Positions 1 to 32,000 of a stretch of 32,000 nucleotides of DNA are shown piece after piece. The notes below the pieces were generated by a model. That model saw nothing but the letters and a program-made list of their open reading frames with translations, did not search any database and had not been told where the DNA came from. Source of the DNA: Balneolaceae bacterium (GTDB lineage Bacteria > Bacteroidota > Rhodothermia > Balneolales > Balneolaceae); contig OZ252262.1 of assembly GCA_965249965.1 (NCBI GenBank), forward strand, positions 3,044,682 to 3,076,681, read 5' to 3'. Numbering within the stretch: position 1 is the stretch's first letter; each line of letters begins with the position of its first letter. The translations under genes and the position numbers were made by a program.

Positions 1-27
1 TCTATATTTATTGCCACACGATAAGTT

Positions 28-3000
28 ATGAAGGCGAGCTTACTTAAATATAACTGGATTAAGAGTGGTATCCTGTTGATAATATTTTGGATGTCGCTTG
101 ATATTGCTGTAGCCCAGCTTCCCGGCTACACACAGCGATTAAAAGGGCATGTAAACTCATCTGAAGTATTCGGAACCTCTGATCTTTCAAATTTTCCTGT
201 TTTATTAAGTTTTACTACTCCTCGGTTACGCCATACTTCTTCTGGCGGTGATGTAGAAAATATTAATGGATATGATATTGTATTTACTACCGATGATGGC
301 TCTACTATCATGAGTCATCAAATAGAAGAATATCAACCTACCACTGGTGAAGTCGTATTTTGGGTTCGTTTCCCAACCCTTTCTCCAACTACGGATACCG
401 AGTTTTACTTGTATTTTGGCAATACTTCAATATCTACTGATCCATCAAGCACAAATGTGTGGGATTCAAATTACAAAATGGTGCTTCACTTGAATGAAAC
501 GGGAGCAGCCCCTCTTACAGTCTCAGATGCCGCAGGAGAAGGAACAGATGGGAGCGATAATGGCACCATTTCTGCGGCCGGTCAGGTTGGTGATGCTCGA
601 AACTTAAATGGAACCGGAGACCGAATAATTGTAGCCGATAATGGTGTCTCCCCTTTAGATATTTCTGGTAGTATCACTATATCTTTTTGGTTAAACATAT
701 CAAATCTTGGAAATGGTCCTGATATCTTAACAAAAGGTGATTATCTAAATGGCTACTCAATTTGGACTTCCGCAGCCGGAGCATTACAATTTCAGATTAA
801 TAATGACGCTTTAAGTACAGCTGGTGGGCAAATAGCTAACGGAACATGGAGTTACTTAAGTTTTACAAGAGCATCAAATGGGGATAGAACGATTTATGTA
901 GATGGTGCAGAAGTAGCCTCAGATAATTCAAACGAATCTTTTAACATCGACGATGAAGACTTATACCTCTCAACGGCTTCTTTTTGGCCAATGACGGGGT
1001 TATTCGACGAAGTTAGAATTTCAAATTCTACCCGTGATTCTGCTTGGATTGCAACCGAATACTCCAATCAAAATGCTCCAGGGCCTGGTTCTTTTATCGA
1101 TCAGGTAAATGCAGAACCAATTTTGGACAGCATCGAAGTAAGTACAATTACATACAATTCCGGCGACTCTCCCACTATCATTACAACAGATATTTCTACT
1201 TACGATGGAGATGACACAAATATTGAAAATGCTACAATTGAAATTACTGGCAATTATGACTCTTCGGAAGATGTACTCGCATTTTCCGATCAGCTAGGAA
1301 TTACCGGTAGCTGGGATACTATTAATGGAATTCTAACGCTAACAGGAACATCCAGCGTTGCAAATTATCAAACCGCATTACGAAGTATCACCTACGAAAA
1401 TACTGATCCTGCGCCGATTGAAAATACGCGAACCATTACTTTTACCATCAATGACGGAGACGATGACAGCAATACTCAAACCAGAAATATAAATGTTGTA
1501 AAGGTAAATATTGCACCGGTATTAAGTGATATTGAGACTTCTTCAATCGTTTATTTTGCCAGTTCTGGAGCCAAAACCATTACGAATAATATTCAACTAG
1601 TAGATGCTGATGACATCTTTATAGATAGTGCGTTTGTGGAAATTACAGCTGGGTATCTATCAACTGAAGACACTTTAATTTTTGCAGATCAAAATGGAAT
1701 AACAGGCTCATGGGATGATATAAATGGTAAACTCACATTAACCGGAGATACGTTAGTTGCCAATTATGAAACAGCACTTCGATCTATCACATACACAAAT
1801 TCGAATGCAACGCCATCTACAACTACGCGAACTATAAGTATTACAGCCAATGATGGTACTGAAGATGGAAATACTGTTACCAGAGACATTGAATTTCCCG
1901 ATTCAATAACAGAAATAGCTTCTTATAAAGGGGTAGGCGTTTTTCATTTTGATGCACAGGATGCAGATGGAGATGGCGATAGTGGAACTAATCAACCAGC
2001 AGATGGAGCTTTAACAACCTGGAGCGATCGCTCCGATGATGTTAGTGCCAGTACAACAGATCTTTCATTTAGTGCAAACAATGCTGCAGAAGAAGCGCTC
2101 TTAGATGACAATTATCTTGGAGACCGTAGTGCACTTTTATTTGATGGAATAGACGATTATTACGAACGTACAACAGATGATGCATTATTGAACTTAAATC
2201 CACCTTTTACCGAAAAGTCTTTTGCTATCGTTTTTAGAACCAGTGACGATATTACAACAACGCAAGTGATATACGAGCAAGGTGGTGGTACAAGAGGTTA
2301 TGTTTTTGGACTTGAAAGTGGTGTGCTTTATGCAACCCGGTTTGATAGAAATCTTGGTGGAACAGCAAATGATTACAGTAGCATTTCATTTTCTGGTTTA
2401 ACTGCAAATACCACCTATGTACTTATTGCCAGTCACGATGCTTCATCAGGCACTGATTGGAGTGCAAATTTAAATGGGAGTGCGATAACTACACTTACAA
2501 ATGCCCCAACTATGAACCAGCATACTGGAAATGCTTCTATTGGAGATTCTGACGGGAACATTAGACATATGAATGGCGATGATTCACAAATTACAAATGT
2601 ACCCTTCAATGGATACATAGCTGAATTTGTTTCCTGGAATAATGCACTCAACACTACCGATTTCACCAATATTTATGGTTTTTTAAGTGATAAATGGTTC
2701 AATACACCTTCTGTACTAGCTGATATCGAATTAAGCGCAGTATCATTTACCGAGGGAGATGCTGCAACAGCTATTACTTCAGCATTAACGGTAACAGATG
2801 CAGACGATACAAATTTGGATAGTGCCAAAGTAACCATCGCCGTTGGCTTCGATGCTACCGAAGATGTACTGGCTCTTCCTGCTCCTGTAGGTGGAATTAC
2901 AGGCTCTTACGATGCGATTTCAGGAATACTAACTCTTAGCGGAACCGAAACAGTTGCAAATTACCAAACAGCTCTTCGATCAGTAACCTACCAAAATACC

Positions 3001-6000
3001 GATGGAACCTCCCCTTCAACTACCACTCGACAGATTGATTTTGAAGTGTATGATTGGGACGATATAAGTAATTCGGTATCTCGAAATATCGAAATAACGC
3101 CATTAAACGCAGCTCCGGTTGTAGCTGCAATTGAAGGTACTACATTAGCATTTACTGAGGACGATGGCCCTACTGCTATAACATCAACTTTAACAGTATC
3201 CGATTCGGATGATGCAAATCTGGTTGGCGCTACAGTAGCATTCACTAACAACTATTTCTTAGGGGAAGATGAACTGGGTTTTACTACCCAAAATGGAATT
3301 ATTGGCTCATTTGATGCCCCCACGGGTGTATTAAGCTTGAGCGGAACCTCATCAGTTGCGAATTACCAAACAGCACTGAGAAGTGTCACATTTGAAAATG
3401 TCAGCTCAGATCCTGTAACTGGGTTAGATCGTGAAGTTACGTTTCGGGTTTTTGATGGAATAGACAGCAGTGGTGTACAATCTAGAGATGTTTCTGTAAC
3501 AAGTTTAAACACCGCACCCACCCTTGCAGCTATAGAAAGTTCAAGTTTGTTTTATTCTGCTGGTGATACTTCCATCGTTACAAGTTCAATTACATTAGTT
3601 GATCCTGACGATACCAATATTGAAACGGCAACAATACAAATTACATCTGGGTTTGATAGTGCGGAAGATTCCCTTTTATTTGACGATATTTTTGGAATTA
3701 CTGACGGCTGGAATGATACCAATGGTACACTCACCTTAACAGGACCAGCTTCAAAAGCAGATTTCGAATCTGCACTAAGAACCGTCACCTATCTAAATAC
3801 TGCAGGTACACCAACCGACACCCCACGTGATATTACAATCACTGCTAATGACGGCGACGACGATAGCAATACTCAAGTAAGAACAGTTTCTTTTAGTATT
3901 CCAAAATCAGTGTCGGGGCTTCTTGTGTGGCTAAAAGGAGATGCCGGTACTTACACAAATACCGGGTGTACAACCACAGCAACCGACACAGATCCGATTG
4001 GTTGCTGGGAAGATCAAAGTGGTAATGGCCATGATTTTATTTCCACTGGAGCTGCAAATCCAACCTTTGATGCTGTTTCAGGTTCAATTAATTCACAAGC
4101 AGCTATAGAATTTCCCGGCGGTGGATCGAACGTTCGATTAGAAGACGCAGACGCTGAAACCCAATATCTGGATGGATTAGCGGGATTAACGATCTTTTTT
4201 GTAATTGAATCGGATGTAACAGCCACAGATCGTGGTATTTGGGCATCTGAAACTCCCGGAGCATCTACTACAGATCAGTATTTCTCATTAAGATATGACG
4301 CCACAGGGACGAGCGGTGGAGCAAGTAATGTTATTACAGCTGGCTTACGAGATCAATCAGCATTTACGCTAGAAAGTTTTGCCGATGCTCAAACTACTTC
4401 TGGTCAAATCGTGATGTTAAAGTGGACGTCAGAGACTACCTACGAGATGTATATTGATGGAGTATTGAGTAATCCAACTTCAACGACTACCATACCTTCG
4501 GGAACACTCGACGCAGCAAACTTAACAACAGCAATTATCGGCCAAGGTCCACTTGACAACAATACCAGTTGGGACGGACTTATCGCTGAAGTAATTCTTT
4601 ATGATTCGGAAATATCATTAACAAATCAGGAAACTGTAGAAGATTATTTATCCAATAAATACGATATCCCGATTCGATCATTATCCCCTGCTACCGGAGG
4701 TGAAGAAATTTCTGCTGACGATGCAAATGTAACCTATACTACCCTTTCCGGCCCACGTGTACAGGAAAGTTTTGTTGGTGAGTTTTCAACAGGAACCTAT
4801 GTGTTTGAGGTACCAACAGGCTTTGAATGGGATACTGGCGGTGGGGCACCATCTGCTACTGTTTCGCCTGCCTTTGGTGGATCTACCGATTTAGCAATCT
4901 CTTTCACGAGTAGAACATCAACACAAATAACGTTTACTGTAACTGCGGCTTCTACCACAAATCCCGCGGAAATAACATTTTCGGATTTTAGAGTTCGCCC
5001 AACAACCGGGGTTTTGCCGAATTCAGGAAATATTACGAATGTGGGAACAACCGGACTGGGTGGTTCAACAGATTATGGAGAACTTACGATGGTTGCGGGA
5101 ACCCAAATCGCAATGGAGTTTTCTCAACAACCGGGAACTTCAAACGATGGATCAGCCGTATCACCATCTCCACGGGTTCAACTAATTGATCAATATGGAA
5201 ATTCGGTTGAAGAAAGTAGAGTCGACATTACTATGGCACTTAATGTTGTAAGTGGTACCGGGGTATTAAATGGAAGTTCTACTACTTTAGAAGAGACGAA
5301 TCTTTTTGGTTTAGCCGAATTTGATAATTTGGTAGTTGATAATACGGGCACAAATACATTTACGGCATCAAGTACCGGATTAACAGATACAACAAGTAAT
5401 GAATTTGATGTCGTAGTTCTTGGGCAGCTAACAGGATTTACTGTTGAAAGAGTACCATCTGGCAATATTTCAGATAAGTTAGCTGGACAATCATACAATA
5501 TTACCATTGTTGCCGTTGATGGTATTCAGGATACGGTAACCTCATTTACAGGTACGATTTCATTAACGTCAAATTGTACGATTGGAACAGGAGCCGGAAC
5601 TTCTCCATCATTTACAAGTGGTGTATTATCGTCACTTACAGTTAGTATTTCTAATACAGGAACCTGTTCGCTAACTGCTACAAATTCTTCTGGTTCTGAA
5701 GCTGGTACAAGTAATACATTTACTGTAACCCCTGGTGCAGCTTCCGAGCTAACTACCACTATTTCCGCAAGTCCAACCGTTATTTTCAACGATGGTTTTG
5801 CTACATCAACAATAACGGTTCAAACAAAAGATTCGGAAGGCAACAATCTTACAACGGGTGGCGAAACAGTGGGACTAAGCGTTACATCCGGTACGTTAGG
5901 CTCAGTGACAGATAATAGTGATGGCACCTATACCGCAACGCTTACCTCTTCCATTGTAGCTGGTGTTGCTACGGTAACAGGAACACTTAATGCCGTTGCC

Positions 6001-8097
6001 ATTACAGACGACGCGGATGTTGAATACGCTAATTTTAACACGCAATGGCAGTCTCAGGTTGGGTCGGTTTCTGATGCACGAAATTGGGATGATGCTACAA
6101 ATTGGAGCGCAGGTATTGTACCTATATCTACTGATAAAGTACTCATCCCAGCAACTCCTTCTGTTGGTAATGAACAACCTGTTGTGAACACCACAAATAC
6201 TACTATCGCGCAAATCTCATTAGAAAACTCTGCTACAGTTACGGTTTCAGGAGGTCTGAATTTTATAGTTACCGGTGAAGCTTCAGGCGAGGGTGAAATT
6301 TTAGGGTCAAACTCGGATACTTTGACGGTAGGTGGTAATGTTGACTTAGGGGATGCTTCAATTGGTTATGTGATATTGAATGGTTCCAGTAATCAAACAA
6401 TTACCTCGCCAAATACTTTTACTAATCTGGAAATTGATAATACTGGCGGTGCTGATTTTGCTAGCGATGTGATCGTTTCAGATTCACTTAAATTGGTAGA
6501 CGGAACTATGTTTCTGCCAAGTGGTTCAAATTTAATTGCCAATCAGAAATCTTACGGTTCAGGTGATATCAGAATGCAGCGTACGATTACAGGGGATATT
6601 GGTTGGAGATTAATCTCCTCCCCATTCAATACAACATTTGGTGATTTATTGGATGGCACAATTACTCAAGGTTATTCGGGTGCTTTTTATAGTACCGGTT
6701 CAAACCCCGGTGATACACTACAGCCCAATGTTTTGACTTATTTAGAAAGTTACGTGGGCACTGACAATCAACGATATCGGGCTCCTGCAAGTGCCGGAAC
6801 TTCTGTAGTTGAGGGGCAAGGAATGTTTGTATTTGTTTTTGATGATGTTGCCGGCGACTCACGATATTCTGACCCACTTCCAGACACACTTGATACTTCC
6901 GGACAAGAATGGGACGGTGATGGCACAGAAGTAGATTTTGGCATTACCTACACCACTGCCGCAGATTCTGGCTGGAATCTGGTTGGGAATCCTTTCGCTG
7001 CTACCATCGATTGGGATGATTCACCGAATTGGACCAAAACCAATGTGGAATCTACCATATACATTTGGGATCCTGCAGCGAATGGCGGAGATGGAGAATA
7101 TCTGACCTGGAATGGAGTGACTGGTACCTTACCGAATTCAGGGTTAATTGCGCCATTTCAGGGATTTTGGGTAAAAGCAAATGATGCCAGTCCGGTATTG
7201 AAGGTTAAAAAGGATGCGAAAACAACAGCCGGTACCTTCTTGCGAAAAGAGATCGCTGACGACAGTTCAGATAGCTTAAAAGCAAAAACTTCTATTGAAC
7301 CTCAGGAGACTTTAATACCGCAAATACAATTAGCCGTTGTTAGTGATAATGGACGTTCAAAACGAACCAATATAATTTTTACTAAAGAAGGCACTAATGG
7401 TAAGGATGAATTGGATGCGTTTAGATTATTGCCATTATCCAACTCCCATGTAGAGTTTCATTCTTTATTAAACAATGGCACAGAACTGGCAATCAATAAT
7501 CTACCGATAGATTTTAACTCAAGAAATTTCATTCCACTTCATTTTGATGCCTTTGAAGATGGAATTCCGGTATCCGGTTCATTTAAGATGCTTTGGGGAG
7601 ATTTCCGAGGTATTCCTGAGGATTGGATTGTAACCTTAATTGATAATGATACCGGTGAAGAAATCAACATGCTCGAAGAACTCAGTTATGAATTTAATCA
7701 TACCACAAGAGCAAAAATCCAACGAAATTTAAACCCACTTTCACCCAGCCATCAAATTAAAGCTAAAGCACTTACTCTTGATACTAGATTTACATTGAAA
7801 GTATCTACAGAACAAATCGAAAGAGATGTTCCGGAACAGATTTTCTTAAGTCAGAATTATCCTAATCCATTTAATCCATCTACTACCATTGAATTTGGAG
7901 TGAATGAGACATCAAATGTGGTATTGGAAATTTATGATATACTTGGCCGAAAAATCCAAACATTGATCAATGAGCAAAGAAATCCTGGGCGTTACCAAAC
8001 TCGGTTCGATGCCAAAGCTCTGGCGAGTGGGGTTTACTTTTATCGACTACAAGCAAACGGTGAAACATTTATTAAAAAGATGACCTTTATTAAATAG
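28..8097 (+). CDS. Giant (2689 aa) secreted multidomain surface/adhesin-like protein: signal peptide, DUF2341-like domain, three LamG/concanavalin-like modules, five cadherin-like repeats, Ig-like (Big) modules, T9SS C-terminal sorting domain
   Basis: Single 8070-nt ORF. The N-terminus MKASLLKYNWIKSGILLIIFWMSLDIAVAQ looks like a signal peptide. Three segments end in LamG-type motifs (FDEVRISNSTRDSAWIATEY; YIAEFVSWNNAL; LIAEVILYDSEISL). There is an invasin-like Big segment (TISASPTVIFNDGFATSTITVQTKDSEGN...DGTYTATLTS). The C-terminus NYPNPFNPSTTIEF...GVYFYRL is typical of T9SS Por-secretion tails. Confidence 0.85.
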   Translation: MKASLLKYNWIKSGILLIIFWMSLDIAVAQLPGYTQRLKGHVNSSEVFGTSDLSNFPVLLSFTTPRLRHTSSGGDVENINGYDIVFTTDDGSTIMSHQIEEYQPTTGEVVFWVRFPTLSPTTDTEFYLYFGNTSISTDPSSTNVWDSNYKMVLHLNETGAAPLTVSDAAGEGTDGSDNGTISAAGQVGDARNLNGTGDRIIVADNGVSPLDISGSITISFWLNISNLGNGPDILTKGDYLNGYSIWTSAAGALQFQINNDALSTAGGQIANGTWSYLSFTRASNGDRTIYVDGAEVASDNSNESFNIDDEDLYLSTASFWPMTGLFDEVRISNSTRDSAWIATEYSNQNAPGPGSFIDQVNAEPILDSIEVSTITYNSGDSPTIITTDISTYDGDDTNIENATIEITGNYDSSEDVLAFSDQLGITGSWDTINGILTLTGTSSVANYQTALRSITYENTDPAPIENTRTITFTINDGDDDSNTQTRNINVVKVNIAPVLSDIETSSIVYFASSGAKTITNNIQLVDADDIFIDSAFVEITAGYLSTEDTLIFADQNGITGSWDDINGKLTLTGDTLVANYETALRSITYTNSNATPSTTTRTISITANDGTEDGNTVTRDIEFPDSITEIASYKGVGVFHFDAQDADGDGDSGTNQPADGALTTWSDRSDDVSASTTDLSFSANNAAEEALLDDNYLGDRSALLFDGIDDYYERTTDDALLNLNPPFTEKSFAIVFRTSDDITTTQVIYEQGGGTRGYVFGLESGVLYATRFDRNLGGTANDYSSISFSGLTANTTYVLIASHDASSGTDWSANLNGSAITTLTNAPTMNQHTGNASIGDSDGNIRHMNGDDSQITNVPFNGYIAEFVSWNNALNTTDFTNIYGFLSDKWFNTPSVLADIELSAVSFTEGDAATAITSALTVTDADDTNLDSAKVTIAVGFDATEDVLALPAPVGGITGSYDAISGILTLSGTETVANYQTALRSVTYQNTDGTSPSTTTRQIDFEVYDWDDISNSVSRNIEITPLNAAPVVAAIEGTTLAFTEDDGPTAITSTLTVSDSDDANLVGATVAFTNNYFLGEDELGFTTQNGIIGSFDAPTGVLSLSGTSSVANYQTALRSVTFENVSSDPVTGLDREVTFRVFDGIDSSGVQSRDVSVTSLNTAPTLAAIESSSLFYSAGDTSIVTSSITLVDPDDTNIETATIQITSGFDSAEDSLLFDDIFGITDGWNDTNGTLTLTGPASKADFESALRTVTYLNTAGTPTDTPRDITITANDGDDDSNTQVRTVSFSIPKSVSGLLVWLKGDAGTYTNTGCTTTATDTDPIGCWEDQSGNGHDFISTGAANPTFDAVSGSINSQAAIEFPGGGSNVRLEDADAETQYLDGLAGLTIFFVIESDVTATDRGIWASETPGASTTDQYFSLRYDATGTSGGASNVITAGLRDQSAFTLESFADAQTTSGQIVMLKWTSETTYEMYIDGVLSNPTSTTTIPSGTLDAANLTTAIIGQGPLDNNTSWDGLIAEVILYDSEISLTNQETVEDYLSNKYDIPIRSLSPATGGEEISADDANVTYTTLSGPRVQESFVGEFSTGTYVFEVPTGFEWDTGGGAPSATVSPAFGGSTDLAISFTSRTSTQITFTVTAASTTNPAEITFSDFRVRPTTGVLPNSGNITNVGTTGLGGSTDYGELTMVAGTQIAMEFSQQPGTSNDGSAVSPSPRVQLIDQYGNSVEESRVDITMALNVVSGTGVLNGSSTTLEETNLFGLAEFDNLVVDNTGTNTFTASSTGLTDTTSNEFDVVVLGQLTGFTVERVPSGNISDKLAGQSYNITIVAVDGIQDTVTSFTGTISLTSNCTIGTGAGTSPSFTSGVLSSLTVSISNTGTCSLTATNSSGSEAGTSNTFTVTPGAASELTTTISASPTVIFNDGFATSTITVQTKDSEGNNLTTGGETVGLSVTSGTLGSVTDNSDGTYTATLTSSIVAGVATVTGTLNAVAITDDADVEYANFNTQWQSQVGSVSDARNWDDATNWSAGIVPISTDKVLIPATPSVGNEQPVVNTTNTTIAQISLENSATVTVSGGLNFIVTGEASGEGEILGSNSDTLTVGGNVDLGDASIGYVILNGSSNQTITSPNTFTNLEIDNTGGADFASDVIVSDSLKLVDGTMFLPSGSNLIANQKSYGSGDIRMQRTITGDIGWRLISSPFNTTFGDLLDGTITQGYSGAFYSTGSNPGDTLQPNVLTYLESYVGTDNQRYRAPASAGTSVVEGQGMFVFVFDDVAGDSRYSDPLPDTLDTSGQEWDGDGTEVDFGITYTTAADSGWNLVGNPFAATIDWDDSPNWTKTNVESTIYIWDPAANGGDGEYLTWNGVTGTLPNSGLIAPFQGFWVKANDASPVLKVKKDAKTTAGTFLRKEIADDSSDSLKAKTSIEPQETLIPQIQLAVVSDNGRSKRTNIIFTKEGTNGKDELDAFRLLPLSNSHVEFHSLLNNGTELAINNLPIDFNSRNFIPLHFDAFEDGIPVSGSFKMLWGDFRGIPEDWIVTLIDNDTGEEINMLEELSYEFNHTTRAKIQRNLNPLSPSHQIKAKALTLDTRFTLKVSTEQIERDVPEQIFLSQNYPNPFNPSTTIEFGVNETSNVVLEIYDILGRKIQTLINEQRNPGRYQTRFDAKALASGVYFYRLQANGETFIKKMTFIK
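127..435 (+). other. DUF2341-like N-terminal domain of the giant protein
   Basis: YTQRLKG...LSNFPVLL...INGYDIVFTTDDGS...SHQIEEY...GEVVFWVRFPTL...TEFYLYFGN matches my memory of the DUF2341 pattern (nfPvl, G.DirF.d.dg, yeie.w, wVkvp.l, iyYGn). No HMM was run. Confidence 0.5.
1108..1896 (+). repeat. Two tandem in-frame ~130-aa cadherin-like protein repeats (R1 1108-1506, R2 1507-1896)
   Basis: Both units share N-x-A-P-(I/V)L..IE, D.DD.(N/I)(I/F), EIT(G/A).Y.S.ED.L.F.DQ.GITGSWD.ING.LTLTG...VANY(Q/E)TALRSITY.N....P...TRTI....NDG..D.NT.TR.I. The DNA similarity is visible, for example gttgcaaattatcaaaccgcattacgaagtatcacctac at about 1359. Confidence 0.8.
2701..3897 (+). repeat. Three more tandem copies of the same ~130-aa repeat (R3 2701-3105, R4 3106-3507, R5 3508-3897)
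   Basis: Each copy carries ...ED.L......GI.GS(Y/F/W)D...G.L(T/S)L(S/T)G...VANYQTALRSVT(Y/F).N. The fifth copy has diverged (SKADFESALRTVTYLNT). This block is separated from R1-R2 by a LamG-type module. Confidence 0.8.
7840..8094 (+). other. T9SS (Por) C-terminal sorting domain
   Basis: IFLSQNYPNPFNPSTTIEFGV...VVLEIYDILGRKIQTL...GRYQTRFDAKALASGVYFYRLQANGETFIKKMTFIK matches the canonical Por_Secre_tail pattern at the extreme C-terminus. Confidence 0.85.
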
Positions 8098-8197
8098 AAG
8101 TGTAACACTAGCTTACTTCTGCCCTCCTATTTTAAAGCTATTTATCAAACCAATCCGTTTTGTCGATAATATCGTAAGCAGTATCAAACGATAAATT

Positions 8198-8698
8198 ATG
8201 GCAGGTTACACCGAACTTCTTCAAACAATGTTAGCGATGGTCATCGTATCACTTCTGGTGATAAACGCTAACCGAGCAATTTTCGTAAACAATGAATCTC
8301 TTGTCGAGGGTGAGTTAGAAAATCAGGTCATTGCAATTGCTCAGGATTTTATTGAAGAATCCAGATCAACAACCTTCGATCTTGCAACTGTTAATGGCGG
8401 TGTTCCGGTTAATATTCCTGAGGGATTTAGTAGCATTGGTCCCGGAGCCGGGGAAAATACACGTGCTGATTTTAATGATTTCGACGATTATGATGGCTGG
8501 GCTGAAACCATCACCACAAATAATGGAATTACTTACGAAGTAGAAATAGATGTTAGCTATTACAAAGATGGAGCTCCAACAAACGAGAAATCAACTTTAA
8601 AACAAATGACAGTGACAATTACTTCCGATGACTTGACGACTAATGGTACATCAAAAACCTATAACTTCAAGTACTTACGAAGTTTTTACGCGGACTAA
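8198..8698 (+). CDS. Pilin/pseudopilin-like protein, cassette A member 1 (166 aa; single N-terminal hydrophobic helix)
   Basis: An in-frame TAA lies immediately upstream of the ATG. The N-terminus MAGYTELLQTMLAMVIVSLLVINANRAIF resembles a shortened prepilin G/FTLIE leader plus helix. It is paralogous to ORF 10556-10975 (MSSYAEIFYLLGAMVVFSFLSLNTARSF; AIAQDFIEE versus AVAQDELDK). Confidence 0.5.
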   Translation: MAGYTELLQTMLAMVIVSLLVINANRAIFVNNESLVEGELENQVIAIAQDFIEESRSTTFDLATVNGGVPVNIPEGFSSIGPGAGENTRADFNDFDDYDGWAETITTNNGITYEVEIDVSYYKDGAPTNEKSTLKQMTVTITSDDLTTNGTSKTYNFKYLRSFYAD

Positions 8699-8700
8699 TT

Positions 8701-9315
8701 ATGGATTTAGGCATTGTAATGAGCTACATAGTAGCTGGAATTTTAATGATCATTATACTCACTATAGGATATAACGTGAATTATAGTGGCAAGGAATTAT
8801 CACTCCAGGAAAATCAAAAAACTAAAATTAGCGAAGTAATTGAGGTTATTAATTATGATTTTCCAAAAATTGGATACAACAACGATTCACTTCCAGATAC
8901 TCTCCTATTTAGGGCAGATGCAAACTCCATACAGTTCTATTCAAATATCGATAACAGTGCTGACGGTAGTTTAGAATTTGTAACCTGGAAGTTTACTAAT
9001 AGAAATGTAACTGGTACAGAAAATCCTGATGATCAATATTTAGTTCGAATTGTAGATGTTGATTCTACCGTGATATCAGCGGGAATTGTAAACTTCACAA
9101 TAAATTATTTCGATGAACTGGGCTCTAGTACCCCATTATCTGTTCCGATCAATGCTACTACCAATAAGTCATTGATCGATGACATTGTACAAATTGAAAT
9201 TATCCTGGAAAGTGAAAGTCCCTTTGGCCTCCAATACCGAAGTTCATCAGATAAAAACTATTTAGGCTCCTCATGGACAAAGCGATTTTCACCCTCAAAT
9301 TTGAATATAAACTAA
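8701..9315 (+). CDS. Pilin-like (PilW/GspJ-like) protein, cassette A member 2 (204 aa)
   Basis: Separated by 2 nt from the previous stop. It has an N-terminal hydrophobic helix (IVMSYIVAGILMIIILTIGY). VINYDFPKIGYN and the C-terminal WTKRFSPSNLNIN are shared with paralog 10975-11559 (VLDNDFNKIGFN; WKRIFVPNNINLPY). Confidence 0.45.
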   Translation: MDLGIVMSYIVAGILMIIILTIGYNVNYSGKELSLQENQKTKISEVIEVINYDFPKIGYNNDSLPDTLLFRADANSIQFYSNIDNSADGSLEFVTWKFTNRNVTGTENPDDQYLVRIVDVDSTVISAGIVNFTINYFDELGSSTPLSVPINATTNKSLIDDIVQIEIILESESPFGLQYRSSSDKNYLGSSWTKRFSPSNLNIN

Positions 9316-9326
9316 GAGAGTAGACT

Positions 9327-10430
9327 ATGGGAAGAGCGATGATAATTTTAGCTATTGGTGCATTCGCAACACTTGGGTTAGTTAACACTGGATTGTATGA
9401 CCAAAGGCAAAGAATTTCATTATTTAATTCAGATTATGCCAAATCAATTCAAGCGAAAAATACCGCCAATACGGCAATTCAGTTAGCAATGGAGCAGATA
9501 AATGAAAATCCTAGTTGGGCACCTACTTCAGCTAATCCATGGACTCAGGAAGTAGATGGAGCTTACATTGAGTTATATTACGATGTTTTAGCAGTTGGTT
9601 CTTCTGCTACTGAACCCGATTCAATACGAATATATAGTACTGCCTGGTTTGGAGGAAAAGGGACAAGTGGAAGCTCTGAATTCAAGAACACCTCAGAAAC
9701 ACATTCAATAATAAGTACTTATCTAAAATCAGGCTTACACTTTGTACCTGAAGCAGTTGGAGGATTAGGTCTTGCTAGTGGAAACTTTAATTTTAATATG
9801 AGTGGCAGTGCTTCCATTAATGGAAATGATGCAAGCGGTACTTGTGATGACATTCCAGCTATAACCGTTCCATCCGCACTTGATTATACAGAAGTTATAA
9901 GTGGCGCAAATTTATCGAATTTAGAGAGTGATGCAGGAAAAATCGCCATCGATTCAGACATTTCTTACAGCCCTGTTGATGAACTTATTGAACGCTTAAG
10001 TAATGAACCCGGAGTGGTAAATATTAGCGGAAATTATAAAGGAGATTTCGGAACAGAAGATGATCCAGGAATATTCTTCGTAGAATCTTATGCGAAACTT
10101 ACAGGTGGAATACCTGATGGTTATGGAATATTGGTAATCAGATCGGGTGGTGAATTAGAATATGAAGGCGCTCTTTCTGTAGCTGGAAACTTCACATTTA
10201 ACGGACTTATTGTATTTGAAAATGCCTTTGACTTTGATGGGAAAGGAACTCCGGATCTAAATGGTTCAGTATTAATTGGTAATACCCCTGGCAATAACAC
10301 CATTCTTGATATTGATTTAAGTGGTAATCTACAGATCCAGTATAATTGTGAGTCACTTGATTACGCCAGAGTAGCTTCAGCTACTCATTTAAAACAAAAT
10401 AGGTATACAAGAATTAGTACCTTCGAGTAA
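9327..10430 (+). CDS. PilX-like large minor-pilin-type protein, cassette A member 3 (367 aa)
   Basis: MGRAMIILAIGAFATLGLVN followed by DYAKSIQAKNTANTAIQLAMEQINENPSW resembles the PilX N-terminal pattern (hydrophobic helix, then qA..aAeaG...). It is paralogous to 11569-13062. Confidence 0.45.
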   Translation: MGRAMIILAIGAFATLGLVNTGLYDQRQRISLFNSDYAKSIQAKNTANTAIQLAMEQINENPSWAPTSANPWTQEVDGAYIELYYDVLAVGSSATEPDSIRIYSTAWFGGKGTSGSSEFKNTSETHSIISTYLKSGLHFVPEAVGGLGLASGNFNFNMSGSASINGNDASGTCDDIPAITVPSALDYTEVISGANLSNLESDAGKIAIDSDISYSPVDELIERLSNEPGVVNISGNYKGDFGTEDDPGIFFVESYAKLTGGIPDGYGILVIRSGGELEYEGALSVAGNFTFNGLIVFENAFDFDGKGTPDLNGSVLIGNTPGNNTILDIDLSGNLQIQYNCESLDYARVASATHLKQNRYTRISTFE

Positions 10431-10555
10431 ATATTAGATTTTTATTGAATTCTTAATATTTATTTTTTCATTAAAAAAATCTTATACGAATTAGAGCAAA
10501 TTAATGGCATAAATGGTTATTGGGAGCTACTTTCTATATACCAAAACCAGCAACC

Positions 10556-10975
10556 ATGAGCAGCTACGCAGAAATATTTTACTTACTTGGAGCAATGGTA
10601 GTTTTTTCCTTCCTATCGCTCAATACAGCAAGAAGCTTTAATTCTTCGCGTCAAACCATTTATCAAGCTGAAGCAGAGTACCGAGCAATTGCTGTTGCAC
10701 AAGATGAACTTGATAAAGTTCAGTGGATCTATGAACCTGACGATTTAGACCCATCCAGTGGAAGTTATGTATACGCAAATTACCCAATAGAGGAAGTACA
10801 TAATTATGGAAGTAGCAACCAGTATAGTTCAACATTTATTATAGATGGAAATTCAGAGTTAATTGAAGATACTGGTTCAATGAAACGGTATCAGGTTACT
10901 GTATCCGTACTTAACCAAAATGTTACTCCCGAAGTATTTATTACTTTGGAATACGTAAAATCATATACCTACTAA
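10556..10975 (+). CDS. Pilin/pseudopilin-like protein, cassette B member 1 (139 aa from ATG 10556; the ORF track starts at TTG 10520)
   Basis: The ATG at 10556 gives MSSYAEIFYLLGAMVVF..., which is collinear with paralog MAGYTELL... at 8198. The TTG-extended 12 residues have no counterpart in that paralog. Confidence 0.5.
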   Translation: MSSYAEIFYLLGAMVVFSFLSLNTARSFNSSRQTIYQAEAEYRAIAVAQDELDKVQWIYEPDDLDPSSGSYVYANYPIEEVHNYGSSNQYSSTFIIDGNSELIEDTGSMKRYQVTVSVLNQNVTPEVFITLEYVKSYTY

Positions 10976-11559
10976 TGAACGCCGGATTAGCCATAACATT
11001 TGTAATTGGAGGAGTTTTCCTAATCTCTATCCTTGCGTTCAATAATTCCGTGTTGAATCAAACACAAGAAATTACCTTGAGCACCATCAACCAAAATGCA
11101 TTGGATAATTTGGTTGATGTATTAGATAACGATTTTAATAAAATAGGTTTTAACTCTGGAACCGCTGTCCCATTTACTGCCATCACTGATAAAAACATCA
11201 TTTTTCAAGGGGATGTATATGACACTGATAGCTACGGGTCAACTAACATTCGATGGTATTTCGATACCACCGACCCAGTTTCAGGTACTTCAAATCCTAA
11301 TGACTATTATTTAAAAAGAACCGGACCTATCGGTACAAGTAGTTATGGGACGATTGAATTTCCGGTTGTGTATTTCGATATGAACTATTACACCGCAGAT
11401 GGAACACCTACTACTGATAAAGCTTCAGTTAAAAAGATCGAAGTTGAAGTAATGATTGAAACCGGAGAACCATACACCGTAAATAGCGATTCTAAGCAAT
11501 ATCCACGCTTGGTATGGAAAAGAATATTTGTACCAAATAACATTAACTTACCTTATTGA
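10975..11559 (+). CDS. Pilin-like (PilW/GspJ-like) protein, cassette B member 2 (194 aa)
   Basis: Its start overlaps the previous stop (TAATG at 10973-10977). It has an N-terminal helix (LAITFVIGGVFLISILAF) and shares motifs with 8701-9315. Confidence 0.45.
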   Translation: MNAGLAITFVIGGVFLISILAFNNSVLNQTQEITLSTINQNALDNLVDVLDNDFNKIGFNSGTAVPFTAITDKNIIFQGDVYDTDSYGSTNIRWYFDTTDPVSGTSNPNDYYLKRTGPIGTSSYGTIEFPVVYFDMNYYTADGTPTTDKASVKKIEVEVMIETGEPYTVNSDSKQYPRLVWKRIFVPNNINLPY

Positions 11560-11568
11560 GGAGTAGTC

Positions 11569-13062
11569 ATGGGTAGAAGTTTATTGTTTTTAGTCTCAGG
11601 ACTAACCATAATTACCGGCATTATTCAAGTAAATAATTCAGAGCGAATTACAGAAATTCCTGAAATCTCTGTTGATTATTACAAAGCACAGCAAGCTAGA
11701 AATTTATCGAAGTCATTAATCGATAATGCGGTTGAAACTATGAAAACCAATAATAATTGGGCAGGAAGTATTAATATTTCCGAAGTAGTTGATACACTCG
11801 CCCTATTATCAAGAAATAATGATGCAAGAAAACTATTGGCTTTAGGCGAACTTAGTTTAGATGAAGTGGTATCGATAGAAAATGAACTAGAAGAGGAGCT
11901 CGCTGCACTTCTTGAAAACCCACAGAGCGGTTACTCCCCTGGAGTAGAAGTAACTGGTAAGTTATCCAGCTATACGCAAACCAGCCAAAATAAACCATCA
12001 AACAATAGTGTTGGGACTTGGGATGAATATAAAGTCCTATTACTCAGTACATCTACATATGATGATATTCAGGTTACTACCGAAGTGCTGATGCAGCGCG
12101 ACTCTTATTCAAAATATTCATACAATACACAATCAGAACTTAGTGCCTCAGGTAGTACTATTTGGTTTATGGATGCCGATAATATTTATGGGCCAATTCA
12201 CACCAATGGTCAGTTTGCAATGTCAGGTAATCCATCATTTTACGGCCTGGTAACTAGTCCAAATATGTGGCGCGCTCATTCTACCAATCCAACTAACCCA
12301 AATTTTTATGGTGGTGAAAACTTCAATGCACCTGTAAAATCAGCCCCTTCAAGTTACGAAGTAAGTAGGTTGGTAACTGCAGCTAACGACGGTGGTAAGA
12401 GGTATTCTGGTGATATAGATGCAAATTTTTATTACGATGCAAATGGTGGCTATGTAGATATTACTTATGGTGGTTCATCGGGTAATGGTTGTGCATATTG
12501 GATGTGGTGGTGTACCCCAATTCCCCCTACTCCACCAACAGTTGAAACTGTTGATTTATCAACCATAAATGGTGTTATCTCAACAGATGGTGAAATTACC
12601 GTACAAGGTGACGTAAATGGGAATGTAACATTACACTCAGAAGATGAAATACAAATTATGGGCGATATTGAGTATAAAACAAGCCCTTTGGTTGATTCAA
12701 CTTCAACTGATTTATTGGGATTAGTAAGTGAAGGAAATGTATTGGTTGACCGTTATGCACATACAGTAAATGGTACACAAGATTTAACCGTACATGCTTC
12801 CATAGTGGCAATCAATACTTCATTTTCTGTAGAAAACTACTATTCGGGCGGAGCCAGAGGTACCCTTAATATGCTTGGAGGTTTAATCCAACAAAATCGA
12901 GGCCCGGTAGGAACATTCTCCGGCTCAACTATTGTATCCGGTTATTCAAAAAATTATCAATATGACAATCGATTGAAAGCTAGTATACCTCCATCCTTCC
13001 CGCGCGAGAGCATATTTTCGATCGTTTACTGGAAAGACGAAATAACTAAAATTTCAGATTAA
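11569..13062 (+). CDS. PilX-like large minor-pilin-type protein, cassette B member 3 (497 aa)
   Basis: MGRSLLFLVSGLTIITGIIQVN followed by DYYKAQQARNLSKSLIDNAVETMKTNNNW. The C-terminal region GTLNMLGGLIQQNRGPVGTFSG...GYSKNYQYDNRL...PPSFP resembles large PilX-type proteins as I remember them. It also contains the motif CAYWMWWCTPIPPTPPT. Confidence 0.45.
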   Translation: MGRSLLFLVSGLTIITGIIQVNNSERITEIPEISVDYYKAQQARNLSKSLIDNAVETMKTNNNWAGSINISEVVDTLALLSRNNDARKLLALGELSLDEVVSIENELEEELAALLENPQSGYSPGVEVTGKLSSYTQTSQNKPSNNSVGTWDEYKVLLLSTSTYDDIQVTTEVLMQRDSYSKYSYNTQSELSASGSTIWFMDADNIYGPIHTNGQFAMSGNPSFYGLVTSPNMWRAHSTNPTNPNFYGGENFNAPVKSAPSSYEVSRLVTAANDGGKRYSGDIDANFYYDANGGYVDITYGGSSGNGCAYWMWWCTPIPPTPPTVETVDLSTINGVISTDGEITVQGDVNGNVTLHSEDEIQIMGDIEYKTSPLVDSTSTDLLGLVSEGNVLVDRYAHTVNGTQDLTVHASIVAINTSFSVENYYSGGARGTLNMLGGLIQQNRGPVGTFSGSTIVSGYSKNYQYDNRLKASIPPSFPRESIFSIVYWKDEITKISD

Positions 13063-13065
13063 TCA

Positions 13066-13446
13066 ATGAGAGTTCTTTTTGTAACACTATTTCTAATTGT
13101 ATTTACAATAGTAGCAGAAGCCCAATCTGTTACTTTTAATGTAAATCTAAAACCTCAATTAGAAGACAGTTCATTTGTACCTGGGCGCGATGAATTAAAA
13201 ATAGTTGGTGATTTATATCCTTTAAATACACCCACACCGTACATACTTTTTGATGAAGAACCCATAGATAGTGTGTATTCAATTACAGTGCGTTTTTCAT
13301 CGCGTTTTCGAAATCAAACTCTTACCTATAATTTCGAAATGTTGTCAAACTATGTGCGTTTAACTGAAGTTCTTCCAAGGAATTTACAACTCCAGGGCAG
13401 AGAAGTTGATCTTGACGCAATGTATTTCAATGCCTTCGCCTGGTAA
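13066..13446 (+). CDS. Small secreted protein (126 aa), possible beta-sandwich/CBM20-like fold
   Basis: Starts 3 nt after the previous stop. It has a signal peptide (MRVLFVTLFLIVFTIVAEAQ). VTFNVNL...ELKIVGD...YSITVRF weakly resembles CBM20-type modules, so the function call is weak. Confidence 0.3.
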   Translation: MRVLFVTLFLIVFTIVAEAQSVTFNVNLKPQLEDSSFVPGRDELKIVGDLYPLNTPTPYILFDEEPIDSVYSITVRFSSRFRNQTLTYNFEMLSNYVRLTEVLPRNLQLQGREVDLDAMYFNAFAW

Positions 13447-13537
13447 ATAATAGATTAATATATTAGCATAATTAGGAAAGACTAACTGCTACTAAAGTAG
13501 CTATACTTTAAATTTAGGTTAAAACTTTGTTAGTCAT

Positions 13538-14029
13538 ATGAGGAGATTATTCATCCTATTTTTTGCTGTTTACCCCTCGATAATTTTTGCTCAAGGTAGT
13601 AATGTTGCTGCTGAAGTAAGTATTCAGGCAAATGTAATTCAAACTATTGAGTTAATTACTGTGAACTCTATGACGTTTGGAAATAATCAACCAGGCCAGC
13701 TGATTATTTATGTTAACCCTGTTAACGACTTAAATGCAGGCTTTATGATTGCCAGTGGTACACCGGAAGCTGAATTTCGACTTGATTATGAATTAGAGCG
13801 TCAGCTAAATAGAGTCGAAGGGGATGGTTTCTTAACTTTTAGGTACGAATTATCTGCTAATACACTAGAAGATCAGGCAAGTTCACAAATAATCGATTAT
13901 GAAAATCGAAATTTACGTTTTAATAATGAAGGTCTTTATTATATCTGGGTAGGCGGAGAAGTAAACTTGGAAAATGCACGACCAGGAAACTACGAAGGCG
14001 ATTTCACAATTGAGATTGACTATATCTAA
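13538..14029 (+). CDS. DUF4402-like secreted fibre subunit (163 aa)
   Basis: Signal peptide MRRLFILFFAVYPSIIFAQ. It has an N-proximal MTFGN motif and the C-terminal motif PGNYEGDFTIEIDYI, both shared with the next three ORFs. Confidence 0.5.
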   Translation: MRRLFILFFAVYPSIIFAQGSNVAAEVSIQANVIQTIELITVNSMTFGNNQPGQLIIYVNPVNDLNAGFMIASGTPEAEFRLDYELERQLNRVEGDGFLTFRYELSANTLEDQASSQIIDYENRNLRFNNEGLYYIWVGGEVNLENARPGNYEGDFTIEIDYI

Positions 14030-14032
14030 TTA

Positions 14033-14614
14033 ATGAAAGGTTTAACATTCATAGTAGTCTGTTTATTAATGTGCTCTACTTTAAAAGCGCAAGAAATAGA
14101 CTTTGGTAGCTTTAGTAGTAGTTACTCAGTTACTTTATCAGAGTTCAGTCCGGGTGCTGAAATCGATTTTGGCACTGTATTCGAAGATGTTTCGCCTTTT
14201 TCTGTAGATATTAGCAGCGCTGTTATTCTCACAATTGAAGGTGTGAGATATCTTGACATAATTGTTGATCTAAATGGACCTGACAATATTACTTTAAATG
14301 GTGATCCATGTGGTGCCAGCTCTTGCCAGGTAGATTTTGATTTAAAAGCTTCCTACGCCAACAGAGGAATATTAAATACTAGTCATGCAGTTAATTTCAG
14401 TGTTAATGGCTCAAATGACGCAAGTGCACAGTTCCCAATAAAATACAGAGGAAATGCGCCTCCTGGACCACCTCCTACTCCCGTATATGAAGGATTCAAT
14501 CCCTCTCTTTTTAATGAAACTGCTTATTTATTTCTGTATGGTGATATTACTGTGGGAAATGTTACCGCAGGATCATATTCTGGAACAATAAATGTAACTA
14601 TTAATTATGATTAG
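14033..14614 (+). CDS. DUF4402-like secreted subunit (193 aa), candidate specialised/tip subunit
   Basis: Signal peptide MKGLTFIVVCLLMCSTLKAQ, an IDFGT motif and C-terminal AGSYSGTINVTINYD. It additionally carries the Cys pair GDPCGASSCQ and the Pro-rich stretch APPGPPPTP. Confidence 0.5.
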   Translation: MKGLTFIVVCLLMCSTLKAQEIDFGSFSSSYSVTLSEFSPGAEIDFGTVFEDVSPFSVDISSAVILTIEGVRYLDIIVDLNGPDNITLNGDPCGASSCQVDFDLKASYANRGILNTSHAVNFSVNGSNDASAQFPIKYRGNAPPGPPPTPVYEGFNPSLFNETAYLFLYGDITVGNVTAGSYSGTINVTINYD

Positions 14615-15128
14615 GCTATTTCTCATCATATTAATACATGTGGTTTCACAAATACATTTGCATTCACAGTTTATCAATTTACAAATAAGAGTTGAACCAG
14701 AATTATCAGCAACAGTTGAACAAGATCTAAATTTTGGGCAATTAGTAATTAATTCTGGAATAACAGAAATAAGACTTGGCGACGTGAATATGGGTATTTT
14801 TAATATTCGTGCCTATTACACGCAAAATATTTATGTGAGCCTCGATTTTCCTACTGCATTGATTCATGATAATCCTGCCATTAAAGATGTTATCCCAATG
14901 GATTTAGACGTTGCATATAACAATACAGGTAGTAGAAGTGTGTTTAATTCAACTGAATTAGAGGGTAATGAAGGTTTCCTACCTGTGACAGAAAACGTAT
15001 TAGTTACCCAACGAAACCAAGAGATATGGCAAGAATTACTACTATTTGTATACGGCTCAATTGATGTAGGAAATGTTAATGAAGGTCTGTATTCAGGTGA
15101 AATCCTACTATTTGTAGACTATGATTAA
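14607..15128 (+). CDS. DUF4402-like secreted subunit (173 aa)
   Basis: Overlaps the previous ORF by 8 nt. It has a hydrophobic N-terminus, an LNFGQ motif and C-terminal EGLYSGEILLFVDYD. Confidence 0.45.
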   Translation: MIRLFLIILIHVVSQIHLHSQFINLQIRVEPELSATVEQDLNFGQLVINSGITEIRLGDVNMGIFNIRAYYTQNIYVSLDFPTALIHDNPAIKDVIPMDLDVAYNNTGSRSVFNSTELEGNEGFLPVTENVLVTQRNQEIWQELLLFVYGSIDVGNVNEGLYSGEILLFVDYD

Positions 15129-15134
15129 TTACTT

Positions 15135-15168
15135 AAAAACTCTTAGACAATTTTAATTAAGAGTTTTT
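15135..15168 (+). terminator. AT-rich perfect 11-bp inverted repeat; weak intrinsic-terminator/attenuator candidate
   Basis: aaaaactctta (15135-15145) pairs perfectly with taagagttttt (15158-15168) around a 12-nt loop, 7 nt after the stop at 15128. Only two G:C pairs are present. Confidence 0.35.
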
Positions 15169-15238
15169 AACTAGGATTGAAAAAGAGATATAAATAATTT
15201 TATACCAGAATTTAAAAGCCAAACTAAACTTTAGAATC

Positions 15239-15790
15239 ATGAAATCACTAAAAAATATCCTTTCTGCTTTTGCATTAGTTGCATTATTAACTACTGCCAC
15301 TTTCGCTCAGGAAAATACTGACGTTAATATTGGAGCAGTTGTTCTTGCAGATATTACTTTAACAAAAAATGCTGATGTAAGCTTCGGTAACATCCAGGAT
15401 ACTGGTAGCCCTGTACTTGACCCTCAAGGAACTAACACTGCAGCAGTTGGTGCAGGTGCTACTTTTGGTAAATTGACAATTGGCGCTGCTAACACAACTC
15501 AGCTTCTAATTGATTGGGATCAAACAACTGTTACGTTAAGTGATGGAACTAACAGCATGACTTTTACTCCAGATATTTCTGCTAACAGTACAGATGATAT
15601 TGCTACTTCTTCTGATGTGACTAAGAACACTGCAAATGCTGCTACTGAAACTTCTGCAGGTGGTGCACTTTTTGTTTATATCGGTGGAGATCTTGGAACA
15701 CTTTCAAGTCAAGCAGCTGGTACTTACACTTCTGATAGTGGAACTGCTGGCGCATCTGGTGATCTTAACATCACAGTTAATTATCAATAA
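15239..15790 (+). CDS. DUF4402-family protein (183 aa), candidate major fibre subunit
   Basis: Signal peptide MKSLKNILSAFALVALLTTATFAQ, followed by Thr/Ala/Gly/Ser-rich low-complexity sequence. The VSFGN motif and C-terminal AAGTYTSD...LNITVNYQ closely match DUF4402 proteins as I remember them (ending ...G.Y......tVnYn). The gene has its own AT-rich 110-nt upstream region and a strong downstream terminator. Confidence 0.65.
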   Translation: MKSLKNILSAFALVALLTTATFAQENTDVNIGAVVLADITLTKNADVSFGNIQDTGSPVLDPQGTNTAAVGAGATFGKLTIGAANTTQLLIDWDQTTVTLSDGTNSMTFTPDISANSTDDIATSSDVTKNTANAATETSAGGALFVYIGGDLGTLSSQAAGTYTSDSGTAGASGDLNITVNYQ

Positions 15791-15811
15791 GAGATAATTA
15801 AAGAATATAAA

Positions 15812-15840
15812 AGTCTCACTCTTCGTGAGACTTTTTTTTT
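15812..15840 (+). terminator. Rho-independent terminator after the candidate major subunit gene
   Basis: agtctcac (15812-15819) pairs perfectly with gtgagact (15825-15832) around the 5-nt loop tcttc, followed by a T run through 15840. Confidence 0.75.
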
Positions 15841-15914
15841 GCCCTAAATCGATTCTTCGCAAATTGTTATAATATTGCTTAGAACAATTTTGAATTATTT
15901 TAACTAAATTATTC

Positions 15915-16775
15915 TTGATGGCAAATTATATCTACGCGATGAAGTCTACTATAACACTTTCAGTTATTCTTTTAATAATATCATCTATCACAATCGCTAA
16001 TGCTCAAGTAACCATTGCACCTACTAATTTATTTATAGAGGAGAATGCAAGATTTGGTACTTACATGGTGATAAATAATTCAAATGATACTCAAGAAATC
16101 TCGATTGATTTCACCTTTGCATACAGCCAAAGTGATGAGCAGGGTTACAGAACAATTGTTCAGAATGAAGATGAGATTAAGGAAGCACACTCGATTGCTG
16201 ACTATGTACGTGCATTTCCAAGGAATTTTACTTTAGCGCCTGGGCAAAGACAAGTAATTCGATTACGTCTTACCCCCCCTAATGACCTCGAAGATGGAAC
16301 ATATTGGGCTAGAATAAAAACTGCCTCAACACCAGAAACCCCACCAATCGAGTTGCAGTCTAATGATGCTGTTGCTGCTCGGGTAGGAATAAGAGTTGAA
16401 CAGGTAACAGGATTATTCTATAAAAAAGGATCGGTTAGTACAGGGATTGAAATTGAGGAAATTAGAACAGAATATGATTCTGAAAGCGAGAATCTAATCG
16501 TGCTGATTGATCACCAAAGAACAGGGAATAGCCCATTTCTTGGCTCTATAATCACGTCAATCATTGACAGTAATGGCCAAGAGGTTCGTAGAGGATTCTT
16601 ATCAACTTCACTATATTTTGATGGAATTTTCAGGCAAGAATTTGAAATTGGAGATCTCCCTAATGGAGAGTATTTAATTCGAGCAACCTTCGAAAGTAAT
16701 AGAAGCGATATCCCAGAATCTGACTTAGTACAGATGCAAAGTGTTACAGAAACCACAACTTTTACGAAGCGTTGA
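15915..16775 (+). CDS. PapD-like periplasmic pilus chaperone (286 aa; the true start may be ATG 15939)
   Basis: Signal peptide MKSTITLSVILLIISSITIANAQ. VTIAPTNLFIEENARFGTYMVINNSNDTQEISIDF and FPRNFTLAPGQRQVIRLRL...LEDGTYWARIKTASTP follow the chaperone N-domain pattern (v.i.P.r......v.N, then PP.f.l.pg..q.vRi...D.E..f.l.v..iP). The size fits two Ig-like domains. Confidence 0.6.
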   Translation: MMANYIYAMKSTITLSVILLIISSITIANAQVTIAPTNLFIEENARFGTYMVINNSNDTQEISIDFTFAYSQSDEQGYRTIVQNEDEIKEAHSIADYVRAFPRNFTLAPGQRQVIRLRLTPPNDLEDGTYWARIKTASTPETPPIELQSNDAVAARVGIRVEQVTGLFYKKGSVSTGIEIEEIRTEYDSESENLIVLIDHQRTGNSPFLGSIITSIIDSNGQEVRRGFLSTSLYFDGIFRQEFEIGDLPNGEYLIRATFESNRSDIPESDLVQMQSVTETTTFTKR

Positions 16776-19757
16776 GAATAATATTAAAACCATTATTCTT
16801 TTTTTTTTTCGCTACTAGTTTCCAGTAGTACGGCTTTTGCTCAAAGCGAAGACGACTTCGAAGTTTATCTTCAATTTACTCATAGAGGTGTAATAAACAA
16901 TTATGTTATTGCTTATTACGATGGAAATGAGTTTTTCTTACCTGTTAAAGAGTTATTTGATCTGCTTCAGATCGAGGCCAATTTAAATGGCGTTGTAATA
17001 GATGGAAGGTTTGCACTCGAACAGACTGATTATTTCATTGACCTAAATAGACAGTCGATAACATATGGAGACAAATCTTATCCATTAACCAGTGACGATT
17101 ACATACTCACTGAATTAGATACATACATCCCTCCTAGATATTTTAGTGAGGTTTTTGGTTTAAATTTTTCGGTAGATTTTAATAACCTCACACTCAGGCT
17201 GGAAACAGAAGTTGAAATACCTATTATTCAACGCTATTTAAGACAGTCAAAACGAAAGCTTGCAGATACCAACAGAGGCGAAGTCTCCTATTACCCTTTA
17301 GAGTTTGGACTAGAACGAAGCTTTTTCGATGGAGGGTTTATGGATTATAGCTTAGCAGCTAACTTAAATAATCAACTAAATACTTTCAGTTATAGTAGCT
17401 CGCTTGGGTTACAACTGCTAGGTGGGGATTTACAAGGTGGGTTATTCGGTAACGTAAATAATGAAACCACCATATTTGAAACCAATAACTTAAGATGGAG
17501 AACCTTATTACGCGATAATAATTGGCTTAAAAGTATAACAATTGGTCAAACTAATACCGATGGTGTATTTATGAACAGCTATACTGGAATAAGATTATCC
17601 AATGAACCAATTGAGCCTAGAAGGTTATTTGATGAATTTGAATTACAAGGAAATACAATTCCCCAATCTGAAATTGAATTATATCTCGACAATGCACTAA
17701 TCGATTTTAGTCAAGCCGATGAATTTGGAAATTATCGGTTTTTGGTACCTCAATACTATGGTACAACTCAATTAGATTTAAGAATTTATGGACCAACCGG
17801 ACAAATAATTCAACAACGATCAAGACAGCAGATTCCATTTAATTTTGTACCAAAAGGAGAATTTAATTATAGATTTAATGCAGGTGTATTAGAGAATTCA
17901 TCTATTGGTGAGACGGATAGAGATAATACAATACAAGGATCTATTTCATATGGGGTTAATCGTTGGTTAAGTTCGAAAGTAGGAATCGAATATTATTCCT
18001 CAATAATTGGTGAGAATAAACCTTTTTATACAGCAACATTATCAAGCCGAATCGCATCTAACTATATATTCTCTGTTGAAGGAGTAACAGAAGGGTACTT
18101 ACGATCGACGTTAAATGCGGTTTATCCAAATTCTGCCAGTATCAATCTGGATGTAACTAATTACTCTTCAAAGGAAACAATATTTAATACATCGAATAAT
18201 GATTATCAGGTAATAGGAAGCATATTCCTTCCAATAACTATAAAAAATCAATTATTCAGCGTAAGGGTTTCAAATTTTTCGAGAGTAAGACAAGGGTTAA
18301 CTTTAAATACTATTAGAACCGATCTGAGCGCGAAGGTTAATCGTATTAATATGAGATTGGGGTATTCAGATAGATTAGTCGATTCTTTTGATATTTTAAA
18401 AGGTTCAGGTTCAGGGATTTTAGAATCTGCACTAACATACAACTTCACAAGAAACCCAAATATTCCAAAATTTATCAGAGGCACTTTTTTACGTAGTCAA
18501 CTTAGATTTGTCCCATCAACAAACTCATTTCAGCAAGGTGAGATACTGGTATCCAGAAGTTTGTTCAATAAAGGTAGAATACAAGCTTCTCTTGGTAGAA
18601 ACTTTCAAGGAAAGTTTAATACGTTTAGAATCAATTTTGTAATTGATTTTGGGGTTATTCGATCGAACACAACTACCACTGTTATCAGAGGTAATGTGAA
18701 TTCTAACCAAACAGTACGCGGTTCAGTTGGTTACGACTCGAACTTCAATAATTTTATTTGGACGAGTAGAAACCAAGTTGGTCGGTCTGGTACAGCTGTT
18801 CGGTTTTTTGTTGACAACAATACAAATGGCACATTCGATTCTGATGCAGATGAACTCCTCGATGATATCAATCTAAGACTTGGAAGAACCGGCGCATCAA
18901 CGGTATATAAAGATGGAATATTATATTACAGCCAACTAAACTCATATTTCCGCTACAATGTTGAATTGAATCAAACATCCATAAAAAACCCAATGCTGGT
19001 AGCAGATCGTGACAGATTCTCAATTGTTACAGACCCGAATTCGTTCAAGTTACTAGATATTCCTTTCAACATGAGTGGAGTTATGGAAGGAGCCGTAGAA
19101 AGAATTTATGACGATGGATTTACACAAGGTATTGGTGGACTAAAAGTTCTTGTTACATATTTAGATGACAATAATGTAAAAGAACTCCGTACTTTTTCAG
19201 ATGGAAGTTTTTATGATTACCCACTTAAACCGGGGAATTATCGTCTTGAAATTGATCCATCACAATTAACCATATTGCAAGCGAGATCTGAACCTGAGTT
19301 CATAAATTTCGAAGTTAAAACACTACGTGACGGTGATTTTGTTGAAGGATTGAACTTCAAACTTCTACCAAAAATTGACCAGGAACAAACACCTGAAGAC
19401 AGTTTAACTGCGCTAACCATTGCTCAAGTAACCGACGAAATTAAGAGTGAACCAGAAATATTAGAATATTCTCAGGAAATATTTGTAACTATTGATGATG
19501 CACTCAGGTACTTAATTCAGGCTCAAAACGCCTTTTACAGCAAGAATATCGAGCTTGCGTTCCGTTTAGTTCAAGAATCATTAGAACTTTTTGAAACTGC
19601 ACAAGGGCACGCTTTAAAGGGAAGTTTTTACTATTTTGAGGGCAACATCGACCAGGCGCAACGACATTGGGAACAGGCACTCAGATTTAACCCCGATCTC
19701 TACATCCCAGATATGGAGACTCTAGAGGACAAGGTTTCGACGAGTGCATCAGATTAG
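16772..19757 (+). CDS. Usher-like outer-membrane fibre-assembly protein (~995 aa if read through) with a C-terminal CarboxypepD_reg-like plus TPR-like extension; reading frame interrupted at the T11 tract
   Basis: The frame of ORF 17340-19757 is open back to 16788 and encodes ...FFSLLVSSSTAFAQSEDDFEV (a signal-peptide end), but it has no ATG/GTG/TTG before 17340. TTG 16772 overlaps the chaperone stop (TTGA) and encodes MRIILKPLFFFFF in the adjacent frame, which stops at 16826. Usher-like motifs include the N-domain FFLPVKELFDLLQIE...IPPRYFSEVFGLNFSVDFNNLTLRLE and the plug-like IELYLDNALIDFSQADEFGNYRFLVPQYYGTTQLDLRIYGPTGQIIQQ. The C-terminal part has LKVLVTY...RTFSDGSFYDYPLKPGNYRLEI followed by TPR-like helices. 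Confidence 0.6.
16799..16809 (+). repeat. T11 homopolymer inside the usher signal-peptide coding region
   Basis: Counted directly as t at 16799-16809, flanked by c at 16798 and c at 16810. Confidence 0.95.
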
Positions 19758-21606
19758 GATGTATAATATAGGTAACATATTCAACCACCGACTTCTCAAT
19801 TTGGCTTCTAAAAAAAGCCACCGACTCCCTACCCCCTCTATTTTTTTATTAGTTTTTGTTAATATTCTAATTGTTAACCCTGTTTTTGCTCAAACTGCTA
19901 TTGATCCTGGTAATACGCAGTCGTTAGAATTAAGAGTTGCAAATCTCGAACAGCAGTACGATTCCCAAATAATCCAGATACTTGCTAATTACTTCGATCG
20001 AAAGAAATTTTTTATTGATGTAAATTTAGAAGCAGAATTAATTGATGAAACAGTTGGAACTTCCCAAAACCAAGTGGTTTCTTCATCACAACCACGGCAG
20101 AATTTATTTATGCCGGGTCTGCCTTTCTTACCTGAAGAAAACGTTCGCCAACAACCATCTTTAACACTAGAGCCTGATGTAATAGTCAATCAAAATACTA
20201 TCAAAACACTCCGTTTGGTTAGTATGAACGTTAACATATATGCTGATACTTCACTTACGGCTGAACAACTCGAACTAATGCGGTTTATAACAGGTATAGC
20301 TGTTAAAGTTAATCCCAATCGAGGAGATCAGATTGTCATTTCTCAAATAGCAATTCCTGATTATACCGAACGACCAGAGCCGATAACTGCAACAACAATT
20401 TCACCTCAACCAACTACAAGTCCGGATTTCAATTCAATCTATACCTACGTTCCTGCATTCGCTTTAATGCTTTTATTTGGTCTCACCTTATTGTTCAACC
20501 GCCTGATGAACAAGCCACAACCACAAATACCCATTAGGGAATTTAGAGAAGCATTTAAGCAAGATTATGCTACTAACAGAGAATTAGCCCGTACAGAGTT
20601 AGAAATCGAAGATCCTGAGCCAATGGAATCACCCGAAATAGTTGTAACGAAAGATGAAATTGTGGAAGCTTTCTTCACTAAACCTGATGAAGTATCCACC
20701 ATTTTCAGATATTGGTTAAGTGACGAAGAAATCGGTGCTGAAAAAGCAGCTGAAGTAATTGTTGCTACCGATAAACATTTACTTCGTACGATTAAACGAG
20801 AATTACACCCAGAGGATTACGAAACGCTTACCGACGCAGTAATCGATTTACCAGAATTAAGCCCAGAAAAGCGTAAAGAAATCCTAACCCAGTTTGGAAA
20901 AATGCTTCAACAGGGTGCGAAGAATACGATATCTGAAGGAAAAAGAAATAAGTTTTCACTCTTCAAATTTCTAGATCATATTTCTGACCAACATATTTTA
21001 ACGCTTCTGGAAACAGAAGACAGTCTATCGGGTGCATTTATACTGCAATATCTACCTGAAGAACATGCAGCAGAATTCATTGAGAAGTTAGACAAAGAAA
21101 TTGCTGCTAAAATTATGTTGCATATGGCAACATTAAACAATCTTACGAACGATCAACAACAAAGAATTTCTTCTGAATTATTTGATAAGGCCATGGATTT
21201 GGTTGAAGCAGAACGTAGCGAGCAGTATGGAGCAGAGCACCTGTACCCTATTCTAGAACGCTTGCCAGTTCACGAACAGAAACGTTATATCGATGAATTA
21301 AAAGCGACCGGATCTATTGTTGGAGCCATATTAGAGAAACAATTTATTACCATCGAGAAATTGCCTGAATTAAGCGATGAAATTATTAAAAGAGCAGTTC
21401 GTACTTTAAATACTGAAACCTTGTTGGATGCTATCGTTGGCCTGGACGCTCATATTGTAGATAAAATTTTATCTGCTCGCCCTAAACGTGAACAACGTCT
21501 GCTTAGAATGGAACTTGACGAATTACAAGGCGCAAGTAATTTGCAAACCGAATATGCAAAAGCCATTCTTATGAATTCAATTAGAAAGAATGCGAATGAC
21601 GGCTAA
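19744..21606 (+). CDS. Membrane protein reading as a FliF-like ring-building domain fused to a complete FliG-like (N/M/C) rotor protein (620 aa from GTG 19744; 615 aa from ATG 19759)
   Basis: It has an N-terminal hydrophobic segment (IFLLVFVNILIVNPVFAQ), a periplasmic segment, a TM helix (IYTYVPAFALMLLFGLTLLF), and then a cytoplasmic FliG-like sequence. See the two domain features below. The start is 1 nt after, or 14 nt overlapping, the usher stop. Confidence 0.65.
   Translation: MHQIRMYNIGNIFNHRLLNLASKKSHRLPTPSIFLLVFVNILIVNPVFAQTAIDPGNTQSLELRVANLEQQYDSQIIQILANYFDRKKFFIDVNLEAELIDETVGTSQNQVVSSSQPRQNLFMPGLPFLPEENVRQQPSLTLEPDVIVNQNTIKTLRLVSMNVNIYADTSLTAEQLELMRFITGIAVKVNPNRGDQIVISQIAIPDYTERPEPITATTISPQPTTSPDFNSIYTYVPAFALMLLFGLTLLFNRLMNKPQPQIPIREFREAFKQDYATNRELARTELEIEDPEPMESPEIVVTKDEIVEAFFTKPDEVSTIFRYWLSDEEIGAEKAAEVIVATDKHLLRTIKRELHPEDYETLTDAVIDLPELSPEKRKEILTQFGKMLQQGAKNTISEGKRNKFSLFKFLDHISDQHILTLLETEDSLSGAFILQYLPEEHAAEFIEKLDKEIAAKIMLHMATLNNLTNDQQQRISSELFDKAMDLVEAERSEQYGAEHLYPILERLPVHEQKRYIDELKATGSIVGAILEKQFITIEKLPELSDEIIKRAVRTLNTETLLDAIVGLDAHIVDKILSARPKREQRLLRMELDELQGASNLQTEYAKAILMNSIRKNANDG
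19945..20361 (+). other. FliF/SctJ-type ring-building-motif (RBM3-like) periplasmic domain
   Basis: LEQQYDSQIIQILANYFDRKKFFIDVNLEAEL resembles FliF lE..i...i..iL.pivG.g.v.v.V.a.ld. IKTLRLVSMNVNIYADTSLTAEQLELMRFITGIAVKVNPNRGDQIVISQIAIP resembles FliF i.RLSVAVvV....lt.eq...i..lv..avGf...RGD.v.V....F. A TM helix follows, as in FliF. Confidence 0.55.
20731..21591 (+). other. FliG-like N, middle and C-terminal domains
   Basis: N domain: IGAEKAAEVIVATDKHLLRTIKRELHPEDYETL...EILTQF (FliG_N has the EKAA motif). Middle domain: LLETEDSLSGAFILQYLPEEHAAEFIEKLDKEIAAKIMLHMATL (compare FliG l..EhPQtiAlil.yL.pe.AA.vl..Lp.e....v..riA.l). C domain: LSDEIIKRAVRTLNTETLLDAIVGLDAHIVDKILSARPKREQRLLRMELDELQG...EYAKAILMNSIRK (compare FliG l.d.di..ll.evd...L..ALkga..el.ekil.nmS.Raae.l.edle..gpv...dve.Aq..il). 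Confidence 0.65.
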
Positions 21607-21623
21607 CTTCTAATTTTATCCAC

Positions 21624-22154
21624 TTGATGAACGTACGGCTTTATACATTAGCACTCATTTTTACATTTTTATTGCTTCATTGTTCATCATCCAGCGAAGT
21701 TGTAGAGCCTGAAGGAGAAACGATTACAGAGTTAAGCGAAGTAGAATTAAAAGCCCAGGCGCAAGCTGATAGCGTAGCTGAAGCCGAAGCCAAGGAAGAA
21801 GAACTTCGAAGCGCACTTATCGAGCTTTATAAAGATGAAATTTATTCCCGATATCAGGCGCAGGCAAATACACTAACTAACTATTACATCTTAGCCCAGC
21901 AACATTTTTATTCTGGCGATTTTGAAAATGCCTTATTCTTAATCAATAGAGCTGCATTGATTAAAGAAAATGCTGATGTACTTGCTTTACGAGGCAGTAT
22001 ATATTTGGGCCTTGGTTATATCAATGAATTTGTAAATCAGTGGCGGAGAGCGCTTGAAATGGACCCCGAAGTTCCTCTACCTTCTTCTGCATATATCATT
22101 CAGCAATTGCAAAATAACGGACTAATCGACGAAAACTTAAAAAAGGCTTTTTAA
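21624..22154 (+). CDS. Lipoprotein with C-terminal TPR-like module (176 aa)
   Basis: It has a lipobox-type signal (TFLLLHC followed by SSSS), an acidic/Ala-rich helical segment (AQAQADSVAEAEAKEEE) and a TPR-like C-terminus that is homologous to the usher C-terminal extension. Confidence 0.6.
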   Translation: MMNVRLYTLALIFTFLLLHCSSSSEVVEPEGETITELSEVELKAQAQADSVAEAEAKEEELRSALIELYKDEIYSRYQAQANTLTNYYILAQQHFYSGDFENALFLINRAALIKENADVLALRGSIYLGLGYINEFVNQWRRALEMDPEVPLPSSAYIIQQLQNNGLIDENLKKAF

Positions 22155-22159
22155 CCTTC

Positions 22160-22957
22160 ATGCGGACATCCATTCTTAACATTTTATGCTTTCTGATTTC
22201 TCTAGTTGTATTGGTGTGGGGTGCTTTGCTTGTTACTGGATTTACACAATACGACTTAATTCCCAGTAGATTTTCGTTTTTAAATCTTCCAAGCCTGGCA
22301 ATCGTTTTTGGCGGGATCACAGCGAGCGTTTTTATTAGTTATCCATTTAACAGTGTCTTAAAAGCGTTATTGGAAAGCACCAAACTATTTTCTTATAGCA
22401 CGATTACTCCCGATTTATTAGAACAGGATGTGCAAAGAATTATGGATTGGCAAAAAATGATAAAACAAGACCGATTCTCTGCTATTTCTCAGCTAAGTGA
22501 AGATTACTCCAATCAATTTGAAGGGTATTTGTTTTCCGTGTTAGACACCAACTATTCAACCGAAGATTTACGTGAACTTGGAGAAATTAATATCGAAGAA
22601 AATTATACCCGCCAGCAGCTTGTAAATCAGATAATATCGAGCATGGGAAAAACATCACCTGTATTTGGCATGCTTGGCACGCTCTTTGGGTTGATTGTAA
22701 TTCTATCTGGTTTTAGTGAGGTAGAATCTCTACTTACAGGTTTGGGTGCTGCACTTATGACCACTCTTTATGGGATTTTGATTGGTAATTTCGTCTTTAC
22801 GCCCATGGCCAAGAAAATGAATAATGTTGCTTCGATGCGCTATTTTCGTGAAAAATTGATTTTAGAAGGGATCATACTAATCGAAGAGAATAAGTCTGCC
22901 TTACAGGTATACGACCGATTACAGGCGCATATGCGAAGAAATAAGAACATGATTTAA
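22160..22957 (+). CDS. MotA/TolQ/ExbB-family proton-channel protein, MotA-like (265 aa)
   Basis: Two N-terminal TM helices are followed by a ~100-aa charged cytoplasmic loop, and then the conserved C-terminal TM pair SPVFGMLGTLFGLIVIL...LGAALMTTLYGILIGNFVFTPMAKKM. This is the MotA_ExbB family signature. Confidence 0.8.
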   Translation: MRTSILNILCFLISLVVLVWGALLVTGFTQYDLIPSRFSFLNLPSLAIVFGGITASVFISYPFNSVLKALLESTKLFSYSTITPDLLEQDVQRIMDWQKMIKQDRFSAISQLSEDYSNQFEGYLFSVLDTNYSTEDLRELGEINIEENYTRQQLVNQIISSMGKTSPVFGMLGTLFGLIVILSGFSEVESLLTGLGAALMTTLYGILIGNFVFTPMAKKMNNVASMRYFREKLILEGIILIEENKSALQVYDRLQAHMRRNKNMI

Positions 22958-22967
22958 TTCATGTATC

Positions 22968-24794
22968 GTGAAGAAGAAGAAAAACATAATTCTAACACGT
23001 TCGCTCTTTCCATTACAAGAATTTGAGGAAGATGATGAAAATAGCTGGCAAGTTAGCTATTTAGACATCATTACCATTGTACTGGGTTTTCTGATCATAT
23101 TACTTTCTGTTTCACAGATAACTAAATCTGAGTTTACCTCGCTTTCTTCGATTTTTGGTAAACTAGCAGATGAATCTGAGTTCATAACAACACCAATTGG
23201 CAATATTCAAGATGAACTGGTTGAAATGCTTGAACCGGAAATTACAGCCGGAAATCTTGAAATTATTCGTGATTTAAATGATTTACGTATTCGTTTCAAA
23301 AGTGATGATTTATATAATTCCGGAGAAGCAAAATTACAACCAAGTGCAGAATACCTTTTAGATAGAGTTCTAATTGCAATGCAAATGACAAGCTACAACG
23401 ATTTTAATATCGATGTGGAAGGTCATACCGATAATACTCCAATTGCTTCAATTCAATATCCTTCGAATTGGGAATTGTCCACAGCAAGAGCTGCAAATGT
23501 TGTTAAGTACTTCAATGACTTAGGAATTCCTGCAAAGCGTCTAAAAGCGTCTGGTTATGCAGACTCGCGTCCAGTAATTGAATATGATTCGCTAGGCTTT
23601 CCTTTTGCAGCTAACAAAGAAAAGAACCGAAGAGTTGTACTTCGGTTATACTATTCTACTGATAATTTGATAGAAGAACGCCGAGAAGATGCTATCGTTG
23701 AGGATGTATTAACTTCAGAATCATTGGAAGGCTCAATTCCTGAAATCACAACTATAGATCCGCCAGAAAGTGATGAAAATGTACTTGTTCTAGCTGATCA
23801 ACCGGCCATGGTAACTTTACTTGAAAGAAACCGAATTGAAGAAGCAAGGCGAGAAGAACAAAATCGCCAACAACAGGAAACCAATGAACTAATTGCAGAA
23901 GTTGAACAAAAAAATATCCCAAATAACCAAGAACTTATACCTGAGCCTGAACCTGTAAATGAAATACCAGAACCTGTAGTATCTACCCCACCTGCTTCAA
24001 CTCCAGCGATAGCTTCTATGAATTTGCCTTCAACATTGAGAGTTGATGCACGATGTCAGTTTTCAGTACAAATTGGAGAGTTTGAAGCATTACAAACTGC
24101 GTTTCAGCAGGCTGCCCGAGTTGAATCAGCCTTATCTTCCTCTGTGATTTTAACTTACAATAACAATGAATATTCTGTACGGACAGAACCAATTTCTTCT
24201 TTTAGAGATGCCCGGACTGAACAAAATAGAGTTGCTGAGCAATTAAATAATACTGACGTTACACTCTTACATCAGTGCTACAACAATACATTCAATCGTC
24301 CCAAGCCGGTTAGGTACTTAATACAATTTGGAGCTTATCAGAGCAGATCGAATGCCATTGATTATACCATTGAGTTAATGAATCAGTTTGGAGTTCAGGC
24401 GTATATGAATCGTGTTTCTGACACTTATAATGTATTAACCGGACCATATACCTCAAGAAGCGAAGTTCTGTCTCGCCTTCAAGCTTTTAGGTCGCAAAAT
24501 ATTTCTTCAAACTTGTTTATTCGTCATCAACCGGAAACTGTTTTTAATTACAAATATGCTTATCAAATTGAGATAGACACATTTTCGGACAGGATTTCAG
24601 CTGAAAATCTCGCAAATCAGGTACAAACCACTAGCAATATCACCACACGAGTTGAAGAATTAAATGCAGGAATTTTTTCTGTATTAACGGGACAATCAAA
24701 CAGTTTTGATGAGACGCAACGAGCTTTCAACAGGCTTAGAACATCCGGTATAGCAGAAAATCCGGTAATATTTATCCTTGAATCTTCATTATAA
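22968..24794 (+). CDS. MotB-like stator/peptidoglycan-anchoring protein: MotB TM helix with conserved Asp, OmpA-like domain, Pro/Glu-rich linker, three SPOR repeats (608 aa, GTG start)
   Basis: WQVSYLDIITIVLGFLIILL matches MotB W.v.YaDfmT...; the Asp codon gac is at 23064-23066. OmpA-like motifs are IDVEGHTDNTPI...NWELSTARAANVVKYF...RLKASGYADSRPV...NRRVVL. A linker (EPEPVNEIPEPVVSTPPASTP) precedes the SPOR repeats. Confidence 0.8.
   Translation: MKKKKNIILTRSLFPLQEFEEDDENSWQVSYLDIITIVLGFLIILLSVSQITKSEFTSLSSIFGKLADESEFITTPIGNIQDELVEMLEPEITAGNLEIIRDLNDLRIRFKSDDLYNSGEAKLQPSAEYLLDRVLIAMQMTSYNDFNIDVEGHTDNTPIASIQYPSNWELSTARAANVVKYFNDLGIPAKRLKASGYADSRPVIEYDSLGFPFAANKEKNRRVVLRLYYSTDNLIEERREDAIVEDVLTSESLEGSIPEITTIDPPESDENVLVLADQPAMVTLLERNRIEEARREEQNRQQQETNELIAEVEQKNIPNNQELIPEPEPVNEIPEPVVSTPPASTPAIASMNLPSTLRVDARCQFSVQIGEFEALQTAFQQAARVESALSSSVILTYNNNEYSVRTEPISSFRDARTEQNRVAEQLNNTDVTLLHQCYNNTFNRPKPVRYLIQFGAYQSRSNAIDYTIELMNQFGVQAYMNRVSDTYNVLTGPYTSRSEVLSRLQAFRSQNISSNLFIRHQPETVFNYKYAYQIEIDTFSDRISAENLANQVQTTSNITTRVEELNAGIFSVLTGQSNSFDETQRAFNRLRTSGIAENPVIFILESSL
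24054..24755 (+). other. Three SPOR-like (septal/denuded-glycan-binding type) repeats at the MotB-like C-terminus
   Basis: Repeat 1 is CQFSVQIGEFEALQTAFQQAARVE...YSVRTEPISSFRDAR. Repeat 2 is YLIQFGAYQSRSNAIDYTIELMNQFGVQAYMNRVSDTYNVLTGPYTSRSEVLSRLQAF. Repeat 3 is YQIEIDTFSDRISAENLANQV...FSVLTGQSNSFDETQRAFNRL. All follow the SPOR pattern (y.vQvGaf....A......l...g......g.yrV..Gpf.s...A). Confidence 0.6.
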
Positions 24795-24796
24795 AA

Positions 24797-24825
24797 AAGC
24801 CCGATACTCTTTCAAGATCGGGCTT
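24797..24825 (-). terminator. Intrinsic terminator between convergent genes (U-tract on the minus strand, serving pdhC; possibly bidirectional)
   Basis: aagcccgat (24797-24805) pairs perfectly with atcgggctt (24817-24825) around an 11-nt loop. An A6 run at 24793-24798 on the plus strand gives a T run after the hairpin on the minus strand. Confidence 0.7.
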
Positions 24826-24854
24826 AGCATTTCATTCCTATCTCAAAGTTGTTT

Positions 24855-26102
24855 TTATAACAACATCGATAAAGGATTCTCAATTAAGTTTCTAACAGTA
24901 TTTAAGAATTCTGCAGCCTTAGCACCGTCAACAACTCGGTGGTCACTCGACAAAGTTACCTTCATGCGTTTTCCAGGCACAATTTCACCATTCTCTATCA
25001 CAGGAATATCTCTGATTGCCCCAACTGCTAAAATACATGCGTTAGGTGGATTGATAATGGCAGTAAACTCCTCGATACCAAACATCCCCAAATTACTAAT
25101 GGTAAAAGTACTTCCTTCCATTTGATCTGGCTGTAACTTTCGATCCTTTGCAAGTCCGGCTAGCTCTTTAGTTTCTGCAGAAATCTCAGCTAATCCTTTC
25201 TTGTCAACATGATTGATTACCGGAGTCATTAGTCCCTCATCAATAGCCACAGCTACGGCGATATTTACATCTCCATGTTGCATGATAATATCATCCAACC
25301 AGGAACTATTAATTGCAGGATGTCGTGTTAGAGCAATTGCACAAGCTTTCACAACAATATCATTAAAGCTTATGCGAACCTCGTTGGCTTCATTCATGGC
25401 TTTACGCGCTGAAAATGCAGCCTTCATGTCTATGTCAATAGTTTCGTAGAAATGTGGATTTGTAAATTTACTCTCCGATAATCGACGAGCAATCACTTTT
25501 CGCATCTGTGAAACTTTAATTTCTTTGCTTTCTAAGCTTTCGAAAGTACGTTTTGGAGTACTTGGAGCAGGCGATGACGCAGCAGGTTTAGTGAGTCCAC
25601 CACCTGGGGTAAATGATTCAACATCTTTCTTAATAATTCGTCCTTCCGGACCAGATCCATTTACTGAAGCTAGGTCAATGCCTTTATCAGCAGCAATTTT
25701 CTTAGCCAATGGTGATGCCTTCACTCTACCATCTTCTGAAGTTGATTCAACCACAACTTGTTTTGATGGTGCCTCATCAGCAGTTTCTTCTTTGGCTGGT
25801 TTTTCGGTTGTATTTTCAGATTCGGAAGATCCATCCTCTGATAATAAATCAGAGATATCTTCACCGGCTTCACCAATTACAGCGATAATACCGCCTAACG
25901 GTACGGCATCGCCTTCGCCCGGAACAATTTTTAAGATTGTGCCCCCATCGAACACTTCTACATCCATAGTTGCTTTATCTGTTTCCACTTCAGCGATGAT
26001 ATCGCCAGCCTCTACGGTGTCTCCTTCTTTCACATTCCATTTAGCAATTACCCCTTCTTCCATGGTATCGCTAAGTTTGGGCATTTCAATTTTAATAGCC
26101 AT
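24855..26102 (-). CDS. pdhC: Pyruvate dehydrogenase complex E2, dihydrolipoamide acetyltransferase (415 aa)
   Basis: It has a lipoyl domain with VETDKATMDV, an E3/E1-binding segment ASPLAKKIAADKGIDLASVNGSGPEGRIIKKDV, and a catalytic domain ending LSSDHRVVDGAKAAEFL. Confidence 0.9.
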   Translation of the reverse strand: MAIKIEMPKLSDTMEEGVIAKWNVKEGDTVEAGDIIAEVETDKATMDVEVFDGGTILKIVPGEGDAVPLGGIIAVIGEAGEDISDLLSEDGSSESENTTEKPAKEETADEAPSKQVVVESTSEDGRVKASPLAKKIAADKGIDLASVNGSGPEGRIIKKDVESFTPGGGLTKPAASSPAPSTPKRTFESLESKEIKVSQMRKVIARRLSESKFTNPHFYETIDIDMKAAFSARKAMNEANEVRISFNDIVVKACAIALTRHPAINSSWLDDIIMQHGDVNIAVAVAIDEGLMTPVINHVDKKGLAEISAETKELAGLAKDRKLQPDQMEGSTFTISNLGMFGIEEFTAIINPPNACILAVGAIRDIPVIENGEIVPGKRMKVTLSSDHRVVDGAKAAEFLNTVRNLIENPLSMLL

Positions 26103-26125
26103 AGTGAGTGATTTTTAAAAGTGAT

Positions 26126-27109
26126 TTATGTTCGATATGTAACTTGATTGACTGCGTCGATCACATCCTTTGGACTTGGGAACCACGCATCGAATAATTT
26201 CTTAGAAAATGGTGCATTTACATCAGGTAAACAAACTCGTTGTACGGGTGCATCTAGATAGTCAAATGCTTCTCGCTGGATCAAAAACCCAACTTCTGCT
26301 GCTAATCCACCAAATGGATGGGCCTCATCAACCAACACACAGCGGTTTGTCTTCTTAATGGATTCAATGATCAATGGAAGATCCAAAGGCTTCACAGTTC
26401 GTGGATCAATTATCTCACATTCAATTCCATCTTTGGCTAATTGTGCAGCAGCCTGAACTGCCACATGATACATTTTTCCGTGCGCAACTAAAGTAACATC
26501 GTTGCCTTCGCGTTTAATCTTACCTTTTCCAATTGGAATGATGAAATCATCTGTGTCCGGCACTTCGCCTTTCATTCCATACATTTGCTCAGATTCCATG
26601 AAAACAACAGGATTGTTATCACGTATTGCTGATTTCAATAAGCCTTTTGCATCGCCAGGTTCCGAAGGATAAATAACTTTTAATCCCGGAAAGTGTGCAT
26701 ACATTGAGTCGTACGAAACTGAGTGAGTGGCCCCTAATTGACCTGCTGAGGCATTTGGCCCGCGAAAAACAATGGCGCAATCAATTTGGCCACCTGTCAT
26801 GTACTTCACTTTAGTTGCGTGATTAATGATCTGATCAGCGGCTAATACAGCAAAATTAAACGTCATGAACTCCACTATAGGCCGTAATCCGCGCATAGCA
26901 GCACCTACTCCTAACCCGGCAAAGCCTAGCTCAGAAATAGGAGTGTCAATCACTCGCTTAAAACCGTATTTATCTAGTAAACCCTCGGTTACTTTATACG
27001 CTCCGTTATATTCGGCAACTTCTTCACCCATGACGAACACACGCTCATCACGATCCATTTCTTCGTCAATTGCCTCTTTTAATGCTTCTCTAAATTGTAA
27101 TTCTGCCAT
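26126..27109 (-). CDS. pdhB: Pyruvate dehydrogenase E1 component, beta subunit (327 aa)
   Basis: Typical transketolase-like E1-beta sequence (REALKEAIDEEMDRDERVFVMGEEVAEYNGAYKVTEGL...DTPISELGFAGLGVGAAM...). It lies between the E1-alpha and E2 genes. Confidence 0.9.
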   Translation of the reverse strand: MAELQFREALKEAIDEEMDRDERVFVMGEEVAEYNGAYKVTEGLLDKYGFKRVIDTPISELGFAGLGVGAAMRGLRPIVEFMTFNFAVLAADQIINHATKVKYMTGGQIDCAIVFRGPNASAGQLGATHSVSYDSMYAHFPGLKVIYPSEPGDAKGLLKSAIRDNNPVVFMESEQMYGMKGEVPDTDDFIIPIGKGKIKREGNDVTLVAHGKMYHVAVQAAAQLAKDGIECEIIDPRTVKPLDLPLIIESIKKTNRCVLVDEAHPFGGLAAEVGFLIQREAFDYLDAPVQRVCLPDVNAPFSKKLFDAWFPSPKDVIDAVNQVTYRT

Positions 27110-27123
27110 TTCTATGGATGATT

Positions 27124-28224
27124 TTAAACGTGGAAGTATGGGTTTTCTTCATCGAACATATCTTCGTACATCTCATGTTCTTCTGGGAATGGAGATTCAT
27201 CCGCAAACTTCACAGCGTCAAGAACTTCCTGCTCTACTTTGTCTTCAATTTCTTTCAATGCCTCTTCGGTGGTTATCTTGTTTGAAGTCATATAACTCTT
27301 CAATCGTAGAATTGGATCAATTCTCTGATATTCTTCTAATTCCTCTTTTGTACGATATTTTTGAGGATCAGACATGGAGTGACCACGATATCGATATGTT
27401 CTAATTTCTACAAACCACGGCTCAGAATTTTCGCGAACATCATCTGCAATTTCTTTCATTTTCTCATAAACCGAGAAAACATCCATTCCATTGATAACTG
27501 CACTTTTCATATCATACCCTTTTGCACGATCTACAATCTCAGCAACGGTATGTCTGGCAGCGGCTGTTCCCATCGAATATCCATTGTTTTCGACAACAAA
27601 CACGGCCGGTAGCTTCCATAATTGAGCCAGATTTAAAGTCTCGTGAAGTGCCCCCTGATCAACAGCTCCATCACCGAAAAAACACACCGAAATATTTCCA
27701 GTTTGGTTGTACTTGTTGGCGAAAGCAAGTCCCGCGTTTATTGGAATATGACCTCCAACAATCCCGTATCCTCCCCAAAAATGTTCTTTAGCATTCGCAA
27801 AGTGCATTGAACCACCCTTTCCGCGGGATGATCCGGTTGCTTTACCGAACAACTCAGCCATTCCTTCATTTGGGGTAATACCTCTTACGAGTCCCCAGCC
27901 ATGATCCCGATATGCGGTGATGATATCATCTTTTGGAATCAAAGCGAAAGCAGTACCTGTTGAAATTGCTTCCTGACCAATATAAAGGTGCAAGAAGCCA
28001 CCGAACTTACCCTTTTGATATTGTTGCATTGAACGCTCTTCGAATCTGCGTTGCAAATACATCTGCTCATACATTTCAAGCAATTGATCTTCGGATAAAC
28101 CTAAATCTTTATGCTTTTTCTTGGTTGCAGGTGGGAGATCCACTCCTTTTTGAACTGCCCCATGAGTAACCTCACCGATTCCGGTTGGAGCAAATGTTAT
28201 TTCTTCGCTTTTCTTTTTGGCCAT
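27124..28224 (-). CDS. pdhA: Pyruvate dehydrogenase E1 component, alpha subunit (366 aa)
   Basis: It has the ThDP-binding region GDGAVDQGALHETLNLAQLWKLPAVFVVENNGYSMGT and the PDH-type motif TYRYRGHSMSDPQKYRTKEE. Confidence 0.9.
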   Translation of the reverse strand: MAKKKSEEITFAPTGIGEVTHGAVQKGVDLPPATKKKHKDLGLSEDQLLEMYEQMYLQRRFEERSMQQYQKGKFGGFLHLYIGQEAISTGTAFALIPKDDIITAYRDHGWGLVRGITPNEGMAELFGKATGSSRGKGGSMHFANAKEHFWGGYGIVGGHIPINAGLAFANKYNQTGNISVCFFGDGAVDQGALHETLNLAQLWKLPAVFVVENNGYSMGTAAARHTVAEIVDRAKGYDMKSAVINGMDVFSVYEKMKEIADDVRENSEPWFVEIRTYRYRGHSMSDPQKYRTKEELEEYQRIDPILRLKSYMTSNKITTEEALKEIEDKVEQEVLDAVKFADESPFPEEHEMYEDMFDEENPYFHV

Positions 28225-28313
28225 ACTTTTTTTGTTGAAATGTCCGTCCCAATTTTGGGGCGGGAATATATCAAAATTTTAGCAGAATTCGTGATTGGGA
28301 ATGTTATAACACA

Positions 28314-30977
28314 TCAAACTGATTCTGCAATGATTTCATTTACTGAATCGAGTGCATCATTTAATTTTTCCGGATTCTTACCACCGGCAGTCGCCAGGTT
28401 TGGTTGACCGCCACCTCCACCGCCAACAAGCCGTCCTAATTTTCCAACCAGAACGCCGGCTTTTAGTCCTTTTTCTTTGATAAGATCTTCTGTCACCGCA
28501 ACCATCAAAAACACCTTTCCGGATTCTTCATTTTTTGAACCAAGTACAATCACTGTACTTTTTTCGGTTTTTTGGAGTCCATCATACCCAAGTTGCTTAA
28601 GGGTATTAACATCTGCACCGGAAATCTCACCCTTCACAATTGAAACTCCATTTGTAGTGACTGCACTACTTAAAAGTTGATCCAATTTTGCACCAGAGTT
28701 TGCCATACTTAGTTTCTCGAGCTCTTTTTCAAGTGCTTTCTTTTCATCCATTAGCTTTTGGATGTTTGAAACAGGATCGTTGGTTTGCCCAAATAAAGAC
28801 TTTATATCAGAAACTACCTGCTTTTCATTTCTGAGTATTTCATCCGCTGCTTTTCCACATACTGCCTCAATCCTGCGAATACCTGCAGCCACTGAACTCT
28901 CATGAATAAAACGGAAATATCCGATTTCACCTGAAGCGCCTACATGCGTTCCACCACATAGCTCAACTGAATATTCTTCATCAAAAGTGATTACACGCAC
29001 AAAATCTCCATACTTTTCTCCAAAAAGCATCATTGCCCCATTTTGTTTGGCTTCATCTATGGGAACATTCCGTTCCTCAAGTAACGGGATGTTTTCCTGA
29101 ATTTTAGCATTTACTTCCGCTTCAACAGCATCCAGCTCGTCTTTTGTCATAGCTTCGTAATGAGAAAAGTCAAAACGAAGATGTTCGTCATTCACCAAAG
29201 AACCTTTTTGAGCCACATGATCGCCTAGCACATTTCTAAGGGCGGCATGAGCTAAATGCGTTGCTGAGTGATGCTTCTGAATCTCTAAGCGCTTACTTAA
29301 ATCAATTCTCGCAGTCCAAATCCCACTCAAATCATCTGGCAAATTATTAGTGTAATGAATATTGGCATCGGTGCCTTTTTGTACATCGATTACCTGGATG
29401 AATTCACTTCCATTAGTTAACAAGCCTGTATCGGCAACCTGACCACCACTTTCTGCATAAAATGGAGTTTTATCTAAAGTAAACGCAAACCGCTCACCCT
29501 CGCTGCGAAAAGCCAGAATTTGTGCATTAGTCTCGAACTCATCATAGCCAACAAATTGGGATTCCTGCTCTTCAATAAGGGGCTGCCATTTATTTATTTT
29601 ACTTTGATCTACTGAAAATTTCCCGGCTGCACGAGCTCGTTCTTTTTGTTCCTGCATCAATTCTACAAAACCAGCTTCATCAACTTCCACACCTTTTTCT
29701 CGTGCCATCAATTCAGTCAAATCGATTGGAAAACCGTACGTATCATGGAGCTTAAAAGCATCTTTACCGGATAAACGCGCAGAGCCTTTGATCATCTGCT
29801 CAAAAATCGAAATTCCCTGGCCAAGGGTTTTTAAAAAACTCTTTTCTTCGGCATATACAACATTGGTGATATATTCTTGCTGCGCTTCAATTTCTGGAAA
29901 AACATCTTTGAATTGATTGGCTAAAACATCAACCAACTGATACATGAATGGTTTTTTAAAACCTAATTTATCCCATCCATAACGGATTGCTCTGCGTTGA
30001 ATTCGACGTATCACGTATCCACGTCCATCATTCCCGGGAGAAGCTCCATCAGCAATTGAAAATGAGACAGCGCGTATATGATCGGCAATAACGCGCATTG
30101 CAATATCTTTTTCTTCGTTCTGACCATATTTTAAACCGGCTAAATCGGCTATTTTATTTAACAATGGGGTAAAAACATCTGAATCGTAGTTAGACATTTT
30201 TCCTTGCAAAACGGCACATACTCGTTCAAATCCCATGCCAGTATCCACATGTTTAGCCGGGAGTGTTTCAAGACTTCCATCTGCCTGTCGATTGAATTGA
30301 ATAAATACAAGATTCCAAATCTCTATTACCCGGGGATCATCCATGTTAACTAACGAAGCGCCGTCTAGTTTTTCTCTATCTTCGATTGGGCGCAAATCAA
30401 TATGCAGTTCAGAACATGGGCCACAAGGTCCTGTATCACCCATTTCCCAAAAATTATCCTTCTTATCAAATTTTAGGATGTGATCATGGGGAATATTGGT
30501 CTCTGATTTCCAAAGCTCGATTGCTTCATCATCAACAGGTAGTCCATCAGCTTTATCACCGGCAAATACGGTTGCATATAATCGGTCTGGGTCCATTCCC
30601 CACTTATTCACCAATAATTCCCAGGCCCAACCTATTGCATCTTTTTTGAAATAATCTCCAAACGACCAATTACCTAACATCTCAAATAAAGTGTGGTGAT
30701 AGGTATCATGACCCACTTCTTCCAGATCGTTATGCTTACCACTCACTCGGATACATTTTTGGGTATCTGCAGCTCTACTCCAGTTTTTACCTTCGTGTTT
30801 AAGCTGATTTTCTTCTCCTAAAAAAATTGGCTTAAATTGATTCATACCCGCATTCGTAAATAATAACGTTGGGTCGTCTTTTGGTACAACCGGAGCGCTT
30901 TTTACGATGGCATGCTCTTTCTCTGCAAAGAATTCTAGAAATTCATTTCGTATTTGAGAAGAAGTCTTCAGCGACAT
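28314..30977 (-). CDS. alaS: Alanine--tRNA ligase (887 aa)
   Basis: N-terminus SSQIRNEFLEFFAEKEHAIVKSAPVVPKDDPTLLFTNAGMNQFK, then HHTLFEMLGNWSFGDYFK. The editing-domain motifs HSATHLAHAALR and CGGTHV are present, as is the C-terminal GGGGGGQPNLATAGGK. Confidence 0.95.
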   Translation of the reverse strand: MSLKTSSQIRNEFLEFFAEKEHAIVKSAPVVPKDDPTLLFTNAGMNQFKPIFLGEENQLKHEGKNWSRAADTQKCIRVSGKHNDLEEVGHDTYHHTLFEMLGNWSFGDYFKKDAIGWAWELLVNKWGMDPDRLYATVFAGDKADGLPVDDEAIELWKSETNIPHDHILKFDKKDNFWEMGDTGPCGPCSELHIDLRPIEDREKLDGASLVNMDDPRVIEIWNLVFIQFNRQADGSLETLPAKHVDTGMGFERVCAVLQGKMSNYDSDVFTPLLNKIADLAGLKYGQNEEKDIAMRVIADHIRAVSFSIADGASPGNDGRGYVIRRIQRRAIRYGWDKLGFKKPFMYQLVDVLANQFKDVFPEIEAQQEYITNVVYAEEKSFLKTLGQGISIFEQMIKGSARLSGKDAFKLHDTYGFPIDLTELMAREKGVEVDEAGFVELMQEQKERARAAGKFSVDQSKINKWQPLIEEQESQFVGYDEFETNAQILAFRSEGERFAFTLDKTPFYAESGGQVADTGLLTNGSEFIQVIDVQKGTDANIHYTNNLPDDLSGIWTARIDLSKRLEIQKHHSATHLAHAALRNVLGDHVAQKGSLVNDEHLRFDFSHYEAMTKDELDAVEAEVNAKIQENIPLLEERNVPIDEAKQNGAMMLFGEKYGDFVRVITFDEEYSVELCGGTHVGASGEIGYFRFIHESSVAAGIRRIEAVCGKAADEILRNEKQVVSDIKSLFGQTNDPVSNIQKLMDEKKALEKELEKLSMANSGAKLDQLLSSAVTTNGVSIVKGEISGADVNTLKQLGYDGLQKTEKSTVIVLGSKNEESGKVFLMVAVTEDLIKEKGLKAGVLVGKLGRLVGGGGGGQPNLATAGGKNPEKLNDALDSVNEIIAESV

Positions 30978-31066
30978 TACAATCCTTTGAATATTTAGTC
31001 ATAATTTAGGGGCAGGAAGATAGAAAAATTCCATCTCTAACTCATGTAAATCACAAACCAGCATTT

Positions 31067-31642
31067 ATGAAAGCCATCTTAAATTACTTTATCCGAGGCC
31101 TGTTAATTGTATTTCCTGTAGGTGCAACCATTTATCTCACCATTATTTCAATAGGTTGGGTAAATACTGCTTTCAATAGCCTGTTATTTGGATGGATAGA
31201 TTATGAGATTCCCGGAATTGGAATAGTCACTGGATTTATTCTCATTTCGATAATTGGATATATTTTCACACGGGCATTTATTAAACCAGTTCTAAATTTC
31301 TTCGAGCGGTTAATTACAAGAACCCCGTTAGTAAGCATCATTTATACCTCACTTAAAGATCTAACCGAAGCTTTCGTTGGCGAGAAAAAGAAATTTAACA
31401 AACCAGTGAAAGTTCAGTTTAATAAATCTGGCTTAGTTCGCTTTGGCTTTATAACACAAGAAAATTTAGCAAATTTTGGTCTGCTCGATGAAGTAGCAGT
31501 TTACTGTCCTCATTCCTACAATTTTTCTGGAAATCTATATATAGTTCCAAAAAGTACTATTACTACATTAGATGTAGAACCGGCTGATTTTATGCGATTT
31601 ATTGTCTCGGGTGGAGTAACTGGTTCTTCAAAAAAAGTCTAG
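31067..31642 (+). CDS. DUF502-family membrane protein (191 aa)
   Basis: MKAILNYFIRGLLIVFPVGATIYL... plus a second TM helix and the conserved PLVSIIYTSLKDL segment, as in DUF502/COG2928 proteins. Confidence 0.7.
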   Translation: MKAILNYFIRGLLIVFPVGATIYLTIISIGWVNTAFNSLLFGWIDYEIPGIGIVTGFILISIIGYIFTRAFIKPVLNFFERLITRTPLVSIIYTSLKDLTEAFVGEKKKFNKPVKVQFNKSGLVRFGFITQENLANFGLLDEVAVYCPHSYNFSGNLYIVPKSTITTLDVEPADFMRFIVSGGVTGSSKKV

Positions 31643-32000
31643 TAAACTTCCTCAAACGTACGTACTGAAGGTTTGATCATTTTTTTAACTTCCTCCCATT
31701 CCCAGCTCTCTGGATCTCGTTGAGCTAAATCACCTTTTAAAATTAAATAGTCAAAGAAACCTTGCTTTGCTAGGTTGTGATATATACCATTTTCCATACC
31801 CTTCATACCACATAGATAAATTAGCGTATTTTCTTTAGCTAAAATGGGTGAGAGAATATCCGAACGATCATCTATGGCAGTTTGAACGTAATATTTGGAA
31901 CCATCTTCTCTTCGATCTTCCCGTGAAATCATTTTGATATAGTGGAAATTTGAATGTTTTTCTGCCATTTCTTCGAAGTATTTGGGATAAATGACATCCG
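31639..32000 (-). CDS. Ferredoxin--NADP(+) reductase, plant-type, C-terminal part (partial; the 5' end lies beyond the window)
   Basis: The frame stays open to the window edge upstream of the listed Met. NFHYIKMISRED...YVQT...LIYLCGMKGMENGI...W.W..VKK...FEEVY* follows the FNR NADP-domain pattern (NFr.d.avSREq...yiQ...vY.CGlkGMe.gi...EVY terminus). The stop overlaps the DUF502 stop by 4 nt. Confidence 0.7.
   Translation of the reverse strand, partial: DVIYPKYFEEMAEKHSNFHYIKMISREDRREDGSKYYVQTAIDDRSDILSPILAKENTLIYLCGMKGMENGIYHNLAKQGFFDYLILKGDLAQRDPESWEWEEVKKMIKPSVRTFEEVY

Follow-up and report, generated by a model that had tools for sequence, protein, structure and literature searches.

A Balneolaceae chaperone-usher locus coupled genetically to a flagellar-type motor module: a candidate proton-powered fibre machine

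Chaperone-usher pili are assembled through an outer-membrane usher by a process otherwise understood to need no inner-membrane energy. Engineered FliF-FliG fusions of Salmonella and Vibrio, made within the flagellum, unite MS-ring and FliG functions in a single polypeptide that still forms rings (PMC6079021), and 5:2 motors such as ExbBD, TolQR, and GldLM energise outer-membrane processes (PMC12505986), TPR and peptidoglycan-binding accessory proteins being common in such systems (PMC12505986; PMC9127263). No description of a chaperone-usher system combined with a flagellar-type rotor and stator was found in the literature. Here, we analysed a window of 32,000 nucleotides from a Balneolaceae bacterium, in which the genes of a predicted usher and of such a motor lie side by side, a pairing of usher with FliF-FliG and MotAB that recurs across many genomes.

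Gene content and layout of the locus

Eighteen ORFs on the same strand, separated by tight junctions, spanned positions 28-24794 of the window. The features are as follows:

28-8097, plus strand: A, 2689-aa surface protein (Pfam and NCBIfam matches)
8198-10430, plus strand: B1-B2-B3 cassette (B1 8198-8698, B2 8701-9315, B3 9327-10430)
10520-13446, plus strand: C1-C2-C3-D cassette (C1 10520 or 10556-10975, C2 10975-11559, C3 11569-13062, D 13066-13446)
13538-15790, plus strand: E1-E4, four secreted DUF4402 proteins (13538-14029, 14033-14614, 14607-15128, 15239-15790)
15809-15840, plus strand: intrinsic terminator 3' of E4, 11-bp stem and T run (terminator scan)
15915-16775, plus strand: F, 286-aa secreted protein in the chaperone position (Ig-like matches; position)
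16772-19757, plus strand: G, predicted outer-membrane usher (AF2 model and Foldseek)
16799-16809, plus strand: T11 run, frame break in the signal-peptide codons of G (T10 would restore a single ORF)
19744-21606, plus strand: H, candidate rotor ring protein (profiles, AF2 model, Foldseek)
21624-22154, plus strand: I, TPR lipoprotein, paralogue of the G tail (TPR matches; conserved Cys at the signal-peptide end)
22160-22957, plus strand: J, MotA/PomA-type stator A subunit (MotA_ExbB 4.5e-16)
22968-24794, plus strand: K, MotB-type stator B subunit (MotB_plug, OmpA, and three SPOR stretches)
24797-24825, no strand assigned: hairpin between K and a convergent PDH E2 gene (sequence read directly)

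A previous, sequence-only reading had described a single-strand locus of 19 genes; all large ORFs between 28 and 24794 do lie on the plus strand, but they number 18. The junctions it listed were found again at 8698/8701, 9315/9327, 10975 (TAATG overlap), 11559/11569, 13062/13066, 14029/14033, 14607 (8-nt overlap), 16772 (TTGA overlap), 19757/19759, 21606/21624, 22154/22160, and 22957/22968. The same was true of the terminator after the candidate major subunit gene, the fourth DUF4402 gene, called by the terminator scan as a hairpin (15809-15835) with a T tail whose T9 run occupies 15832-15840. As for the terminator placed after the last gene, there is a hairpin at 24797-24825, with the T-run on the minus strand and no plus-strand call from the scan; it suits the convergent PDH E2 gene no less than it does K.

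The locus is assembled from modules, and the proposal that all 19 genes build one machine found no support: neither the T9SS adhesin nor either of the three-gene cassettes is obligatory, each occurring with or without the motor. Gene A encodes an optional giant surface protein exported by the T9SS, in which DUF2341, Invasin_D3, and three Laminin_G_3 domains are combined with a T9SS sorting domain at the C-terminus (Pfam, NCBIfam), the profile searches bearing out its DUF2341 and Por_Secre_tail assignments; A-like genes were present upstream in motor loci and motor-less loci alike. The B and C-D cassettes are likewise optional modules of membrane-anchored proteins, one or two per locus. B1, B2, and B3, each with a short N-terminus followed by a single hydrophobic helix, gave no family matches in profile searches, and their cassette was found in 8 of the fetched loci, both motor and motor-less. 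C1-C3, paralogous to B1-B3, are joined by a small secreted protein, D; C and D always co-occurred (25 loci each, motor and motor-less). DUF4900 was detected in C3 (E 2e-7 in the window) and in nine homologues (best 3.6e-11), and profile searches gave weak bactofilin/FapA beta-solenoid hints for the C cassette. No profile supported the description of the cassette proteins as PilVWX/GspIJK-like, and their N-termini lack the prepilin signature, that of B1 reading M-x-[GSD]-[YF]-x-[ED], where +3 and not +5 is the acidic position; their identity as pilins is unsupported and unproven.

All four E proteins carry signal peptides. DUF4402 was matched slightly below threshold in three of the four window proteins, and its presence in 23 of 40 family members (best 8e-10) agrees, at the family level, with the assignment made earlier. 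The E subunits end in a G-x-Y-x-G...V-x-Y motif, which we take to be typical of the SCPU/DUF4402 group. E1-E4 are candidate fibre subunits, and E4 the candidate major one. F was always directly upstream of the usher gene in the compared loci. As to the PapD-like chaperone proposed for this position, PapD_N appeared, weakly and sub-threshold, in 8 of 27 F homologues (best E 0.0037), but it was absent from the window protein, for which the profile search returned Ig-like matches only. A comparison of F with FimC by hhalign was not significant, the region of the PxxF...R-I/L...W motif being aligned. F may be a PapD-like chaperone, and is to be regarded as a weakly supported candidate.

G is identified as an usher from its predicted fold. 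Its AF2 model (pLDDT 80.7) had FimD/PapC as top Foldseek matches (E 1e-28, probability 1.0, about 900 aligned columns), and it shows an N-terminal domain, a beta-barrel into which a plug is inserted (residues 279-345), and a pair of C-terminal beta-sandwich domains, after which the protein ends in a TPR tail at residues 889-987 (window 19452-19757). The usher assignment therefore stood at the level of fold but not of sequence, where no Pfam Usher match was obtained and no sequence model detected it. The gene had been taken for one intact ORF; in fact, it is frameshifted within the T11 run: the TTG start (16772) and signal peptide are read in one frame and the body in another, open from 16788. 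The homologues are intact (993-1008 aa), relatives show in-frame T10 (L012) and T11 (L037) runs at the same position, and the source genome annotation contains only an 805-aa 3' piece of G (P0121). The TPR module that had been noticed in both usher and lipoprotein was confirmed, the G tail and I showing 35% identity over 68 aa (pairwise E 3e-11), by which they are judged to be paralogues.

H, whose start is likelier the ATG at 19759, follows G after 2 nt or overlaps it, depending on that start. It comprises a signal peptide, a periplasmic FliF RBM3-like domain (61-202), a TM helix (232-255), and a cytoplasmic FliG (303-620). Profile searches matched FliG_N/M/C at about E 1e-10, and TIGR fliG at 2.8e-17, and the H family profile retrieved FliG among PDB sequences at 2e-19. 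Foldseek of the AF2 model returned full-length FliG (3e-8) and the FliF RBM3/S-ring (7e-5 to 1e-3, target TM-score 0.46-0.57), the structures of FliF-FliG fusions, PDB 8z4d/8z4g, being among the comparisons. In this way, the FliF/G fusion suggested at first sight was corroborated, by profiles for FliG and by fold for both RBM3 and FliG. The Arg aligned to the torque-helix Arg of T. maritima FliG is invariant in Balneolaceae and present in 9 of 10 divergent sequences. Only the second of the two acidic positions of this helix holds an acidic residue, a Glu invariant in Balneolaceae and not kept in distant loci. The FliM-binding EHPQ motif is absent. Homologues are labelled 'flagellar motor switch protein FliG' by JGI.

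The signal peptide of I ends with a Cys conserved in 24 of the 26 homologues listed, and in three loci (L065, L067, L069) H itself continues into an I-like TPR domain. The MotA, MotB/OmpA/SPOR, and FliG assignments were all sustained by profile searches. J matched the flagellar MotA/MotP/PomA models at about 1e-29, its matches to the ExbB and TolQ models not being significant, and MotA (1e-22) and PomA (2e-17) were its best PDB matches. Its TM3 and TM4 prolines are invariant, and the canonical R..G....E charge pattern was not seen in its cytoplasmic loop. K has a plug, TM Asp33, and an OmpA-like domain, as well as a long linker and SPOR stretches; the Asp of its S-Y-L-D-I-I-T motif is invariant, distant loci included.

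Coupling of the usher tail to the motor genes

We compared 52 usher loci, 34 with TPR-tailed and 18 with tail-less ushers. Every one of the 34 tailed ushers was followed by H, and by I-J-K too wherever the contig extended, whereas none of the 18 tail-less ushers was accompanied by motor genes; no locus (0/52) was discordant. Among the tail-less ushers checked, five of six bear SPOR domains; where a motor is encoded, SPOR is carried by MotB, and where it is not, by the usher. On the usher-core tree, tailed ushers with a motor and tail-less ushers without one are intermingled, a pattern implying that switches between the two states took place repeatedly.

One locus (L021) is recombinant, with a breakpoint between usher body and tail. 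Its usher body is 45-47% identical to that of the window and its TPR tail 87%, indicating that the tail travels with the motor; H, I, and J are 77-89% identical, and K 65%. In addition, four distant loci in which the periplasmic domain of H is 26-28% identical keep the chaperone-like gene, the usher, the RBM/FliG fusion, and MotA, followed by MotB in three of them, the fourth contig stopping after MotA. The neighbourhood conservation of usher and motor genes that the sequence-only reading had proposed to look for was found, and the genetic coupling between these proteins is strict. Its grouping of usher, FliF/G fusion, TPR lipoprotein, MotA, and MotB into one trans-envelope unit through a shared TPR module is strongly supported by the co-variation and by L021, as well as by the placement of SPOR, the linkage kept in the distant loci, and the fold of the FliF/G fusion.

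A motor docked to the usher and its alternatives

Our preferred reading, which we consider probable without being secure, is that a proton-powered, probably rotary inner-membrane module is docked to the chaperone-usher pore through TPR adaptors. The core would be an archaic-style chaperone-usher fibre system (E1-E4, F, and G) with E4 as the abundant subunit, downstream of which this lineage would have placed four genes, H-I-J-K, derived from the flagellar motor. H would be a single-chain rotor, with its periplasmic RBM3-type ring-building domain, TM helix, and cytoplasmic FliG; J and K would form a MotA5B2-type proton channel, K being held to peptidoglycan by OmpA and SPOR. The usher would have gained its C-terminal TPR tail, which is inherited with the motor genes and not with the usher body, and this tail, together with the periplasmic TPR lipoprotein I, may dock the outer-membrane pore onto the periplasmic face of the H ring. 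Proton flow via J/K would act on the FliG ring, most probably turning it, and RBM ring and TPR adaptors would transmit the resulting work to the usher, or to the fibre threaded in it, possibly for fibre rotation, forced extrusion, or winding/retraction. The identities of the proteins and their strict coupling at the genetic level are shown here; ring formation, physical contact, rotation, and use of the work are what we infer. If true, a pilus pathway thought to be energy-independent can be wired to a proton-driven motor.

Several points count against this reading. An usher is normally a monomer or a dimer and FliF rings have about 33-34 subunits, a mismatch that the geometry of any ring-to-pore link would have to accommodate. 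In a distant lineage (L065), H bears an N-terminal LysM peptidoglycan-binding domain, hard to square with a freely spinning ring. To these are added the divergent charge loop of MotA, the torque helix with an acidic residue at only the second of its two acidic positions, a Glu not kept in distant loci, the complete locus of the non-motile Gracilimonas tropica, the usher out of frame in this genome, and the putative status of both the chaperone and the donor-strand nature of the E subunits.

The LysM domain of L065 fits better with a static basal scaffold, in which the RBM ring, TPR, and peptidoglycan-binding domains merely position and brace the usher, and FliG/MotAB spin nothing but gate assembly or report fibre load (surface sensing), possibly to neighbouring two-component systems. 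Response-regulator and histidine-kinase genes do adjoin MotB in L065, L067, and L069, and flagellar stators are load-sensitive. Moreover, a Bacteroidales locus (L068) has genes for an usher, a TPR protein, and a LysM-RBM protein that lacks FliG, but none for MotAB, so the ring can act as a static scaffold, and SPOR ties motor-less ushers to peptidoglycan, making anchoring an ancestral need. However, the strict conservation of plug, Asp, TM prolines, and torque-helix Arg argues for real ion-driven work, and in Balneolaceae the usher is freed of its peptidoglycan anchor precisely in the loci that have the motor, contrary to what bracing would predict. We regard this explanation as unlikely, although it is the one to be taken most seriously after the docked motor.

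Less likely still, and in our opinion doubtful, is a Ton/Tol-like energiser, the stator working in strokes instead of continuous rotation, so that the plug of the usher is opened or subunits are pulled or pushed across the pore, assembly or retraction becoming dependent on the pmf. The tail co-variation and L021 apply equally to it, the known 5:2 motors set a precedent (PMC12505986), and the G model has a plug domain at residues 279-345. Nevertheless, the stator would here face a FliG ring mounted on an RBM ring, which is the architecture of a rotor and not a TonB- or TolA-like extended single protein, and J/K match flagellar MotA/PomA and not significantly the ExbB and TolQ models.

That H-I-J-K forms an operon of its own, such as the relic of a lost flagellum, and lies by accident beside a chaperone-usher operon is close to refuted: relics do exist in the family, as Aliifodinibius/Fodinibius retain incomplete flagellar gene sets (PMC9909488), and the terminator 3' of E4 splits the locus, but co-variation with the usher tail is perfect over 52 loci and several independent switches, the tail was co-inherited with the motor in L021 and is a paralogue of I, G and H are separated by 2 nt or overlap, and the adjacency persists where the periplasmic domain of H has diverged to 26-28% identity. 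It is, on indirect evidence, equally improbable that these genes belong to a conventional flagellum whose remaining genes lie elsewhere in the genome, as the JGI labels and the flagella of the original description of Balneola vulgaris, as cited in PMC5167729, would suggest: H is membrane-bound, keeps only the RBM3 part of FliF, and lacks EHPQ; no other flagellar gene was found in the window locus or in any related fetched locus; according to a published KEGG survey, flagellar-assembly genes are missing from Balneola and G. tropica (PMC9909488); and G. tropica, with the complete locus (L010), is described as non-motile (PMC5167729).

Comparison with known systems

Zorya (ZorAB) likewise uses a MotAB-like pair outside the flagellum, and K matches ZorB models through general MotB homology; however, J has no ZorA match, no ZorC/D-type genes are present, and the genomic context is wholly different. 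The docked motor that we favour would share the logic of ExbBD-TonB, TolQR-TolA-Pal, GldLM (T9SS), and AglRQS, in which an inner-membrane ion channel acts through the periplasm on an outer-membrane machine (PMC12505986), but J/K match MotA/PomA, and the driven element would be a FliG ring and not a TonB-, TolA-, or GldM-type arm.

With the bacterial flagellar motor, the module has in common an RBM3-type periplasmic domain, the FliG N/M/C fold, the torque-helix Arg (and, in Balneolaceae, the second acidic position), the MotA TM prolines, and the MotB plug, Asp, and OmpA-like anchor. In contrast, FliF is here cut to one RBM and naturally fused to FliG, EHPQ is lost, the MotA charge loop is divergent, MotB bears SPOR domains, and the outer-membrane partner would be an usher; export apparatus, rod, hook, filament, FliM/FliN, and chemotaxis genes are absent from every fetched locus. 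Whereas the engineered fusions contain full-length FliF in a complete flagellum, H is natural, shortened, and outside flagellar gene sets.

Finally, archaic (sigma-clade, Csu-type) chaperone-usher pili, with their Spore-coat-U-like subunits, show the same gene order, from small secreted subunits to a chaperone-position gene and the usher, the same usher fold of N-terminal domain, plugged barrel, and two C-terminal domains, and likewise a terminator after the presumed major subunit. The present system differs from them in that Pfam Usher is not matched and PapD_N/SCPU fall far below threshold, in the periplasmic C-terminal extension of its predicted usher, a TPR tail (SPOR in five of six tail-less relatives checked), and in the genetic coupling of this usher to an inner-membrane rotor and stator.

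Gene content, usher and fibre genes of the locus

According to the ORF listing of the window, plus-strand ORFs run uninterrupted from 28 to 24794 and are followed by a minus-strand housekeeping block (pyruvate dehydrogenase E2, E1-beta and E1-alpha, and alanyl-tRNA synthetase). The sequence-only reading had placed 19 genes in this stretch; we counted 18, and the gene junctions it listed were all confirmed.

Genes and cassettes of the locus
28-8097, plus strand: A, multidomain protein with a T9SS C-terminal sorting domain
8198-10430, plus strand: B1-B3, first cassette
10520-13062, plus strand: C1-C3, second cassette
13066-13446, plus strand: D, grouped with the C cassette
13538-15790, plus strand: E1-E4, DUF4402 candidate fibre subunits
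15915-16775, plus strand: F, protein in the chaperone position
16772-19757, plus strand: G, usher by predicted fold, frame broken in a T11 run
19744-21606, plus strand: H, predicted FliF-FliG fusion
21624-22154, plus strand: I, TPR lipoprotein
22160-22957, plus strand: J, MotA-type protein
22968-24794, plus strand: K, MotB-type protein

The terminator scan recovered the strong hairpin 3' of E4 (15809-15835), followed by its T tail. The hairpin proposed as the terminator 3' of K (24797-24825) also exists, with its T-run on the minus strand and not on the plus strand; it probably terminates the convergent pyruvate dehydrogenase E2 gene (24855-26102, minus strand), with the K transcript sharing or borrowing it. 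The whole downstream block (pyruvate dehydrogenase E2, E1-beta and E1-alpha, AlaRS and DUF502; 24855-31642) is syntenic in most of the Balneolaceae loci and not in Gracilimonas tropica, which places the right-hand end of the system at K. In G. tropica, a sigma-54 gene comes after MotB instead of this block.

Judged by its predicted structure, G is an outer-membrane usher. The AF2 model, built on a 46-sequence alignment (pLDDT 80.7), begins with an N-terminal domain and continues as a long beta-barrel, into which a small beta-sandwich, the plug, is inserted (residues 279-345); two beta-sandwich domains and then a helical TPR tail (889-987) make up its C-terminal end. This layout matches that of ushers, whose 24-strand barrel holds a plug and is flanked by a periplasmic domain at the N-terminus and by two domains at the C-terminus. 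The top 19 Foldseek matches in the PDB were all FimD/PapC ushers (E 1e-28, probability 1.0, about 900 aligned columns), and it is on these matches that the assignment by fold is founded. Identification from sequence failed, so the usher identity came from the predicted fold only: G matched neither Pfam Usher (PF00577) nor any usher model of NCBIfam, its family profile retrieved no usher from the PDB sequences, and the hhalign alignment to E. coli FimD, though collinear, was not significant (E 0.19).

The sequence-only reading took G for an intact ORF, overlooking a break in its frame. The TTG start and the signal peptide (MRIILKPLFFFF...) lie in one frame and the body is open from 16788 in another, the break falling inside a T11 run (16799-16809) where T10 would restore the frame; the deposited genome annotation holds only an 805-aa 3' piece of the gene (P0121). 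With the exception of a terminator tail, this run is the sole homopolymer of at least 9 bases in the 32 kb, and the two closest relatives, loci L012 and L037, show in-frame T10 and T11 runs at the same spot of the signal-peptide codons near the usher start. Slipped-strand phase variation could explain the run, and so could an assembly error at a homopolymer. Interrupted ushers were also seen in two other loci, through a nonsense codon at about codon 11 in L006 (~9970-9975) and through a frameshift in a C6 run that detaches the SPOR tail in L035 (~12375-12385), as the possible result of recurrent inactivation or of sequencing artefacts.

F is a candidate for the two-domain, PapD-like periplasmic chaperone. 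Weak PapD_N matches were found in 8 of 27 F homologues (best E 0.0037), F itself had no Pfam or NCBIfam chaperone match, the F family profile retrieved nothing from the PDB sequences, and hhalign against E. coli FimC was not significant (E 0.27), although the conserved motif region aligns. Weak matches to Por_Secre_tail, the T9SS sorting domain, appeared in 12 of the 27 homologues and may simply reflect a common beta-sandwich fold. Regarding the candidate fibre subunits, E1, E2 and E4 match DUF4402 just below threshold and 23 of 40 members of the E family match it (best E 8e-10), with no relative of the family profile among the PDB sequences. By this DUF4402 membership the E proteins are candidates for the incomplete Ig fold, polymerising by donor-strand exchange, that chaperone-usher subunits have.

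A fused candidate rotor protein and a flagellar-type stator

The guess that H joins FliF to FliG held up, and H is best described as a natural FliF(RBM3)-TM-FliG fusion. The Pfam and NCBIfam searches matched FliG_N, FliG_M and FliG_C at about 1e-10 and the TIGR fliG model at 2.8e-17 over residues 405-618, and the H family profile retrieved FliG from the PDB sequences at 2e-19. In the model (pLDDT 73), a signal peptide precedes a periplasmic domain (61-202) of alpha-beta-beta-alpha-beta topology with a long hairpin, a TM helix (232-255) and an all-helical cytoplasmic part (303-619). The latter matches full-length FliG in Foldseek (E 3e-8, about 318 columns), and the periplasmic part matches the RBM3/S-ring region of Salmonella and Vibrio FliF (E 7e-5 to 1e-3, target TM-score 0.46-0.57), with weaker matches to SpoIIIAG and PrgK. 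The ring-building motif of FliF is thus predicted to be present as RBM3 only.

The FliG portion of H contains the N, M and C domains and the torque helix. In the profile alignment to T. maritima FliG, the Arg of the torque helix and one of its two acidic positions are retained in the segment R-P-K-R-E-Q-R-L-L-R-M-E-L, and the Arg and Glu of this helix are invariant across 42 sequences. The FliM-binding EHPQR motif of FliG_M is missing from the same alignment, t-e-d-s-l-t taking the place of E-H-P-Q. More than 120 full-length homologues of H were found, all of those with a source organism name coming from Balneolaceae or from an unclassified bacterium.

Both stator proteins show the hallmarks of the flagellar type, J as a four-TM A subunit with prolines in TM3 and TM4, and K as a B subunit with a plug, a TM Asp and an OmpA-like domain. 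J matches the flagellar MotA/MotP/PomA models at about 1e-29, its matches to the ExbB and TolQ models were not significant, and its closest solved relatives are MotA (1e-22) and PomA (2e-17); the two prolines are invariant in 15 homologues. Its cytoplasmic loop aligns with a gap and is devoid of the R..G....E pattern, other conserved charges being present; in the E. coli A subunit, the charged pair R90/E98 of this loop faces FliG (PMC12505986). In K, Pfam recognised the MotB plug, the OmpA domain and SPOR in three matched stretches, and the Asp of the TM helix (S-Y-L-D-I-I-T) is invariant, distant relatives included. Finally, the lipoprotein I and the TPR tail of G are paralogues (35% identity over 68 aa), and the Cys that ends the signal peptide of I is kept in 24 of the 26 homologues listed.

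Joint exchange of usher tail and motor genes

A usher-alignment scan over one genome per GTDB species yielded 62 loci, on which all the proteins of the window were mapped. The usher carries the TPR tail (993-1013 aa) and is followed by H in 34 loci, with I-J-K too wherever the contig extends far enough; in 18 others, the usher (925-1488 aa) has no such tail and none of H, I, J or K lies downstream. Not one discordant locus was found between the two classes, which supports the inference of the sequence-only reading that the usher, H, I, J and K belong to one trans-envelope unit. C-terminal SPOR domains were found in five of the six tail-less ushers checked (E 3.5e-5 to 4e-25), so SPOR is carried by the usher in motor-less loci and by the MotB-like K in motor loci.

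In the neighbour-joining tree built from usher cores, members of the two classes are intermixed. The motor-type ushers of G. tropica and L007 are nested within a clade of SPOR-tailed ushers from Gracilimonas, that of the motor-less L034 within a motor clade, and those of the motor loci L041 and L046 branch deep among motor-less ushers. This topology indicates that tail and motor were switched several times, always jointly; their coupling is strict and was repeatedly re-established.

Locus L021 shows one such exchange at closer range. Compared with the window, A and C1-C2 are 82-89% identical and H, I and J 77-89%, with lower values for C3, D and K (65-69% together; C3 67%, K 65%), whereas the fibre subunits, F and the usher body (L021 6792-12700, window 13538-19450) are just 37-56% identical. 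Within the usher itself, the N-terminal domain, the barrel and the C-terminal domains share 45-47% identity and the TPR tail 87%, a jump that points to a recombination breakpoint between body and tail. By these identities, the tail is evolutionarily a part of the motor module, and the fibre module (subunits, chaperone-position gene and usher body) appears to pass between lineages as one block, in a manner frequent among surface-antigen cassettes. We regard this comparative genomics as the decisive evidence for the coupling of usher and motor.

The remaining genes follow another pattern. A contains DUF2341, three Laminin_G_3 domains, Invasin_D3 and, at residues 2611-2685, a type A sorting domain (Por_Secre_tail 2.2e-12, TIGR04183 1.4e-11) that marks it as T9SS cargo. 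A, the B cassette and the C-D cassette occur in both classes of loci, independently of the motor, and the idea that the whole locus builds a single machine is not supported, as these modules come and go irrespective of the motor.

The prepilin signature consists of a leader ending in Gly, a hydrophobic helix and Glu at +5, and the partners are of the PilB/PilC/PilD type. The B and C proteins, which had been likened to PilVWX/GspIJK, have a short N-terminus followed by a single hydrophobic helix, with Glu or Asp at +3 in B1 and C1 and a variable residue at -1, where a prepilin has Gly. Searches of Pfam and NCBIfam for pilin, pseudopilin and Tad families gave nothing beyond DUF4900 in C3 and a weak HpsC pseudopilin match (2e-4) in 2 of 44 B/C-family members; the B1/C1 and B3/C3 profiles found no solved relative among the PDB sequences, and the locus has no pilus ATPase, platform or peptidase gene. 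On these three grounds (N-termini, families and partner genes) the pilin analogy is unsupported, though undisproved.

The linkage of usher and motor reaches beyond Balneolaceae. When 1.84 billion cluster representatives were searched exhaustively with HMMER, using the periplasmic part of H as query, only 73 clusters reached E 1e-3 or better, which makes the family a rare one. Its distant members (24-32% identity) retain RBM and FliG, and some add an N-terminal LysM or a C-terminal TPR domain. Four distant loci (L065, L066, L067 and L069) present, in this order, small secreted and partly DUF4402-like genes, a ~280-aa protein in the chaperone position, a ~970-aa usher-like protein, the RBM/FliG fusion and MotA, with a short MotB-OmpA next in three of them, as the contig of L066 stops after MotA. 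In those three, MotB is directly adjoined by a response regulator and a histidine kinase (L065 9755-11928, L067 13859-16080, L069 13728-15898), which suggests dedicated regulation or signalling; no such counterpart lies downstream of K in the window. In addition, their H ORF continues through a lipobox-like segment into a TPR domain (L065 5844-8267, L067 10001-12265, L069 10001-12250), which reflects either a genuine H-I fusion that crosses the membrane a second time or a missed gene boundary. The H of L065, a locus assigned by its RecA cluster to an uncultured Bacteroidota lineage, begins with a LysM domain. Finally, L068 (534-5080, on a Bacteroidales contig) is devoid of MotAB and encodes an usher-like protein together with a TPR protein and a LysM-RBM protein that lacks FliG, so a periplasmic ring-type protein can accompany an usher without a motor; this variant may represent an ancestral scaffold.

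A proposed energised usher: mechanism, alternatives and known systems

By homology and predicted fold, the locus encodes a TPR-tailed pore of the usher fold, FliF-RBM3 and FliG on one chain, and a MotA/MotB pair of the flagellar type that has all the ion-channel hallmarks as well as its peptidoglycan anchors. We think it reasonably probable that they form a pmf-powered and probably rotary module mechanically coupled to the usher. H would assemble into a ring, J/K stators fixed to the wall via OmpA and SPOR would drive this ring by proton flow, and I and the usher tail would connect its RBM face with the outer-membrane pore. The move of SPOR from usher to MotB would fit a pore that needs release from the wall and a stator that needs fixation to it.

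The best of the alternatives, a static scaffold to which the motor adds regulation or sensing, is unlikely but deserves attention, as several observations speak against a free rotation of H: the LysM domain on the H of L065, the L068 scaffold without FliG, the divergent charge loop of MotA, and the mismatch in numbers between a many-subunit ring and a single usher. The conserved stator hallmarks and the torque-helix Arg of H lie on the other side of the balance. An energiser working by Ton-like strokes would also use proton flow and, with J so close to the flagellar A subunits, appears improbable. Still further down, a merely accidental adjacency of motor genes and usher locus has hardly any probability left after the comparison of the two locus classes.

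An equally slight probability attaches to H, J and K being parts of a conventional flagellum, despite their flagellar ancestry. No other flagellar gene (type III export gate, rod, hook, filament, FliM/FliN) was found in the window or in the ~70 related loci; our own search covered loci only, and for genome-wide absence we rely on a KEGG comparison in which Balneola, Rhodohalobacter and G. tropica, among others, were without flagellar-assembly genes and the set of Aliifodinibius was incomplete (PMC9909488). G. tropica DSM 19535, whose locus L010 is of the complete motor type, was described as non-motile (PMC5167729). For Balneola vulgaris, an older report of flagella and motility, as cited in PMC5167729, conflicts with a proteomic study that calls it non-motile and non-flagellated (PMC9027524). 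The proteome supplement for this species lists MotA/TolQ/ExbB-family proteins only at 25-26 kDa, too small for J and therefore uninformative on expression of the motor. Zorya was rejected, as PADLOC found no ZorA match for J and no other Zorya protein; a member of that system would have ZorC/D or equivalent effectors in addition to a ZorA whose cytoplasmic tail is long.

Returning to the pmf-powered module coupled to the usher, a ring of H that truly spins, turning the usher or a threaded fibre as a propeller, winch or spring-winder, is a doubtful extension. If it did spin, bacteria would have a third kind of rotating surface appendage, in which a minimal, export-free descendant of the flagellar motor drives a chaperone-usher fibre, and such a fibre might explain the "flagella with motility" attributed to B. 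vulgaris (as cited in PMC5167729) despite the absence of flagellar-assembly genes from the genus (PMC9909488).

Our full-text searches turned up no account of an usher connected with FliG/MotAB, and none at all of DUF4402; a survey from 2025 on MotAB and its relatives outside the flagellum mentions no cases from Bacteroidota or Balneolales (PMC12505986). As far as homology and models tell, the parts are known and their combination appears new at the system level. Cultured carriers such as Gracilimonas tropica DSM 19535 and Balneola sp. EhC07 make the system testable.

In textbooks, chaperone-usher pili exemplify surface fibres that are put together at the outer membrane with no energy from the cell. 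An usher tied firmly to a rotor and stator that protons drive would break the generality of this energy independence and join the very short list of pmf-driven envelope machines. H, in turn, would be a natural minimal rotor, with MS-ring and C-ring functions in one protein and neither export apparatus, FliM/FliN nor rod, attractive for studies of torque generation and bearing on how the flagellar motor could be assembled from, or dismantled into, simpler working units.

What the first reader, a model, noticed from the sequence alone, without database searches (positions are those of the whole stretch)
8198..13062. Tandem duplication of a three-gene pilin-like cassette with non-canonical leaders and no major pilin, ATPase, platform or prepilin peptidase nearby
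Seen in sequence: ORFs 8198/8701/9327 and 10556/10975/11569 are pairwise paralogous in the same order. Pair 1 is MAGYTELLQTMLAMVIV versus MSSYAEIFYLLGAMVVF. Pair 2 is NYDFPKIGYN versus DNDFNKIGFN. Pair 3 is MGRAMIILAIGAF...DYAKSIQAKNTANTAIQLAMEQINENPSW versus MGRSLLFLVSGL...DYYKAQQARNLSKSLIDNAVETMKTNNNW. Every member has one N-terminal hydrophobic helix followed by a soluble domain, as in type IV minor pilins (PilV/W/X) or T2SS pseudopilins (GspI/J/K). The leaders deviate from the canonical G/FTLIE pattern. Member 1 has G-Y-T-E (Glu at +3 rather than +5) or S-Y-A-E, and members 2 and 3 lack the Glu. Established knowledge: minor-pilin sets form the tip or priming complex of type IV filaments, often carrying a large adhesin. 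Inference: there may be two alternative priming or tip complexes, or else membrane-anchored periplasmic components that have been co-opted and are no longer processed by a prepilin peptidase.
Basis: partly seen in the sequence, partly recalled or inferred. Interest (0 to 1): 0.65.

Follow-up and report, generated by a model that had tools for sequence, protein, structure and literature searches.

The report
Duplicated leaderless minor-pilin tip cassettes
The six genes are two old copies of a three-gene set of pilus "starter/tip" subunits that serve a type IV pilus machine encoded 470 kb away; they matter because this unannotated, widespread pilus system has subunits with no leader peptide, in genomes with no prepilin peptidase.

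Summary
ORFs 8198/8701/9327 and 10556/10975/11569 are pairwise paralogous in the same order (BLASTP E 4e-9, 6e-21, 4e-7; member-3 profiles E 8e-16).

They are best read as minor-pilin-like tip or priming sets (m1-m2-m3).
- In same-order and same-family relatives, and in 8 metagenome loci plus L045, the triplet sits inside a type IV pilus operon: pilin-PilC-PilB-m1-m2-m3-PilT-PilM-PilO-PilQ.
- This genome has that operon at 2.57 Mb, but the triplet is missing from it. Cassettes A and B are its only m1/m2/m3 genes.
- The member-3B model matches only the Thermus tip pilin ComZ in the PDB (E 5e-8).
- The member-2B model is a 53-residue helix plus beta-sheets, but it matches no solved pilin.

There are no leaders at all. 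All six ORFs, and the MGQQQLLL major pilins, start at the hydrophobic helix. The genome lacks Peptidase_A24 and the N_methyl motif. Member 1 has Glu at position 6, which is +5 after Met removal.

The A/B split is one old duplication within Balneolales, and copy number varies from 1 to 3.

Alternative priming complexes are a known idea (cyanobacteria, Myxococcus). The leaderless form and the move into an adhesin/usher/rotor island are new variants. Earlier notes of this scan reported the same kind of cassette and leaderless pilins on other DNA (Ignavibacteria, Cloacimonadota).

The parts
8198..8698 (+). Cassette A, member 1 (166 aa). Small minor-pilin-like subunit that starts MAGYTE, with Glu at position 6 (+5 after Met excision).
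   Evidence: ORF. An in-frame TAA lies 2 codons upstream. Paralogue of 10556. Acidic residue at position 6 in the 54 full-length Balneolales orthologues listed. Homologues sit between PilB and member 2 in pilus operons, and one starts MGQQQLLL like the major pilin (L047). Not modelled. hhalign against the pilin family is weak.
8701..9315 (+). Cassette A, member 2 (204 aa). Minor-pilin-like subunit in the PilW/GspJ position.
   Evidence: 29% identical over the full length to 10975-11559 (E 6e-21). Falls in the A2 clade. The family has 763 clusters at 50% identity.
9327..10430 (+). Cassette A, member 3 (367 aa). Cap-type subunit in the PilX/ComZ position; starts MGR and has no acidic residue near the N-terminus.
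   Evidence: Profile homology to the member-3B family over residues 1-167 (E 8e-16). The start MG[RK] is invariant in orthologues. Its C-terminal domain was not modelled.
10556..10975 (+). Cassette B, member 1 (139 aa). Starts MSSYAE, with Glu at position 6.
   Evidence: Nearly all orthologues are 139-aa ORFs that begin at the equivalent ATG, so the TTG at 10520 is not the start.
10975..11559 (+). Cassette B, member 2 (194 aa). The start overlaps the stop of member 1B.
   Evidence: AlphaFold2 model with pLDDT 85.7: one helix at residues 3-55, then beta-sheets. No significant PDB fold match (best E 0.04). No Pfam or NCBIfam family.
11569..13062 (+). Cassette B, member 3 (497 aa). ComZ-like tip pilin with an inserted beta-solenoid; it carries the only Pfam hit of the six (DUF4900).
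   Evidence: DUF4900 at E 2e-7. AlphaFold2 model with pLDDT 82: helix 3-60, a beta-sheet, a long run of short strands, and a closing C-terminal strand. The only significant Foldseek PDB hits are ComZ 6qvi chains A-C (E 5e-8 to 1.4e-7, probability 1.0). Ice-binding beta-solenoids come next at E > 0.1.
13066..13446 (+). Cassette B, fourth gene (126 aa). Small Sec-secreted protein of unknown role, 3 nt after member 3B.
   Evidence: Follows member 3B in almost all B cassettes, and it is duplicated together with member 3B in L028. No Pfam family.

Best explanation
The two cassettes encode two alternative sets of minor pilins, each m1-m2-m3, with a cap-type ComZ/PilX-like m3. These sets would nucleate and sit at the tip of the filament built by the genome's type IV-pilus-like machine at 2.57 Mb. 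That machine comprises three MGQQQLLL pilins (two in the cluster, one orphan), PilC, PilB, PilT, PilM/O-like proteins and a secretin.

Shown:
- The genes are paralogous triplets.
- The same triplet lies inside that pilus operon in relatives.
- This genome's operon lacks the triplet, and the window holds the only copies.
- Member 3B is ComZ-like.
- None of the subunits has room for a leader.
- No prepilin peptidase gene is present.

Inferred:
- The three proteins stack by their N-terminal helices into a priming complex with m3 on top. m3 has no acidic residue, as in PilX/GspK.
- m1, with Glu at +5 after Met excision, links the complex to the fibre below.
- Each cassette gives the same machine a pilus with a different tip.
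- Maturation needs only Met removal, not a prepilin peptidase.
- Placement downstream of the giant T9SS adhesin reflects co-regulation within a surface-adhesion island.
For: Paralogy and conservation.

Triplet inside pilus operons: L045; L051, L054, L055, L090, L095, L096, L125 and L128; and relatives G105, G115 and G255 of the same order or family.

Own operon: it reads PilB-cNMP-PilT without the triplet. In G105 the order is PilB-m1-cNMP-m2-m3-PilT.

Only copies in this genome. Only five ORFs start MG[QRKG] followed by a hydrophobic helix: the 3 pilins and the 2 member-3 genes.

Phylogenetic profile on 301 genomes:
- m2 is found in 207 and the pilin in 225, with matching family tallies. Examples: f17 0/34 vs 1/34, f12 17/21 vs 21/21, f10 0/3 vs 0/3.
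- Within Balneolaceae, using the narrower A1 profile for member 2: 96 genomes have both, 15 neither, 5 m2 only and 10 pilin only.

Structure: the m3 model matches ComZ. The m2 model has a 53-residue N-terminal helix plus beta-sheets.

No peptidase or N_methyl motif. Peptidase_A24 is present in only 36/301 genomes.

No room for a leader.

Precedents: ComZ as a tip pilin (PMC6561018). Two core minor-pilin complexes priming two filaments on one machine, a beta-solenoid PilX as cap, and PilX lacking Glu5 (PMC13759059).
Against: - No significant fold match of member 2 to any solved pilin.
- No Pfam or NCBIfam pilin family hits any of the six. No PDB sequence hit either.
- Member 1 against the pilin family by hhalign gives only 14% probability.
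- Members 1A, 1B, 2A and 3A were not modelled, and no complex could be predicted.
- In this genome the cassettes sit in one gene string with a T9SS adhesin, DUF4402 subunits, a chaperone, an usher, FliF-FliG and MotAB. That arrangement is conserved in many Balneolaceae, so a role in that apparatus is not excluded.
- All 44 sampled genomes with the rotor orthologue also carry the triplet.
- There are no expression or protein data.
Confidence: 0.7

Rival explanations
1. The cassettes were co-opted into the neighbouring apparatus: giant T9SS adhesin, DUF4402 chaperone-usher pilus, and a FliF-FliG rotor with a MotAB stator. For example, they might act as inner-membrane-anchored periplasmic shafts or adaptors, and no longer work with the type IV pilus machine.
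For: The gene string adhesin, cassettes, DUF4402 x4, chaperone, usher, FliF-FliG, TPR, MotA, MotB is tightly spaced. It is conserved down to about 54% identity. All 44 sampled Balneolaceae genomes with the rotor orthologue also have member 2.
Against: The triplet is far more widespread than the rotor. It occurs in 101/126 Balneolaceae genomes against about 44/126 for the rotor. It is also present in the sister families f3, f6 and f7, where the rotor was not found. It stands alone in Aliifodinibius/Fodinibius. None of 37 longer metagenome loci pairs it with FliFG, MotA, DUF4402 or an usher. The own pilus operon has lost its in-operon triplet and would otherwise have no minor pilins.
Confidence: 0.15
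2. The triplets are GspI/J/K-type pseudopilin tips of a secretion piston. On this reading the 2.57-Mb machine acts as a type II-like secretion system rather than building an extended pilus, and the two cassettes select different cargo.
For: The three-gene order and the cap subunit without Glu resemble GspI-J-K (established knowledge). The machine has a secretin, an ATPase and a platform.
Against: The operon carries a PilT-type second ATPase and PilM/O-like genes. My ORF reading found no GspC/L/M-like genes in it. The major subunit profile hits true type IV pilins first in the PDB. Member 3 matches ComZ, a pilus tip protein.
Confidence: 0.08
3. The six proteins are ordinary signal-anchored periplasmic proteins unrelated to pilins, and the resemblance is only a shared N-terminal membrane helix.
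For: No pilin family in Pfam or NCBIfam. No class III signal peptide. Member 2 has no PDB fold match.
Against: Fixed position inside type IV pilus operons in many lineages. ComZ fold match. Family tallies that mirror those of the pilin. Uninterrupted helices of 53 and 58 residues in the two models. One member-1 homologue starts with the pilin's own MGQQQLLL.
Confidence: 0.03

Closest known systems
Thermus thermophilus competence pilin locus pilA1-pilA2-pilA3-comZ (ComZ, PDB 6qvi; Salleh et al. 2019, PMC6561018)
   Same: A run of small pilin genes ends in a large pilin-framework protein with an inserted beta-solenoid that can only sit at the fibre tip. Member 3B's only significant PDB fold hits are ComZ. 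DUF4900 also rings in the T. thermophilus control genome.
   Different: Thermus pilins have class III leaders and a PilD. Here there is no leader and no peptidase. Sequence similarity to ComZ is undetectable, and global TM-scores are low (0.26-0.30). DNA binding by member 3 is untested.
Two core minor-pilin complexes of cyanobacteria (PilV/PilW/PilX sets; Schuergers et al. 2026, PMC13759059)
   Same: Two paralogous minor-pilin sets serve one shared machine and are proposed to prime two specialised filaments. PilX carries an ice-binding-like beta-solenoid and replaces PilY1 as the cap. Member 3B's next-best fold hits are ice-binding proteins.
   Different: The cyanobacterial pilins are canonical prepilins. 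The sets here are tandem and sit outside the pilus operon, beside an adhesin/usher/rotor island. Copy number varies from 1 to 3 among close relatives.
Pseudomonas FimU-PilVWXE/PilY1 and the Myxococcus xanthus minor-pilin/PilY1 clusters (Nguyen 2015 and Treuner-Lange 2020, as cited in PMC13759059)
   Same: Consecutive minor-pilin genes next to a large adhesin gene. The cap subunit lacks Glu5. Several alternative clusters occur in one genome (established knowledge).
   Different: No PilY1 homologue. The neighbouring adhesin has a T9SS sorting domain, so it is probably exported separately. There is no Pfam PilV/W/X or N_methyl signature.
T2SS minor pseudopilins GspH-I-J-K
   Same: Three to four small subunits with N-terminal helices form a tip, and GspK lacks Glu5 (established knowledge).
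   Different: The associated machine has PilT and PilM/O-like genes, and I found no GspC/L/M-like genes in it. No sequence or fold match to GspI/J/K was found.

Membership tests
Type IV pilins / pseudopilins (class III signal peptide, Pfam N_methyl PF07963) | Short positively charged leader ending in Gly(-1), cleaved and N-methylated by a prepilin peptidase (Peptidase_A24) | tested here: not met
   No N_methyl match in the whole genome. No PF01478 or PF06750. Every ORF begins at the hydrophobic helix, with a stop or the ORF limit just upstream.
Type IV pilins / pseudopilins (class III signal peptide, Pfam N_methyl PF07963) | Acidic residue at position 5 of the mature protein, absent from the cap subunit | tested here: inconclusive
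   Member 1 always has Glu or Asp at precursor position 6, which is +5 if only Met1 is removed after Ala/Ser/Gly. Distant member-2 proteins have Asp or Glu at position 6. Members 2B, 3A and 3B have no acidic residue there (2A has only Asp2), and the major pilins have Gln instead. The mature N-termini are unknown.
Type IV pilins / pseudopilins (class III signal peptide, Pfam N_methyl PF07963) | 'Lollipop' fold: an N-terminal helix of about 50 residues packed on an antiparallel beta-sheet | tested here: inconclusive
   The models have helices at 3-55 (member 2B) and 3-60 (member 3B) followed by beta-sheets, at pLDDT 86 and 82. Member 2B has no significant match to a solved pilin. Four of the six proteins were not modelled.
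Core minor-pilin priming set of a type IV pilus (PilV/W/X-like) | Encoded with, and co-distributed with, a type IV pilus machine (pilin, PilB, PilC, PilT, PilMNO, secretin) | tested here: met
   In-operon position in L045, in 8 metagenome loci, and in relatives G105, G115 and G255. Family tallies mirror those of the pilin across 30 families. In this genome the machine is 470 kb away.
Core minor-pilin priming set of a type IV pilus (PilV/W/X-like) | The subunits form a tip complex that primes assembly and is incorporated into the fibre | not testable with these tools
   No multimer prediction was available, and there are no protein or mutant data.
ComZ / beta-solenoid PilX tip pilins | Pilin framework interrupted by a large beta-solenoid before the last strand | tested here: met
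   For member 3B only: Foldseek hits ComZ 6qvi at E 5e-8 to 1.4e-7 over about 500 columns. The secondary-structure order is helix, sheet, solenoid, closing strand. Member 3A shares the first 167 residues, but its C-terminal domain was not modelled.
T2SS minor pseudopilins GspI/J/K | Encoded in a gsp operon with GspC/L/M and no retraction ATPase; sequence or fold similarity to GspI/J/K | tested here: not met
   The linked operon has a PilT-type ATPase and PilM/O-like genes. There are no GspI/J/K hits by Pfam, PDB sequence or fold search.

The most novel reading that the evidence does not exclude
The whole filament system, including the three major pilins and these six minor pilins, is assembled from leaderless subunits with no prepilin peptidase step. 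The mature N-terminus would be made by Met excision alone, which puts member 1's Glu at +5. In Balneolaceae the priming cassettes have also been moved out of the pilus operon into an adhesin/chaperone-usher/FliFG-MotAB island. The choice of pilus tip would then be controlled by that island, or even mechanically coupled to it.
Probability: 0.4. Interest if true: 0.8.

Novelty: new variant of a known kind. Interest (0 to 1): 0.6.

Why it matters
Minor-pilin priming complexes are known, and alternative sets that specialise one machine have recently been shown in cyanobacteria. The new points here are these:

- **An unannotated family.** The triplet family is large: member 2 alone has 763 clusters at 50% identity. 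Every hit that a source named is called 'hypothetical protein', and none has a precomputed Pfam domain.
- **No leader and no peptidase.** The subunits and their major pilins have no leader peptide, and most genomes carrying them have no prepilin peptidase. Peptidase_A24 was found in 36/301 genomes, against the pilin in 225/301. That enzyme is treated as a core part of type IV filament systems (established knowledge). A pilus that does without it would change how such systems are recognised in genomes, since detection relies on N_methyl and PilD.
- **A natural experiment.** In Balneolaceae the priming genes have left the pilus operon, duplicated, and been differentially lost. Genomes carry A only, B only, A+B, or A+B+B.
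- **Cultivable organisms to test in.** Gracilimonas tropica DSM 19535 and Aliifodinibius salipaludis WN023 both carry the cassettes.

Tried and rejected
- **Family scans.** Pfam and NCBIfam scans of the six proteins gave only DUF4900 in member 3B. A Pfam scan of 42 distant member-2 proteins gave nothing consistent. One precomputed weak PpdB hit on P0189 was not reproduced.
- **PDB sequence searches.** Single proteins and family profiles for members 1, 2 and 3 gave no meaningful hits.
- **Foldseek of the member-2B model.** Only chance-level hits, mainly levivirus coat proteins and streptavidin, at E >= 0.04. I do not read these as homology.
- **hhalign of the member-1 family against the MGQQQ pilin family.** Probability 14%, N-terminal helix only. 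Too weak to use.
- **Reading Gly3 of MAGYTE as the -1 cleavage site.** Rejected because the B paralogue has Ser there, no peptidase exists, and position 6 is the conserved acidic site.
- **TTG at 10520 as the start of member 1B.** Rejected on orthologue ORF limits.
- **First metagenome scan with the 42-sequence alignment.** Failed for lack of a conserved stretch. An 8-sequence subset worked.
- **Literature searches.** 'leaderless pilin', DUF4900, and type IV filament + prepilin peptidase + Bacteroidota found nothing relevant. The DUF2341/MotA papers did not bear on the cassettes. My recollection that MshQ-type pilus adhesins carry DUF2341/LamG was not checked and is not used.
- **Promoter and terminator scan.** No convincing terminator lies between the cassettes.

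Full report
**1. What is in the window**

The window lies at 3,044,682-3,076,681 of a complete 3.48-Mb genome (99.4% complete, one contig). The names attached to near-identical proteins and loci place it in Balneolaceae.

Nearly all genes from 28 to 24794 are on the + strand and closely spaced. In order they are:
- a 2689-aa adhesin with DUF2341, Laminin_G_3, Invasin_D3 and a T9SS sorting tail
- the six ORFs of the finding
- a small secreted protein
- four DUF4402-like subunits
- a chaperone-like protein
- an usher-like protein
- a membrane protein with FliG N/M/C domains
- a TPR lipoprotein
- MotA
- a MotB-OmpA-SPOR protein

**2. The observation**

The six ORFs and the quoted peptide strings are exact.

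The pairs are homologous:
- Pair 1: E 4e-9 over the first 50 residues.
- Pair 2: E 6e-21 and 29% identity end to end.
- Pair 3: E 4e-7 over 65 residues.
- Family profiles extend pair 3 to 162 columns at E 8e-16.

Each protein has a single hydrophobic segment, and it lies within the first 30 residues.

Apart from DUF4900 in the 497-aa protein (E 2e-7), no Pfam or NCBIfam family matches any of them.

**3. Conservation and history**

A genome-collection scan returned 39 Balneolales loci. I mapped the window's proteins onto them, which showed the cassettes in the same order but in varying number:

| Arrangement | Loci |
|---|---|
| B only | 9 loci |
| A+B | L005, L008, L011, L016-L018, L023, L024, L029, L030 |
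| A+B+B | L009 |
| B'+B | L019, L020 |
| B then A | L031, L032 |
| A only, beside the adhesin | L034-L036, L041 |
| A alone, flanked by sigma/anti-sigma and sensor-kinase genes | Aliifodinibius/Fodinibius, L040, L042-L044 |

A maximum-likelihood tree of 151 member-2 proteins gives this picture:
- All Balneolales A copies form one clade (support 99/84).
- All Balneolales B copies form one clade (99/92).
- The two clades are sisters (100/99), apart from the non-Balneolales copies.

I read this as one old duplication inside the order. It was followed by losses and a few younger duplications. Tandem copies elsewhere arose independently.

The 126-aa secreted protein at 13066 follows member 3B almost everywhere. 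In L028 it is duplicated together with member 3B.

**4. The link to a type IV pilus machine**

A profile of member 2 finds 763 clusters (50% identity) in 1.84 billion proteins. All of the best 150 listed are about 90-230 aa long and match from their first residues.

The context of a distant member (L045) reads as follows:
- a 137-aa pilin that starts MGQQQLLL
- PilC (T2SSF)
- PilB (T2SSE)
- a member-1-like protein
- a response-regulator/cNMP protein
- the member-2 homologue
- a DUF4900 protein that starts MGR

A metagenome scan with one motif gave 326 confirmed loci. In the 37 kept loci of at least 6 kb:
- The order m1-m2-m3 is kept at each complete set.
- 8 loci place the triplet inside or directly beside pilin-PilC-PilB-[...]-PilT-PilM-PilO-PilQ.
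- 10 loci have tandem duplicated or triplicated cassettes.
- None has FliFG, MotA, DUF4402 or usher homologues next to it.

The arrangement is also found in close relatives:
- G105, same order: pilin-pilin-PilC-PilB-m1-cNMP-m2-m3-PilT-PilM-PilO-PilQ.
- G115 and G255, same family: the same order without the cNMP gene.

**5. This genome's own machine**

The machine lies at C1:2570404-2580897. In order, it holds:
- two MGQQQL pilins
- PilC
- PilB
- a cNMP-binding protein
- a PilT-like ATPase
- PilM/O-like proteins
- a secretin

A third pilin paralogue lies at 891354.

Between PilB and PilT only the cNMP gene remains. The triplet that relatives have there is gone.

The member-2 profile and DUF4900 hit nothing in the genome outside the window. 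Only five ORFs in the genome begin MG[QRKG] followed by a hydrophobic helix: the three pilins and the two member-3 genes.

So the window's cassettes are the only candidate minor pilins for that machine.

**6. Phylogenetic profiles**

I searched one sample of 301 Rhodothermia genomes, each at least 90% complete.

| Query | Genomes with a match |
|---|---|
| MGQQQ pilin | 225 |
| Member 2, broad profile | 207 |
| Peptidase_A24 | 36 |

The family tallies of member 2 and the pilin mirror each other (member 2 vs pilin):
- f12: 17/21 vs 21/21
- f22: 16/20 vs 19/20
- f16: 10/13 vs 10/13
- f17: 0/34 vs 1/34
- f10: 0/3 vs 0/3
- f20: 1/15 vs 4/15

Within Balneolaceae I compared the narrower A1 member-2 profile with the pilin. 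The result was 96 genomes with both, 15 with neither, 5 with member 2 only (all fragmented assemblies) and 10 with the pilin only. Related genomes are not independent, so these are descriptive counts and not a test.

The FliF-FliG protein has clear orthologues in only about 44 of 126 Balneolaceae genomes. It has none in the sister families f3, f6 and f7, which do have the triplet. The reverse also holds: all 44 rotor-bearing genomes carry the triplet.

**7. No leader and no peptidase**

- The pilin genes have in-frame stops 1 and 4 codons upstream of the ATG, and one has an AGGAG 7 nt upstream.
- Member 1A has a TAA two codons upstream.
- The other ORFs begin at the first possible start codon.
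- Orthologues fix member 1B at 10556.
- The genome has no Peptidase_A24, no A24_N_bact and no N_methyl motif. Several families with the pilin in every sampled genome have no A24 match at all, for example f12 at 0/21.

N-terminal patterns:

| Protein | N-terminal pattern |
|---|---|
| Major pilins | MGQQQ[LV]LL in 14 of 14 metagenome copies |
| Member 3 | MG[RK] |
| Member 1, A type | M-[AVSI]-G-[YT]-x-E |
| Member 1, B type | M-x-x-[YF]-x-[ED] |
| Distant member 2 | M-x-x-x-L-[DE] |

Met aminopeptidase removes Met before Gly, Ala or Ser (established knowledge). The conserved acidic residue of member 1 would therefore sit at +5 of the mature protein, the classical pilin position. Member 3 has none, like the PilX cap described in PMC13759059. 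This is inference. The mature ends are unknown.

**8. Structures**

Member 2B:
- AlphaFold2 with 48 sequences gave pLDDT 85.7, one helix at residues 3-55, and then ten strands.
- That is the pilin architecture, but Foldseek found no significant PDB match (best E 0.04).

Member 3B:
- AlphaFold2 with 32 sequences gave pLDDT 82.
- The model has helix 3-60, a small helical insert, a sheet, a long run of short strands, and a final strand.
- Its only significant PDB matches are the three chains of Thermus thermophilus ComZ (6qvi; E 5e-8 to 1.4e-7, probability 1.0). Ice-binding beta-solenoids follow at E > 0.1.

ComZ is a pilin framework with an inserted beta-solenoid that is argued to fit only at the pilus tip (PMC6561018). 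Cyanobacterial PilX proteins have the same build and are proposed to be the cap (PMC13759059).

The major pilin profile's best PDB hits are true type IV pilins, over the helix only and weakly (E 0.015).

**9. Explanation**

The best reading is that the cassettes are two alternative tip or priming sets for the leaderless pilus machine, acting in trans. I give this a confidence of 0.7.

The rivals are:
- co-option into the adhesin/usher/rotor apparatus (0.15)
- a secretion-piston role (0.08)
- unrelated membrane anchors (0.03)

The first rival cannot be dismissed, because the synteny with that apparatus is conserved and the rotor never occurs without the triplet in the sample. The triplet's much wider distribution and the triplet-less pilus operon both argue against it.

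**10. Novelty**

Alternative minor-pilin sets on one machine are published (PMC13759059). So is the ComZ-type tip (PMC6561018).

I found no paper on leaderless pilins or on this family. Every homologue that a source named is a 'hypothetical protein', and none has a precomputed Pfam domain.

Earlier notes of this scan describe the same kind of duplicated triplet and MGQQQLLL pilins in Ignavibacteria and Cloacimonadota. My evidence was gathered independently on this genome and its relatives, and it agrees with them.

I file the finding as a new variant of a known kind.

**11. Limits**

- Four of the six proteins were not modelled, and no complex prediction was possible.
- Taxon labels of the metagenome loci are known only as 'Bacteroidota/Bacteroidetes bacterium'.

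Noticed in passing
window 13066-13446: A 126-aa Sec-secreted protein with no family match follows member 3B in almost every B cassette. It is duplicated together with member 3B in L028, and a fragment-like copy precedes an A cassette in L041. Cassette B is therefore a four-gene unit. The protein's role is unknown; it could be a partner or chaperone of the beta-solenoid cap.
   Followed up: partly
genome G000:C1:2574468-2574971 (outside the window): The own pilus operon reads PilB, cNMP-binding protein, PilT. In relative G105 the homologous cNMP gene sits between member 1 and member 2 of the in-operon triplet. This genome's operon therefore looks like a version from which the triplet was lost while the regulator gene stayed.
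   Followed up: yes
genome G000:C1:414016-415821 (outside the window): A second, distant paralogue (about 26% identity) of the FliF-FliG fusion protein is encoded elsewhere in this genome. Similar second copies occur in many relatives.
   Followed up: no
genome G000:C1:891354-891761 (outside the window): A third MGQQQLLL pilin gene, 57% identical to the operon's first pilin, stands alone between unrelated genes. It may be a second major subunit that could pair with one of the two cassettes.
   Followed up: no
metagenome loci L062, L064, L065, L068, L069, L079, L080, L087, L094, L103, L104, L120, L121: A response-regulator/cNMP-binding gene recurs immediately downstream of member 3 even when the triplet stands apart from the pilus operon. 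This suggests a dedicated regulator travels with the cassette.
   Followed up: no
class sample: All 44 sampled Balneolaceae genomes with a clear orthologue of the window's FliF-FliG protein also carry the triplet, whereas 57 triplet-bearing genomes lack the rotor. The dependence, if any, runs from the rotor island to the cassettes and not the other way.
   Followed up: partly
L026:2349-3972: In one MAG, labelled Roseivirgaceae but with Balneolaceae-like genes, member 3B is split into two ORFs of 158 and 308 aa. This is a frameshift, a pseudogene or an assembly error.
   Followed up: no
window 10520-10555: A TTG 12 codons upstream extends the member-1B ORF (MGATFYIPKPAT...). Orthologue ORFs start at the ATG equivalent to 10556, so an automatic caller may mis-annotate this start.
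   Followed up: yes

Follow-up and report, generated by a model that had tools for sequence, protein, structure and literature searches.

Gene content and organization of the usher locus

The window, that is, the entire 32,000-nucleotide stretch of DNA analyzed here, comes from a member of the Balneolaceae and carries on its forward strand a gene with the predicted fold of an outer-membrane usher, preceded by candidate pilus subunits and followed by FliG/MotAB-type genes. The relevant features are as follows.

13538-15790, forward strand: four small genes, candidate pilus subunits, three with sub-threshold DUF4402 matches; order conserved in relatives
15809-15840, forward strand: intrinsic terminator (terminator scan) with hairpin AAAAGTCTCAC..GTGAGACTTTT followed by a T tail; separates the pilin-like genes from the chaperone-like/usher operon
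15915-16775, forward strand: upstream 286-aa gene, the stop codon of which (TGA 16773-16775) overlaps the usher start
16772-16774, forward strand: usher start codon, TTG; its TTGA overlap is common to all four lineages
16772-16828, forward strand: short 18-codon frame of the T11 state, MRIILKPLFFFFFATSFQ, stop TAG 16826-16828
16788-19757, forward strand: usher long open frame of 989 codons, closed by TAG 19755-19757; encodes an N-terminal domain, a beta-barrel and its plug, C-terminal beta-sandwich domains, and a TPR domain at the C-terminus
16799-16809, forward strand: T11 homopolymer, a slippage-prone tract; read in any frame, it encodes the signal peptide's poly-Phe hydrophobic core
17340-17342, forward strand: ATG, first canonical start in the long frame and start of the 805-aa public call; inside the barrel region, without a signal peptide
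19759-21606, forward strand: FliG-like gene (Pfam FliG_N/M/C; NCBIfam fliG below cutoff)
21624-22154, forward strand: TPR protein, downstream in the same operon direction
22160-22957, forward strand: MotA/ExbB-family channel, downstream in the same operon direction
22968-24794, forward strand: MotB-plug/OmpA/SPOR protein, downstream in the same operon direction

An earlier reading made from the letters alone (hereafter the sequence-only reading) had named the long frame an usher, and this identity was confirmed by fold. Specifically, the AF2 model had a pLDDT of 80.3, and the top 17 Foldseek matches in the PDB were all FimD/PapC, with E-values from 4e-28 to 9e-14 and up to about 900 aligned columns. 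At the sequence level, we found no Usher (PF00577) match in Pfam, none in NCBIfam, and none by profile against PDB sequences, and the modeled protein resembles the FimD/PapC usher at the level of fold only. The TPR domain at its C-terminus was recovered as a Pfam match. The same reading had taken the upstream gene for a chaperone, which could not be confirmed: its 286-aa product had only a weak, sub-threshold Pfam match (fn3_5), its single-sequence AF2 model was poor (pLDDT 42), and a 6-sequence profile gave no PDB sequence match.

The DUF4402 matches in the small genes had E-values of 3e-5 to 5e-4, all just under the Pfam cutoff. The T9 tail of the terminator lies at 15832-15840, and both hairpin and T9 are conserved in L001-L006. 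Downstream, the ATG of the FliG-like gene begins 1 nt past the usher stop, a spacing that probably reflects translational coupling to the usher or subjects the gene to usher polarity, while an out-of-frame usher may exert polarity on the genes from 21624 to 24794. The downstream gene order is conserved in L001, L005, L007, and L011; the split that the FliG-like gene seemed to have in L011 is a run of N's in a scaffold gap. The cluster is intact throughout, with synteny preserved, and no other broken gene was found among the cluster genes with an L001 counterpart (11569-24794), judged against the L001 orthologues.

Reading frames at the N-terminus and the poly-T tract

The TTG at which the usher gene starts shares the tetranucleotide TTGA with the stop codon of the upstream ORF, and the frame it opens, MRIILKPLFFFFFATSFQ, is ended by TAG 16826-16828. 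The long frame opens at 16788, immediately after TAA 16785-16787, and continues for 989 codons without a stop to TAG 19755-19757. Its sole canonical start before 17343 is ATG 17340, leaving 184 startless codons. The poly-T at 16799-16809 has a length of exactly 11 nt, more than any other homopolymer of the window; it begins 27 nt past the TTG start codon, in the 5′ coding region, and exceeds the length of about 8-9 nt from which tracts are prone to slippage. A tract of T10, T13, or T16 joins both frames into MRIILKPLFFFF(F..)SLLVSSSTAFAQ and then SEDDFEV, a normal signal peptide with a predicted signal-peptidase site after AFA (16833-16841), such that the mature protein begins at CAA 16842. 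With T11 or T14, which are out of frame with TTG 16772, translation reaches the stop at TAG 16826, and with T9, T12, or T15 the TTG frame stops at TAG 16816; T12 and T15 could join the long frame only via the non-canonical ATT 16783. On recheck, all coordinates and translations given by the sequence-only reading for the TTG/TGA overlap, the position of the T11, the startless frame, and its repair by T10 were correct. The n-region in the TTG frame is conserved (M-R-I/K ... K), and the AAA/AAG difference that separates the window from L005 there is synonymous.

The public record (P0001) is an 805-aa protein called from ATG 17340. Usher homologues are ~1000 aa long, carry ordinary N-terminal signal peptides, and begin, once mature, with (A)Q-SEDDFEVY, and, given this length and N-terminus, the long frame requires an upstream start. 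ATG 17340 is not the biological start, and the 805-aa call is truncated, instead of having about 994 aa. Over the 165 codons from the signal peptide to ATG 17340 (16842-17339), pN was 0.16 and pS 0.86, the latter being saturated. The resulting pN/pS of the N-domain, about 0.19, equaled that of the remainder of the gene, also when the two out-of-frame lineages were compared. Such purifying selection on an N-domain that is without a start indicates that full-length protein has been made over evolutionary time.

Base composition predicts about 0.11 A/T runs of at least 11 in 32 kb, and the T11 run taken alone is only mildly unusual. It is beyond chance because three related lineages have tracts of T10-T19 at identical codon positions, and these form the sole indel between otherwise identical sequences. 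We rejected the idea, suggested by the T11-G of L001, that the surplus nucleotide is the C following the tract instead of a T: T11-C is also found in L005, and in the long frame TCG/TCA encodes a conserved Ser. A terminator function of the T run and a frameshift-stimulating RNA structure nearby were likewise considered, and neither was found in the terminator scan or by structure z-score.

Tract length among relatives

The sequence-only reading had allowed for orthologues in which the homopolymer would be absent and a conserved in-frame start present. Instead, the three closest lineages all start at the TTGA overlap and have a poly-T at the corresponding site; in more distant members of the family, the signal peptides are ordinary and lack the tract. 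In one strain, tract lengths were T11 (L002), T13 (L019), T17 (L015 and L016), and T19 (L017), with 0 substitutions across 3630 aligned columns and the tract as the sole indel, although the T17-T19 lengths come from short-read assemblies, in which PCR stutter could distort them. Protein variants with one and two additional Phe (P0128, P0134) were also present. A second strain, represented by three consecutive SRA runs, had an ON allele, T12, in frame with ATG (L020) and an OFF allele, T11, with no in-frame start (L022 and L023), again with the tract as sole indel and 0 substitutions, here across 3132 columns. The terminator T9, some 960 nt upstream of the tract, served as a control and did not vary in any of the long loci. 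These differences in length at zero substitutions (T11/T13/T17/T19 and T11 versus T12) support the earlier proposal of the tract as a candidate phase-variation or slippage switch.

The lineages also differed in their start codons. The sister lineages have starts in two frames, TTG and an ATG 8 nt downstream, and therefore two of the three length classes yield full-length protein in them. The L001 and L003 lineages comprised in-frame T10 and T11 alleles as well as variable lengths. In the window and in L005, a lineage with 75% aa identity to it, TTG is the only start, and the T11 is out of frame. For L005, this state was observed in two JGI assemblies and one Logan assembly, all from short-read metagenomes, but L005, L006, and L018 are one strain (0 substitutions) and do not represent independent observations. 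That both single-start lineages sit at exactly T11 is what a fixed, selected state predicts likewise.

The window's own species is represented by one database sequence. Variants were found via protein clusters, which favors in-frame alleles and renders the proportions of ON and OFF not estimable. A genome scan returned two loci only, and a metagenome scan with the clade alignment gave, among the matches listed, L006 again and a C-terminal fragment. Four proteins with short N-termini were considered as additional frameshift cases and rejected: P0047 and P0042 are TTG-start miscalls with intact in-frame signal peptides, and P0121 and P0122 (982 aa) reflect gene-caller choices on an in-frame T11.

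Interpretation of the tract

Taken together, we consider it likely that the T11 is a slipped-strand contingency locus within a pilus-assembly gene of usher fold, captured here in an OFF or low phase. Slipped-strand mispairing during replication would alter the number of T. With TTT specifying Phe in every frame, the tract would always encode the hydrophobic core, and changes of 3 nt would only add or remove Phe. A shift of 1 or 2 nt would cut the TTG start and the n-region (16772-16798) off from the rest of the gene. In the T11 state of the window, ribosomes starting at TTG 16772 would halt at TAG 16826, and full-length usher would arise only from T10 or T13 cells or transcripts. Little or no pilus assembly is predicted in this phase, and expression of the FliG-like, MotA, and MotB genes would probably be reduced through lost coupling and polarity. 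We infer switching in the window's own organism from its relatives; the OFF or low state of T11 and the polarity on the downstream genes are likewise predictions.

A different, rather unlikely explanation is that the T11 is fixed out of frame in the window and L005 lineages and is decoded by programmed RNA-polymerase slippage of the kind known from tssM1, Shigella spa13/mxiE, and Thermus dnaX, in which the dA11:rU11 hybrid would slip to give a minority of U10/U13 transcripts and a constantly low level of usher relative to pilins and chaperone. It would account for two lineages, 75% identical in amino acids, that both have T11 followed by C, the same +1 shift, and an intact gene under purifying selection, and for the L005-type strain having T11 in all 2-3 samples. 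Runs of at least nine A/T cause transcriptional slippage in bacteria (PMC5009743), and the T11 is such a run at the frame junction; the A11 of tssM1 in Citrobacter rodentium is a precedent (PMC4256274). Some slipping on U11 is moreover physically expected whatever the state of the DNA. However, the homologous tract varies in the DNA of sister strains, including in-frame T10 and T11, so that the out-of-frame layout is not conserved in the clade, and the three L005-type observations come from one strain. Furthermore, a change of -1 or +2 is required to recover the frame, whereas in most of the bacterial cases on record bases are gained.

We regard it as improbable that the T11 is a homopolymer sequencing or assembly error that hides a true tract of T10 (or T13) and an intact gene that is ON; the sequence-only reading had named a sequencing error as the trivial alternative. 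Homopolymers of at least 10 are a classic site of indel errors, above all when long reads are assembled; long reads would fit the source, a single contig of 3.48 Mb; and one base fewer produces a perfect gene. Yet the same out-of-frame T11 is present in an independent lineage assembled from short reads (JGI and Logan), making an artefact peculiar to this assembly less likely, and the T11 OFF allele beside the T12 ON allele in a third lineage argues that out-of-frame alleles are real in nature. There was also no further frameshifted gene among the window genes with L001 orthologues, and the tract stays a variable locus even if its length here is wrong.

That the usher is a decaying pseudogene, permanently inactivated by a frameshift to which the tract is incidental, appears highly improbable. 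The gene is indeed out of frame, and its public annotation starts 189 codons late, but its 989 open codons contain no stop, the pN/pS of the N-domain (about 0.19) matches that of the remaining gene, the entire cluster is intact and syntenic, and the lesion coincides exactly with the tract found to be reversible in relatives. Least probable of all is +1 frameshifting, which the sequence-only reading had also raised, in the form of a programmed, prfB-like ribosomal recoding on the U run: although a U-rich run lets tRNA-Phe re-pair in +1 and the needed shift is +1, the 0-frame codon after the tract is neither a stop nor a conserved slow codon (GCU in the window, AUU in L005), RNA structure was not significant (z = -1.45), no conserved stimulator was found, and sister lineages are in frame.

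Implications

To our knowledge, simple-repeat phase variation is known almost entirely from host-adapted pathogens. Here, its signature, tract-length alleles as the only difference between otherwise identical environmental metagenome sequences, comes from free-living Balneolaceae, and the locus sits in the usher of an uncharacterized pilus-like system linked to FliG/MotAB-type genes. Our literature searches returned nothing on DUF4402, on the usher/FliG/MotAB cluster, or on phase variation in Balneolaceae. The locus is a warning against taking frameshifted ushers in this family for pseudogenes, and the contingency locus that we favor would offer a natural ON/OFF handle for working out the role of the usher/FliG/MotAB cluster. 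It further suggests that bet-hedging of surface structures may extend to marine Bacteroidota-like bacteria, for example against phage or grazers, or between attachment and dispersal.

A broader and more speculative possibility, which we hold to be doubtful, is that the tract provides, beyond binary switching, graded, multi-state control over the dose of an undescribed envelope machine in which the usher-type pilus platform would be linked genetically with the FliG-like, MotA, and MotB/OmpA/SPOR proteins. Lineages with two starts, of which TTG is coupled to the upstream stop, would then have two ON levels plus OFF, and in the window lineage the out-of-frame T11 would be maintained as a resting state with a trickle of product from RNA-polymerase slippage. 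If true, no earlier contingency or slippage locus would be on record for Balneolota, whose members live freely in marine and saline habitats.

Comparison with known systems

The switch is of a known kind, in a marine bacterial family previously unstudied. As in FimD/PapC, with which the predicted structure aligns over about 900 columns of the full-length proteins, there are an N-terminal domain, barrel, plug, and C-terminal domains; unlike in FimD/PapC, there is an additional C-terminal TPR (SPOR in the Gracilimonas homologues), and FliG-like, MotA, and MotB genes follow. Classical fim/pap phase variation works through inversion of the promoter or through methylation and is not known to use a tract within the usher gene. 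In Neisseria opa (CTCTT) and in Helicobacter pylori outer-membrane protein leaders (CT), pyrimidine repeats encode the hydrophobic core of the signal peptide, with in-frame changes in length being tolerated and out-of-frame changes switching the protein off. Those repeats have penta- or dinucleotide units and belong to adhesins or porins, whereas here a homopolymer lies in an assembly platform.

In Neisseria pilC, changes in the length of a poly-G within the signal-peptide region switch the gene ON or OFF and control piliation (PMC13017665). The usher tract is similar to that of N. gonorrhoeae and N. meningitidis in being a homopolymer within the signal-peptide coding region of a pilus-biogenesis gene, but it is poly-T rather than poly-G, in an usher rather than a type IV pilus factor, and in free-living Balneolaceae rather than a host-restricted pathogen; moreover, switching of pilC was measured by experiment, whereas here it is deduced from population polymorphism only. 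In C. rodentium tssM1, an A11 breaks the genomic frame, which RNA-polymerase slippage re-establishes in part of the transcripts, these having 10-15 A (PMC4256274). Both cases have an 11-nt A/T homopolymer interrupting an envelope-machine gene, but the tssM1 tract is near the 3′ part, has a fixed genomic length, and has two products needed in a set ratio, while the usher tract varies in the DNA of relatives and its short product is an 18-aa peptide.

Finally, the CAAT repeats of Haemophilus influenzae licA (lic1) are accompanied by start codons in two of three frames, such that two repeat-number classes make product and one makes none (PMC2212159). Unlike licA, which has a tetranucleotide repeat and encodes a cytoplasmic enzyme, the locus described here has a homopolymer and encodes a secreted outer-membrane protein, and the window has one canonical start. 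In the sister lineages, however, the layout is exactly that of licA, with a TTG frame, an ATG frame, and the repeat located just past the start region.

Anatomy of the usher start

The sequence-only reading had described a split start of the usher-fold gene, and every element of that anatomy was present in the window, namely the TTGA overlap, the two frames, the T11 run, and the startless stretch:

16772-16774, plus strand: usher start codon TTG, overlapping the TGA stop (16773-16775) of an upstream 286-aa ORF
16799-16809, plus strand: exactly 11 consecutive T, where both frames meet; every other homopolymer in the window is shorter
From after TAA 16785-16787 to TAG 19755-19757, plus strand: long frame of 989 codons, all open

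The frame opened by TTG 16772 translates to MRIILKPLFFFFFATSFQ and ends at TAG 16826-16828. The long frame has no ATG, GTG, or TTG upstream of ATG 17340, and the window offers no alternative start other than the non-canonical ATT at 16783. Tract lengths of T10, T13, or T16 would yield MRIILKPLFFFF(F)SLLVSSSTAFAQ followed by SEDDFEV, a fused signal peptide whose n-region is positively charged, whose core is hydrophobic, and which carries the cleavage motif AFA-Q. Base composition leads one to expect ~0.11 such runs per 32 kb; the run alone is thus only mildly unusual, and the weight rests on comparative evidence.

Tract length in related lineages

The three nearest lineages, here termed the L001, L003, and L005 types after homologous loci, share the TTGA-overlap start and have a poly-T in the corresponding place, while more distant homologues had no tract. 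Upstream of the tract, the sister lineages offer starts in two frames, specifically the TTG that overlaps the upstream stop and an ATG. The two-start region and the tract alleles were as follows:

L001 6001-6040, and near position 593-640 in L019, L017, and L020: two-start region
L001 type, T11 in L001, L002, L004, and L021: in frame with TTG
L001 type, T13 in L019 and 5 similar contigs: frame of the ATG 8 nt downstream, other than the TTG frame
L001 type, T17 in L015 and L016: in frame with TTG
L001 type, T19 in L017: ATG frame
L003 type, T10 in L003: in frame with TTG
L003 type, T12 in L020: ATG frame
L003 type, T11 in L022 and L023: no start in frame (OFF)
L005 type, T11 in L005, L006/L013, and L018: out of frame, with the layout of the window

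T14 is additionally implied in the L001 type by a protein that is longer by one Phe; in this type, T11, T14, and T17 use the TTG and T13 and T19 use the ATG. The resulting signal peptides of the L001 and L003 lineages (MRKCLGFFL.. from TTG versus MPRLFSL.. and MLKHF.. from ATG) differ in their n-regions. In the window and the L005 lineage the TTG is the sole canonical start, and both are at the out-of-frame T11.

Loci with differing tract lengths were otherwise identical, with 0 substitutions in 3630 columns among L002, L015, L016, L017, and L019, and 0 in 3132 columns among L020, L022, and L023. Moreover, an alignment of eight sequences, with up to 93 substitutions, showed no indel apart from the tract, and a control homopolymer, the T9 of a terminator ~960 nt upstream of the tract, was invariant in all long loci. 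We read this length polymorphism in otherwise identical sequences as the population-genetic signature of a slipped-strand hotspot. The earlier proposal that the tract is a phase-variable or slippage switch is therefore supported, with the out-of-frame state captured in the window.

Selection on the gene and alternative explanations

The window was compared with three related lineages at 75-76% amino acid identity. Across the 165 codons from the signal peptide to ATG 17340, pN was ~0.16 and pS ~0.86 (saturated), values indistinguishable from those of the rest of the gene, also between the two out-of-frame lineages. Differences between the window and L005 were synonymous in the TTG frame upstream of the tract (AAA/AAG, Lys) and in the long frame downstream of it (TCG CTA versus TCA TTA, Ser-Leu), and therefore the coding frame changes inside the T run.

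Among the alternatives, a fixed T11 read through programmed RNA-polymerase slippage survives best, although we consider it unlikely. It would fit the occurrence of one and the same out-of-frame T11 in two lineages and the known behavior of A/T runs of at least 9 (PMC5009743) and of the tssM1 A11 (PMC4256274), but the three L005-type observations represent one strain, variability of the tract is demonstrated at the DNA level, and sister strains have in-frame alleles. A certain leak through slippage is to be expected regardless, and OFF may therefore in practice mean low. An assembly error at the tract, which the sequence-only reading had named as the trivial explanation, is conceivable for this one record but less probable still, given that out-of-frame alleles occur independently in short-read assemblies and that no other gene is broken among those in the window with an L001 orthologue. 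Neither a pseudogene, which we regard as highly improbable, nor a biological start at 17340 is supported by the substitution patterns, the N-terminal stretch appearing as constrained as the rest of the gene and all 989 codons being open. Finally, +1 ribosomal frameshifting on the tract is the least probable of these alternatives, as neither a stimulator nor conservation of a 0-frame pause codon was found.

The public counterpart of the gene product (P0001, on a 3.48-Mb contig) is an 805-aa call from ATG 17340, a mis-annotation caused by the frameshift. This call (17340-19757) is without the signal peptide and N-terminal domain. TTG starts are often mis-called in other records of the usher family as well (P0042, P0047, P0121-P0123).

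Usher identity and genomic context

Pfam, NCBIfam, and a profile search of PDB sequences returned no usher match for the usher-fold protein; apart from a C-terminal TPR, the matches were weak and below threshold. However, its AlphaFold2 model (30 homologues, pLDDT 80) matched full-length FimD and PapC ushers in Foldseek (E 4e-28 to 1e-22, up to ~900 aligned columns). The name usher, as used in the sequence-only reading, is therefore right at the fold level, the modeled product being an usher with an added TPR domain, but has no counterpart at the sequence level. The chaperone identity of the upstream 286-aa product could not be confirmed. Database searches recovered a homologue family in Balneolaceae (Balneola, Gracilimonas, Fodinibius) with proteins of ~1000 aa, nearly all of which begin with a normal signal peptide and continue with ..AQ-x-DD/E-FEVYL. 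Homologues from Gracilimonas and Fodinibius (P0048-P0117) are 1130-1550 aa and have a C-terminal SPOR (peptidoglycan-binding) domain, which in the window is located on a MotB-like protein (22968-24794) and not on the usher.

The gene belongs to a conserved Balneolaceae cluster with the following features:

28-24794, plus strand: cluster with an order common to L001, L005, L007, and L011
15809-15840: strong intrinsic terminator (11-bp stem and T9) between the last pilin-like and the chaperone-like genes
19755-19761, plus strand: junction with the FliG-like start ATG 19759, 1 nt past the usher stop TAG

The products, from 5' to 3', are a giant adhesin (2689 aa, T9SS-sorted), a DUF4900 protein, DUF4402 pilin-like proteins, the chaperone-like protein, and the usher with its C-terminal TPR, followed by FliG-like and TPR proteins and, last, by MotA and a MotB-plug/OmpA/SPOR protein. 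Genetic linkage of an usher to FliG/MotAB-type proteins is an unusual combination, and a literature search for such a cluster found no paper. The terminator hairpin and T9, conserved in four of four lineages, suggest that attenuation adjusts the ratio of pilin to usher. For the FliG-like ORF, ATG 19759 is the probable start rather than the mechanically listed GTG 19744, and L001 has the equivalent ATG directly after its usher stop. A C7 run (16273-16279) lies in frame inside the chaperone-like gene (..LTPPN..); L001, L002, and L004-L006 had no C run of at least 7 at the matching place.

Proposed mechanism and comparison with known systems

Poly-T encodes poly-Phe in all three frames, which allows the hydrophobic core of the signal peptide to accommodate the tract. 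Triplet gains or losses can be harmless there (FFF, FFFF, and FFFFF protein variants are seen), while changes of 1 or 2 bases detach the start and n-region from the gene body. The L001 and L003 lineages, in which TTG and ATG signal peptides are both acceptable, would thus be ON in two of three length classes; the window and the L005 lineage, with only the TTG, would be ON in one of three. In the T11 state of the window, translation would terminate at TAG 16826 and the following 2.9 kb would go untranslated, so that the FliG-like start (ATG 19759) would likely lose its coupling and the Mot genes would likely be subject to Rho-type polarity.

The mechanism itself is already known from SSR contingency loci such as pilC, opa, and licA. 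The pilus-biogenesis gene pilC, whose signal-peptide region contains a poly-G homopolymer, offers the closest precedent (PMC13017665), and the two-frame start arrangement of the L001 and L003 lineages is as in H. influenzae licA (PMC2212159). A literature search found no such locus in Balneolota. New here are this host group, an usher-fold protein as the target of a contingency locus, poly-T/poly-Phe as the repeat, and FliG-like and MotAB genes as the genetic context.

Follow-up and report, generated by a model that had tools for sequence, protein, structure and literature searches.

We analyzed a 32,000-nucleotide stretch of the genome of a Balneolaceae bacterium (GenBank assembly GCA_965249965.1, contig OZ252262.1, positions 3,044,682 to 3,076,681), referred to below as the window. 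It contains a gene in which a FliF-like periplasmic domain, a transmembrane (TM) helix, and a FliG-like region are joined, lying between genes for a pilus-like system and genes for a flagellar-type stator. The genes and features of the window considered here are the following, all on the plus strand and with positions counted from the first letter of the window.

28 to 8097, plus strand: giant cell-surface protein (2689 aa) with DUF2341, Laminin_G_3, and Invasin_D3 domains and a T9SS C-terminal sorting domain
13538 to 14029, 14033 to 14614, 14607 to 15128, and 15239 to 15790, plus strand: four pilin-like genes, by DUF4402 matches
15809 to 15835, plus strand: terminator-like hairpin (11-bp stem and T run), 3' of the fourth DUF4402 gene
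15915 to 16775, plus strand: PapD-fold periplasmic chaperone-like protein, 286 aa (AF2 model with pLDDT 80, Foldseek)
16772 to 19757, plus strand: usher-like outer-membrane protein (approximately 990 to 1000 aa in relatives), by family matches in relatives
19744 to 21606, plus strand: FliF(RBM3)-TM-FliG fusion gene (620 aa from GTG 19744)
19744 to 19893, plus strand: N-terminal hydrophobic segment of the fusion protein ending VFA-Q (hydropathy, residues approximately 32 to 50)
19924 to 20349, plus strand: FliF RBM3/beta-collar-like domain, residues 61 to 202 (AF2 model, Foldseek, PF08345)
20107 to 20133, plus strand: invariant (M/L)PGLPFLP motif in a disordered loop at the hairpin tip (77-member alignment)
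20449 to 20505, plus strand: TM helix, residues 236 to 254 (hydropathy)
20734 to 21603, plus strand: complete FliG-like region with N, M, and C domains, residues 331 to 620 (Pfam, phmmer)
21472 to 21525, plus strand: torque-helix equivalent SARPKREQRLLRMELDEL (alignment to Salmonella FliG)
21624 to 22154, plus strand: TPR lipoprotein (TPR176, 176 aa), a paralogue of the usher tail that in some lineages is fused to the rotor protein
22160 to 22957, plus strand: flagellar-type MotA, 265 aa, with 4 TM helices and a cytoplasmic loop of approximately 100 aa (Pfam, NCBIfam, PDB, hydropathy)
22968 to 24794, plus strand: MotB homologue, 608 aa, with a TM helix bearing the channel Asp (D33), plug, OmpA-like domain, long linker, and C-terminal SPOR domain

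The fusion gene and its product

Besides the GTG at 19744, the fusion gene has an alternative ATG at 19759 (615 aa), which is where most homologues start and likely the true start. The start of the gene overlaps the stop codon of the usher gene (19755–19757), and the gene is translationally coupled to the chaperone-usher-like pilus cluster. The preliminary description of this DNA had read a single open reading frame (ORF) encoding a hydrophobic N-terminus, a periplasmic region of approximately 190 aa, a TM helix, and a cytoplasmic region. Hydropathy analysis confirmed this topology, with two hydrophobic segments enclosing the approximately 190 periplasmic residues and approximately 365 cytoplasmic residues after the second. 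The first hydrophobic segment ends in a conserved 'FAQ' or 'AQ' (fusion-protein alignment), and an A-Q motif likewise ends the N-terminal segments of all neighbouring secreted proteins; residues approximately 32 to 50 are probably a cleaved signal peptide and not a retained TM1. The single-ORF architecture was found in 45 genome loci, including isolates and complete or closed chromosomes, and the fusion recurs in 137 clusters at 50% identity. The possibility, raised in the preliminary description, that the ORF is an assembly or gene-calling chimera of two genes is already refuted by this recurrence, and we give it practically no credence. Moreover, dN/dS is approximately 0.05 for the fusion and approximately 0.03 for MotA, values that place both genes under strong purifying selection.

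The AF2 model of the periplasmic domain consists of a helix, a long strand, a 46-residue loop, a long strand, a helix, and a strand, with a pLDDT of 67 overall and of 84–89 in the structured blocks. When this model was compared with the PDB using Foldseek, the best 18 matches were all FliF RBM3/S-ring structures (E 2e-6 to 4e-5, probability 1.00, TM-score 0.4–0.54). The predicted fold is thus that of a ring-building motif (RBM), specifically the FliF RBM3/collar. The two periplasmic strings that had previously been taken for strands of this motif correspond to the predicted helix-strand (residues 61–104) and strand-helix-strand (residues 151–202) of an alpha-beta-beta-alpha-beta unit. PF08345, the Pfam model for the periplasmic region of FliF, matched 49 of the 77 family members (best E 7.1e-8) and the window's own fusion protein at E 0.13 only. 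A profile of the periplasmic domain run against PDB sequences gave no FliF match, and the support comes from the fold match and the family-wide Pfam scan. These data indicate, at the medium confidence of the model, that the periplasmic half folds as a single FliF RBM3/beta-collar unit. RBM1 and RBM2, the SctJ-like FliF domains that hold the export gate, are absent, since the approximately 190 aa of the periplasmic region contain a single alpha-beta-beta-alpha-beta unit (hydropathy, AF2 model). In the (M/L)PGLPFLP motif of the loop, residues P124, G125, and P127 are nearly invariant among the 77 members, and the motif is the most conserved 15-mer family-wide; we propose that it is an output or docking site. 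At least 5 of the 77 aligned family representatives carry an N-terminal LysM domain, which is absent from the window protein and which in those members, if peptidoglycan-binding, would stand in the way of free rotation.

The FliG N, M, and C motifs claimed for the cytoplasmic region were borne out by Pfam, in which all three models scored above their gathering thresholds (FliG_N 5.5e-11, FliG_M 3.8e-10, and FliG_C 8.7e-11). By phmmer, residues 334–614 aligned with residues 9–313 of Salmonella FliG (E 1.6e-9). As judged from these matches, the cytoplasmic half is a complete FliG with the three domains N, M, and C. Its score against the fliG equivalog model TIGR00207 (63.1 bits) is well below the cut-off of 226.7. 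An MgtE_N match just over threshold (27.5 bits) overlaps FliG_M. An MgtE-type protein was rejected because the fusion has no CBS or MgtE channel domains and does have FliG_C; the reading as MgtE_N only, envisaged in the preliminary description, likewise fails on the presence of FliG_C with its torque helix.

The charged torque-helix residues of FliG that face MotA are K264, R281, D288, D289, and R297. In the alignment to Salmonella FliG, R582 of the fusion takes the place of R281 and E590 that of D289 (Salmonella/E. coli numbering), both invariant in the family alignment, whereas the equivalents of K264, D288, and R297 are the uncharged residues V565, M589, and S598. Hence, the densely charged torque segment noted earlier holds for the R281 and D289 positions but not for the other three. 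Residues R579, R582, E583, Q584, L586, R588, and E590 are invariant in this stretch, and R579, E583, R585, and R588 are family-specific added charges. The stretch is the most conserved cytoplasmic 15-mer of the family, and R-x-x-R-E-x-x-L is retained in most of the distant relatives aligned (approximately 20% identity). The EHPQR motif, through which FliG binds FliM, is absent: EHPQ (residues 125–128) aligns with LDKE (residues 449–452), at positions that vary across the family.

Stator genes and pilus-like neighbours

The motA and motB genes lie two genes downstream of the fusion gene, starting 0.55 kb away. MotA matched Pfam MotA_ExbB (4.5e-16), NCBIfam MotA/PomA/MotP (approximately 1e-29), and MotA/PomA structures in the PDB (1e-22 to 3e-10), and no ExbB/TolQ matches were found in the PDB search at E ≤ 1e-3. 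By these scores, the window MotA is nearest to flagellar stators and not to ExbB/TolQ. Its cytoplasmic loop aligns only with gaps; it has conserved W-Q-K and FEGY.F motifs and no clear pair of charges equivalent to R90 and E98. In MotB (MotB_plug 4e-7; peptidoglycan-binding OmpA-like domain, 8.8e-15), the channel Asp is D33 of 'SYLDIIT', matched in the alignment by the Asp of C. sporogenes MotB. The motA/motB pair had been overlooked in the earlier reading of the window. The statement that the fusion lies outside any flagellar gene cluster thus stands for rod, hook, export, and switch genes and falls for stator genes. No fliM/N, flh, flg, or fliC genes were found in the window (Pfam/NCBIfam scans of ORFs of at least 100 aa, main gene set), and export-gate, rod, hook, filament, FliM, and FliN genes were absent from the window and from related loci.

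Upstream of the fusion, the model of the chaperone-like protein, named 'fimbrial biogenesis chaperone' in the source, matched CfaA, Caf1M, EcpB, CsuC, FaeE, FimC, and PapD by Foldseek (E 1e-7 to 1e-5), and the protein is predicted to be a periplasmic chaperone of the two-domain PapD-fold type. The usher-like protein has an extra N-terminal domain and ends in a CarboxypepD_reg-like domain and a TPR tail. PF00577 matched 4 of the 22 usher-family members (best E 6e-8), with a faint match in locus L047 and none for the window's own protein. In the window, the TTG start of the usher gene is put out of frame by an 11-T run (16799–16809); a homopolymer sequencing error as the cause of this frameshift is weakened by an independent assembly with the identical 11-T run. 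SCPU matched the DUF4402 proteins in 2 of 24 cases, at E 0.53, and PDB sequence searches with the usher, chaperone, and DUF4402 proteins returned nothing except TPR. Downstream of the terminator-like hairpin, no further strong plus-strand hairpin was found up to the end of motB, with two minimal 5-bp matches listed. TPR176 is 35% identical to the usher tail (E 9e-11) and is fused in frame to the rotor protein in P0182, P0137, and P0156, so that one TPR module occurs in three settings: at the end of the usher, on its own as a lipoprotein, and joined to the rotor protein.

Conservation, recombination, and relation to flagella

The order pilins, chaperone, usher, fusion, TPR, MotA, and MotB was found in 42 to 44 of the 45 Balneolales loci, and where genes are absent the locus is short or cut off. 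The order is identical in five distant metagenomic loci (L046 and L048–L051), and one distant cluster includes Bacteroidia/Bacteroidota MAG members; a profile search for the taxonomy of the distant loci yielded Balneolaceae only. Architecture and gene order are fixed in more than 50 loci, some of them approximately 20% identical. Locus L053, from a near-identical strain, has an allele of 32–63% identity in place of the pilin, chaperone, and usher-barrel genes, while the usher tail, fusion, TPR, and MotA genes remain approximately 99% identical and MotB 95%, with the breakpoint at 19177. This recombination block and the TPR paralogy link the motor with the tail of the usher. The locus of Balneola vulgaris carries a single deletion that spans precisely the usher TPR tail through the MotB N-terminus. 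Because B. vulgaris and Balneolales ANBcel1 keep pilus genes without a complete motor, the motor is dispensable for the retention of the pilus genes. Locus L052 shows the reverse, with the motor present and the pilus genes absent.

Gradual loss of flagellar genes has been proposed for the Balneolaceae (PMC9909488). Gracilimonas tropica DSM 19535, which carries the cluster (L036), is non-motile (PMC4642740) and reported to lack flagellar assembly genes (PMC9909488). Flagella have been reported for B. vulgaris (PMC5167729), a species reported to have no KEGG flagellar assembly genes (PMC9909488). The fusion machine was rejected as the source of these 'flagella', because what remains of the B. 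vulgaris locus lacks the fusion gene, the TPR gene, motA, and the part of motB for the N-terminus. Based on G. tropica and the literature reports, the cluster is probably independent of flagella and occurs in bacteria reported to lack flagellar genes.

A proposed rotary module and its alternatives

On balance, we lean towards the view that the product of the gene is the rotor subunit of an ion-driven rotary module that is non-flagellar and coupled to the pilus usher, a view in which rotation and output are what we infer. The idea of a minimal MS-ring-like rotor, put forward in the preliminary description, is strengthened by the dedicated flagellar-type MotA/MotB pair in the same operon-like block. 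The FliF MS-ring assembles from approximately 33–34 subunits. The fusion protein would oligomerise via RBM3 into an MS-ring-like ring with one FliG_C torque helix per subunit, and wall-anchored MotA5B2 units would turn this ring with the ion gradient as power, the conserved R582 and E590 contacting MotA. Since the EHPQR motif, FliM, and FliN are all missing, the module would have no switch; since RBM1/2 are absent and the cluster has no export-gate genes, nothing would be secreted through the ring. Torque or force would exit on the periplasmic side via the conserved LPGLP loop at the tip of the collar and via the TPR module and reach the usher, whose C-terminal tail bears the paralogous TPR. 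The motor may then rotate, crank, or actively extrude the DUF4402 fibre, or move the usher complex. A bolder formulation, which we regard as possible but tentative, is that this is an unrecognised class of rotary nanomachine, in which a FliF-RBM3/FliG ring and MotAB, without type III export, rod, or hook, mechanically drive a chaperone-usher fibre or its usher, whether by rotating it, winching it, or powering its extrusion.

By analogy with TonB/TolA, the fusion could instead be a wall- or usher-tethered force transducer and not a free-spinning rotor: MotA5B2 would push FliG_C, and the RBM3/TPR side would gate or unplug the usher or drive subunit translocation without continuous ring rotation. 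The LysM domain of some family members and the SPOR domain of MotB suggest that both partners touch peptidoglycan, although LysM occurs in a minority of the family and not in the window protein. Ushers contain plug domains, there are other 5:2 motors that power gates in the outer membrane (PMC12204202), and two-component regulators adjoin the distant loci L046, L048, and L049. However, the FliF domain that has been retained is exactly the one that builds the large S-ring/collar, and FliG with MotA is known to work only as a ring plus stator, which leaves this explanation unlikely, though far from negligible.

We consider it improbable that the rotor-stator serves type IX secretion or gliding, moving or loading the giant T9SS adhesin as GldLM drives SprB, in which case the usher-like, chaperone-like, and DUF4402 proteins would belong to that surface apparatus and not to a classical chaperone-usher pilus. 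The giant protein with its T9SS sorting domain is a conserved upstream neighbour with at most a putative link to the motor; sorting-domain proteins also flank L047, L049, and L051, a PorZ-like gene adjoins the pilus-less L052, and sorting-domain matches occur in 13 of the 21 chaperone-like homologues. Yet it is the usher gene to which the fusion is physically coupled and to whose tail the TPR paralogy and the recombination block bind the motor, the fold and family evidence favours a chaperone and an usher (best E 6e-8 for the latter), and gliding is unreported for the Balneolaceae (PMC5167729). A functionless, decaying remnant of an ancestral flagellar system would agree with the proposed flagellar-gene loss, with the deletion of the module in B. 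vulgaris, and with a 1-nt deletion ahead of the torque helix in one assembly. Strong purifying selection, the invariance of the functional motifs, and the fixation of a new architecture and gene order even among distant loci argue against it, and a dedicated stator and new partner set are unexpected of a relic, making this highly improbable.

We found no description of the fusion family or gene cluster in the full-text searchable literature, and the system, in our preferred reading of a rotary module, has the appearance of a rotary machine not described before, assembled from parts of the flagellar motor. It has in common with the flagellar rotor-stator core (FliF/FliG/MotA/MotB) the RBM3/collar fold, the R281 and D289 equivalents, as well as a MotA of flagellar type and a MotB carrying the channel Asp, a plug, and an OmpA domain, and its order of TM helix followed by FliG N-M-C matches FliF-C bound to FliG. 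It differs in that the fusion is natural, lacks RBM1/RBM2 and EHPQR, and is embedded in a pilus cluster. In Salmonella and Vibrio, FliF-FliG fusions made by engineering are reported to assemble rings (PMC6079021, PMC11481574). The natural fusion announced in the preliminary description is real, being one gene in the 45 loci, but not the first, as a natural FliF-FliG fusion of different domain content is already on record in Chlamydiaceae (Bergeron 2016, PMC4768692). That protein, likewise a shortened FliF with FliG-like sequence from a non-flagellated lineage, has approximately 330 aa, with RBM2 and one RBM-like unit, no SpoIIIAG-like (RBM3) domain, and only a region like the FliG middle domain, and has been discussed in connection with the injectisome (PMC4768692). 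The protein described here is the opposite in content: of the RBMs it has only RBM3, its FliG is complete with the torque helix, and it comes with its own MotAB.

ExbBD-TonB, TolQR-TolA, GldLM, AglRQS, ZorAB, and SiiAB similarly combine genes for inner-membrane ion-driven motors with an outer-membrane or surface apparatus, but these 5:2 motors have ExbB/TolQ-type or GldL-type A subunits and no FliG/FliF, in contrast to the flagellar-type A subunit and FliG partner found here. With chaperone-usher pili (Csu, CFA/I, Caf1, type 1) the cluster shares a PapD-fold chaperone, usher-family matches in relatives, small secreted subunits, the terminator-like hairpin after the fourth pilin-like gene, and cassette-like allelic replacement of the fibre genes. 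Unlike classical chaperone-usher pili, its usher has the extra N-terminal domain and the CarboxypepD_reg-like/TPR tail and is gene-linked to a rotor-stator, and its DUF4402 subunits have no solved relative by sequence. To our knowledge, classical chaperone-usher assembly needs no inner-membrane energy source, and this would be the first chaperone-usher-type system with one.

We know of no FliG-MotA torque generation outside flagella. Under the bolder formulation above, the flagellar rotor-stator core would be a self-sufficient, transferable module that either branched off from the flagellum or is related to its pre-T3SS ancestor. A conserved FliF-FliG-MotAB module connected to a pilus usher, in bacteria reported to lack flagellar genes, would demonstrate that the motor core can be separated from the secretion system and put to another use, which bears on the origin of the flagellar motor and notably on whether rotor and stator can exist without a T3SS. 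Structural and single-molecule studies would also gain a naturally minimal rotor that is switchless and made of a single polypeptide. The system is testable in cultured bacteria, because Balneola sp. EhC07 carries the cluster as does G. tropica DSM 19535, and B. vulgaris provides a natural deletion of motor parts.

The RBM3-FliG fusion protein

The genes on which the motor reading rests, with one hairpin upstream of them, are the following.
15809-15835, strong terminator-like hairpin with an 11-bp stem, directly 3' of the fourth DUF4402 gene
19744-21606 (+), fusion gene, 620 aa from a GTG start
22160-22957, MotA, with 4 TM segments and a cytoplasmic loop of approximately 100 aa by hydropathy
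22968-24794, MotB, with TM aspartate D33, plug, OmpA-like domain and C-terminal SPOR domain

The preliminary description had read 19744-21606 as one ORF with a hydrophobic N-terminus and a TM helix, and hydropathy located these segments at residues ~32-50 and ~236-254. The start of the gene overlaps the stop codon of the upstream usher gene, and an alternative ATG at 19759, 1 base past that stop codon, is used by most homologues and gene callers. Bacteroidota favour Gln directly after the signal-peptide cleavage site. Because segment ~32-50 terminates in a conserved ...FA-Q and an A-Q junction is common to every secreted protein encoded nearby, cleavage as a signal peptide is more likely for this segment than retention as a first TM helix.

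The FliG N, M and C motifs recognised earlier were recovered with Pfam, each model scoring above its gathering threshold (MgtE_N was marginal). In phmmer searches of the PDB, the fusion protein matched only FliG chains significantly, residues 334-614 aligning to residues 9-313 of Salmonella FliG (E 1.6e-9). Judged from its sequence, the cytoplasmic half is a complete FliG. With the NCBI fliG equivalog model it scores 63 bits (cut-off 227), which makes it a homologue of FliG but no orthologue of the switch protein of flagella. The earlier reading of a charged torque helix held in part: R582 and E590, which correspond to R281 and D289 (standard numbering, phmmer alignment), are invariant in 31 homologues, but V565, M589 and S598 stand at the positions of K264, D288 and R297. 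The 15-mer 574-588 is the cytoplasmic stretch with the highest conservation, and R-x-x-R-E-x-x-L is kept in most aligned relatives of only ~20% identity. Because the FliM-binding EHPQ position is a variable LDKE in the fusion family and no FliM or FliN is encoded near the fusion gene, a switch complex is not expected.

The periplasmic region (residues 48-236) was modelled with AlphaFold2 using 21 homologues (mean pLDDT 67; 84-89 in the structured blocks). The modelled order of helix, 16-residue strand, 46-residue low-confidence loop, 18-residue strand, helix and strand corresponds to a predicted ring-building motif with an extended hairpin, whose tip loop bears (M/L)PGLPFLP, the motif with the highest conservation across the family. 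Foldseek against the PDB gave 18 matches (E 2e-6 to 4e-5), all of them to FliF of Salmonella or Vibrio in its RBM3/S-ring part, as the RBM fold proposed earlier would predict; organic hydroperoxide resistance proteins (E ~2e-3) and a needle-complex chain (E 3.7e-3) came next. PF08345 matched the window protein itself only at E 0.13, and a profile of the periplasmic domain found no FliF in the PDB. Among 77 family representatives, PF08345 was detected in 49 (best E 7.1e-8), FliG_C in 75 and FliG_M in 69. The model thus points to a FliF RBM3/collar unit. There is space for one RBM-type unit only; RBM1 and RBM2, which in flagella cradle the export gate, are missing. Some distant family members (P0137, P0178, P0216, P0229, P0135, P0138 and P0152) carry an N-terminal LysM domain before the RBM3-like domain, and several proteins of ~250-385 aa consist of LysM and RBM3 only; these may be fragments or stand-alone forms.

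A natural FliF-FliG fusion has been reported for Chlamydiaceae (PMC4768692). That protein keeps RBM2, has no RBM3-type domain and contains only a FliG_M-like region, whereas the window protein combines an RBM3 unit, without RBM1 and RBM2, with a complete FliG. Full-text literature searches found no account of the fusion family or of its gene cluster.

Stator and fibre genes around the fusion gene

A TPR lipoprotein gene (176 aa) begins 17 bases past the fusion gene and is followed by MotA and MotB. The earlier placement of the gene outside any flagellar cluster stands as regards FliM and FliN, but had overlooked these two stator genes. MotA matches the NCBI flagellar MotA/PomA/MotP models over its full length (~1e-29) and is the best-conserved protein of the cluster (63-90% identity across Balneolales). 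Flagellar stators were its only PDB matches (C. sporogenes MotA 1e-22, PomA 2e-17, then B. subtilis and C. jejuni MotA), and no ExbB or TolQ came up at E<=1e-3. MotB D33 aligns with the channel Asp, and its C-terminal SPOR domain is unusual. This domain (9.5e-17) ends an extension of ~370 residues (~240-608); the MotB proteins of distant loci, where called, have 220-237 aa and lack it.

Four DUF4402 genes and the genes of a 286-aa chaperone-like protein and of the usher-like protein precede the fusion gene on the same strand and form a chaperone-usher-like fibre system. The DUF4402 proteins each have a signal peptide and share a C-terminal G.Y.G...V.Y motif. Because the hairpin resembles attenuators found after major-subunit genes of fimbrial operons, the gene at 15239-15790 may encode the major subunit. 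The modelled chaperone-like protein (pLDDT 80) matches CfaA, Caf1M, EcpB, CsuC, FaeE, FimC and PapD, and its homologues are named fimbrial chaperones in public sources. The usher-like protein, a large protein of the outer membrane, has ~1000 aa in all relatives; PF00577 (Usher) was found in 4 of 22 (best E 6e-8), and CarboxypepD_reg-like and TPR matches at the C-terminus in most of them.

Distribution, possible coupling and possible mechanism

Scanning one genome per species yielded 45 loci, labelled nearly all as Balneolales (Balneolaceae MAGs, Balneola, Gracilimonas and Aliifodinibius). Pilins, chaperone, usher, fusion, TPR, MotA and MotB were each present in 42-44 loci, in the same order where inspected, and the absences noted concern loci that are short or truncated. 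The periplasmic domain was also used for an exhaustive profile search, which gave 137 clusters at 50% identity, most members having 580-750 aa. The order is kept in five distant metagenomic loci (small genes, ~280-aa and ~970-1145-aa proteins, fusion, (TPR), MotA, MotB), 3 of which adjoin a two-component system; one distant-locus cluster includes Bacteroidia/Bacteroidota MAG proteins. In Balneolales ANBcel1 the fusion is truncated and no MotAB lies beside it. The dN/dS was ~0.05 for the fusion and ~0.03 for MotA. Its occurrence speaks for independence of the cluster from flagella: Gracilimonas tropica DSM 19535, which carries it, is non-motile (PMC4642740) and is one of the Balneolaceae type strains for which PMC9909488 lists no KEGG flagellar assembly genes. 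An Aliifodinibius MAG carries the cluster as well, and for Aliifodinibius species the same paper gives a nearly complete list of flagellar genes, which are separate from it.

Three observations suggest that motor and usher are coupled. First, the free TPR lipoprotein and the C-terminal TPR tail of the usher are paralogous (35% identity, E 9e-11), and in some lineages the rotor protein carries this lipoprotein, lipobox-like segment included, as a C-terminal fusion. Second, in L053, the locus of a near-identical strain, identity to the window is ~99% for fusion, TPR and MotA, 95% for MotB and 96-100% for the small genes upstream, whereas it is only 32-63% for the four DUF4402 genes, chaperone and usher barrel (window 13502-19177 against L053 3745-9419). 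Such cassette replacement is typical of diversifying surface fibres. The downstream breakpoint lies at 19177, so that the CarboxypepD_reg-like/TPR usher tail stays with the motor block. Third, in Balneola vulgaris DSM 17893 (10834-14343 of the locus on AQXH01000002.1), a single deletion joins usher residue ~703 to MotB residue ~342 and takes out, all at once, the usher tail, the fusion, TPR and MotA genes and the N-terminus of MotB; it is in frame and fuses usher residues 1-703 to the SPOR-containing C-terminal part of MotB. Since the whole module is removed, this species, reported as flagellated and motile (PMC5167729), has no rotor-stator. KEGG flagellar assembly genes, too, are reported missing from it (PMC9909488), a discrepancy that the literature leaves unexplained.

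We propose that RBM3 would build a ring whose FliG_C faces wall-anchored MotA5B2 units, and that ion flow would turn this ring; lacking a switch, it would rotate one way only. Through the collar loop on the periplasmic side and the TPR module, the work would pass to the usher-fibre complex, where it might rotate or winch the fibre, power its extrusion or move the usher. Since extended peptides are what TPR domains bind, the invariant LPGLP loop is a natural candidate ligand. A non-rotating, TonB-like force transducer is kept as a rival. Three points count against free rotation: no counterparts of R90/E98 could be assigned in MotA, a minority of relatives bear LysM domains, and pilus genes persist in some lineages that have no motor. 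In a recent survey of MotAB relatives (PMC12505986), whose text makes no mention of Bacteroidota or Rhodothermota, flagellar stators are treated as a clade associated with the flagellum. A T9SS-linked role is the other rival kept; one locus has fusion, TPR and MotAB without pilus genes and adjoins a PorZ-like gene. Should the motor really be coupled to a chaperone-usher fibre, the whole assembly would be a new kind of machine.

Flanking genes and sequence irregularities

The minus-strand genes at 24855-30977 (2-oxoacid (pyruvate-type) dehydrogenase E2, E1-beta and E1-alpha, and alanyl-tRNA synthetase; conserved synteny in 37 of 45 loci) are housekeeping genes and mark the cluster end. The genes at 8198-13446 comprise two triplets that are paralogues of each other (166/204/367 aa and 151/194/497 aa, with DUF4900 in the 497-aa protein) and a 126-aa secreted protein. 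All have hydrophobic, pilin-like or PilX_N-like segments at the N-terminus and lack a Pfam assignment; since only ~25 of 45 loci have them, they do not belong to the core, and the first triplet (8198-10430) is missing from L053. In L053, a 1-nt deletion just before the torque helix (GCTCGC to GC-CGC, ~11716-11720 against window 21474-21480) truncates the called protein in one public assembly. Apart from one substitution, the DNA beyond it is nearly unchanged, which makes an assembly error or a very recent mutation the probable cause.

The TTG start and signal-peptide n-region of the usher (MRIILKPLFFFF; 16772-16860) are one base out of frame with the remaining gene because of an 11-T homopolymer (16799-16809). 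The run is identical in an independent short contig of another run (L054 9060-9110); at the matching place in L003 (7033-7100) the tract is in frame and interrupted (9 T, A, 2 T). Rather than a random error, the 11-T tract may be a switch that acts by phase variation or transcriptional slippage. Por_Secre_tail, a T9SS sorting domain, matched the C-terminal beta-sandwich of 13 of 21 aligned homologues of the chaperone-like protein (15915-16775; best E 1e-5), which may reflect a shared fold or true T9SS targeting. Directly upstream of the small genes, 28-8097 encodes a 2689-aa surface protein, conserved in many loci, with DUF2341, Laminin_G_3, Invasin_D3 and a T9SS C-terminal sorting domain, and proteins with T9SS sorting domains also flank the distant loci L047, L049 and L051.

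Follow-up and report, generated by a model that had tools for sequence, protein, structure and literature searches.

A two-TPR module shared by a pilus usher and a lipoprotein encoded among FliF/G-MotAB motor genes in a marine Balneolaceae bacterium

Introduction

The assembly of chaperone-usher pili is the textbook example of a fibre being built at the outer membrane with no energy input, and classical ushers operate without an inner-membrane energy source. The locus described here lies in a window of 32,000 bp (the whole stretch of DNA that was analysed) from the genome of a marine Balneolaceae bacterium and encodes an usher directly followed by a FliF/G-MotAB motor. The closest described proteins, the FimD/PapC ushers, have the same fold as residues 1–861 of this usher and are likewise encoded after fibre-subunit and chaperone-like genes, but no sequence similarity between them and this usher, nor any other usher family match, was detectable in Pfam, NCBIfam and PDB-profile searches. 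The usher also differs from FimD/PapC in adding a linker and a TPR tail (SPOR or OmpA-like domains in its relatives) past the last beta-domain, and in being co-operonic and co-inherited with the motor.

Several systems resemble the locus in other respects. In flagellar motors, PflA/PflB of Campylobacter and Helicobacter, MotX of the Vibrio T-ring and FlcA of the Borrelia collar are periplasmic TPR/Sel1 scaffolds reported to position or activate the stator via the periplasmic region of MotB. These are likewise small periplasmic repeat proteins tying a MotAB-type stator/rotor to envelope structures; the module of the present locus differs from them in consisting of two TPRs, in being lipid-anchored, in being duplicated onto a pilus usher and in being kept in loci without MotAB. 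CpoB (YbgF) of the Tol-Pal system combines a long N-terminal helix or coiled coil with C-terminal TPRs and is encoded with the MotAB-family motor TolQR, which links the inner and outer membranes. Compared by description only, the lipoprotein considered below resembles CpoB in its helix-then-TPR layout and in the company of MotAB-family genes, and differs from it in that CpoB is a soluble protein with more repeats whose targets are TolA and peptidoglycan synthases.

The PilF/PilW pilotins of type IV pili (T4P) and BamD are outer-membrane TPR lipoproteins binding a secretin or beta-barrel partner, but they are much longer, with 5–6 TPRs, and have no tie to FliG or MotAB. The comparison with pilotins made in the original prediction did not hold up: the PilW profile TIGR02521 matched the paralogous lipoprotein only, at 18 bits against a cut-off of 154, and with two TPRs in the module pilotin membership was rejected. 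The GldLM motor with the GldKN ring, found in the same broad group of bacteria, is an ion-driven inner-membrane motor coupled through the periplasm to an outer-membrane secretion/adhesin apparatus, the principle proposed for the present locus; it differs in that GldL/GldM have no FliG, in that coupling is provided by the periplasmic arm of the motor itself, and in serving a translocon and no usher. The literature searched contained no description of an usher-motor system or of DUF4402, and a paper on stator evolution makes no mention of such a system.

Gene content of the locus

The features of the locus are listed in Table 1. The order subunits/chaperone-like/usher is syntenic in all related loci. 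DUF4402 matches just under the cut-off were obtained for three of the four subunit-like proteins and none for the fourth, and the chaperone-like protein of 286 aa has only weak Pfam matches of Ig/fn3 type. Within the genus, the fibre subunit and chaperone-like genes are 42–65% identical and the flanks 77–90%.

Table 1 Features of the usher-motor locus (window coordinates)
Feature	Coordinates	Strand	Remarks
Four DUF4402-type fibre subunit genes and chaperone-like gene	13538..16775	+	Hypervariable pilus half; weak Pfam DUF4402
Usher gene	16772..19757	+	TTG start 16772; open frame 16788-19754; T11 tract 16799-16809 between them
Disordered linker, usher residues about 862-882	19371..19433	+	Last beta-domain to helical tail; pLDDT <50 at 865-882
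Usher C-terminal tail	19428..19754	+	HMM envelope 19479-19751; core 19509-19709
FliF/G-like fusion	19744..21606	+	Pfam FliG_N, FliG_M, FliG_C; TIGR00207 below cut-off
MPGLPFLP loop, FliF/G residues 123-130	20110..20133	+	Periplasmic domain; candidate TPR ligand
TPR lipoprotein, 176 aa	21624..22154	+	Cys20 at 21681-21683; module envelope 21852-22124; core 21882-22082
MotA-like stator A subunit	22160..22957	+	Pfam MotA_ExbB 4.5e-16; NCBIfam MotA/PomA/MotP below cut-off
MotB-like stator B subunit	22968..24794	+	Pfam MotB_plug, OmpA, SPOR: plug, OmpA-like domain, triple-SPOR tail

The FliF/G-like fusion (620 aa) consists of a signal/TM segment, a periplasmic domain (about residues 50–235), a second TM segment and the FliG middle and C domains (about residues 405–620). 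The usher-motor operon is tight, since the start of the fusion gene overlaps the usher stop by 14 nt. There are weak hints that the periplasmic domain could have the ring-building identity of FliF: its profile gave just two matches in the PDB, both weak and both to FliF (E 0.17 and 0.78), and PF08345 was matched weakly (E 0.0055) in one relative. PF01514 was found in this genome in the true FliF only. The periplasmic domain carries a loop with a PG[LV]PxxP core, usually preceded by L or M, which occurs in each of the 33 distinct FliF/G-like proteins of Balneolales for which a search for PG[LVIM]P gave a site; the core is missing in one fragmentary Balneolales ORF and in the four proteins of a distant family, which has LPGV(K/S)GF.

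The lipoprotein gene is located between the rotor and stator genes, directly before motA-motB. Its product has a signal peptide and a nearly invariant Cys20 followed by an acidic disordered stretch, a 59-residue helix (residues 39–97), two TPRs, a DPEVPLP loop and a cap helix, and its AF2 model has a pLDDT of 87.

The usher and its C-terminal tail

The usher gene has a reading-frame problem, its TTG start being split from the long open frame by the T11 tract (Table 1). In the AF2 model of the protein (mean pLDDT 83), residues 1–861 form the usher body, in which an N-terminal domain is followed by a plugged beta-barrel and a pair of C-terminal beta-sandwich domains, an architecture judged from the Foldseek alignment. 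The top 19 PDB matches found by Foldseek are all FimD/PapC (E 1.9e-29 to 6e-10, 720–920 aligned columns), the best one with a target-normalised TM-score of 0.61, so by its predicted fold the protein is a true usher. One homologue is annotated as FimD/PapC in its source record.

The alignment with FimD/PapC covers the body and not the tail, which follows the disordered linker. The tail comprises a long helix (residues 889–917) and the TPR helices 921–934, 938–950 and 954–967, which together with the end of the long helix make up the repeats; an NPDLYIP loop and a cap helix (residues 976–986) come after them.

Homology of the usher tail and the lipoprotein

The original prediction regarded the C-terminal stretches of the usher and the lipoprotein as homologous TPR-like modules on the basis of a gapless match with 24 of 67 positions identical. 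Both translations were reproduced exactly and so was the count of identities, with 36 of 67 positives and a BLASTP E of 1e-12 as a single comparison. The two cores had been placed at the extreme C-termini, which is not quite the case, as they end 15 residues (usher) and 23 residues (lipoprotein) before the protein ends, and the homology also reaches upstream into the long helix (see the HMM envelopes in Table 1).

A search of the genome (3.48 Mb; 18,546 six-frame ORFs, all included) with each stretch recovered the other one at E 1e-6 to 8e-6. The two are not reciprocal best hits; both match a third copy better (33 and 37 bits), a paralogous lipoprotein encoded at genome position 412,320–412,946. 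Class-specific HMMs trained on other genomes only, with this genome excluded, gave 52 bits for the usher-tail HMM against the lipoprotein of the window and 45 bits for the lipoprotein HMM against the usher tail. Cross-class scores ranged overall from 45 to 70 bits, and no generic TPR protein encoded in this genome scored above 22 bits with these HMMs. The similarity is thus far above that of random TPR pairs of this genome, the comparison by which the original prediction proposed to judge it, and the pairwise match, the cross-class HMMs, the AF2 models and the Foldseek match to a TPR structure agree in identifying the two stretches as TPR modules of common origin.

They represent a specialised module in which a long helix precedes two TPRs, with a [DN]PxxxIP loop and a cap helix at the end. 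AF2 gives pLDDT values of 80–98 across the module in both proteins and the same helix pattern in both models, which form the superhelix characteristic of the TPR fold, with antiparallel helices in pairs and a helix capping them. For the lipoprotein, Foldseek ranked the designed two-repeat TPR protein 1na3 first (target-normalised TM-score 0.77 over 84 columns), and a PDB profile search found CTPR3 at E 0.003. Pfam TPR_2 scores 22.4 bits in the usher tail and 24.8 bits in the lipoprotein, compared with a gathering score of 27, and 39.5 bits in a distant family member.

The module occurs in three groups: usher tails, lipoproteins of usher-linked cassettes (cassette A) and lipoproteins of stand-alone FliF/G-MotAB cassettes (cassette B), the last also being present in this genome. 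Each of them occupies one side of a branch in the module tree (support 90/85, 93/89 and 79/83, respectively), and they are three old orthologous groups. The module has an invariant Gln and an invariant Trp. The residues conserved in all three classes are mostly ordinary TPR framework, and all classes are acidic (mean net charge −2 to −3), with no charge complementarity between the usher-tail and lipoprotein modules. A library-wide profile search was dominated by long multi-TPR proteins. It revealed no third architecture for the module among the 15 of 18 single- or near-single-stretch full-length matches that were examined, each of which was either a fragment of an usher or a short protein resembling the lipoproteins. 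In one usher fragment from a metagenome the module is present as two tandem copies.

The lipoprotein as a part of stand-alone motor cassettes

A stand-alone cassette of this genome encodes FliF/G, a barrel, the lipoprotein, MotA and MotB. The module lipoprotein is also found in cassettes of other genera and of the distant family of the phylum, and a small module-bearing protein is encoded in every FliF/G locus with available downstream sequence (29 usher-linked loci, four stand-alone loci in four Balneolales genomes and four loci in the distant family). This protein is secreted or lipid-anchored, ends with the AQ..FY / E[TN]A[DQ]..ALKG / W..A..[DN]P...IP module and is encoded beside the FliF/G fusion. 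The lipoprotein is a core component in all occurrences of this non-flagellar FliF/G-MotAB cassette. The barrel protein of the stand-alone cassette lacks a TPR tail, which shows that not every outer-membrane partner requires one.

Co-occurrence and co-inheritance of the tail with the motor

Among 69 usher loci of the order, a FliF/G gene directly follows the usher gene in 29 of 30 loci with a TPR-tailed usher and in none of the 39 others. The original prediction held that ushers do not generally have a TPR tail and named its loss from syntenic loci in advance as evidence against a connector. Both points came out in its favour: the usher orthologues in syntenic loci keep the tail, while the 39 motor-less ushers outside this locus type do not have it, those sampled either ending in SPOR or OmpA-like domains or being tail-less, and FimD/PapC match the body only. 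At least nine independent contrasts can be drawn on the usher-body tree, 8–9 of them in the same direction (sign test, p about 0.004).

The distribution of the SPOR and OmpA-like domains is the mirror image of this, as they are located on MotB in the window and on the usher where the motor is absent, which looks like a complementary, Rosetta-stone-like placement of peptidoglycan-binding domains. The SPOR tail of MotB is collinear with the SPOR tails of motor-less usher homologues and is the best match in this genome for the tested usher tails of the Gracilimonas type and of family f3. Recurrent deletion from the TPR tail through the MotB OmpA domain was considered as the origin of the usher SPOR tails and rejected, because the SPOR tails of ushers and of MotB form two separate groups and are not interleaved as the usher bodies are; the 3′ ends hence look like old alternative cassettes.

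The tail and the usher body have different histories. Compared with loci of the same genus, the usher body is 46–48% identical, the tail 87%, FliF/G 77–78%, the lipoprotein 78–80% and MotA 90%. The usher-body tree rejects the genus clade (p-AU 5e-51), and the tail tree and the motor tree recover it with support of 96 and 100, respectively. Identity to the same-genus orthologues rises from 20–50% to 90–100% at usher residues about 881–891, which places the recombination boundary in the disordered linker. The tail shares its evolution with the motor and not with the usher body.

Gain and loss of the tail together with the motor and a phylogeny shared by both lend strong indirect support to the view that the tail is a connector and make it the best candidate for a physical link between usher and motor. 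Part of the pattern could arise from linkage only, with the tail being a periplasmic TPR domain that has a job unrelated to the motor, such as handling chaperone-subunit complexes or contacting another envelope protein. As the tail DNA abuts the motor genes, being the last 110 codons before FliF/G and overlapping its start, recombination in the conserved flanks would move both, the SPOR-type and TPR/motor-type 3′ ends acting as alternative cassettes, and the contrasts may thus overstate functional coupling. In genome G078 (92% complete), moreover, the gene after a TPR-tailed usher encodes an adhesin, and a search for copies of FliF/G and of the lipoprotein in that genome found neither. We nevertheless consider an explanation by linkage unlikely, since the usher's own function does not need the tail in any of the 39 motor-less homologues, the tail is homologous to a core protein of the motor cassette that is present even where there is no usher, the breakpoint falls exactly at a domain linker and the tail is conserved to the same degree as the motor proteins.

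Reduced loci without MotAB

No MotAB gene was found downstream in the reduced loci of genomes G141, G048 and G040 and in the second locus of G044. In three of the four, the FliF-like ORF is only 275–354 aa long as against the 620-aa fusion, and the FliF-like protein of G141 (275 aa), the one read over its full length, ends shortly past the second TM segment; in the G141 genome (97% complete) no MotA homologue was detected at E <= 1e-10. The usher tail is retained in all four loci, and so are the periplasmic FliF-like protein and a gene resembling that of the lipoprotein, the last with a weak module match (24 bits) in the G044 locus.

These loci bear on a second alternative, in which MotB, through its periplasmic region, would be the partner of the modules; these would place or activate the stator, and the usher tail would tie it to the outer membrane. 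The position of the lipoprotein gene next to motA-motB, the presence of peptidoglycan-binding domains on MotB beside a TPR-tailed usher and on the usher without the motor, and the precedents of PflA/PflB, MotX and FlcA would all suit such a scaffold. Despite that, MotB is a disfavoured partner, because the variants lacking adjacent MotAB, one of them in a genome free of MotA at the above threshold, keep the tail together with the lipoprotein and the FliF-like protein, and no sequence relation to PflA/PflB, MotX or FlcA appeared among the Pfam, NCBIfam and PDB matches, which makes a stator scaffold quite unlikely.

Proposed docking of the usher onto the motor

A connector role of the tail between usher and motor is, in our opinion, well supported by comparative evidence, and the shared stretch is probably a docking module of the FliF/G-MotAB cassette that would join the pilus pore to the rotor/stator by physical binding. 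The original carrier of the module would have been the small lipoprotein encoded between rotor and stator, an old paralogous copy of which the usher would have gained as a C-terminal tail on a flexible linker. Usher tail and lipoprotein would then both be outer-membrane-tethered TPR modules hanging into the periplasm and docking the outer-membrane side, which would be represented by the small barrel and the lipoprotein in the stand-alone cassette and by the usher and the lipoprotein here, onto a periplasmic assembly of the FliF-like protein. The likeliest contacts would be the FliF-like periplasmic domain, with the PGLPxxP loop as a candidate ligand, and/or the lipoprotein itself. Docking is opposed by the ordinary TPR framework nature of most residues shared by the three classes, the missing charge complementarity of the modules, the tail-less barrel of the stand-alone cassette, the usher of G078 and the linkage of tail and motor genes.

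That the modules bind only each other or self-associate via their long helices, giving an outer-membrane lipoprotein-usher complex of the BamD-BamA or LptE-LptD kind with no direct contact to inner-membrane proteins, is very unlikely: the long helices preceding the TPRs in both could pair, both are probably outer-membrane-tethered (by the usher barrel and the nearly invariant lipobox Cys) and the tandem copies of the metagenomic fragment would fit, but the classes are not obviously complementary in charge or in any other respect, the conservation of the lipoprotein with FliF/G in usher-less cassettes is left unexplained and the FliF-like protein is kept in every reduced locus.

If the tail docks onto the FliF-like assembly as proposed, the motor may also act on the pilus. 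Mechanical coupling, in which MotAB-driven rotation of FliF/G or a power stroke would be passed via the TPR adapters to the usher, is possible, if rather doubtful. Were it true, this would be a chaperone-usher pilus powered by protons or sodium that undergoes rotation, retraction or active extrusion, a machine unlike any known pilus class, in which a conserved motor with its adapter is recombined with fast-diversifying usher bodies and fibre subunits.

The docking reading turns an observation on gene neighbourhood into a testable interface between the lipoprotein, the usher tail and the periplasmic domain of the FliF-like protein, including the PGLPxxP loop. If it is correct, there would be ushers connected to an ion-driven motor of the inner membrane via a dedicated adapter domain of roughly 90 residues, which bears on the reuse of flagellar motor parts outside flagella and on how a conserved engine may recombine with fast-evolving surface structures.

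Homology and fold of the shared module

The translations of 19509-19709 in the usher gene and of 21882-22082 in the lipoprotein gene are exactly those of the original prediction, and the gapless alignment, which had been counted there by hand, does contain 24 identities in 67 positions with a BLASTP E-value of 1e-12. In a search of all 18,546 six-frame ORFs of the complete host genome (3.48 Mb, 39% G+C) the two stretches matched each other with an E-value of about 1e-6, and for both of them a 208-aa lipoprotein encoded elsewhere in the genome was a better match still. Class-specific profiles were built from other genomes only, in order to test against ordinary TPR-to-TPR similarity. The usher-tail profile gave 52 bits for the window lipoprotein and 70 bits for the third copy, i.e. 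the 208-aa lipoprotein, and the lipoprotein profile gave 45 bits for the window usher tail, whereas no generic TPR protein encoded in the genome exceeded 22 bits with the class profiles. The predicted similarity therefore exceeds that of random TPR pairs of the same genome (45-52 bits vs 22 bits) and, with cross-class scores of 45-70 bits, is real and far above chance.

Twenty copies of the module from nine genomes were aligned, and the resulting signature is AQ..FY.g.f..Al followed by E[TN]A[DQ]..ALKGsiy..G....A...W..A..[DN]P...IP. AlphaFold2 models of the usher and the lipoprotein, built with family alignments, have a common layout, in which a long helix leads into two TPR repeats, which are followed by a loop with a proline and then by a cap helix, and in the usher these helices are preceded by a disordered linker (residues 865-882). 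The top Foldseek match of the lipoprotein model is 1na3, a designed two-repeat TPR, with a target-normalised TM-score of 0.77, and the Pfam TPR models score slightly under their cut-offs for the module, which is thus predicted by modelling to be a true but minimal TPR domain. The window TPR protein has a nearly invariant cysteine, Cys20, at the end of its signal peptide, which supports its identity as a lipoprotein.

In a tree of the 20 modules the usher tails, the usher-linked lipoproteins and the lipoproteins of the stand-alone cassette each form one side of a branch (support 90/85, 93/89 and 79/83, respectively), so the duplication is old and the groups are orthologous series, not recent copies. 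Only two architectures, short lipoprotein-like proteins and usher C-termini, occurred among the library-wide single-stretch full-length matches checked. P0326, a metagenomic usher fragment of 662 aa, carries two tandem TPR modules at its C-terminus (residues 450-523 and 566-650).

Coordinates and characteristics of the features discussed. Bare coordinates are window positions; identities compare the window with two same-genus loci.
Feature	Position	Strand	Characteristics
Usher body	within 16772-19757	+	46-48% identity
Usher tail	19428-19754	+	87% identity
Usher tail helices	residues 889-917, 921-934, 938-950, 954-967, 976-986		AlphaFold2, pLDDT about 80-84
FliF/G fusion	19744-21606		77-78% identity
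PG[LV]PxxP loop (MPGLPFLP)	20110-20133		periplasmic domain of FliF/G fusion; usually L or M before it
TPR lipoprotein	21624-22154		78-80% identity
Lipoprotein helices	residues 39-97, 100-113, 117-130, 133-146, 156-164		AlphaFold2, module pLDDT 92-98
MotA	22160-22957		90% identity
MotB N-part	within 22968-24794		81-85% identity
Stand-alone cassette	L001 8811-13843 (genome C1 about 410,800-415,850)	minus	usher-less, paralogous; holds third module copy
208-aa lipoprotein (third copy)	genome C1 412,320-412,946		
Canonical flagellar gene cluster	genome C1 about 45,700-94,400		five to six flagellin genes, FliF, 353-aa FliG
G141 reduced locus	L038 547-4832		TPR-tailed usher, 275-aa FliF-like protein, TPR lipoprotein, then directly pdhC as in the window

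Identity of the usher

The large protein matched no usher family in Pfam, NCBIfam or PDB-profile searches. Its model (mean pLDDT 83) has FimD or PapC as all 19 best PDB matches in Foldseek (E-values from 1.9e-29 to 6e-10, up to 920 aligned columns), which align with the body of the protein and not with the tail, so it is the predicted fold, and not sequence-level evidence, that makes it an usher. The open frame begins at 16788, well upstream of the listed ATG, and lacks a start codon upstream of 17340. In the region 16772-16828, a good signal peptide begins with a TTG at 16772 that is put out of the usher frame by a T11 tract (16799-16809), one T fewer in which would bring this start into frame.

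Association of the tail with the motor genes

In the protein set, the TPR tail is found on usher homologues of about 1,000 aa, and SPOR domains without any TPR on those of 1,120-1,550 aa; a few that are about 840-900 aa long have neither, some of them being perhaps truncated gene calls. The order was sampled with 151 genomes, 108 of which have an usher and 79 FliF/G-like genes, and 69 usher loci were examined with their downstream DNA. As the original prediction implied, orthologues in syntenic motor loci keep the tail: 29 of the 30 TPR-tailed ushers are directly followed by a FliF/G-like gene, and this in turn by a TPR lipoprotein gene in every case where the contig extends further. None of the 39 ushers lacking the TPR tail has cassette genes downstream (at least about 8.5 kb where the contig continued), so homologues outside this locus type do go without it. 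The tail state changes at least nine times on well-supported branches of the usher-body tree, and in the nine independent contrasts FliF/G adjacency changes in the same direction 8-9 times (sign test, p about 0.004). The exception, in genome G078 (92% complete), is a TPR-tailed usher followed by an adhesin gene; no copy of FliF/G or of the lipoprotein was detected in that genome.

The Gracilimonas and Fodinibius loci have the adhesin, pilin-like, DUF4402-subunit, chaperone and usher genes in common with the window and end with a SPOR-tailed usher, the motor genes being absent; the Fodinibius locus adjoins the pdh genes, a chromosomal position shared with the window locus. Motor-less loci (L014, L015, L039-L075) have SPOR- or OmpA-like-tailed ushers of 1,085-1,567 aa or tail-less ones of about 870-940 aa. 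In a Pfam scan of six long non-TPR tails, four had SPOR domains and two OmpA-like domains, so that a motor-less usher often carries its own peptidoglycan anchor. In the locus with the TPR-tailed usher, OmpA-like and SPOR domains are on MotB.

The SPOR tails of MotB and of the ushers are collinear up to the last residues, with a common C-terminal ending, and among the usher tails tested, those of Gracilimonas type and of family f3 have the triple-SPOR tail of the window MotB as their best match in the genome; a Fodinibius tail is too divergent to tell whether that of MotB is closest. An origin of SPOR-tailed ushers by repeated deletion was rejected, since usher and MotB tails form two groups in the SPOR-tail tree, without interleaving. 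The SPOR-type and TPR/motor-type 3' ends are read from these sequences as probable old alternative cassettes. In two usher-linked loci of family f6 (L033, L035) MotB is short (228-235 aa), has no SPOR tail and is similar to MotB from the stand-alone cassette; the SPOR extension thus appears specific to the Balneolaceae loci examined.

Stand-alone and reduced loci

The stand-alone cassette begins with a gene for a 614-aa FliF/G fusion; next comes that for a secreted protein of 359 aa whose C-terminus is typical of outer-membrane barrels, and then those for the TPR lipoprotein, MotA and a short MotB. The cassette occurs in other Balneolales genomes too. A gene for a 976-aa TonB-dependent-receptor-like protein follows it on the same strand. 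Stand-alone cassettes of a distant family of the same phylum (L076-L079) have a different order, with adjacent genes for a TPR protein, MotA, MotB and FliF/G; some of these TPR proteins have an ordinary signal peptide and no lipobox. Since the separate flagellar cluster has its own FliF, FliG and flagellins, both cassettes of the window organism are extra, non-flagellar motors, and its gene content indicates a normal flagellum besides them.

Four loci are naturally reduced (G141, G048, G040 and the second G044 locus). The 275-aa protein of G141 comprises a FliF-like periplasmic domain and TM segments and ends soon past the second of these in an acidic stretch, and the G141 genome (97% complete) has no MotA match at E ≤ 1e-10. 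MotAB are absent downstream in the other three loci, and two of these, in G048 and G044, have FliF-like ORFs of just about 290-350 aa. What persists with the tail is therefore not the stator but the lipoprotein together with the FliF-like periplasmic protein. Two weak matches to FliF (E-values 0.17 and 0.78) are the sole PDB profile matches of the FliF/G periplasmic domain, and one relative has a sub-threshold match to PF08345. Within a poorly conserved part of the FliF/G alignment, the PG[LV]PxxP core is kept in all 33 distinct Balneolales sequences where the search found the site, with LPGV(K/S)GF in its place in the distant family. This loop is a plausible candidate for the TPR ligand.

Inheritance of the tail

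Identities between the window and the same-genus loci differ sharply along the locus (see the table). Usher-body similarity is no higher within the genus than between genera, and a clade uniting the four same-genus loci is rejected with the usher-body alignment (log-likelihood difference 153, p-AU 5e-51) but recovered in the tail tree (96) and the motor tree (100) together with the same sub-groups elsewhere. Identity jumps from 20-50% to 90-100% at about usher residues 881-891, in the disordered linker. The subunits, chaperone and usher body (13538-19430) are 42-65% identical within the genus (L006-L008) and the flanking pilin-like genes further upstream and the motor genes 77-90%, so the pilus core is a hypervariable, recombining island between conserved flanks. 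By these comparisons, the conserved motor side starts with the tail, which in its inheritance follows the motor and not the usher body.

Linkage is the chief caveat: the tail-coding DNA abuts the motor genes, and block-wise recombination would hold both together whatever the tail does. Three facts speak against linkage alone: the motor-less usher homologues all manage without the tail, a core motor protein to which the tail is homologous is found even where the usher is absent, and the breakpoint falls exactly at the domain boundary.

Implications

The best-supported reading is that the FliF/G motor cassette would have the module as its docking element on the outer-membrane side, with the usher tail as a paralogue that would plug the usher into the same periplasmic assembly as the lipoprotein. 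A full-text literature search found neither DUF4402 nor any chaperone-usher system combined with FliG/MotAB described, and a recent survey of MotAB relatives mentions neither ushers nor TPR proteins. New here are the three-group module family, the all-but-perfect association of tail and motor with SPOR or OmpA-like alternatives, the recombination boundary in the usher, and the reduced variants. That the pilus may be powered is for now only an idea.
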